This document shows, one piece after another, positions 1 through 26,445 of a stretch of 26,445 nucleotides of DNA. This stretch comes from a virus (taxonomy: Duplodnaviria; Caudoviricetes): positions 1 to 26,445 of the IMG/VR virus record IMGVR_UViG_3300025778_000070, one strand, 5' to 3'. The number at the start of each line of letters is the position of its first letter. Within the stretch, counting starts at the first letter, position 1. The translations under genes were made by a program, and so were the position numbers. The notes beneath the pieces were generated by a model. It saw nothing but the letters and a program-made list of their open reading frames with translations, was not told the origin of the DNA and did no database searches.

Positions 1-663
1 TCCATCTACAGACTGCCTACAAACACCTTCCCAGACTGTTGCATAGGCTTCTGGGTCTCTAGCCCTCAAAGCATCCTTTTCAAGCCTCAATGTCTCTGGA
101 AACCAAGGATTGTCAGACCAATTGATCTTGACTACTTGGGCATCTTGTGGAGGATGGAGGATAAACCTTTGATAGGTATTGTCAGACTCTAGCTCTGGGT
201 TAAAACTCACCCAAATCTCTGACTTTTCCTTCCTAATCGTAGGAATTAGCACATCCCAGCTTCTAGCACTGACGCTTTGTCCCTCCTCACACCAACAAAT
301 GTCAACACCCTCATAGGACTTGACGTTTGCTACGTTGTTCTTGAGGCCTACAAAGTTGATTTCAGTCCCATTCTTGCCTCTAATAGTCCTGTCAGTGATT
401 TCATAGAAGTCTATCAAGCCCATTGCCAGTATCTGGTCACTCAAGAGCTTATGGACTGAATCTTTGATGGATGTCTGAAACTCACGAGTACAAAGTATGC
501 GTAAAGGCTTGACAGCTCCTTGGATCAGCAATGCCCTAGCAATGCCCCATGACTTTGCTCCACCTCGACCGCCCCAGAGCACCTTATACCTCGATGGCTT
601 AAACAAGCACTCTAGTTTCTCAGGAAACTCAACCTTGTTGATTACCTCTTGGATGCTACTCAT
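1..663 (-). CDS. terL: Terminase large subunit, PBSX/Terminase_3 type (N-terminal ATPase part; runs off the left edge)
   Basis: Not in the ORF track; translated by hand from ATG at 663, overlapping the terS stop: MSSIQEVINKVEFPEKLECLFKPSRYKVLWGGRGGAKSW...ILCTREFQTSIKDSV...KSYEGVDICWCEEGQ...LIPTIRKEKSEIWVSFNP. Walker A (GGRGGAKS), Walker B (ICWCEE) and coupling motif (SFNP) are present. Confidence 0.95.
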   Translation of the reverse strand, partial: MSSIQEVINKVEFPEKLECLFKPSRYKVLWGGRGGAKSWGIARALLIQGAVKPLRILCTREFQTSIKDSVHKLLSDQILAMGLIDFYEITDRTIRGKNGTEINFVGLKNNVANVKSYEGVDICWCEEGQSVSARSWDVLIPTIRKEKSEIWVSFNPELESDNTYQRFILHPPQDAQVVKINWSDNPWFPETLRLEKDALRARDPEAYATVWEGVCRQSVDG

Positions 664-1045
664 CTGCCTTGACAAATGTGACTTGGATAGATGGAATCAA
701 TGGTGTGCCATTCTCACCTGTAATCTCTTGCTTGACACTCTCACGATACTTCTTGGGAAAGCGTGCCGCCATACTCCTCGACCATATCGAGGCATTCAAC
801 TTTGCACCATCCTTGTGCTCCAACATGTATGCCTGAGCTTGATCTTCCCACCAATGTAACTCTTTAGCTTTAGCTTCTTCCAAGGCTTGCATAAATTCTG
901 GGTAAGTATCACGCCATAAGTAAATAGTTCTAAGCGCAAACCCTAACATTCCTGCAATTTGCTCTGTACTTTTGCCCAGAGCACCCAACTCTACAACCTT
1001 ATCGCAAAAGGCTGGGTCATAGTCAGTTGGTCTACCTGCTGTCAT
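656..1045 (-). CDS. terS: Terminase small subunit
   Basis: N-terminal GRPTDY plus HTH-like segment, C-terminal EITGENG.P; directly upstream of and overlapping terL. Confidence 0.85.
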   Translation of the reverse strand: MTAGRPTDYDPAFCDKVVELGALGKSTEQIAGMLGFALRTIYLWRDTYPEFMQALEEAKAKELHWWEDQAQAYMLEHKDGAKLNASIWSRSMAARFPKKYRESVKQEITGENGTPLIPSIQVTFVKADE

Positions 1046-1197
1046 TGTGGTTCTTCAGTTGGTTGTGGAGGTTTAGGAGCTTGTGCTTGGGCTTCTGCAA
1101 CCATTTTGTTCAATAGAGTTTGCATGTCCCTGATCTTGTGCTCTAGGCTTGCAATGATCAAATTTAGTTCTTGGGTTTCATGTGTAAATTTAAACAT
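1042..1197 (-). CDS. Hypothetical 51-aa coiled-coil protein
   Basis: Hand-translated MFKFTHETQELNLIIASLEHKIRDMQTLLNKMVAEAQAQAPKPPQPTEEPQ; ATGA overlap with terS, abuts the upstream gene. Confidence 0.7.
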   Translation of the reverse strand: MFKFTHETQELNLIIASLEHKIRDMQTLLNKMVAEAQAQAPKPPQPTEEPQ

Positions 1198-1341
1198 TTA
1201 CTTTTTTTCCTTTTTCTTTTGTGCTTCACGTTTTTCTGAGTATGCAATCGCCACAGCCTGTTTTACAGGTTTGCCAGCTTTGACCTCAGTTGCTATGTTT
1301 TTCTTGAATGCTTCTGGTTTGGTTGATTTGATTAATGGCAT
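1198..1341 (-). CDS. Small basic phage protein (47 aa)
   Basis: Hand-translated [47 protein letters not shown]; fills the gap exactly with TAA-ATG junctions on both sides. Confidence 0.75.
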
Positions 1342-1614
1342 TTAACAGTTCCAATTCTTTAATGATGCTTTGGCTCGTTCTGCTGGTCCTTTTGCATTCT
1401 TGACCACTCCTTCCATCCTTGCACAGAAACTTGCTTTTCTACCCTCATCCTTTTTAGTCTTTGGGTTTGGAGCTGGTGCTTTAAGATGTGATCCATTCTT
1501 GGCATTGTATTCAGCTCTGCCTTTAGCAGTCATGCCAGCACCAGATTCAGTAGAGTTGTAGGTCTTGCCTTTGCCTACAGTCTTGTGCTCTATGGGCTTA
1601 TCATGCTTCTTCAT
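1342..1614 (-). CDS. Small basic phage protein (DUF6321-like, from memory)
   Basis: GMTAKGRAEYN...LKAPAP...RKASFCARM...SLKNWNC pattern typical of a conserved small phage family; operonic packing. Confidence 0.75.
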   Translation of the reverse strand: MKKHDKPIEHKTVGKGKTYNSTESGAGMTAKGRAEYNAKNGSHLKAPAPNPKTKKDEGRKASFCARMEGVVKNAKGPAERAKASLKNWNC

Positions 1615-1766
1615 TTTTTGGCAGTCTTAGCTGATTGTTTAAAAGCCTGAGCAGTAGGAGCACCCTTAGACCCTACCTTACGCATTTTTTCTACAGGCTT
1701 ACCCTCAGCCTTTTCTTCTTTTATACGTTTTTGTTTTGCATGAATGTTATCGTATAGTCCAACCAT
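1611..1766 (-). CDS. Small Lys-rich phage protein (51 aa)
   Basis: Hand-translated MVGLYDNIHAKQKRIKEEKAEGKPVEKMRKVGSKGAPTAQAFKQSAKTAKK; ATGA overlap downstream, abuts the GroES stop. Confidence 0.75.
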   Translation of the reverse strand: MVGLYDNIHAKQKRIKEEKAEGKPVEKMRKVGSKGAPTAQAFKQSAKTAKK

Positions 1767-2024
1767 TTAAACCTCCATTACTGCACAAATGTCTGCTTCT
1801 TGTATGATCTGGTAGTCCTGACCATCAATCTTTTGTGTAGGCCAGTCTAAGTAGTCTCCATTGCCATATTTGATGAGATCACCAACTTGGCATTGGTCAA
1901 CATCTGGACCTATTGCAACAATCACACCCTCGTTAAAGGGTTCTTTGTTATCAATGTAAATAATATCAGAAATGTTTCTGACGTGTGGCTTGACCACAAC
2001 ACGATCAAACAGAGGTTTTAGCAT
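1767..2024 (-). CDS. groES: GroES/Cpn10-like co-chaperonin
   Basis: MLKPLFDRVVVK...GVIVAIGPD...VGD.I.YG...IDGQDYQIIQEADICAV matches the Cpn10 pattern. Start moved to ATG 2024 (GGAG-type RBS upstream). Confidence 0.85.
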   Translation of the reverse strand: MLKPLFDRVVVKPHVRNISDIIYIDNKEPFNEGVIVAIGPDVDQCQVGDLIKYGNGDYLDWPTQKIDGQDYQIIQEADICAVMEV

Positions 2025-2265
2025 TTGGCCTTCTCCCTCTTTTTGGACTCGCAACTACTGGTAATTCAATCAGTTTGCGACTCATGGTAGAAAAAACACC
2101 TGAATCACATGACTCAGGTGAAGTCTTGGCAACTGCCTCCAAGCTCTTTGCAAATTCTCCACACCATTCATTTTCATGTCTGTTTTGGTAAGTAGGAAAT
2201 CTTCTACAACTACCTAAATTACTGCCCATGAAATAAACGCATGTCTTACAATTGTTTTCAGCCAT
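2005..2265 (-). CDS. Small Cys-rich (CxxC...C...C) putative metal-binding protein
   Basis: CKTCVYF...GSCRRFP...EWCGEF; ATG 2265 is preceded by GAGAGG. Confidence 0.65.
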   Translation of the reverse strand: MAENNCKTCVYFMGSNLGSCRRFPTYQNRHENEWCGEFAKSLEAVAKTSPESCDSGVFSTMSRKLIELPVVASPKRGRRPNAKTSV

Positions 2266-2290
2266 CGAGTGCCCTCTCACTTGTTGGTTA

Positions 2291-2334
2291 GAAAGCCCTT
2301 TAGTCCTACATGACTTTAGGGCTTTCGATTTTTA
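2291..2334. terminator. Intergenic stem-loop, possible bidirectional terminator or attenuator
   Basis: GAAAGCCCT(2291-2299)...AGTC-ctacat-GACT...AGGGCTTTC(2318-2326); short T-tracts follow on both strands. Confidence 0.5.
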
Positions 2335-2667
2335 CATGTCCTGAACGTGAGGTATACGTTTGTGTTCGTAAACAGTAGCTTCTGATGTGCCACCCTTCAT
2401 TTCACCCAAACGCCCATCGTGATGACCCATGTGGCTTGCTTCACGCTCACCAATGCCATCAGCCTTACCCATGCCAACTCCACCCATGATAGGCCTTTTA
2501 CGCTCTCCTGAGGTATCAGAAGACAATGCACCCTTGGGAGCTTTTTCACCTGACATGCCAGTCTTAAAGGTCTCAGTATCCTCTTTAGGAACTCTGACCT
2601 TTTTCATGCCAGTCATGTCACTTGATGTAACACCCTTTGGCTCTTTTTCCATTTTTGGATAACCCAT
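2332..2667 (-). CDS. Hypothetical Gly/Lys/Met-rich, probably disordered protein
   Basis: 111-aa ORF with AAGGA RBS, in operon orientation. Confidence 0.7.
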   Translation of the reverse strand: MGYPKMEKEPKGVTSSDMTGMKKVRVPKEDTETFKTGMSGEKAPKGALSSDTSGERKRPIMGGVGMGKADGIGEREASHMGHHDGRLGEMKGGTSEATVYEHKRIPHVQDM

Positions 2668-2686
2668 TTTTAAATCCTTGCAAGGT

Positions 2687-3016
2687 TTATGGTATGTATA
2701 CAGCCTTCATTACCCTTTGAGGCTTACCACTTCTACCATTTCTTCTGTCTCCAGTGTCAATGATGAGCTTCTTCCTCAATAGGGCTTGATACCTAGCTGT
2801 AACACTACTATAGGGCAAATGATTCAGTTCTGCAAGCACTTCATCAGAAATACATCCATCTGGATGGCTTCTAATGACCTCCCAGACGATTTTTTCTAGG
2901 CTTTTGGTATCTACAGACACAGATGCCTCTTTTGACGTGTCTATGGCATCCTTACGCACCAAGAACTTGGGAATTGTGCCAAAAGCAGGCAAGCCCATCA
3001 TATTGAATAAGTCCAT
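2687..3016 (-). CDS. Winged-helix DNA-binding protein
   Basis: DTSKEA...IVWEVIRSHPDGCISDEV...YSSVTARYQALLRKKLIIDTGDRR.GRSGKPQRV is a wHTH pattern; GAGG RBS. Confidence 0.7.
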   Translation of the reverse strand: MDLFNMMGLPAFGTIPKFLVRKDAIDTSKEASVSVDTKSLEKIVWEVIRSHPDGCISDEVLAELNHLPYSSVTARYQALLRKKLIIDTGDRRNGRSGKPQRVMKAVYIP

Positions 3017-3024
3017 GTTTCACC

Positions 3025-3288
3025 TCAAAAAGGAATATTGTCATCTTCAGGAATGTAGTTAGGCCTTGCTTGACGAGGCTTCTGAAAGTCATCTTGTGGC
3101 TTTGGATCATTGATGTAAGCCCATCCATCCCAGCCTCCCTCCTTGAGAGGTGTACAGTCCAATTTAAGCATTGGTCCATTCTTGGTTTCAATAACTGATC
3201 CAATTCTTGTGTACCTGTTCTTTTTCATGCCCTCAGCATTGGTGTAAGAACCTGTGATTACGCTAATCTCTTTTAATACTTTACTCAT
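3025..3288 (-). CDS. Small SSB-like protein
   Basis: Beta-rich body, acidic C-terminal tail EDDNIPF (SSB-type tip), adjacent to the exonuclease and ERF. Confidence 0.6.
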   Translation of the reverse strand: MSKVLKEISVITGSYTNAEGMKKNRYTRIGSVIETKNGPMLKLDCTPLKEGGWDGWAYINDPKPQDDFQKPRQARPNYIPEDDNIPF

Positions 3289-3896
3289 TGCATTTGCTCC
3301 AAAATTTTAACTTTTTGCTCAACTTCTTCTAAAAACTTAGTAACTTCTAGCTCTAACATCTTTCCATAAACGTTATCAAACTCCAACCTTTCTACAAAGA
3401 TTTGTAAATTTGGTGTAAATCTTGGATCAAAACTTACGAAATCACACCATTTTCTACCTGTACAAATCATTTGCCACATCATTTGTGGGACATACTTAGT
3501 AGGAATCTTTCTGGTAATCAGGGTATCGAGGTGTGTGGCACTGTTTGGGCACTTGATTTCCACGAGACCCTCAGAACCAACCAATCCATCTGGACTAGCA
3601 CCAGTCATTGCAATTGTTGGATGGTCAATAAAGCCTGTCTCATCCACAAATAGACCACGTTTAAGCTCATAAGCCTGACGTGCTAATGGTTCAGTAGCTG
3701 TTCCCCATTCCATTGCAGGGCTTGTATATGACTCTCCCTTGGTATTGGTAATCCTTTCCAATACAAGCTGAGTTGCATAGTTTTCTCTGCTTGCACTTGG
3801 ACCTGATTTAGTCTTAGCAATAATGTCTGCTACTCTGCTTGCTGTGGCTTTTCCAAGCCTTTGGGCAAACCATGTGGGTGTACCTTGTTCAATCAT
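3285..3896 (-). CDS. YqaJ/lambda-exonuclease family recombination nuclease
   Basis: W...RLGKATASR, MEWGTATEP.AR, GASPDG...EIKCP (PD-(D/E)xK), YVPQ..WQM; start at 3896 after AAGGAG. Confidence 0.93.
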   Translation of the reverse strand: MIEQGTPTWFAQRLGKATASRVADIIAKTKSGPSASRENYATQLVLERITNTKGESYTSPAMEWGTATEPLARQAYELKRGLFVDETGFIDHPTIAMTGASPDGLVGSEGLVEIKCPNSATHLDTLITRKIPTKYVPQMMWQMICTGRKWCDFVSFDPRFTPNLQIFVERLEFDNVYGKMLELEVTKFLEEVEQKVKILEQMQ

Positions 3897-3913
3897 GTGT
3901 TTTTCTCCTTTAG

Positions 3914-4030
3914 TCATGCTTGTCCCCTTGCTTTAATTGCTTTTTCAACCAAATAATGCACAAATGAATAAATAATAGAAAACAACATAAGTTGACCCAA
4001 AGTAATGGGTTGATTTAATATTTCGTTCAT
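3914..4030 (-). CDS. Hypothetical small membrane peptide (38 aa)
   Basis: MNEILNQPITLGQLMLFSIIYSFVHYLVEKAIKARGQA; ATGA coupling to the upstream gene. Confidence 0.5.
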   Translation of the reverse strand: MNEILNQPITLGQLMLFSIIYSFVHYLVEKAIKARGQA

Positions 4031-4278
4031 TCTTGTCTCTTTATAGCTAATGCAATTCGGGTACGTTCTTGATGAAGAATGTCTAATGTTTTTCTTTGTA
4101 TTGGCTCTCCTGTGCCTTGCATAACAATTTTGATACATTCCTCATGTTCTTTTTTTGCTATTAGTTTGGCAAATAGTTCTAACATTGAATGAGTAAAACC
4201 TATTGGCGAACCATGCTCTGCAAACAAAAAACCTGCTTGTTCAGCCATGTTTATGATTTCTTCTTTAGTCATTGTCAT
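4027..4278 (-). CDS. Hypothetical phage early protein
   Basis: MTKEEIINMAEQAGF...LELFAKLIAKKEHEEC, a common accessory early-gene pattern; start uncertain (4278 or 4272). Confidence 0.6.
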   Translation of the reverse strand: MTMTKEEIINMAEQAGFLFAEHGSPIGFTHSMLELFAKLIAKKEHEECIKIVMQGTGEPIQRKTLDILHQERTRIALAIKRQE

Positions 4279-4420
4279 TGCTTTCACATTTCTCACAACT
4301 TGGGTGATCTGGGTCTCTGCAATCTGGATGCTTTAACAGCTCCCTTCTGTACCTTTCCTCACTAGCCTCAACAGCACTCCAATAGTCTCTTTCATATTCG
4401 TAGTCACTCACTAAAGTCAT
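4265..4420 (-). CDS. Small His/Cys-cluster protein (51 aa)
   Basis: Hand-translated MTLVSDYEYERDYWSAVEASEERYRRELLKHPDCRDPDHPSCEKCESNDND; ATGA overlap with the ERF stop. Confidence 0.65.
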   Translation of the reverse strand: MTLVSDYEYERDYWSAVEASEERYRRELLKHPDCRDPDHPSCEKCESNDND

Positions 4421-4986
4421 TCTGTTACCCTACCTTTCATTTCATTCTTGACTGCAATTACTCTGTCTTGGTGTGCTTTGTCACTTTGGCAAGCCTGAAA
4501 TGCTATTCTGTAACTAGCAACTAATTGCTCTTGATTCTGTGCTTCTTTCATCTTCTCAATCAGTTTGTCTAGCTCCTTGACATTGACATGGCTCACAATC
4601 TTGGTCTCAACCTTTCTGCTTGCTTGGTTACCATCGTCATCTTCTGGTGCAATGCCACAGGATGCCATCAGGGAATATCTTCTTGCATACGTCAGAGCTG
4701 AAGCATACCCCTGTGGATCATGTTTCACAGCAGGAAAATGCAAAAGCCCACACTCCAACATCTCACCAGACTCATGGACAAATATGGTCTCCACAATCAC
4801 TCCATCAGCACACTCAAATGTCTTTTGTAGTAAGAAGATGCCATTGTCATTTAAAGCATCTATAACAGCTTCCACACATCCAGCTAGGTCAACGTACCTA
4901 GATTTGAAATGAGGGTTTATGGACTGCTTTAAGGCAGGATTAAAGGCCTTTTGAGCTTTGACTAAGGCAGTTGCGATGTTTTTCAT
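4417..4986 (-). CDS. erf: ERF-family single-strand annealing protein
   Basis: ALVKAQ...NPHFKSRYVDL...PQGYASALTYARRYSL...GIAPEDDDG motifs. Confidence 0.93.
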   Translation of the reverse strand: MKNIATALVKAQKAFNPALKQSINPHFKSRYVDLAGCVEAVIDALNDNGIFLLQKTFECADGVIVETIFVHESGEMLECGLLHFPAVKHDPQGYASALTYARRYSLMASCGIAPEDDDGNQASRKVETKIVSHVNVKELDKLIEKMKEAQNQEQLVASYRIAFQACQSDKAHQDRVIAVKNEMKGRVTE

Positions 4987-5186
4987 AGTTTGTCCATTTC
5001 TTCATAAATATTGAGTTCAGTTACAACCATATTGACCACATCGTAAGGCTTGACATATAAGTAATTAGAAACTGCAACCATTGTTTCAATCAATGCGTTT
5101 AATGTTGTGCCCATATCTTGACCAATAAATAAAGACATAATCTCGTCATGGAGTTGGTCAGTTGTTTTTTGTTTTACTTTTTTCAT
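4983..5186 (-). CDS. Hypothetical protein
   Basis: 67-aa ORF with ATGA overlaps on both sides. Confidence 0.65.
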   Translation of the reverse strand: MKKVKQKTTDQLHDEIMSLFIGQDMGTTLNALIETMVAVSNYLYVKPYDVVNMVVTELNIYEEMDKL

Positions 5187-5371
5187 TCTCTCTCTCCTAA
5201 TAATTCTTTTTCTAACCTTTGGATTTCTTCACGTTGAATGTTAATCATCTCGCAAAGTTCCTCAATCTGGCTTTTTAAGTAGCCTAGCTGAAAGTTCAAC
5301 TTGTTGACTGGGTCATTAACATAGGCTTGTGTTGCTTCTTCAGACTGTCTAATGATTTTGGAGGCATCCAT
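5183..5371 (-). CDS. Hypothetical coiled-coil protein
   Basis: MDASKII...; GGAG RBS before ATG 5371 (the ORF track extends it to 5431). Confidence 0.6.
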   Translation of the reverse strand: MDASKIIRQSEEATQAYVNDPVNKLNFQLGYLKSQIEELCEMINIQREEIQRLEKELLGERE

Positions 5372-5434
5372 TATGGTCTCCAAATAAACATATCTAACAA
5401 AATAACGATCACTGCGATTAGGTATACGCATAAT

Positions 5435-5638
5435 TCAGTCCTTGTAAACATCTTGGGAAGTGGTTTCTCGATGCAAGCCCCATACTCCATAGTATTGTGA
5501 AAGGCCTCGTTCAATGTTCTGTGATATTTTTCCATTCAGGTCTCCTGTTACTGTCAATGCTTGATTAATGATGTGATTAGGATAGGGAACGCCAACTCTA
5601 ACTTGGTCTAGTATCAAGTTGGCTTGTTCTTTAATCAT
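5435..5638 (-). CDS. Hypothetical protein
   Basis: 67-aa ORF in the early operon. Confidence 0.55.
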   Translation of the reverse strand: MIKEQANLILDQVRVGVPYPNHIINQALTVTGDLNGKISQNIERGLSQYYGVWGLHRETTSQDVYKD

Positions 5639-5646
5639 AAGAATTA

Positions 5647-5850
5647 TTAATTTAAAAATGAGTTATCACTAATAGATTCAAGAATACTTATTAAAGCAAT
5701 GTATTCTCCATAGGCAACAATACGATCAAAATCTGTTCTATCTTTAATTTGATTTGTGCCATTAGTAGAAACAAATTTCCAAGTGTTTTCCATCTTAGTT
5801 ACTTGTATTTCTAACTCATTGCGTAGTGCTTGTTTACTAAATTTAATCAT
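5647..5850 (-). CDS. Hypothetical protein
   Basis: 67-aa ORF with AAGGAG RBS. Confidence 0.65.
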   Translation of the reverse strand: MIKFSKQALRNELEIQVTKMENTWKFVSTNGTNQIKDRTDFDRIVAYGEYIALISILESISDNSFLN

Positions 5851-5861
5851 TTCTAATCTCC

Positions 5862-6023
5862 TTAATTGTTGTTAGAAGATGAAAGAAACCAAACACCACG
5901 ATGACGAACATGGTAACGACCAGATTCATTACGAAATAAATCAATAGCTTCATTAAAATCTAAAGCTACACATTGACCTAAAAAGTCTCTGTCTCTATAA
6001 ACATCAAAATAATGTAATTTCAT
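5862..6023 (-). CDS. First gene of the leftward early operon, hypothetical (53 aa)
   Basis: Hand-translated MKLHYFDVYRDRDFLGQCVALDFNEAIDLFRNESGRYHVRHRGVWFLSSSNNN; follows the promoter and leader. Confidence 0.55.
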   Translation of the reverse strand: MKLHYFDVYRDRDFLGQCVALDFNEAIDLFRNESGRYHVRHRGVWFLSSSNNN

Positions 6024-6038
6024 TTTTGCTTCTTTCTT

Positions 6039-6066
6039 AAAAGACCCTTATGCAATGTGCTAGGGC
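6039..6066 (-). promoter_or_regulatory. Leader hairpin of the leftward transcript
   Basis: Minus strand GCCCT-A-GCA-cat-TGC-ATA-AGGGT followed by CTTTT, just downstream of the -10 box. Confidence 0.45.
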
Positions 6067-6074
6067 ATGTATGA

Positions 6075-6103
6075 ACTATAAGCGATCTAATATAGCAAAG
6101 CAA
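6075..6103 (-). promoter_or_regulatory. Leftward sigma70-type promoter (PL-like)
   Basis: TTGCTT (6103-6098), 17 bp spacer, TATAGT (6080-6075). Confidence 0.7.
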
Positions 6104-6152
6104 CAACAATATAATTGACCTTATAGTTTACTAGGTTATTATGTGGCTTATA
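6077..6152. promoter_or_regulatory. Three 16-bp quasi-palindromic operators, consensus TATAAG-N4-CTTATA
   Basis: TATAAGCGATCTAATA (6077-6092), TATAATTGACCTTATA (6110-6125), TATTATGTGGCTTATA (6137-6152); the outer two overlap the -10 boxes of the divergent promoters. Confidence 0.7.
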
Positions 6153-6154
6153 AT
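6127..6154 (+). promoter_or_regulatory. Rightward sigma70-type promoter (PR-like)
   Basis: TTTACT (6127-6132), 16 bp spacer, TATAAT (6149-6154); the predicted +1 falls on the A of the cro ATG (6161). Confidence 0.65.
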
Positions 6155-6160
6155 GTACAC

Positions 6161-6313
6161 ATGGACAAAAATAAATTTATTAAACTTGCTGGCTCACAAG
6201 TTGAGCTTGGGCGTATTCTAGGAATAAAGCAATCAGCTATTAGCCAATGGAAAACAGTACCCCAAGCAAGAATTTGGCAATTGAAAGTCTTAAAACCTGA
6301 ATGGTTTTTGTAA
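6161..6313 (+). CDS. cro: Cro-like HTH regulator (50 aa)
   Basis: Hand-translated MDKNKFIKLAGSQVELGRILGIKQSAISQWKTVPQARIWQLKVLKPEWFL; classic GSQ..L...LGI...AISQW..VP..R Cro HTH. Confidence 0.85.
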   Translation: MDKNKFIKLAGSQVELGRILGIKQSAISQWKTVPQARIWQLKVLKPEWFL

Positions 6314-6333
6314 ATTCAGGTTATACTTTATTT

Positions 6334-6401
6334 GGAACAAGGCTAGATGAGGACTGATCCCCTTATCGAAAAGAGACTACAGACCCCTCCTGCCTTTGTT
6401 T
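6334..6401 (+). ncRNA. Putative three-way-junction regulatory RNA (C4/CI-antisense-like)
   Basis: Outer stem AACAAGGC.AG/CTGCCTTTGTT, inner hairpins GATGAGG/CCTTATC and GAG/CTC with loop ACTACAGACCC; -10-like TATACT at 6322-6327. Confidence 0.55.
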
Positions 6402-6429
6402 TCTTCAGGGTCTGACTTTAGGGTCTGTA

Positions 6430-7146
6430 ATGCACTATTACCAGTTTCATATTGGTGACTACAAGTCACATACGCATCATTTAAATGTCATAGAAGATTG
6501 TGCTTTACGCAGACTTCTTGACCATTACTACCTCCATGAATCTCCCATAAAGCAACGCAATATTGCTAGACAAATTGGGATGTTGGAATATGAAGCAGAA
6601 GTTTTGTCCATTTTGGATGAGTTTTTCATTTCCACAGAAAATGGCTTCGTAAATCCAAGGGCAGATGAGGAAATTGCCAATTACCACTCTAAGGTTGACC
6701 AAGCATCTAGAGCTGGGAAAGCATCTGCTCAACGTAGGTTGAACACTCGTTCAACAGAAAGTGAACAGACGTTCAACGCCCGTTCAACGGGCGTTCAACC
6801 AACCATTAACCATGAACCATTAACCAAGAACCATATATATAGTGATTTTGAAAAAATACTGAAAACAAAGCGAATACCCTTAACTGACACACTCATAGCA
6901 TCTATTCAACTTGAGGCTGACAAGGCTAAATGGTCAATCGAGGATGCTTTAAAAGAATGCTGTATTCGAGGATGGTCCACATTTAAGGCAGACTGGGTTA
7001 TCAAGCCTGACATCATTCACCAGACAGTTCCTAGCAAACAAGGCAGAGACCCAACCCTTATAAAGCTAGAAAATGATGCCAAAAACGCAGTTTCAATGCC
7101 TGATGAGATAAAAGCTAAATTTAAGATGATTAAGGGAAAAGTATGA
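6430..7146 (+). CDS. Replication initiator, YdaU/DUF1376 family
   Basis: MHYYQFHIGDYKSHT.HL...E...LRRLLD.YY N-terminus, central iteron-encoded linker, C-terminal ..RGW.TFKADW domain. Confidence 0.85.
   Translation: MHYYQFHIGDYKSHTHHLNVIEDCALRRLLDHYYLHESPIKQRNIARQIGMLEYEAEVLSILDEFFISTENGFVNPRADEEIANYHSKVDQASRAGKASAQRRLNTRSTESEQTFNARSTGVQPTINHEPLTKNHIYSDFEKILKTKRIPLTDTLIASIQLEADKAKWSIEDALKECCIRGWSTFKADWVIKPDIIHQTVPSKQGRDPTLIKLENDAKNAVSMPDEIKAKFKMIKGKV
6726..6835. repeat. Iteron array / probable origin of replication inside the initiator gene
   Basis: Seven units at an 11-bp period (6726-6799; exact CGTTCAAC at 6748, 6770, 6781, 6792), then five 7-bp AACCAnn repeats (6801-6835) and an AT-rich stretch. 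Confidence 0.75.
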
Positions 7147-8225
7147 AATTAATATCGACAATTGAACAAGACGAGATTACTAAGAAATTATCACAATCAT
7201 TTGATTATGAATTTGATGGTTCAGTTTCTTTTCAAGTACCCCTATTTGATGTTCCTGAACAATTTCAAATAGGCTTAATCGTAGGAGCTTCTGGATCAGG
7301 CAAGTCTAGTATCCTAAATACGATTGGTAAGGCTTCTAAAATCGAATGGAACAGCTCCAAAGCAATTTGTAGTCATTTTGCTACCTCAGATGAGGCTCAA
7401 GACAAATTAAACGCTGTAGGGCTTAATTCAATCCCTTCATGGCTTAAACCTTATCATGTTTTGTCCACAGGAGAAAGGTTTAGGGCAGATTTGTCTAGAT
7501 CATTGGTTGACAATGCAATCATTGATGAATTTACCAGTGTTGTTGACAGAAATGTAGCCAAGTCTTGCTCTTATGCAATCAATAGGTACATCAGAAAGTC
7601 AAACATTCAAAAAATGGTGTTTGCTTCTTGCCATTACGACATCATAGAATGGCTTCAACCAGATTGGGTTTTTGATACCAATACACACCGACTTACAGTC
7701 GGAAGGGGGTTAGAAAGGCCATCTTTACAGTTGGAAGTCGTTCCTTGCAATACCGAGGCATGGACAATCTTTTGCAACCATCACTATCTCTCATCAAAGC
7801 TCAATAAAGGTTCACGATGTTGGCTCGCAACATGGGAAAACCAAGTTGTTGGATTTGCCTCAGCTATCCCTTTTCCCTCTGGATCACTGAAAAACGCATG
7901 GAAAGGCCACAGAACAGTGGTTTTACCTGATTTCCAAGGATTAGGCATTGGTGTACGATTAAGTGATGCAATAGGTCAAATATTTGTAAATGAGGGTTAC
8001 AGATATTTCAGCAAATCAAGTCATGTCAGATTAGGTGAATATAGAAACAACAGCCCTAAATGGAGACCAACAGCTCACAACATGAAAGACAGAAAACAAT
8101 ACTATAAAAAATTAAACGATATAGCCAATGGCGTATCTACAACTAAAGACTTTTATTCATCTGAATTGCGTAAAAAACATGCTTCAAGGATTTGTTATTG
8201 CCATGAATACATCGGAATTTGTTGA
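7143..8225 (+). CDS. ABC-type ATPase fused to a GNAT-fold (Mom-like) acyltransferase
   Basis: Walker A GASGSGKS, signature LSTGE, Walker B IIDE, H-loop SCH; C-terminal HHYL and RTVVLPDFQGLGIG (acyl-CoA-binding motif A); no TM segments. Confidence 0.85.
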   Translation: MKLISTIEQDEITKKLSQSFDYEFDGSVSFQVPLFDVPEQFQIGLIVGASGSGKSSILNTIGKASKIEWNSSKAICSHFATSDEAQDKLNAVGLNSIPSWLKPYHVLSTGERFRADLSRSLVDNAIIDEFTSVVDRNVAKSCSYAINRYIRKSNIQKMVFASCHYDIIEWLQPDWVFDTNTHRLTVGRGLERPSLQLEVVPCNTEAWTIFCNHHYLSSKLNKGSRCWLATWENQVVGFASAIPFPSGSLKNAWKGHRTVVLPDFQGLGIGVRLSDAIGQIFVNEGYRYFSKSSHVRLGEYRNNSPKWRPTAHNMKDRKQYYKKLNDIANGVSTTKDFYSSELRKKHASRICYCHEYIGIC

Positions 8226-8379
8226 ACACTATGCAAATTTAGCCCTTAAGCCTGAATGGATTGATTACGTCAGGCATCAGGTTAGGGAAATGGAAAAACA
8301 CAGAATGTTTACAGGCTTAGGTAAAGCAGTTGCCCAAAGAATTAAGGAAATGAATGTTTCACGTCACATTCAAAGTTGA
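8203..8379 (+). CDS. Hypothetical protein
   Basis: MNTSEFVEHYANLALKPEWIDYVRHQV...; bridges the ATPase-GNAT gene and RusA. Confidence 0.55.
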   Translation: MNTSEFVEHYANLALKPEWIDYVRHQVREMEKHRMFTGLGKAVAQRIKEMNVSRHIQS

Positions 8380-8773
8380 TGGTCCTCCTCATGGCAAAGG
8401 CAGACCAAGGTTTGCCAGAATGGGCAATTTTGTCAGAACTTACACTGATGACAAAACCAAGTTTTATGAGGATTTAGTCAGGCTTTCTGCTCAAAAATCA
8501 ATGGGTATGTCTGAACCTCTTAAAACAGCTTTAGACGCATTTATTTATATCTCCCTGCCTATTCCATCAAGTTACTCTAAAAAACGCACTGAGGCTTGTT
8601 TAAGTGGCTTAGAAAAGCCTATTAAGAAGCCAGACATTGATAATGTTGCTAAATCAGTGCTGGATGGGTGCAATGGAGTAATTTTTGTATCAGATTCTCA
8701 GATTGTTAATTTACATATCACCAAGACTTATGGTGTTCCTCATGTTGAGGTATTGATTAGGGAGACAGAATGA
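8354..8773 (+). CDS. rusA: RusA-family Holliday junction resolvase
   Basis: G.P.GKGRPRF...TYT, KKPDIDNVAKSVLDGCNGVIFVSDSQIV catalytic motif. Confidence 0.93.
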   Translation: MFHVTFKVDGPPHGKGRPRFARMGNFVRTYTDDKTKFYEDLVRLSAQKSMGMSEPLKTALDAFIYISLPIPSSYSKKRTEACLSGLEKPIKKPDIDNVAKSVLDGCNGVIFVSDSQIVNLHITKTYGVPHVEVLIRETE

Positions 8774-8877
8774 ATACTTTTTTAATTATTCTGATACTTT
8801 TTTTTGGATTATTTTTTGTATTGATGATCTTAATTGCATCATGGGCAGTGATTGAGGAGCTATCCAATGACACCTGA
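8770..8877 (+). CDS. Small single-TM peptide (35 aa)
   Basis: Hand-translated MNTFLIILILFFGLFFVLMILIASWAVIEELSNDT; ATGA overlap with rusA, GGAG RBS. Confidence 0.55.
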   Translation: MNTFLIILILFFGLFFVLMILIASWAVIEELSNDT

Positions 8878-9193
8878 AAGACATGCCCAATATATTTACG
8901 ACAATGCTACCCAATATGGCTGGGCTAAATCAAACAGAATTGGTGTTGAACTTAAACTAAAAACAGCTAAGGCCATGATTATGAAACAAGTAGCTGAGGA
9001 ATTTAACCAGATTTCAGCTCAAGAAAGGGAGGCTTTAATTCATCCTGAGTACACCAAGCTAATCAATGATCTGATGCAAGCAGTAGCCATAGAGGAAGAA
9101 CTCAAGTACAAGTTAGAGGCTTCTAGGCTGTCTATTGACATTTGGAGGACTAGAGAGGCATCTGAGAGACTTGGTATAAGATCACATGAATGA
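8867..9193 (+). CDS. Conserved helical phage protein (possibly UvsY-like)
   Basis: K..KA..MK...ISAQEREA..HPEY...IDIWRT..A..R; GAGGAG RBS before ATG 8867. The UvsY resemblance is a weak inference. Confidence 0.65.
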   Translation: MTPERHAQYIYDNATQYGWAKSNRIGVELKLKTAKAMIMKQVAEEFNQISAQEREALIHPEYTKLINDLMQAVAIEEELKYKLEASRLSIDIWRTREASERLGIRSHE

Positions 9194-9540
9194 TGTATCC
9201 TAAAACCCAATATATTCGCTCTAAGCACCTTTTACAGCTCGTTGCGATGATGAATTGCCAAAGGTGTGGGTTTCATTTGGCACAGGCTTGTCACTCAAAT
9301 TGGCATGGAGGAAAGGGTAGAGGAATAAAGGCTAGCGATAACTATATCGCCGCGCTCTGCCAGACCTGCCACCACGACATCGACCAAGGCCATCTAATGA
9401 CCAAGCAAGAAAGAATGCACGAATGGTATCAAGCTCACCTAAAGACCTTGCACTTCCTCTTGATCACTGATCAATGGCCTCGCAACATCCCAGTCACTGA
9501 CCTCTATTTAGCCTTTTCTGAGGCTGGGAATACCTGCTGA
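9190..9540 (+). CDS. Zn-binding HNH-like putative nuclease (DUF968/YbcO/Ref-like)
   Basis: CQRCG...ACHSN...GKGRGIKASD...ALCQTCHHDID. Confidence 0.75.
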   Translation: MMYPKTQYIRSKHLLQLVAMMNCQRCGFHLAQACHSNWHGGKGRGIKASDNYIAALCQTCHHDIDQGHLMTKQERMHEWYQAHLKTLHFLLITDQWPRNIPVTDLYLAFSEAGNTC

Positions 9541-9723
9541 AGGCTGACCAGATGGGCTATGACGAGGATGAGCATGGCTCATGTCTGTCTTTTCATGTGC
9601 TTTGAGTTCTTTCTCAATCTTCATCACATGTTCTCTCTCTTTTTGCCATTCTTTTTGAACAACATAATGTGAATCATTGTCTTTTTTAGACTCACCACGA
9701 GTGACTTTAAAGTTTGTTGCCAT
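9508..9723 (-). CDS. Hypothetical protein, last gene of the late operon
   Basis: 71-aa ORF 2 bp after the endolysin stop; overlaps the convergent gene by 33 bp. Confidence 0.6.
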   Translation of the reverse strand: MATNFKVTRGESKKDNDSHYVVQKEWQKEREHVMKIEKELKAHEKTDMSHAHPRHSPSGQPSAGIPSLRKG

Positions 9724-9725
9724 AA

Positions 9726-10322
9726 TTATCCTAAAACGCTGAGTGCGTGTTTTGTTAAAGAAATCCTATCCTCAAGGCCAATTGTTCCACCATTGATTCT
9801 CTTAGTCAAACCTACCCAATCTTCCCTTTCAGCAAAGGCATTGCATCCATGTGTTGACCAAAACCAACCAGCACTAAGGCTTGCATACATGGGAGTTGCT
9901 ACCAAGTCAGGGTTTTGAACTATGTCCTTTTGGATAGATTGTCCACAGTGATAATAGTTGTCGTGACCAGTCAGTTGAATTAAGCCTCTGCCATGAAAAC
10001 GCCACCCATCACCTGATGCTTCATCCCTATTGCCCATTCGCTTTTGGTATATCCTGTTAGCAATCATCTCTGGGTGATGTGCGTACTTCTGTAGCTCCTC
10101 AGAATCTTTAAAATGATGAGCAAATAACTTAGCAAGCGTTTCAGGCCTATAGTTAAGATTCTCTTGTAACGCCTTAAAGTGATTGGATTCATGGGCACAT
10201 TGTCCTATAAAGGCTGATTGTTGTTTAGTGTCACTGATTCCAAATGCTGTAAACGTAGTAGTCAATGGCTCTGACCACTCAATACCTATTCCTAGAGCAT
10301 GGAGCTTCTCAGGGCTTAACAT
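9726..10322 (-). CDS. Endolysin, glycoside hydrolase family 19 (chitinase-like)
   Basis: FIGQCAHES...L.ENLNY, GDGWRFHGRGLIQLTG..NY, SAGWFW, TKRINGG..GL.DR. Confidence 0.93.
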   Translation of the reverse strand: MLSPEKLHALGIGIEWSEPLTTTFTAFGISDTKQQSAFIGQCAHESNHFKALQENLNYRPETLAKLFAHHFKDSEELQKYAHHPEMIANRIYQKRMGNRDEASGDGWRFHGRGLIQLTGHDNYYHCGQSIQKDIVQNPDLVATPMYASLSAGWFWSTHGCNAFAEREDWVGLTKRINGGTIGLEDRISLTKHALSVLG

Positions 10323-10770
10323 TGACCATCTCCCTTACTTTTTGGTAGGTGTCGATACAGGCATTGAGCTGAGTGATTGCTGTGTCTCCTTCTGTTGCGA
10401 TGGAGACAATATCTTTAATAACCTGTCTGTCAGATTGGCTGTCATTGGCTGAATCTCCTCTGGCAGTGGAGGCATCTGTACTGGCTTGTATGGCACAACT
10501 GGAGGGGAGGTGCAACTCACCAGAGTCAATACGAGCATTAATAGTAGATTGCTTGGTTTTAACGTCATTTTTAGCCTTTAAAAGTGCAATAGTCGTTTGT
10601 GTAATTTTCTTATTTAAATCTACTTCTTTTGCTCTAGCTTCTTCATTAAGTCTTGCAATTTCTGCTTGATCTTCTGCCACTCGTTCTTGATAGCCTGAAT
10701 GATGTCCATAGAAATAAACTCCTAAAACAGTGCAAATAGCACCAATGATGAACCAAGGATTAAATAACAT
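10309..10770 (-). CDS. Rz: Rz-like inner-membrane spanin
   Basis: N-terminal TM (MLFNPWFIIGAICTVLGVYFYG), coiled coil, C-terminal EGD.AI.QLNACI..Y; start at ATG 10770. Confidence 0.85.
   Translation of the reverse strand: MLFNPWFIIGAICTVLGVYFYGHHSGYQERVAEDQAEIARLNEEARAKEVDLNKKITQTTIALLKAKNDVKTKQSTINARIDSGELHLPSSCAIQASTDASTARGDSANDSQSDRQVIKDIVSIATEGDTAITQLNACIDTYQKVREMVNVKP
10335..10568 (-). CDS. Rz1: Rz1-like outer-membrane lipoprotein spanin embedded in Rz
   Basis: Signal peptide with lipobox LVS-C followed by Pro-rich TSPPVVPYKPVQMPPLP; fully nested in another frame of Rz. Confidence 0.8.
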   Translation of the reverse strand: MTLKPSNLLLMLVLTLVSCTSPPVVPYKPVQMPPLPEEIQPMTANLTDRLLKILSPSQQKETQQSLSSMPVSTPTKK

Positions 10771-11224
10771 GACTTGCCCTTGCTTGTGACATTCTTTCTC
10801 TTTCCTCATCTGACTCTAGCACAGGAAGACCTGATGGAGGAGGAGGAGGTGTCCATGCCTGATTTGGGTCAATGCTAAAACCAGATGTCGAATTATTGAA
10901 ACTCATAGGTTGACTATAAGGTGAACCATAAGGTTGACCCATAGGTTGACCCATGCAAGGGTTAAAAGGCATTGGAGGAGGACTAGGAGGCACACTAGAC
11001 TTGCCTGTAAGGACCAAGCTCACTACTGTGAATATCTGTGCCATAGCCATAGAAAGAATGGCTAGGATAGCCTTGTCAGCAGGAGCTTCAGTAAACAAAG
11101 GCTGTTCAATAAAAACAATACTGTATGAAAACAGCACTGTTACGAGGACAAGAATAAAACAAAACGTCTTTAGGATAAACGCTTTGGTTTCAATGTCTAC
11201 TTGTTCAGGGGTTTTGTGTGCCAT
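10760..11224 (-). CDS. Two-TM membrane protein with Pro-rich tail (holin candidate)
   Basis: MAHKTPEQ...AFILKTFCFILVLVTVLFSYSIVF...AILAILSMAMAQIFTVVSLVL; lies in the lysis cassette; start reassigned to ATG 11224. Confidence 0.65.
   Translation of the reverse strand: MAHKTPEQVDIETKAFILKTFCFILVLVTVLFSYSIVFIEQPLFTEAPADKAILAILSMAMAQIFTVVSLVLTGKSSVPPSPPPMPFNPCMGQPMGQPYGSPYSQPMSFNNSTSGFSIDPNQAWTPPPPPSGLPVLESDEERERMSQARASHVI
10904..10951 (-). repeat. Four imperfect 12-bp tandem repeats encoding GQPM-GQPY-GSPY-SQPM
   Basis: cataggttgact / ataaggtgaacc / ataaggttgacc / cataggttgacc. Confidence 0.6.
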
Positions 11225-11378
11225 TTTTTGGTTTGTTGAAAAATTCTGGGCAATTTTGCGATGCAACACAAAGGGGAGGCTTGCAATCCTCTTGCTCCCA
11301 ATTCTTAGGGTCTTGGCAATGGTATCTATATCTATCTTCACAAGACACCAACAAAAGAGTTAAAAGTAACCACTTCAT
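11205..11378 (-). CDS. Small Cys-rich lipoprotein (57 aa)
   Basis: Hand-translated MKWLLLTLLLVS-CEDRYRYHCQDPKNWEQEDCKPPLCVASQNCPEFFNKPKNGTQNP; lipobox, four further Cys, ATGA overlap with the upstream gene. Confidence 0.8.
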   Translation of the reverse strand: MKWLLLTLLLVSCEDRYRYHCQDPKNWEQEDCKPPLCVASQNCPEFFNKPKNGTQNP

Positions 11379-11614
11379 TTTCCTTCAATCCTTGCTAAAG
11401 CCTTATTCACCCTAATTTCCATCATTTTGATGTCAATGTACATCCAAGACAAAATTGGAATAAACAAAAGAATGACCACCATCAAAATCACGACAACATA
11501 GACGAAAAACGTACGATCATCATCATTACCCATACCCATCCTATCATCAGAGCTGTCAGAGTTATAGCTATTGCCTTGTCCTGAATTTCCTCTTGACGTT
11601 GACGTTTTTGCCAT
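11375..11614 (-). CDS. Single-TM membrane protein
   Basis: TFFVYVVVILMVVILLFIPILSWMYI hydrophobic segment; start uncertain; overlaps the upstream gene. Confidence 0.6.
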   Translation of the reverse strand: MAKTSTSRGNSGQGNSYNSDSSDDRMGMGNDDDRTFFVYVVVILMVVILLFIPILSWMYIDIKMMEIRVNKALARIEGK

Positions 11615-12213
11615 GCTATTTTCTTTTTCTTGTCTAACTCTGCCTTTCTAGCCAATGCTTGTTGATTAGCAATATGACCTACCATTTTGTTAACCCTCGA
11701 ATAAAGGTCTTTCATTTCCTCTGGTACATGGTAGACCATGTACTCCCTCATCTCCTCATTCAACTTTTCCATCTGCAAGTTAGCAATAACTAGCTTGATT
11801 GCAATGTCTTGTCCTTCTTCACCACTAGCTGTTAATGCAATTTCCTCTTGTTCCTTAGCATAAGCCTTTAAACCATTGTAGGCATGAAAAAACTTAGTCA
11901 AAGCATCAGCAACTTGAGCATAAATTTGATTTTCATCAAAATCTGCTTTTTTCTTTTTGCCAGCATTTAAAGGCTTTTTTTGTACATTTTGTGCAATTTC
12001 TGGTTTTATTTTCTTGTTAAAACCAAAAATATTACCAAAAAATGCCCAGATGCCTTTTGCATCTTTTTGAATGCCTTTTACATCCTTGACAACTCCATCA
12101 ATCTCTTTTTTGGCATCGACAACAAATTGTCTGCCTTCCTTGTACATTTCGCATGACTCTTTAACGAGTTTGAATGCTGAAGTGGCAAGGGCAACAAGAG
12201 TAAATGGATCAAT
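11488..12213 (-). CDS. Coiled-coil protein with C-terminal TM anchor; probable ATT start
   Basis: The ORF-track ATG at 12147 is preceded by 22 open in-frame codons (ATT-DPFTLVALATSAFKLVKESCE) with AGGGGG 6 nt upstream of the ATT. Confidence 0.7.
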   Translation of the reverse strand: MDPFTLVALATSAFKLVKESCEMYKEGRQFVVDAKKEIDGVVKDVKGIQKDAKGIWAFFGNIFGFNKKIKPEIAQNVQKKPLNAGKKKKADFDENQIYAQVADALTKFFHAYNGLKAYAKEQEEIALTASGEEGQDIAIKLVIANLQMEKLNEEMREYMVYHVPEEMKDLYSRVNKMVGHIANQQALARKAELDKKKKIAWQKRQRQEEIQDKAIAITLTALMIGWVWVMMMIVRFSSMLS

Positions 12214-12216
12214 TTT

Positions 12217-12402
12217 TTACCCCCTAGTAATCAAATGAATCAAGAGTCCAATGATTGCACCAGCTCCTCCTATGAGGATGCCTTCTAGACGCTTTAAACG
12301 TGCGTTAACGCCACGCATTTCCTTTTCAATGCCTTCATACCTTACAGCACAGATATCAATGTGTGAGTCGATTTTGCTCTCCACCTCAGCTAGGCTCATC
12401 AT
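12217..12402 (-). CDS. XhlA/hemolysin-like small membrane protein (holin-like)
   Basis: H..ICAVRYEGI...NARLKRLE coiled coil plus C-terminal TM ILIGGAGAIIGLLIHLI. Confidence 0.7.
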   Translation of the reverse strand: MMSLAEVESKIDSHIDICAVRYEGIEKEMRGVNARLKRLEGILIGGAGAIIGLLIHLITRG

Positions 12403-13244
12403 AAGCCTCTTAAGAATGCAATTGAAAAGGTTGTGTCAGCTACTGTGCTTGGAGTGGTGCTCAGTGATCCACCAGAAGACTGGGCAACAACACCTTGGAT
12501 GTAATCAGTTGATCCATTGCATTTAACAATGGTTGAGCAGACTGGGGTGCTTCCCAAGGCTGAGGAGGCCGCGACGTTATAGTCCACCAACGTGCTCCCA
12601 TTCTGCAATACCCCACACCCTACCTGATACCCAGCACTGGTGCTTGAAATGGTGCAACTCACGTTCACTTGGTAATACCCTGCCACATTAGGTGTGTAGC
12701 AATAATTTGACTGTACCCAAATGCTATTAGTGTCATAGTTCACTGTCTCATACTGGATAACAGTCACTGTTGAACTAGGGATCGACTGAGCTGTGATTTG
12801 GTGAACAAATGCTACAGGAGGACTTGCAACACCTGTGCCTCCACTTGTTCTACCTAAAACACCTGAAAATGAGACATTAGGAGTTGTTCCAGTAGTCACA
12901 GAAATGGGTGATGTTCCAGTCACTGATGAGACTGCTGTGGTGTTTCCATAATAGCTAGATAGACCAGCAATGTTGTCATAAGTGCCAATCAGGTTTGATG
13001 AGCTATCAGTCAACACAAATTTGTAGTTATAGCCTTGAGTTAGCCAAATCTCATAAGGAGGTCTGCCATCAGTGCCTAAGATAATAGGATTGGTGTTTGG
13101 AATCGTGCCTGCTGAGTCTGTGTAGGTTGCTAGTGGAGTGCTAGAACCTGCTAAATAAGTGTAGAGAAAGCCACCATTGAGAGGCAATCCTGTAGAAGTA
13201 GTTTGTGCTACTGCGTTGAAGATAGGGGAAAGATTGACGCTCAT
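12399..13244 (-). CDS. Short tail spike/fibre: virion-binding N-domain plus C1q-like C-domain
   Basis: GLPLNGGFLYTYLAGSSTP.ATY.D..G...NTNPIILG.DGR anchor; C-terminal F...TAQSI...YD.N...YTPNVAGYYQVN...FS.AFLR jelly-roll pattern. Confidence 0.7.
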   Translation of the reverse strand: MSVNLSPIFNAVAQTTSTGLPLNGGFLYTYLAGSSTPLATYTDSAGTIPNTNPIILGTDGRPPYEIWLTQGYNYKFVLTDSSSNLIGTYDNIAGLSSYYGNTTAVSSVTGTSPISVTTGTTPNVSFSGVLGRTSGGTGVASPPVAFVHQITAQSIPSSTVTVIQYETVNYDTNSIWVQSNYCYTPNVAGYYQVNVSCTISSTSAGYQVGCGVLQNGSTLVDYNVAASSALGSTPVCSTIVKCNGSTDYIQGVVAQSSGGSLSTTPSTVADTTFSIAFLRGL

Positions 13245-15253
13245 TGTGAATCCTTAATTGACAAACCTGTATAGGGATTTATTGATTTTTCAGCAGTTGC
13301 ACCACTTCTAGCTTGTTTTACCTTTTCTTTAGCAAATTGTACAAATGGAATTGATGCTCCACCAGTTTTTGATGCTAAAAAACTTTCGCCTATGTTCTGT
13401 GCCGCTTGCCCCAAATACCCAGACAATGTATTTGAATGATTAAATACACCTGTTTTTGGTTGTGAAACTTTTGCACCAAGTCCATTAATTTCAGCCAAAT
13501 CTTGTGCTCCTTCTGCACCATGAATATCATAAAGTTTTTCTTTTTGTTTATCTAAAAACTTATTTAATGATGCTGGTGTAAAGTTTTTACTTTCACCAAC
13601 AAAACCAGCTTTTTCTTTTGCTGAAATTATGTGCCCAGCTTTAATGGCTTCATGTGCCAAACTATCTTTACCCACTTCATCAATCATTCGTCTGACTGCT
13701 TCAGGAGTTGCATTAGTTACATATTTGTCATGGAACTTAGAAGCATTCAGACTTTCTAAGCCTTTTTCAGCTTCTTCTGGTGAGACTGCCTCACGCACTG
13801 CCGCTTTATAGGCTGGATTATTCTTAATCACATTCATACGTTCAGCATACAAAGCTCTTGCTTGATCTGCTAAAGGCTTAATAGATTGCAAATTATCTGG
13901 CAATGGCAATGTCTCAAGTTGTTGACGAATGATGTGTGCCGCAGCCCTACCAGTCCCTTTTGGGTTATCCCTCATTTCACTTGCTAAATTACTTCTTAAA
14001 TTTTCGTAATCTTCAAAAGTCATGCTTCCATTTTTAACCAAATCGTCAATGTCACGTTTAATGCTTGGTAAATGTTCTTCATAAGCATTCTTTTTTAAGG
14101 CACGTTTTAATTCTGATTCAATATTTGTTTTTAATTGTGTAACATCAATAGGAAATTGACCAGCATTAGCATCTTCTAGCTTTTTATAGGCTTGTTTAAT
14201 TGCTTGTAATCTTTGGTTATCCTTTTCAACTAAACCATTTATTTCAGCTTGTCCTATTCCACTTGGTGAACGATCAGTAACATTTTCAGCATGTTTGTCT
14301 AATAAATTATCAAATGCTTCAGAAAATTGTTTGGGTTGATTTTCAAAATGTTGTCCTAAAGTATCTTGATGTTTACTTCTATTGTTCCATTCTTCAGCAT
14401 ATCTTGAAGTATGATTTGTTCTTTGACCAGCAGTCAAATCTATACCATGTTTTTCTTCTAACTTTCTAGTTTCTAAAGCAGGTAAATTAACTTCTTCTAG
14501 TGGAATATTACTAGCAACTGCTTTTAGTTCTGGACTAGCATCAGCAAGTGCTGATTGTAGTTGTGTAGCACGTTCAGTAACTGCTGAACCACCACTTTGC
14601 AAACCACTCATAGGTTGTTGTTCAATTCTTACTGTGCCAACTTTATTCTTTATTGCATTAGCTGTTGATTTTGGTAAATTTCCAAATTGTGACCAAAGTT
14701 GCTGTGTAGCTCGACCTGCTAATGGTGTCATACCCATAAGTTCAGGAACACCTGCTTGAGGTATTTTTAAAGGTTCAACTTTACCTTGTAGCCATTCCAA
14801 ATAGTCTTGCCCTTCCTTAGTGCTAGGTTGTAGCCAATCTGCACTTTTGAGAAATTCTGATGCAATACGCTCCCCAATAGGGCCGGGGGCCTTACCTGTC
14901 GAAATTGCTTCTGGCAAACTTTGTGCAACTCCCTTAACAGTTGCTACTAAAGGCAAAACAGCACCTGACACTAATGACAATCCAGCTTCACCAGCACCTA
15001 TAGCCTTTTTACTAAATGAATCTAAAAATTGCTCATATTGACTGCGATTTTGTGTCGATTTAGTAGGAGCTGATGGTTTATAGTTTTTGATCGTACTAAT
15101 GTCAGGATCATTTTCATAATCATGGTATTCAAGATTTGGATTTTTACCTGACATTGTGCTTTTTTTAGGCGAAATTAAGCTAGTATCCATTCCTGATGGA
15201 GTGTAACTTTTTAAAACAGCTAGGTCTGGGTCTGATTCATAATCGTAAGCCAT
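13241..15253 (-). CDS. Large DNA-ejection (internal virion) protein, P22 gp16-like position
   Basis: 670 aa, helical, Ala/Gln/Lys-rich; third gene of the ejection trio by synteny. Confidence 0.6.
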   Translation of the reverse strand: MAYDYESDPDLAVLKSYTPSGMDTSLISPKKSTMSGKNPNLEYHDYENDPDISTIKNYKPSAPTKSTQNRSQYEQFLDSFSKKAIGAGEAGLSLVSGAVLPLVATVKGVAQSLPEAISTGKAPGPIGERIASEFLKSADWLQPSTKEGQDYLEWLQGKVEPLKIPQAGVPELMGMTPLAGRATQQLWSQFGNLPKSTANAIKNKVGTVRIEQQPMSGLQSGGSAVTERATQLQSALADASPELKAVASNIPLEEVNLPALETRKLEEKHGIDLTAGQRTNHTSRYAEEWNNRSKHQDTLGQHFENQPKQFSEAFDNLLDKHAENVTDRSPSGIGQAEINGLVEKDNQRLQAIKQAYKKLEDANAGQFPIDVTQLKTNIESELKRALKKNAYEEHLPSIKRDIDDLVKNGSMTFEDYENLRSNLASEMRDNPKGTGRAAAHIIRQQLETLPLPDNLQSIKPLADQARALYAERMNVIKNNPAYKAAVREAVSPEEAEKGLESLNASKFHDKYVTNATPEAVRRMIDEVGKDSLAHEAIKAGHIISAKEKAGFVGESKNFTPASLNKFLDKQKEKLYDIHGAEGAQDLAEINGLGAKVSQPKTGVFNHSNTLSGYLGQAAQNIGESFLASKTGGASIPFVQFAKEKVKQARSGATAEKSINPYTGLSIKDSQ

Positions 15254-16845
15254 TAAAAATCACCTTTTTCTAGTCGTTTCATGTTAAACATCTTTTCTTT
15301 CAATTTAGCATGATCGCTTGGACTTATTCCACTTAGTATTTCATTAACTTTTTCTTTTTTTGCTTTTGGTGTTAAATTGCTTGAATTAACATTTTGAATC
15401 ATAAATATTCTTGGATCGTAATTATTTTTCCAAGCCTCTTTAAATGCTAAAGTATTAGCATGACCATTAATATCACCTTTGTTTTTAATGTATTTATCAT
15501 AAGCAGTTGAATATTTTTCAAATGCTGTACTTGTAGCATCAGTTCTGTCAATAATTGACTGTAAAGCACCAGCAGTAATGTTTTCACTACCATTAGCTAA
15601 TTGATTCATTTGTTGACCATGTACATTGTCAACACCCATAATTGCACCTTGTTGAATAGAATTTTGTGCAAGGTTTTTAATCAACTTGTCTAATTGTTCA
15701 TTACCAGCAAGCCATTTACCAGCACCACGCAAAACTTGTTCTGGTTTACTTCCTGCTGTAGCTTCAATGTTTTGTCTAATTAAATTTGTTGTTTGTTTAG
15801 CATCTTGAGCTAATGTTGCTTTGTCAATAACTTGGGCATGATGACTTACACCAGCATCATAAGCAGATTGTTGTTGCTTATTAAGTTGTGTAATTCCACT
15901 AGTAGGAATAGTCATTAAATCATGTACAAGTGGTTCAAATCTAGATTTAGGTTGTGACATTTGTTGTGGCGTAATACCTTTGGGTAAAGGTCCTGCCATT
16001 CCTACTGTACCTTTAATATTTGCCAACATATCATCTTTTGTTGGAATTTTCTTTTCTTCTGGGTTAGCTTGTCCTACTGGCACAGGATTGCCATTAGCAT
16101 CAATTTGATATTTCACTCCATTCAATTCAAAAATACTACTTGGATTTGCACCTTGCAATGTTGTTGCAGTAGCAGATAATGGATTTACTTTAATCAATTG
16201 ACCTTGAGCATTGGTTGTAATATTTGGAGCTTGTTGTGTTAACAAACCTTGTGCTCCAGTTCCAATTCTTGTGAAGTTTTGATAAATGTTAGGTAATTGT
16301 TCTGGGTTATTGTCAATTTTTGCAGTGATATGACCAAAATGCTCTAATGATTCAGATGGATCAAGACCTGCTTTCACTGCTGTTTCAAAATCTTCTGCAT
16401 TTAATTGATGTAATCTTTTTTTGGCTGATTGGGCAATTTTTTCATCAGGTGATTTGGCTAACTTTGTTAATCCAAGTATTTCTGGATCAGATGCTCTTGC
16501 TGATGAAATATCAAGTAATCTGCTTAATTTTTCTCCTGATAACTTTAATTTAGCTGATCCAGCTTGTGATTGTGCTGTCTGTGATTCTGATAGAGCTTGT
16601 GCAATTTTTGGATCAACTGTGCCTTCAGCTAATTTAGTTGCCGCTGCTGATTGTCGTAATAATTGTGGTTTCTGTTGTTCAGCAAATTCAGTTTCAGCTT
16701 GTTGTTGCCTTAAAGCCAAAGGATTAACTTGTTGTGCTTGCTGATAGGCTTGAGCACTTCTAGCAAAGTTCATAATATCAGCTAGACTCATTCCTTGTGG
16801 AGCTTGAGTCTTAGATGCTACATCTGAAAAATTAAAGTCTGCCAT
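15253..16845 (-). CDS. DNA-ejection protein, P22 gp20-like position
   Basis: 530 aa, Gln/Ala-rich helical N-terminus; synteny. Confidence 0.6.
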   Translation of the reverse strand: MADFNFSDVASKTQAPQGMSLADIMNFARSAQAYQQAQQVNPLALRQQQAETEFAEQQKPQLLRQSAAATKLAEGTVDPKIAQALSESQTAQSQAGSAKLKLSGEKLSRLLDISSARASDPEILGLTKLAKSPDEKIAQSAKKRLHQLNAEDFETAVKAGLDPSESLEHFGHITAKIDNNPEQLPNIYQNFTRIGTGAQGLLTQQAPNITTNAQGQLIKVNPLSATATTLQGANPSSIFELNGVKYQIDANGNPVPVGQANPEEKKIPTKDDMLANIKGTVGMAGPLPKGITPQQMSQPKSRFEPLVHDLMTIPTSGITQLNKQQQSAYDAGVSHHAQVIDKATLAQDAKQTTNLIRQNIEATAGSKPEQVLRGAGKWLAGNEQLDKLIKNLAQNSIQQGAIMGVDNVHGQQMNQLANGSENITAGALQSIIDRTDATSTAFEKYSTAYDKYIKNKGDINGHANTLAFKEAWKNNYDPRIFMIQNVNSSNLTPKAKKEKVNEILSGISPSDHAKLKEKMFNMKRLEKGDF

Positions 16846-16853
16846 GTTAGTCC

Positions 16854-17678
16854 TTATTGATTAGAGCTAGGGACAACACCACCAGTGTTGAAATAACTTG
16901 CAATACCATTAGGTTGATTCAAGTTATAAGATGATCCTTGATTTACACCATTAGGGTTTCCAGAAGCTAATAAGGCTGAAAGTGTTAAGTTGTTGCCTAT
17001 GCCAGAGGCAGTGTTTCCATACGCATTAGCCGCGCCTACTTGTCCTGCGGCCTGTGCGTTGGCTGACCCCACCCCAAGTTGTGCAATATTCGTTGCATTT
17101 CCTGTAGAAAGATTGGATAGCCCTGTAACAGCATTCTGACCAATACCAGCAATACCTGCTAACTTGTTATAGATGTTAGTTTGCTGAGTCTGACCTTGGT
17201 TAAAGGCTTGGTTTTGCTGACCCATGTAATTAGTCAAGGCATTTTGATATGCTCCTTGAGCAGTGTTTTGTGTATAGTCTTGTAAACCTTTAAGAGCATT
17301 ACCACCAATAAGTCCACCAGTTGCATTGTTTGCTAGATTAGTAGCAGTTTGGCCTTGTTGCAATTGGAACTGGTAATTAGGTGCTAGATTAGCATTCAGG
17401 TCTTGAGCTGTAAAAGGCTGATAAGTTGACGTTGGTGTTGTCAAATAAGGCATTTGCTGATTTAAACCAGCTAAACCTTGTGCTCCAGTTTGCTGGTAAG
17501 GAGCATAATTAGGAGCAAGGTTTTGATAATTAGCTTGAAGTTGTTGTTGAGCATTTTGGGATGCGTTGGCTTGTGTCTGTGCCGCACTCTTGCTCGCATT
17601 CGCACTATTAATCCCACCCAACAAGTTAATACCTGCTGAAGCTAATAGTGCATCTCCTGTAGTAAAACCCATGATCAA
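16854..17678 (-). CDS. DNA transfer/pilot protein, P22 gp7-like
   Basis: Gly/Ala/Gln/Asn-rich: ASKSAAQTQA..., PY.QTG, PNYQFQLQQG, GGL.GGNALK.L..Y.Q..A. Start 17678 or 17672. Confidence 0.75.
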   Translation of the reverse strand: MIMGFTTGDALLASAGINLLGGINSANASKSAAQTQANASQNAQQQLQANYQNLAPNYAPYQQTGAQGLAGLNQQMPYLTTPTSTYQPFTAQDLNANLAPNYQFQLQQGQTATNLANNATGGLIGGNALKGLQDYTQNTAQGAYQNALTNYMGQQNQAFNQGQTQQTNIYNKLAGIAGIGQNAVTGLSNLSTGNATNIAQLGVGSANAQAAGQVGAANAYGNTASGIGNNLTLSALLASGNPNGVNQGSSYNLNQPNGIASYFNTGGVVPSSNQ

Positions 17679-17702
17679 CTCCTTTGGCTTAATTATCGCC
17701 TT

Positions 17703-18146
17703 TTACAACAATTTGGTGAATACTTTATCAATACATTTAAAGCCCATAAATTCAAACAACTTTGAATTATCCAAATGAACCTTTGTGTTGTAAACAATCC
17801 TATTCACACCCATTTCTTTTAACAGTTTTTCAGCAAACTGAAACATTCTTAAACCATTTCTGCCTTTTCGATATTCTTTTTTTAAAAAATAAATATCTTC
17901 TGAAGCAGTCAAACAAGTTTTGTAATGCAAATGTGGAGAAATAAAGAAAATCACATAACCAATAAGCTCATCATCTTGTTTACAAGTTATGAACTTCATT
18001 CTTCCACCTTGCCACAAATGCAAGTAAACATCCCAATCTGGGTCTAATGGAAACTCTTTAGTTACTGACAATTCCTCATAATGCTCAACAATGACCTTTT
18101 TTAGGTCTTCCAAATTTTCTAACCAATCATCATCTTTTAGAATCAT
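17703..18146 (-). CDS. GNAT-fold acetyltransferase in the virion module (P22 gp14 position)
   Basis: LIGY..F...PHLHY, DIYFLKKEYRKGRNG motif A, AEKLLKEMGV, LFEFMGF. Confidence 0.8.
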   Translation of the reverse strand: MILKDDDWLENLEDLKKVIVEHYEELSVTKEFPLDPDWDVYLHLWQGGRMKFITCKQDDELIGYVIFFISPHLHYKTCLTASEDIYFLKKEYRKGRNGLRMFQFAEKLLKEMGVNRIVYNTKVHLDNSKLFEFMGFKCIDKVFTKLL

Positions 18147-18364
18147 AGATTGTAAAAAGGCACTTTGTACTGTTTACCATTTACAGTCACTTGCATGTAC
18201 CCTGCTGGTGTTGAAGGTAGAGCTGGTGTTGTAGTGGTTGCTGAGAAATTTAGCATGTTCAAGAAAAATTGTTGCCAAGGCCTTGTAGGTCTTTTGGAAC
18301 TTGCATCCAAAAACTCAGCTTGTGGGTAAGGATTAGTCTGTGGTGAGCCATAGGTATTAGCCAT
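18143..18364 (-). CDS. Very short tail plug/needle-like protein (gp26 position)
   Basis: 73 aa directly after the gp10-like gene; P...FLD...RPTRPWQQFF N-part and LP..P.GY..V.VNG..YKVPFY tip. Confidence 0.55.
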   Translation of the reverse strand: MANTYGSPQTNPYPQAEFLDASSKRPTRPWQQFFLNMLNFSATTTTPALPSTPAGYMQVTVNGKQYKVPFYNL

Positions 18365-21300
18365 TAGTTCTCTCCTTGACTAGCCTTGAGGTTAGCAGAA
18401 ATGATCGTAGCATTCACTGGATCAGTTACCACTACCTCAAAAATCTTGTCCCTAGACCATCCTAAACGCCTCCAGATGGCACGATTCTTGTACTTGCCAA
18501 TTTTACCAATGGATACCCAGTGCTCCTTAGACCATGTTGATCCACCATCATTGGACCATCTGAGCATGGCTTTAGGATCAACACCTTGTGAACCTTCAAA
18601 GGCAGGACTAGGAATATTGTAGGCAGGAAACTGTAAAGTCAAAGCATTCAGCAAGGCAGTAGCTGTTTGAGCACTTGTAACTTGATGGTTTGCTGTGTAC
18701 TGTGTTGGATAGCCTCCAGAGCCATTTACAGGTGTTCCTACAGTGACTTGAGTTGTGGTAACCCTGTTAGTCAAAGCAGTAGTTAAATTGACTGCAAAAG
18801 GCTGTATTGACGTTGGAGGTGCAAGTGTGTCGTTAGTGTTGTACCAAATGTAGAAGTGGCACTTGTTAGTGTAAAAGCTAGGAATGGTTTCCCATGTAGC
18901 TAACTGATAGTAAGGACTTGCTGTCAGTGGTGTTGTGTTTGCTGTGTAGGTGTTGATCAATCCTACACCAAATGATCCAATAGGATTCGTAGCATCACCA
19001 GCACCAATGGTTACTAAGTTCATTGGACCATACAAATTCATACATGCTTTAGGCCATGTGCCATTTGTCGTAGCTTGTGCCATGACACCTTCAATTGCAA
19101 GGTAACCACCAGCACTGTTGCCAGCTACCATAAGGCCAAATTGTGCTACTTGTTGTTGTAGACTTGCCCACAAAGCATTTTGACTTGGTGCTCCTAAATA
19201 ACCAGCATTAGGATTTAACAAGAAATTGATAACTTGAGCAATGTCATTTACGTCATTAGGATAGTCACCAGATGGAGTTAGCCTGTAGTTTGTAGAAATA
19301 ACGACATAGTTAGCTAACACAATAGGATTGTAAATAGCAGTGTCACTAGCCTTGTCACCACCACTCCATCCACCACCATGTATCCAAAGGACAACTCCAT
19401 TAGGCATTTGACCATTCTTGTTGACAGCATCCCATGAGCTTGGGCTAATGATGTCTACTTTTTGAAGTGGGTCAGTCCCATAGGGTACGTCAGAAATTGT
19501 TGCACCTAAAGAAGGAGCACCTAAAGAAACTCCTGAAAAAGAAGTTGGAGTAGAGGATGGTATAGAGTAGCCTTGGCCTGTTTGAGAATTTCCACTGATT
19601 GCGTATCCTGAGATGGCAATGCCAGCTATGCCTGAAGTGGTATAACTTGCATTTGGGTTTGACAATCCCACTGCTGGCATAAACTGAATCTGCAATTCCT
19701 CAAAATATTGACGTTGCAAATCAGAAACCAAATGTGGTGCTCTCCTTAGTCTCCTAATCTCTTGACCATTGTCAGTGTAGTTATTAGGGTCTAACTCGTA
19801 CAAATTACCATTTTGGTAGTCACCAACATAAACTAAACCATTAAATACAGCACAACAGTTGCCACGATGTCTGTGGTAAACATTATTATTATCTACAGCA
19901 AGCCACTTGTGCCACATGCCTGTGGTGTTGTCCCATACCCATGTCAAGTCAATACTTGGAAAGGTAATTACATAGCACTCATGGCCTTCTAGTTGATAGG
20001 TCCAAGCAATAGCATCTGAGATGTTTTGGTTGACAAGGGTGTTTTCAACTGCGTGAGTGGAGATGCGAGTAGGCACATACCCATTCATCATTACAACTTG
20101 GCCTTGGCCTCGTTGGTTTCTAGAGAGGTATGCAAAGGAGTTGCCAACACGAGAGACTGAGAATTTGGCAATGATGCCATGCTGTGTGGAGGTGCCGGGG
20201 ATTCGCTGGAAAGGAAACGGAAAGCTCCCCACATCCACCCACACCTCACTCGATACCTCACCTAGTAAGTACACCTCACGATGGTCAACAATTAGTGATA
20301 CCAAGTTATCTGGAGCACCATCCTTGCTACTAAACTGCAAAGGAGCTGACAATGTGCTCAACAAATTACTCGATCCCCATTGCTGTGTATTTGGCCTGTT
20401 ATAGACAAATATATTGTCCACAATGTCCACCACATCAGCACCTGTAAACGCTCCATCTGTGCTTGGCAAAATCGAAAAAGCAGAAGCAGTCAGTGTTGAT
20501 AAGTTACCAAGTGGTGATATGTTAGCAAGGGCAGATGCTCCTGAACCTGATCCACCACTAAAATTCAAAGCAGGGTTTGATGTATAAAATGATCCACCAT
20601 TAGCAATTGAATAATCATTGTTAAGGCTGAACGTCAAGGTTATAGAAGCACCTTTGCCTGTTCCACCACTGAATGATGTAGCACCACTTGGAGCAACTGT
20701 GTAAGTTCCTACATTGTAAATAGAGACACCAGTAATCACACCACTAGAAACTGTTGTGACCTTGAGCTGACAAGCAGTTGTGTAAGTTCCACCAAAGCCA
20801 GTGATGATGTCACCAACTGTGTATCCTGTTCCACCAGATGTAATTGTTGTAGACACAACTCCTATTGAGTTCCAAGTCACTGATGCAACAGTACCACCAA
20901 AAGGAGGGTTAGCAATTGTGACTGAAGGGACTGTTGTATAACCTGTGCCAGCATTTAATAGATTAATTGCTACAACACTGCCATTGGTTACATAGTTGTT
21001 GATGGAGTAAAGACCTAAACCATTTCCACTTGTAGGGACTGAGGTAATGATCGTGTTTGGAGGTATGTTTGTGCCTGTGATGGTCTGACCAACTACCAAA
21101 GGTCCAGAAATAATGCCTGTGACATTGATCTGATAACCAGAGATATTACCAATGAAAGAAGTGGTAATGTAGGAGCTGATGTAAACACTGTACCTGTTAA
21201 CACCATCTGTGATCATCACATAAAGGCCATTGTCAGCAATGCCAACTCTGCCTGTTGTAGTGGTGAGGTTACCAAGGGTAAAAAGGTTGCCAAGAGTATC

Positions 21301-21552
21301 AAGAGCATAAACACCAGAGCCACAGACTGCAATCAAGTATTTACCACCAGAAAGGGTGCGTAGGCCTCGAACTTCAGCAGTTTGGGGAAGGGCAGTTAAC
21401 AGCGTGAGACCCGGCGTAGGGTAGAGTGCCACCACCCCCCTTTGACCTGCTTGCTTGAGTGGGTCTATTTCAGGGCGAAAGTTAATACACTCCTGATCAT
21501 CTTGGTAGATGGATGGAGAAGTATACGATGGGCCAACAAACCCAAAGTCCAT
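18364..21552 (-). CDS. P22 gp10-like packaged-DNA stabilization/tail hub protein with inserted beta-repeat domains and an alpha/beta-hydrolase domain
   Basis: Core motifs CINF.PE, LYPTPGL, DG.PD, E...LGE.S.EVW, P.RISTHAVE, Y..EGH..YV..FP, WH, LRWSNDGG.TW, G..G.Y..RAIWRRLG..R; hydrolase HGGGW, GNSAG, D908, H956. Confidence 0.9.
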   Translation of the reverse strand: MDFGFVGPSYTSPSIYQDDQECINFRPEIDPLKQAGQRGVVALYPTPGLTLLTALPQTAEVRGLRTLSGGKYLIAVCGSGVYALDTLGNLFTLGNLTTTTGRVGIADNGLYVMITDGVNRYSVYISSYITTSFIGNISGYQINVTGIISGPLVVGQTITGTNIPPNTIITSVPTSGNGLGLYSINNYVTNGSVVAINLLNAGTGYTTVPSVTIANPPFGGTVASVTWNSIGVVSTTITSGGTGYTVGDIITGFGGTYTTACQLKVTTVSSGVITGVSIYNVGTYTVAPSGATSFSGGTGKGASITLTFSLNNDYSIANGGSFYTSNPALNFSGGSGSGASALANISPLGNLSTLTASAFSILPSTDGAFTGADVVDIVDNIFVYNRPNTQQWGSSNLLSTLSAPLQFSSKDGAPDNLVSLIVDHREVYLLGEVSSEVWVDVGSFPFPFQRIPGTSTQHGIIAKFSVSRVGNSFAYLSRNQRGQGQVVMMNGYVPTRISTHAVENTLVNQNISDAIAWTYQLEGHECYVITFPSIDLTWVWDNTTGMWHKWLAVDNNNVYHRHRGNCCAVFNGLVYVGDYQNGNLYELDPNNYTDNGQEIRRLRRAPHLVSDLQRQYFEELQIQFMPAVGLSNPNASYTTSGIAGIAISGYAISGNSQTGQGYSIPSSTPTSFSGVSLGAPSLGATISDVPYGTDPLQKVDIISPSSWDAVNKNGQMPNGVVLWIHGGGWSGGDKASDTAIYNPIVLANYVVISTNYRLTPSGDYPNDVNDIAQVINFLLNPNAGYLGAPSQNALWASLQQQVAQFGLMVAGNSAGGYLAIEGVMAQATTNGTWPKACMNLYGPMNLVTIGAGDATNPIGSFGVGLINTYTANTTPLTASPYYQLATWETIPSFYTNKCHFYIWYNTNDTLAPPTSIQPFAVNLTTALTNRVTTTQVTVGTPVNGSGGYPTQYTANHQVTSAQTATALLNALTLQFPAYNIPSPAFEGSQGVDPKAMLRWSNDGGSTWSKEHWVSIGKIGKYKNRAIWRRLGWSRDKIFEVVVTDPVNATIISANLKASQGEN

Positions 21553-23465
21553 TATAGGCCTACCTTTGCTAAGACTTCTTGCATTGCTTGGACTAAGTAA
21601 ACAATTGCCATCGAGCTATCAACAGATTGATAAATTGGCTTTCCTGCCTCATCAACACCATTAGGACTTCCTGCCACAGCAGTAGGAATCACTGTTTGCA
21701 ACTCGTCAGCAATAAAGCCTACATCTGCTTCATTGTTTGAGTTCCAAGTAAATGATCTAGGTGTCAATTCTTTGATCTTAGCTATGCCTTCACCTGATGT
21801 CAGATTAGCAATGTTTGACTTGAGTCTACGATCAGAAGTTGTTCCATAAGTTGTAGTTGTGCCATTTGTGCTGATTGCACCTACTGGAGTGACTGAACTT
21901 GGTGAGCCATAGCCAAAAAATGCCAAATTACTACCAGTGCTTGCTACTACTGAAGCAATTGCATTACTTGTTGAACCACCAACATAAGCACCAAAAGCAT
22001 TGGTTGAAGATGTTGTTGTCTGGGTATACAACTCAACAGTGTTAGCAAACGTACTTGCAGAACCAAAATAAGATGCTCCAGTGATTGCTAAACCACCAGA
22101 ATAACTGTTACCAACAGCACACACAGATGCTAGGCTAGGCACAGTTCCAGTTGGAGTAGTCCACTGACCAGCATTATTTAGATAAGTGGTAGTTGATCCT
22201 GCTGGTGCTGTAATTCCATAACTTCCCCAGTTAAACGTGCCAGTTAAATAAAAACTAGACCAAGCATAACTTGATGCTCCTAAGGTCAAGGCATTGTTAC
22301 TAGCAGGAATGAATGAGGAGTTGTACAAGTACACCTGAGTAGTATTGTTGCCAATTCCAATGGTGCTTGCTGATGCTCCAATTCCATAAGTAGTACCAGC
22401 AGGACCACTAGAGCTAACACCTACACCAACACCACCAAACGTAGAGTTAGTCGTAGTGGTAATTCCACCAGAATAGGTGTTGCCAGCAGTTGCTACTTGT
22501 TGCAATGTAGGAGTTGTGGCTGTCACAGTAGCCCACGTTCCATCACCTCTTAAATAGGTGCTAGATGAGGCTGTGCCAGTTCCTAGATTAGCAGTAGGCA
22601 CTTGGCCTGACCAACTTACAGAAAGTGTGCCATTCGAGGTTAAAGGGCTTCCTGAGACTGAGAATCCAGTAGGCATGGATAAACCAACTGAAGTCAAACC
22701 TGTGCCTGATCCACTTGGAACTACCCAAGCTCCTTGGTTGTTTAAGAACTTGGTAGCATCACCAGTGGATGTGTTTGGAGCTGTAATGGTTGCGTTGCTC
22801 CAATAGAACGTACCAGCTACACCTAAAGATGACCACAATGAAGCAGGAGCACCTAAAGCTATGCCACTGTTACTTGATGATCCATTTGAATAAGGTAAGA
22901 ATGCAGAACCTGACAAAAGGACTGTGTAAGGTGTGCTTCCACCAAAGTTGCTTTGGATACCAACATAATTACCTGTTGAAGTAATACCATAAACAGTAGT
23001 ACCTGATGGAGCATTTAATTGGTTACCAATACCTACACCACCAAAGGAGGCATTACCAGTTAAGGTGTTAGACCAAATACCATCACCACGAACAAATGAT
23101 GCGTTATTAGGTGTTCCACTAGCTAGATTAGCCACAGGCACTTGACCTGACCAAGTCACTGCTAAAGTTCCACTTGTCGTAATGGGTGAGCCTGAAACTG
23201 CTAAACCTGTTGGAACACTCAGAGCAACTGAGGTAACTGTGCCAGTTCCACCACCACCTCCTGATGGTGTTGCCCAAGTTCCATCATTTCTTAAAAAAGT
23301 GGTAGTTGAGCCAGTAGGAGCTGTGATTGTATATCCACCCCACACAGCAGTTGCGAATGTAATAGAGTTATTAGGAAAAGTGCCATTGTAGACAGTTGCA
23401 TTAACGTCATTGAGCCATGATGCTCGTATGACTGTTGATCCATCAATAAAAGTTGTGCTAGCCAT
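21552..23465 (-). CDS. Tail fibre with C-terminal intramolecular chaperone (Peptidase S74)
   Basis: Gly/Ser/Thr-rich, repeated (F/Y)LR.DG.W motifs, TSDRRLKSNI...GFIADE...P.AV; start at ATG 23465 (TAATG overlap). Confidence 0.88.
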   Translation of the reverse strand: MASTTFIDGSTVIRASWLNDVNATVYNGTFPNNSITFATAVWGGYTITAPTGSTTTFLRNDGTWATPSGGGGGTGTVTSVALSVPTGLAVSGSPITTSGTLAVTWSGQVPVANLASGTPNNASFVRGDGIWSNTLTGNASFGGVGIGNQLNAPSGTTVYGITSTGNYVGIQSNFGGSTPYTVLLSGSAFLPYSNGSSSNSGIALGAPASLWSSLGVAGTFYWSNATITAPNTSTGDATKFLNNQGAWVVPSGSGTGLTSVGLSMPTGFSVSGSPLTSNGTLSVSWSGQVPTANLGTGTASSSTYLRGDGTWATVTATTPTLQQVATAGNTYSGGITTTTNSTFGGVGVGVSSSGPAGTTYGIGASASTIGIGNNTTQVYLYNSSFIPASNNALTLGASSYAWSSFYLTGTFNWGSYGITAPAGSTTTYLNNAGQWTTPTGTVPSLASVCAVGNSYSGGLAITGASYFGSASTFANTVELYTQTTTSSTNAFGAYVGGSTSNAIASVVASTGSNLAFFGYGSPSSVTPVGAISTNGTTTTYGTTSDRRLKSNIANLTSGEGIAKIKELTPRSFTWNSNNEADVGFIADELQTVIPTAVAGSPNGVDEAGKPIYQSVDSSMAIVYLVQAMQEVLAKVGL

Positions 23466-24433
23466 TAAATAAAGCCTCCATGCAAAATCCAACCAGCATC
23501 ACGAGTCTTGGTTGAGGTTAATACGTTGTCGTACCTTGCCAAAATGGGAGGTCTCATATTAGTTCTCTTGACTGTGCTCTTGCCTGTCATTGCATTCTTC
23601 TGAATCATTGCAATCTGAGTAGCACTAGCCTTGCCATACATAGGCATCAAATACTCTGCTAGATTCCACCTCAAAGCCATGTTATAGCCCTCTGGCAATG
23701 CAATAACATCGTACATTGTTGTGAATCGAGTAAAGATGTTGTCAGCAAACAAGTGGACTTCACCTTGACTAGGATTAGGCCACAAAAAGATGTTTCCTAG
23801 TGTCTCTGTAGGCTGATAATAGACTGCTTTAGGCCAAGGACCATTGAGTGTTTTAAGCCCAATCATCTCGTATTCTTCAACATTGAGCACTGAAACTGGG
23901 TAATCTAATCTACCTCCAGTGATGGCAACACCATTGGAATTGGTGTTTACCCCTACAAAAGCACTATTAATGGTCAATGGTCTCTTGTAATAGCCCACAA
24001 TCGTAGTAGATGGCACGTTTTGGCTGACATTGAGCAGATATGTGCCAGCTTCAAGGATTTGTCCACCAGCTCCAGTGCCAAATCCAACAATCGTAGTTCC
24101 TGCAATGATTCCTGTGCCTTGCAAGACCATATTCATGGATATAGCACCAGAATTGATGGAGGAAACAGTTAGGATATTGCCATTGATTGAGCCAACAAAG
24201 TTAGCCTGAATTGATCCAGTTGGACCTATTGAGTATTGGGTTTGGCCTTGAGTGACATTGAAGACGATTTCAGTCTTGTAGTAGACCATTTGAGACTCGT
24301 TAGACCATTGATCTAACATGTCTAATAGCATGTCAAAAGCATCTTGGGCAGATTCTGGTGTGGGAATCTCCCCTGCCTCAAGTGCTCCAATGTCCTTGAG
24401 TGCTCTGCTAACAATGTCAATAGGCATCACCAT
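23465..24433 (-). CDS. P22 gp4-like head-to-tail adaptor with inserted beta domain
   Basis: [23 protein letters not shown]...L.DM.DQW.NE N-terminus; LPEGY..ALRWNLA..L.P.YG C-terminus. Confidence 0.8.
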
Positions 24434-24436
24434 ACT

Positions 24437-24739
24437 TTAGCCCCCAAAAGGTTTGAAAGTGTTGAAAACCCAAGGCAAAGCAGTTTTATCCTTTTGCACT
24501 AGCTGTTTTTCTAGATTTGATTGTATGATATTTACACCATCTTGGGTAGTTTCTGCCACTATCCAATCAATAATATTTTGCTCTTTTACCTCTGCCAAAG
24601 GTGTTTTAAGCTCTGGATTGGTAAATTGATGTGTGCCTTGTTGCTCAACTGTATTTGTACCATCAGTTAAAGACACAAAAAACTCAGCATGGGTAATCAA
24701 ATCCCCATCAGTTTCTATTGATAGTATTTTGAAGTTCAT
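24437..24739 (-). CDS. Tail-fibre-associated hypothetical protein
   Basis: P..EV.EQ.IIDW...LPW pattern, next to tail fibre genes. Confidence 0.65.
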   Translation of the reverse strand: MNFKILSIETDGDLITHAEFFVSLTDGTNTVEQQGTHQFTNPELKTPLAEVKEQNIIDWIVAETTQDGVNIIQSNLEKQLVQKDKTALPWVFNTFKPFGG

Positions 24740-25260
24740 GGTGTTGGAGTAGGTGTAGGAGCTACATAATTAGGATCGTGAGGCCAAATAACTGTACTAG
24801 CAGTAATTAGGCTAGAAATGTCTGTACTTGCATTGATGGCTGTTTTTGTACTTGATGCCAATGTCCTGACTGACTCTCTCCAAGTCTTCCAGTTGTCAGC
24901 CATAGCAGTACCTGTCTCAAGAGCTTTGATGCTCATGTAATCAGTTGGAGACAACAAAGAAAATGCTTGTTGGTCAATGGCTGATGTTGCGTTGGCTTTC
25001 AAACCAGCTAAGTCTTTAGGTGTTGAAGTGAAATTAATGTCCACCACGTTTCCATTAACTGTTGGTGCAGACTCTGTAACCCAATAATACTTATCGTCTG
25101 GCCTAGCACCATAAACCACTTCCATCACACCCAAGGCATTCTTTTCTTCTTGGGTTGCTAGTTGAAACCAGTTGTTAGCGTAGGTCACATCATTAACTGT
25201 GAACTGACTACCCTCTTGGATAATCTGTTGTACTGTGTTGTCTTTTACGATTGCAAACAT
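24736..25260 (-). CDS. Tail fibre assembly chaperone-like protein
   Basis: Y..NW......EEK..LG, YYWV, L.PTDY...KA.E.G......W..WR..VR, WP.DP; AAGGAG RBS. Confidence 0.7.
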   Translation of the reverse strand: MFAIVKDNTVQQIIQEGSQFTVNDVTYANNWFQLATQEEKNALGVMEVVYGARPDDKYYWVTESAPTVNGNVVDINFTSTPKDLAGLKANATSAIDQQAFSLLSPTDYMSIKALETGTAMADNWKTWRESVRTLASSTKTAINASTDISSLITASTVIWPHDPNYVAPTPTPTP

Positions 25261-25269
25261 GATTGCTCC

Positions 25270-26445
25270 TTAGAATGCGTTACTGTAAGCAAATGGATTT
25301 GATGCAAAGGCGGCATAAATGTAGGTATAGCCACTTAAATTAGTGTCGCCACCATTGTAGTCACCAACTAATTGAAATCCATTTGATAGACCATTGATAC
25401 CATTTGAACCTGTTGATGCCTCAGCGTTTGAACTATTGGGTTGCAATCTTAATGCTTCAAGATTGTATGGACTTCTTGATGTGTCAAATACTGTCCAACT
25501 ACCGCCACCACTAGGGCCTGACAATCTAACCATTACCCATTTAGGTTGAAATCCAGTATAAATAAATTGATTAGATGAATTACCAGAATAAGTACCAAAC
25601 GAACTAAACCCAGCTACTGGTGCGAAACAATATGAAACAACATTGTCTCCATTTGTATACCAAGACGATCCAATCGAAAATACTGATGATGTGGGCGTAG
25701 TGTTATTCCAAACATTTTCAACGTCTGGAACGGCAGATGAGTTTAATATTGCACGTTTTGTATTTCCAAGTGAAACATGATAAACATCCCAATTATATGT
25801 TCCGCTTGTTCTGTCTTTTTGGATAATCATTTGTGGAACTGCACCAAGTCCATGCCCTATTGTTCCACTTCCGTTATATGTCCAAGTAACAACACTAAAC
25901 CCAGCAGTAGTGCTTACAGATACTGTTGAAGTAATTGATCCATTGGTGTTTGAACTTGATGAACCAGCACCAGCTTGCCATTGCCATGCAACATAACTAT
26001 CTGAGGCAAAGTTCAAACCTTGATCTGAACCAAGTGTAAAACCATTGCTATTAAAAGCCGTCACACCACTTTCAGTTGTTTCCGCAGTAGTATTATTGCT
26101 ATACAATGCTTTTGATACACCCCTGACAGCATCAAAAAGCCTGTTATTAAGTGCTGAGGTTCTATCTTTACCCCAAACCAAATCAGGTTTAAACCCACCA
26201 GCATTTGTAATTGATTGAGTTGAGCTATTACCAGTATACAAAGTAGCATCCATATACTTATTACCCTGTGCAATAGTAGGTGTGGGTAAGTTGTATGTGT
26301 TGAGTGCGTTATATCCTGATGGTGGTGTGTAAGTAAATGGTTGTTGACCAAAGTTTGCAGTACCTGTTGATGCACCACCACTTGTCCGTGTGGACATGGT
26401 AAAGAAATATGTTCCTGATGTTAAACCTGTAAATGCAGTACCTTG
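25270..26445 (-). CDS. Large virion/receptor-binding protein, C-terminal part (SPRY/ConA-like end plus repeated beta domains); 5' end outside the window
   Basis: The frame stays open to the right edge (QGTAFTGLTSGTYFFTM...); ANFGQQPF.YTPPSG, YTGN, FKPDLVW.K.R, YVAWQW.AG, GHGLGAVP.MII.K.R, YTGFQPKWVM, YIYAAFA. Confidence 0.8.
   Translation of the reverse strand, partial: QGTAFTGLTSGTYFFTMSTRTSGGASTGTANFGQQPFTYTPPSGYNALNTYNLPTPTIAQGNKYMDATLYTGNSSTQSITNAGGFKPDLVWGKDRTSALNNRLFDAVRGVSKALYSNNTTAETTESGVTAFNSNGFTLGSDQGLNFASDSYVAWQWQAGAGSSSSNTNGSITSTVSVSTTAGFSVVTWTYNGSGTIGHGLGAVPQMIIQKDRTSGTYNWDVYHVSLGNTKRAILNSSAVPDVENVWNNTTPTSSVFSIGSSWYTNGDNVVSYCFAPVAGFSSFGTYSGNSSNQFIYTGFQPKWVMVRLSGPSGGGSWTVFDTSRSPYNLEALRLQPNSSNAEASTGSNGINGLSNGFQLVGDYNGGDTNLSGYTYIYAAFASNPFAYSNAF

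What the first reader, a model, noticed from the sequence alone, without database searches (positions are those of the whole stretch)
1..26445. CCNGG, GCNGC and CCG/CGG nearly purged; surviving 5-mers only where the protein forces them
Seen (manual scan, may miss a few): I found no CCWGG. CCSGG occurs three times (14883, 20195, 21410), each a Pro-Gly codon pair. GCNGC occurs at about 11 loci (near 765, 9349, 12568, 13401, 13800, 13938, 16640, 17029, 17047, 17581, 25310), every one an Ala-Ala pair. These are written GCG-GCN or GCC-GCN despite AT-rich codon usage, and GCWGC appears only in the two Ala-Ala-Ala runs. CCG+CGG total about 30, against several hundred expected at ~40% GC, while other CG contexts, GATC and GGCC are common. 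Avoidance appears to reach the protein level: Pro-Gly is very rare, and the canonical GroES AVGPG reads AIGPD. Inference: strong, long-term pressure from host m5C methyltransferase/restriction (Dcm/EcoRII/ScrFI-, TseI/Fnu4HI-, HpaII-like) or from modification-dependent restriction.
Basis: partly seen in the sequence, partly recalled or inferred. Interest (0 to 1): 0.7.

Follow-up and report, generated by a model that had tools for sequence, protein, structure and literature searches.

The report
Stacked DNA bans reshape phage proteins
This lake phage has removed dozens of short DNA words, likely to escape its host's DNA-cutting defences, and where two bans overlap the amino-acid pairs Ala-Ala and Pro-Gly have become rare in its proteins; one banned word, CCG, is only three letters long and matches no restriction enzyme in the list checked.

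Summary
Observation confirmed. The window is part of a freshwater P22-like phage. Against codon shuffles: CCWGG 0 (14.5 expected), GCWGC 2 (17.5), CCG/CGG 33 (222). Many other restriction sites are gone too; 39 of 64 six-base palindromes are absent.

Pro-Gly always spells CCNGG and Ala-Ala always spells GCNGC. With the W spelling and the S spelling (it contains CCG) both selected against, these are the two rarest dipeptides: AA 13 against 57 expected, PG 3 against 32. Relatives act as controls: AA is normal with one ban or none (0.67-1.12), low with both (0.24, 0.46). Conserved AA columns became mostly AS or SA, not deamination products. This fits selection, not methyl-C mutation.

CCG is purged in all flanking contexts, on both strands and across codon junctions; no listed unmodified 3-bp site matches it. 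A related clade depletes CAG instead. Host and enzymes are unidentified.

Corrections: the GroES example fails, and other CG contexts are reduced (0.69). Site avoidance is a known strategy, and the scan found AA/PG loss and three-letter purges before on other DNA.

The parts
1..26445 (.). Partial genome of a P22-like podophage, purged on both strands of CCWGG, GCWGC, CCG/CGG and many 6-bp restriction sites; GATC, GGWCC, CASTG and CATG are kept
765..769 (-). GCSGC spelling a conserved Ala-Ala in the small terminase (AA in 47 of 54 aligned hits)
9349..9353 (+). GCSGC spelling a conserved Ala-Ala in the HNH/DUF968 protein (AA in 18 of 19 aligned hits)
13938..13945 (-). Ala-Ala-Ala run holding one GCSGC and one of the two GCWGC
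16640..16647 (-). Second Ala-Ala-Ala run holding one GCSGC and the other GCWGC
14883..14887 (-). CCSGG spelling Pro-Gly in the 670-aa gene 13241-15253 (likely an ejection protein); not conserved (PG in 0 of 6 hits)
20195..20199 (-). CCSGG spelling a near-invariant Pro-Gly in the head-closure protein (PG in 52 of 55 hits)
21410..21414 (-). CCSGG spelling an invariant Pro-Gly in the head-closure protein (PG in 60 of 60 hits)
1767..2024 (-). GroES-like gene; its G-P-D is a family trait, not a result of the purge
6430..8225 (+). Replication initiator (DUF1376) plus ABC-ATPase/GNAT fusion (7143-8225); 6 of the 16 unforced CCG/CGG lie here. The slot after the initiator or before RusA holds a C5 methyltransferase in L002 and a TAGT glycosyltransferase in L005
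25270..26445 (-). DUF7483 virion gene, cut by the window end; 7 of the 16 unforced CCG/CGG; part of it appears to be shared with a co-occurring unpurged phage

Best explanation
This phage genome lacks CCWGG, nearly lacks GCWGC and CCG/CGG, and lacks many six-base palindromes, likely because host restriction defences have long selected against each word, and the overlap of these bans has likely driven Ala-Ala and Pro-Gly out of all but mostly constrained positions in its proteins. Step 1 (shown): every Pro-Gly codon pair spells CCNGG and every Ala-Ala pair spells GCNGC. Step 2 (shown): the W spellings are nearly absent and the S spellings contain CCG, which is itself purged, so no free spelling is left; survivors use the S form in 14 of 16 cases. 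Step 3 (shown by comparison, causation inferred): AA and PG fall most where both spellings are depleted, and conserved AA columns were replaced, most often by AS or SA. Step 4 (inferred): the 5- and 6-bp bans answer orthodox Type II restriction systems spread across the host population. Step 5 (inferred, weakest): CCG is read on double-stranded DNA by a further unidentified host factor with a very short site, with a graded rather than all-or-none penalty, since 33 copies remain; a short-site methylase working with a modification-dependent nuclease is my first guess.
For: Shuffle tests. 23 of 455 listed restriction sites with 5 or more expected copies are absent, counting only sites without CCG/CGG (some nested); CG-free 6-bp palindromes are absent in 14 of 37 cases against 24 of 2634 non-palindromic 6-mers. 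Dose response across groups of related loci: AA observed/expected 0.24 (window) and 0.46 (L162+L163) with both bans; 0.94, 0.91, 0.96, 1.06, 1.07 and 1.12 in six groups with one ban or none; 0.81, 0.92, 0.71 and 0.67 in four small groups. PG 0.11, 0.26, 0.25 and 0.00 with both bans, 0.48-1.04 otherwise. Columns where most relatives have AA: 7 of 29 kept, against 65% for all dipeptides (Fisher p=1e-5) and 64% for one-Ala dipeptides; kept columns are more conserved than lost ones (p=0.003); 0 of 22 losses are the deamination products VA or AT, 10 are AS or SA. Against the sister clade AA is the least retained dipeptide, 10 of 60 vs 23.2. Single-base differences at lost GCWGC fall on all five positions, 6 of 28 being C>T or G>A. 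CCG loss is on the DNA, not the mRNA or codon: 30 vs 218 across codon junctions, both orientations, 0 vs 8 in non-coding DNA. Unforced survivors cluster in two small regions, 13 of 16 in 3.0 kb. Relatives carry DNA-modifying genes at a variable slot. Avoidance of orthodox Type II sites by non-temperate dsDNA phages is established (PMC6286503).
Against: No host and no enzyme were identified; closest relatives in bacterial assemblies are 71-75% identical terminase fragments in MAGs with conflicting labels. No unmodified 3-bp site is in the Biopython REBASE list. None of 56 Burkholderiales chromosome stretches shows CCG depletion (0.77-1.50). The PG ortholog test on conserved columns is not significant (2 kept of 6, p=0.12), though PG is the least retained dipeptide against CCG-tolerant relatives (2 of 23 vs 10.1). 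Polarity is only partly resolved: at 26 columns where sisters have AA and the window does not, outgroups have AA in 10 and the window's state in 5. Not all survivors are conserved (one PG and several AA are not). The loci in each group are related and overlapping, so they are not independent samples. Alignments at 70-83% DNA identity are partly saturated, which blunts the substitution spectra. Contig L161 joins the window's sequence to 6 kb that is not purged; depth suggests an assembly chimera but no read-level test was possible.
Confidence: 0.7

Rival explanations
1. The words decay by mutation: host or phage methylases mark the cytosines, which deaminate to T, with no restriction involved.
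For: CG is low overall (306 vs 602) and CA/TG is high (4348 vs 3831) in codon shuffles. 9 of 18 single differences at lost CCWGG are C>T or G>A. Sister L002 carries its own C5 methylase.
Against: Only 3 of 28 single differences at lost GCWGC are the inner-C deamination type; at lost CCG 211 of 404 are C>T/G>A, no more than at ACG controls (242 of 423). AA became AS or SA, never VA or AT, in 22 conserved columns. Surviving AA use the rare codon GCG. Adenine-type and AT-rich palindromes are also absent.
Confidence: 0.08
2. CCG is not one target: it vanished as the sum of many 4-6 bp restriction sites containing CCG, on top of a general CG decline.
For: Relatives with intermediate CCG levels ban only some flanking contexts (L164-L171: ACCGT 0.02, ACCGC 1.71; L007/L181: mainly YCCG and CCGG). 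Listed sites CCGG, CCGC, CCCG, ACGGC and ACGGA cover 12 of 16 contexts. CG outside CCG is at 0.69.
Against: ACCGT (0 vs 31), ACCGA (2 vs 19), GCCGA (0 vs 14) and TCCGA (2 vs 12) are gone although their listed covering sites are not clearly avoided: ACWGT 63 vs 52 and TCWGA 60 vs 50 are kept. Depletion is near-uniform over unforced contexts in the window and in 10 pooled sister loci. This rival leaves the Ala-Ala/Pro-Gly mechanism intact.
Confidence: 0.35
3. CCG/CGG is a CRISPR PAM that the phage depletes to escape spacer acquisition or interference.
For: A 3-nt, double-stranded, context-free word fits a PAM; other lineages deplete other 3-mers (CAG, CTC). PAM depletion in phages has been reported (PMC4246573 abstract; PMC12174588 passages).
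Against: Host unknown and no spacer match was sought. A CCG-specific PAM appeared in none of the passages read. From recall, reported PAM depletion is mild, unlike the 85% loss here; I did not read those effect sizes.
Confidence: 0.08
4. The phage avoids CCG because one of its own enzymes (the ABC-GNAT fusion, the HNH protein or RusA) modifies or cuts that word.
For: The window encodes an ABC-ATPase/GNAT fusion of a kind predicted to acylate a DNA base (PMC7824862 passage). The nearest homologues (74-77%) also lie in CCG-poor phages, L251-L257 and L277.
Against: CCG-purged sisters L002 and L005 carry other genes at that slot. 70 of the 78 other loci with the gene have CCG at 0.33-1.08. The gene itself holds 4 unforced CCG/CGG. 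RusA and HNH orthologues occur in relatives without the ban.
Confidence: 0.07
5. The pattern is translational: the host lacks tRNAs for CCG or CGG codons, or stalls on these dipeptides.
For: Codons CCG (2 of 368 Pro) and CGG (1 of 281 Arg) are almost unused.
Against: The loss is as strong across codon junctions and in non-coding DNA, and AA is normal in sisters that keep GCWGC.
Confidence: 0.02

Closest known systems
Avoidance of orthodox Type II restriction sites by non-temperate dsDNA phages (Rusinov et al. 2018, PMC6286503; parts 1 and 3 of 5 read, plus a term search)
   Same: Near-complete elimination, on both strands, of palindromic and pseudo-palindromic sites that match listed enzymes (CCWGG AjnI, GCWGC ApeKI, GGNNCC BmiI, RGATCY BstX2I, AAGCTT HindIII; names).
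   Different: Breadth (dozens of sites at once); a 3-bp context-free ban with no listed enzyme; a measured effect on amino-acid pairs. 'amino acid', 'codon' and 'non-synonymous' occur 0 times in that paper's main text. Host enzymes are not identified here.
Synonymous-level motif avoidance (review PMC8410138; survey PMC7320823; passages read)
   Same: Local codon choice is bent to exclude a motif, for example GCG used in Ala-Ala against an AT-rich codon bias.
   Different: The passages treat avoidance with the protein held fixed; here conserved Ala-Ala columns changed at the protein level.
PAM depletion in phages (PMC4246573, abstract; PMC12174588, passages)
   Same: A two- or three-letter DNA word is under-represented on both strands.
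   Different: No host CRISPR system or spacer is known here, and the ban travels with classical 5- and 6-bp bans.
Type IV / IIM modification-dependent restriction (McrA YCGR, SauUSI-type SCNGS, LpnPI CCDG, FspEI CC; sites; the McrA and SauUSI labels are recalled)
   Same: Short GC-rich sites that overlap CCG, CCNGG and GCNGC; a graded penalty would allow some copies to remain.
   Different: Needs a methylase that marks CCG on phage DNA, which was not found; PMC6286503 reports only weak under-representation of Type IV sites; CCDG and CCDS as wholes are not avoided.

Membership tests
Type II restriction-site avoidance | dsDNA phage | tested here: met
   Terminase, ejection, head-closure and tail genes; P22 portal and coat in sister L005
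Type II restriction-site avoidance | Non-temperate lifestyle | tested here: inconclusive
   No integrase hit among 38 ORFs scanned, but the genome is partial and a Cro-like gene is present
Type II restriction-site avoidance | Missing words are known recognition sites, lost beyond codon and composition effects (5- and 6-bp words) | tested here: met
   14 of 37 CG-free palindromes absent vs 24 of 2634 non-palindromes
Type II restriction-site avoidance | Missing word is a known recognition site (the 3-mer CCG) | tested here: not met
   No unmodified 3-bp site among 1088 enzymes in the Biopython list; 4 of 16 flank contexts have no avoided covering site
Type II restriction-site avoidance | Loss on both strands | tested here: met
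   Coding-strand CCG 12 vs 84 and CGG 21 vs 136; the 5-mers are counted in both orientations
Type II restriction-site avoidance | Host encodes the matching R-M systems | not testable with these tools
   Host unknown; MvaI/BcnI-family genes occur in 15 of 401 Burkholderiales genomes but cannot be tied to this phage
Methylcytosine deamination decay | Words lost mainly by C>T or G>A at the methylated base | tested here: not met
   3 of 28 at GCWGC, 5 of 18 at the inner C of CCWGG; CCG no different from ACG control; 0 of 22 VA or AT
CRISPR PAM depletion | Short context-free word depleted on both strands | tested here: met
CRISPR PAM depletion | Host CRISPR spacers against this phage flanked by that word | not tested
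   Host unknown; no spacer search was run

The most novel reading that the evidence does not exclude
Freshwater bacteria carry an undescribed family of DNA defences that read three-base words, with one specificity for CCG/CGG and a sister one for CAG/CTG, and impose a graded cost per site. Phage lineages track them by genome-wide purges, and where such a ban stacks on a classical site it rewrites protein sequence, so phage genomes can be read backwards to predict these enzymes.
Probability: 0.3. Interest if true: 0.75.

Novelty: new variant of a known kind. Interest (0 to 1): 0.5.

Why it matters
It gives a controlled case of DNA-level defence changing protein sequence: within one phage family the same dipeptide is normal under one ban and depleted under two, and the replaced positions can be named. 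That makes the cost of restriction avoidance measurable in amino-acid substitutions. The context-free loss of CCG, with CAG lost in a related clade, predicts short-site host enzymes that methylome sequencing of lake bacteria could find. The quickly switching ban profiles could also serve to match uncultured phages to hosts.

Tried and rejected
GroES AVGPG-to-AIGPD as evidence: rejected, 0 of 10 close GroES hits have GPG. Host from prophage relatives: best hits 71-75% in MAG fragments, four of them in three genomes that a genus-level search grouped with a Limnohabitans MAG, others with unrelated labels; no isolate with a known host above 60%. Host from chromosome composition: 60 stretches fetched from a sample of 401 Burkholderiales genomes, 56 analysed (3 under 5 kb and 1 unpublished genome left out), none CCG-poor; one outlier, G117, avoided CCGG, GGNCC and CCWGG but not CCG or GCWGC. 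Polynucleobacter methylome paper PMC7522526 (passages): only a Type I motif, no match. ABC-GNAT as cause of the ban: not tied to it. Number of isoschizomers did not predict depletion among 37 palindromes (rho -0.09). The TerL tree is the quick version and the second tree timed out and was not repeated. L161 as the missing part of the genome: its first 6 kb is unpurged and likely from another phage; no contig bridged the junction, so this stays open. Ten paper searches listed no report of dipeptide depletion from site avoidance or of a CCG-specific 3-bp system; the library lacks most subscription papers and no supplements were read. PMC7560954 and PMC8565308 (passages) added nothing.
Full report
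What the window is. The 26,445 bases are the whole record G000. Pfam and PHROG scans of 38 ORFs show a partial P22-like podophage: large and small terminase, GroES, YqaJ and Erf recombination genes, Cro, a DUF1376 initiator, an ABC-ATPase/GNAT fusion, RusA, an HNH protein, a GH19 endolysin, spanin, ejection, head-closure, adaptor and tail genes. No integrase was hit. A stretch of the near-identical contig L161 is held by runs labelled freshwater metagenome. The host is unknown; terminase relatives in bacterial assemblies reach 71-75% and several are betaproteobacterial.

CCWGG 0, CCSGG 3, GCSGC 11, GCWGC 2 and CCG+CGG 33, at the stated coordinates. Every CCNGG is a Pro-Gly pair and every GCNGC an Ala-Ala pair. 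None of 200 codon-preserving shuffles fell as low for CCWGG (mean 14.5), GCWGC (17.5) or CCG/CGG (222.2), while GATC and GGCC are ordinary. Three details need correcting. CG in other contexts is reduced to 276 against 402. Sixteen CCG/CGG are not forced by the protein; 13 of them lie in two regions totalling 3.0 kb. The GroES G-P-D is shared family variation, since 0 of 10 close hits have G-P-G.

The purge is wider than reported. 39 of 64 six-base palindromes are absent (193 copies against 385). Of 455 listed restriction sites expected five or more times, 43 without CCG/CGG are below a quarter of expectation and 23 are absent, some of them nested; examples are GGNNCC 2 vs 38, RGATCY 0 vs 17.7, AAGCTT 0 vs 16.7 and the asymmetric CTCTTC 0 vs 13.9. 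CG-free palindromes are absent in 14 of 37 cases, non-palindromic 6-mers in 24 of 2634. GGWCC and CASTG, avoided in 43 and 37 of 72 long loci (the window included in the 72), are kept here.

Three separable bans. Across 160 loci fetched by terminase or adaptor likeness, 19 have CCG below 0.2 of expectation. The closest terminase relatives, L001-L006, share the CCG and CCWGG bans but keep GCWGC and spell Ala-Ala with it. L162 and L163 share all three bans. Twelve loci ban CCWGG and GCWGC but not CCG, 53 ban CCSGG only, and 7 deplete CAG/CTG instead of CCG; these last fall in one clade of the quick terminase tree, on which CCSGG and CCWGG+GCWGC profiles alternate between near-identical proteins. 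Among 78 other loci fetched through the ABC-GNAT gene, 12 lack both CCWGG and GCWGC (11 of them share only that gene with the window) and 8 are CCG-poor. The profiles thus recur in distant phages, as expected if hosts impose them.

Why the proteins changed. Pro-Gly can only be CCN-GGN and Ala-Ala only GCN-GCN. The W spelling is a banned 5-mer and the S spelling contains CCG or CGG. AA (13 vs 57.1) and PG (3 vs 31.6) are the two lowest of 400 dipeptides. In groups of relatives AA is 0.46 with both bans (2 loci) and 0.67-1.12 in the ten other groups; PG is 0.26, 0.25 and 0.00 with both bans and 0.48-1.04 in the other eight (identical proteins were merged, but loci remain related). At columns where most relatives have AA, the window keeps 7 of 29, against 2051 of 3156 for all dipeptides (p=1e-5); kept columns are the more conserved (p=0.003); 10 of 22 replacements are AS or SA. 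For PG the same test gives 2 of 6 (p=0.12), and the two kept are nearly invariant. Outgroups support loss in the window's line at 10 of 26 informative columns and the opposite at 5. Where forced, the phage takes the S form in 14 of 16 cases, so the 5-mer bans are the stronger.

Selection, not mutation. Single-base differences at lost GCWGC fall on all five positions, with 3 of 28 of the inner-C deamination type. At CCWGG 9 of 18 are C>T or G>A, 5 at the inner C. At CCG 211 of 404 are, against 242 of 423 at ACG controls. None of 22 lost conserved AA became VA or AT. Against this stand the general CG deficit and CA/TG excess, and the partial saturation of these alignments.

The CCG puzzle. The loss is on the DNA: 30 against 218 across codon junctions, in both orientations, and 0 against 8 in 751 non-coding bases. 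It covers all unforced flank contexts. The Biopython enzyme list has no unmodified 3-bp site, and ACCGT, ACCGA, GCCGA and TCCGA have no clearly avoided covering site. Some relatives ban only subsets of contexts, which keeps alive the rival that many longer sites add up. With 33 copies left, a classical cutter is unlikely (inference). None of 56 Burkholderiales chromosome stretches is CCG-poor. The ABC-GNAT fusion belongs to a type predicted to acylate DNA bases (PMC7824862, passage), but it does not track the ban, and sisters hold a C5 methylase or a TAGT glycosyltransferase in the same region.

A caution. L161 matches the window at 99.9% over 13468-25944 and its record at 100% over 1677-13500, yet its first 6 kb is unpurged (9 CCWGG, 25 GCWGC). 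In four runs that block has about 0.5-0.8 of the backbone's depth, and the shared DUF7483 piece has about their sum, which points to an assembly chimera of two co-occurring phages. No listed contig spans the junction, so a true recombinant is not excluded; it would weaken the reading. L163 carries a largely purged version of that block.

Comparison with what is known. Avoidance of orthodox Type II sites by non-temperate dsDNA phages is established (PMC6286503, parts 1 and 3 of 5; PMC12707154, passage). That survey's text does not mention amino acids or codons, and the passages read in PMC8410138 and PMC7320823 hold the protein fixed. Ten searches listed no paper on dipeptide loss or a CCG 3-bp system; the library is incomplete and supplements were not read. 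Earlier notes of this scan report complete AA/PG loss in an archaeal virus and other three-letter purges in lake phages; I did not test them.

Verdict. A real and strong case of a known strategy, with two additions: a within-family control showing that stacked bans change proteins, and an unexplained three-base ban. New variant of a known kind; interest 0.5.

Noticed in passing
L161:1-6000 (IMG/VR contig otherwise near-identical to the window): Sharp switch to unpurged sequence, 83-97% like L069; depth pattern suggests an assembly chimera through a shared DUF7483 segment.
   Followed up: partly
window 7143-8225 (+): ABC-ATPase/GNAT fusion with over 7000 homologues, of a type predicted to acylate DNA bases; sisters hold a C5 methylase (L002:1231-1959) or a TAGT glycosyltransferase (L005:3228-4094) in the same region.
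   Followed up: partly
L019, L020, L031-L033, L042, L043 (and L029): A clade that depletes CAG/CTG to about 0.25 and GAC/GTC to about 0.5 while keeping CCG.
   Followed up: partly
L058, L071, L081, L200, L201, L230, L231: CTC/GAG is the most depleted 3-mer (0.34-0.55 of first-order expectation).
   Followed up: no
L294, L300, L303, L307, L319, L322-L324, L326-L328: CCWGG and GCWGC are both absent in phages sharing only one gene with the window; hybrids CCWGC/GCWGG are kept in the window, so two linked systems seem more likely than one.
   Followed up: no
window 1-26445: CGRAG 1 vs 35 and GGNNCC 2 vs 36 in shuffles; TATAAT 4 vs 24 suggests promoter-like words are also avoided.
   Followed up: partly
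window 18364-21552 (-): Head-closure protein carries an inserted alpha/beta-hydrolase (esterase) domain at about residues 711-930; sister orthologues are about 735 aa.
   Followed up: no
window 17703-18146 (-): A second, stand-alone GNAT acetyltransferase sits among the virion genes; sisters have an unrelated 122-aa ORF there.
   Followed up: no
L012:4952-7506: ParB-domain, phosphatase/cytidylyltransferase and TAGT genes upstream of the terminase, a likely DNA-modification cassette in a CG-poor relative.
   Followed up: no
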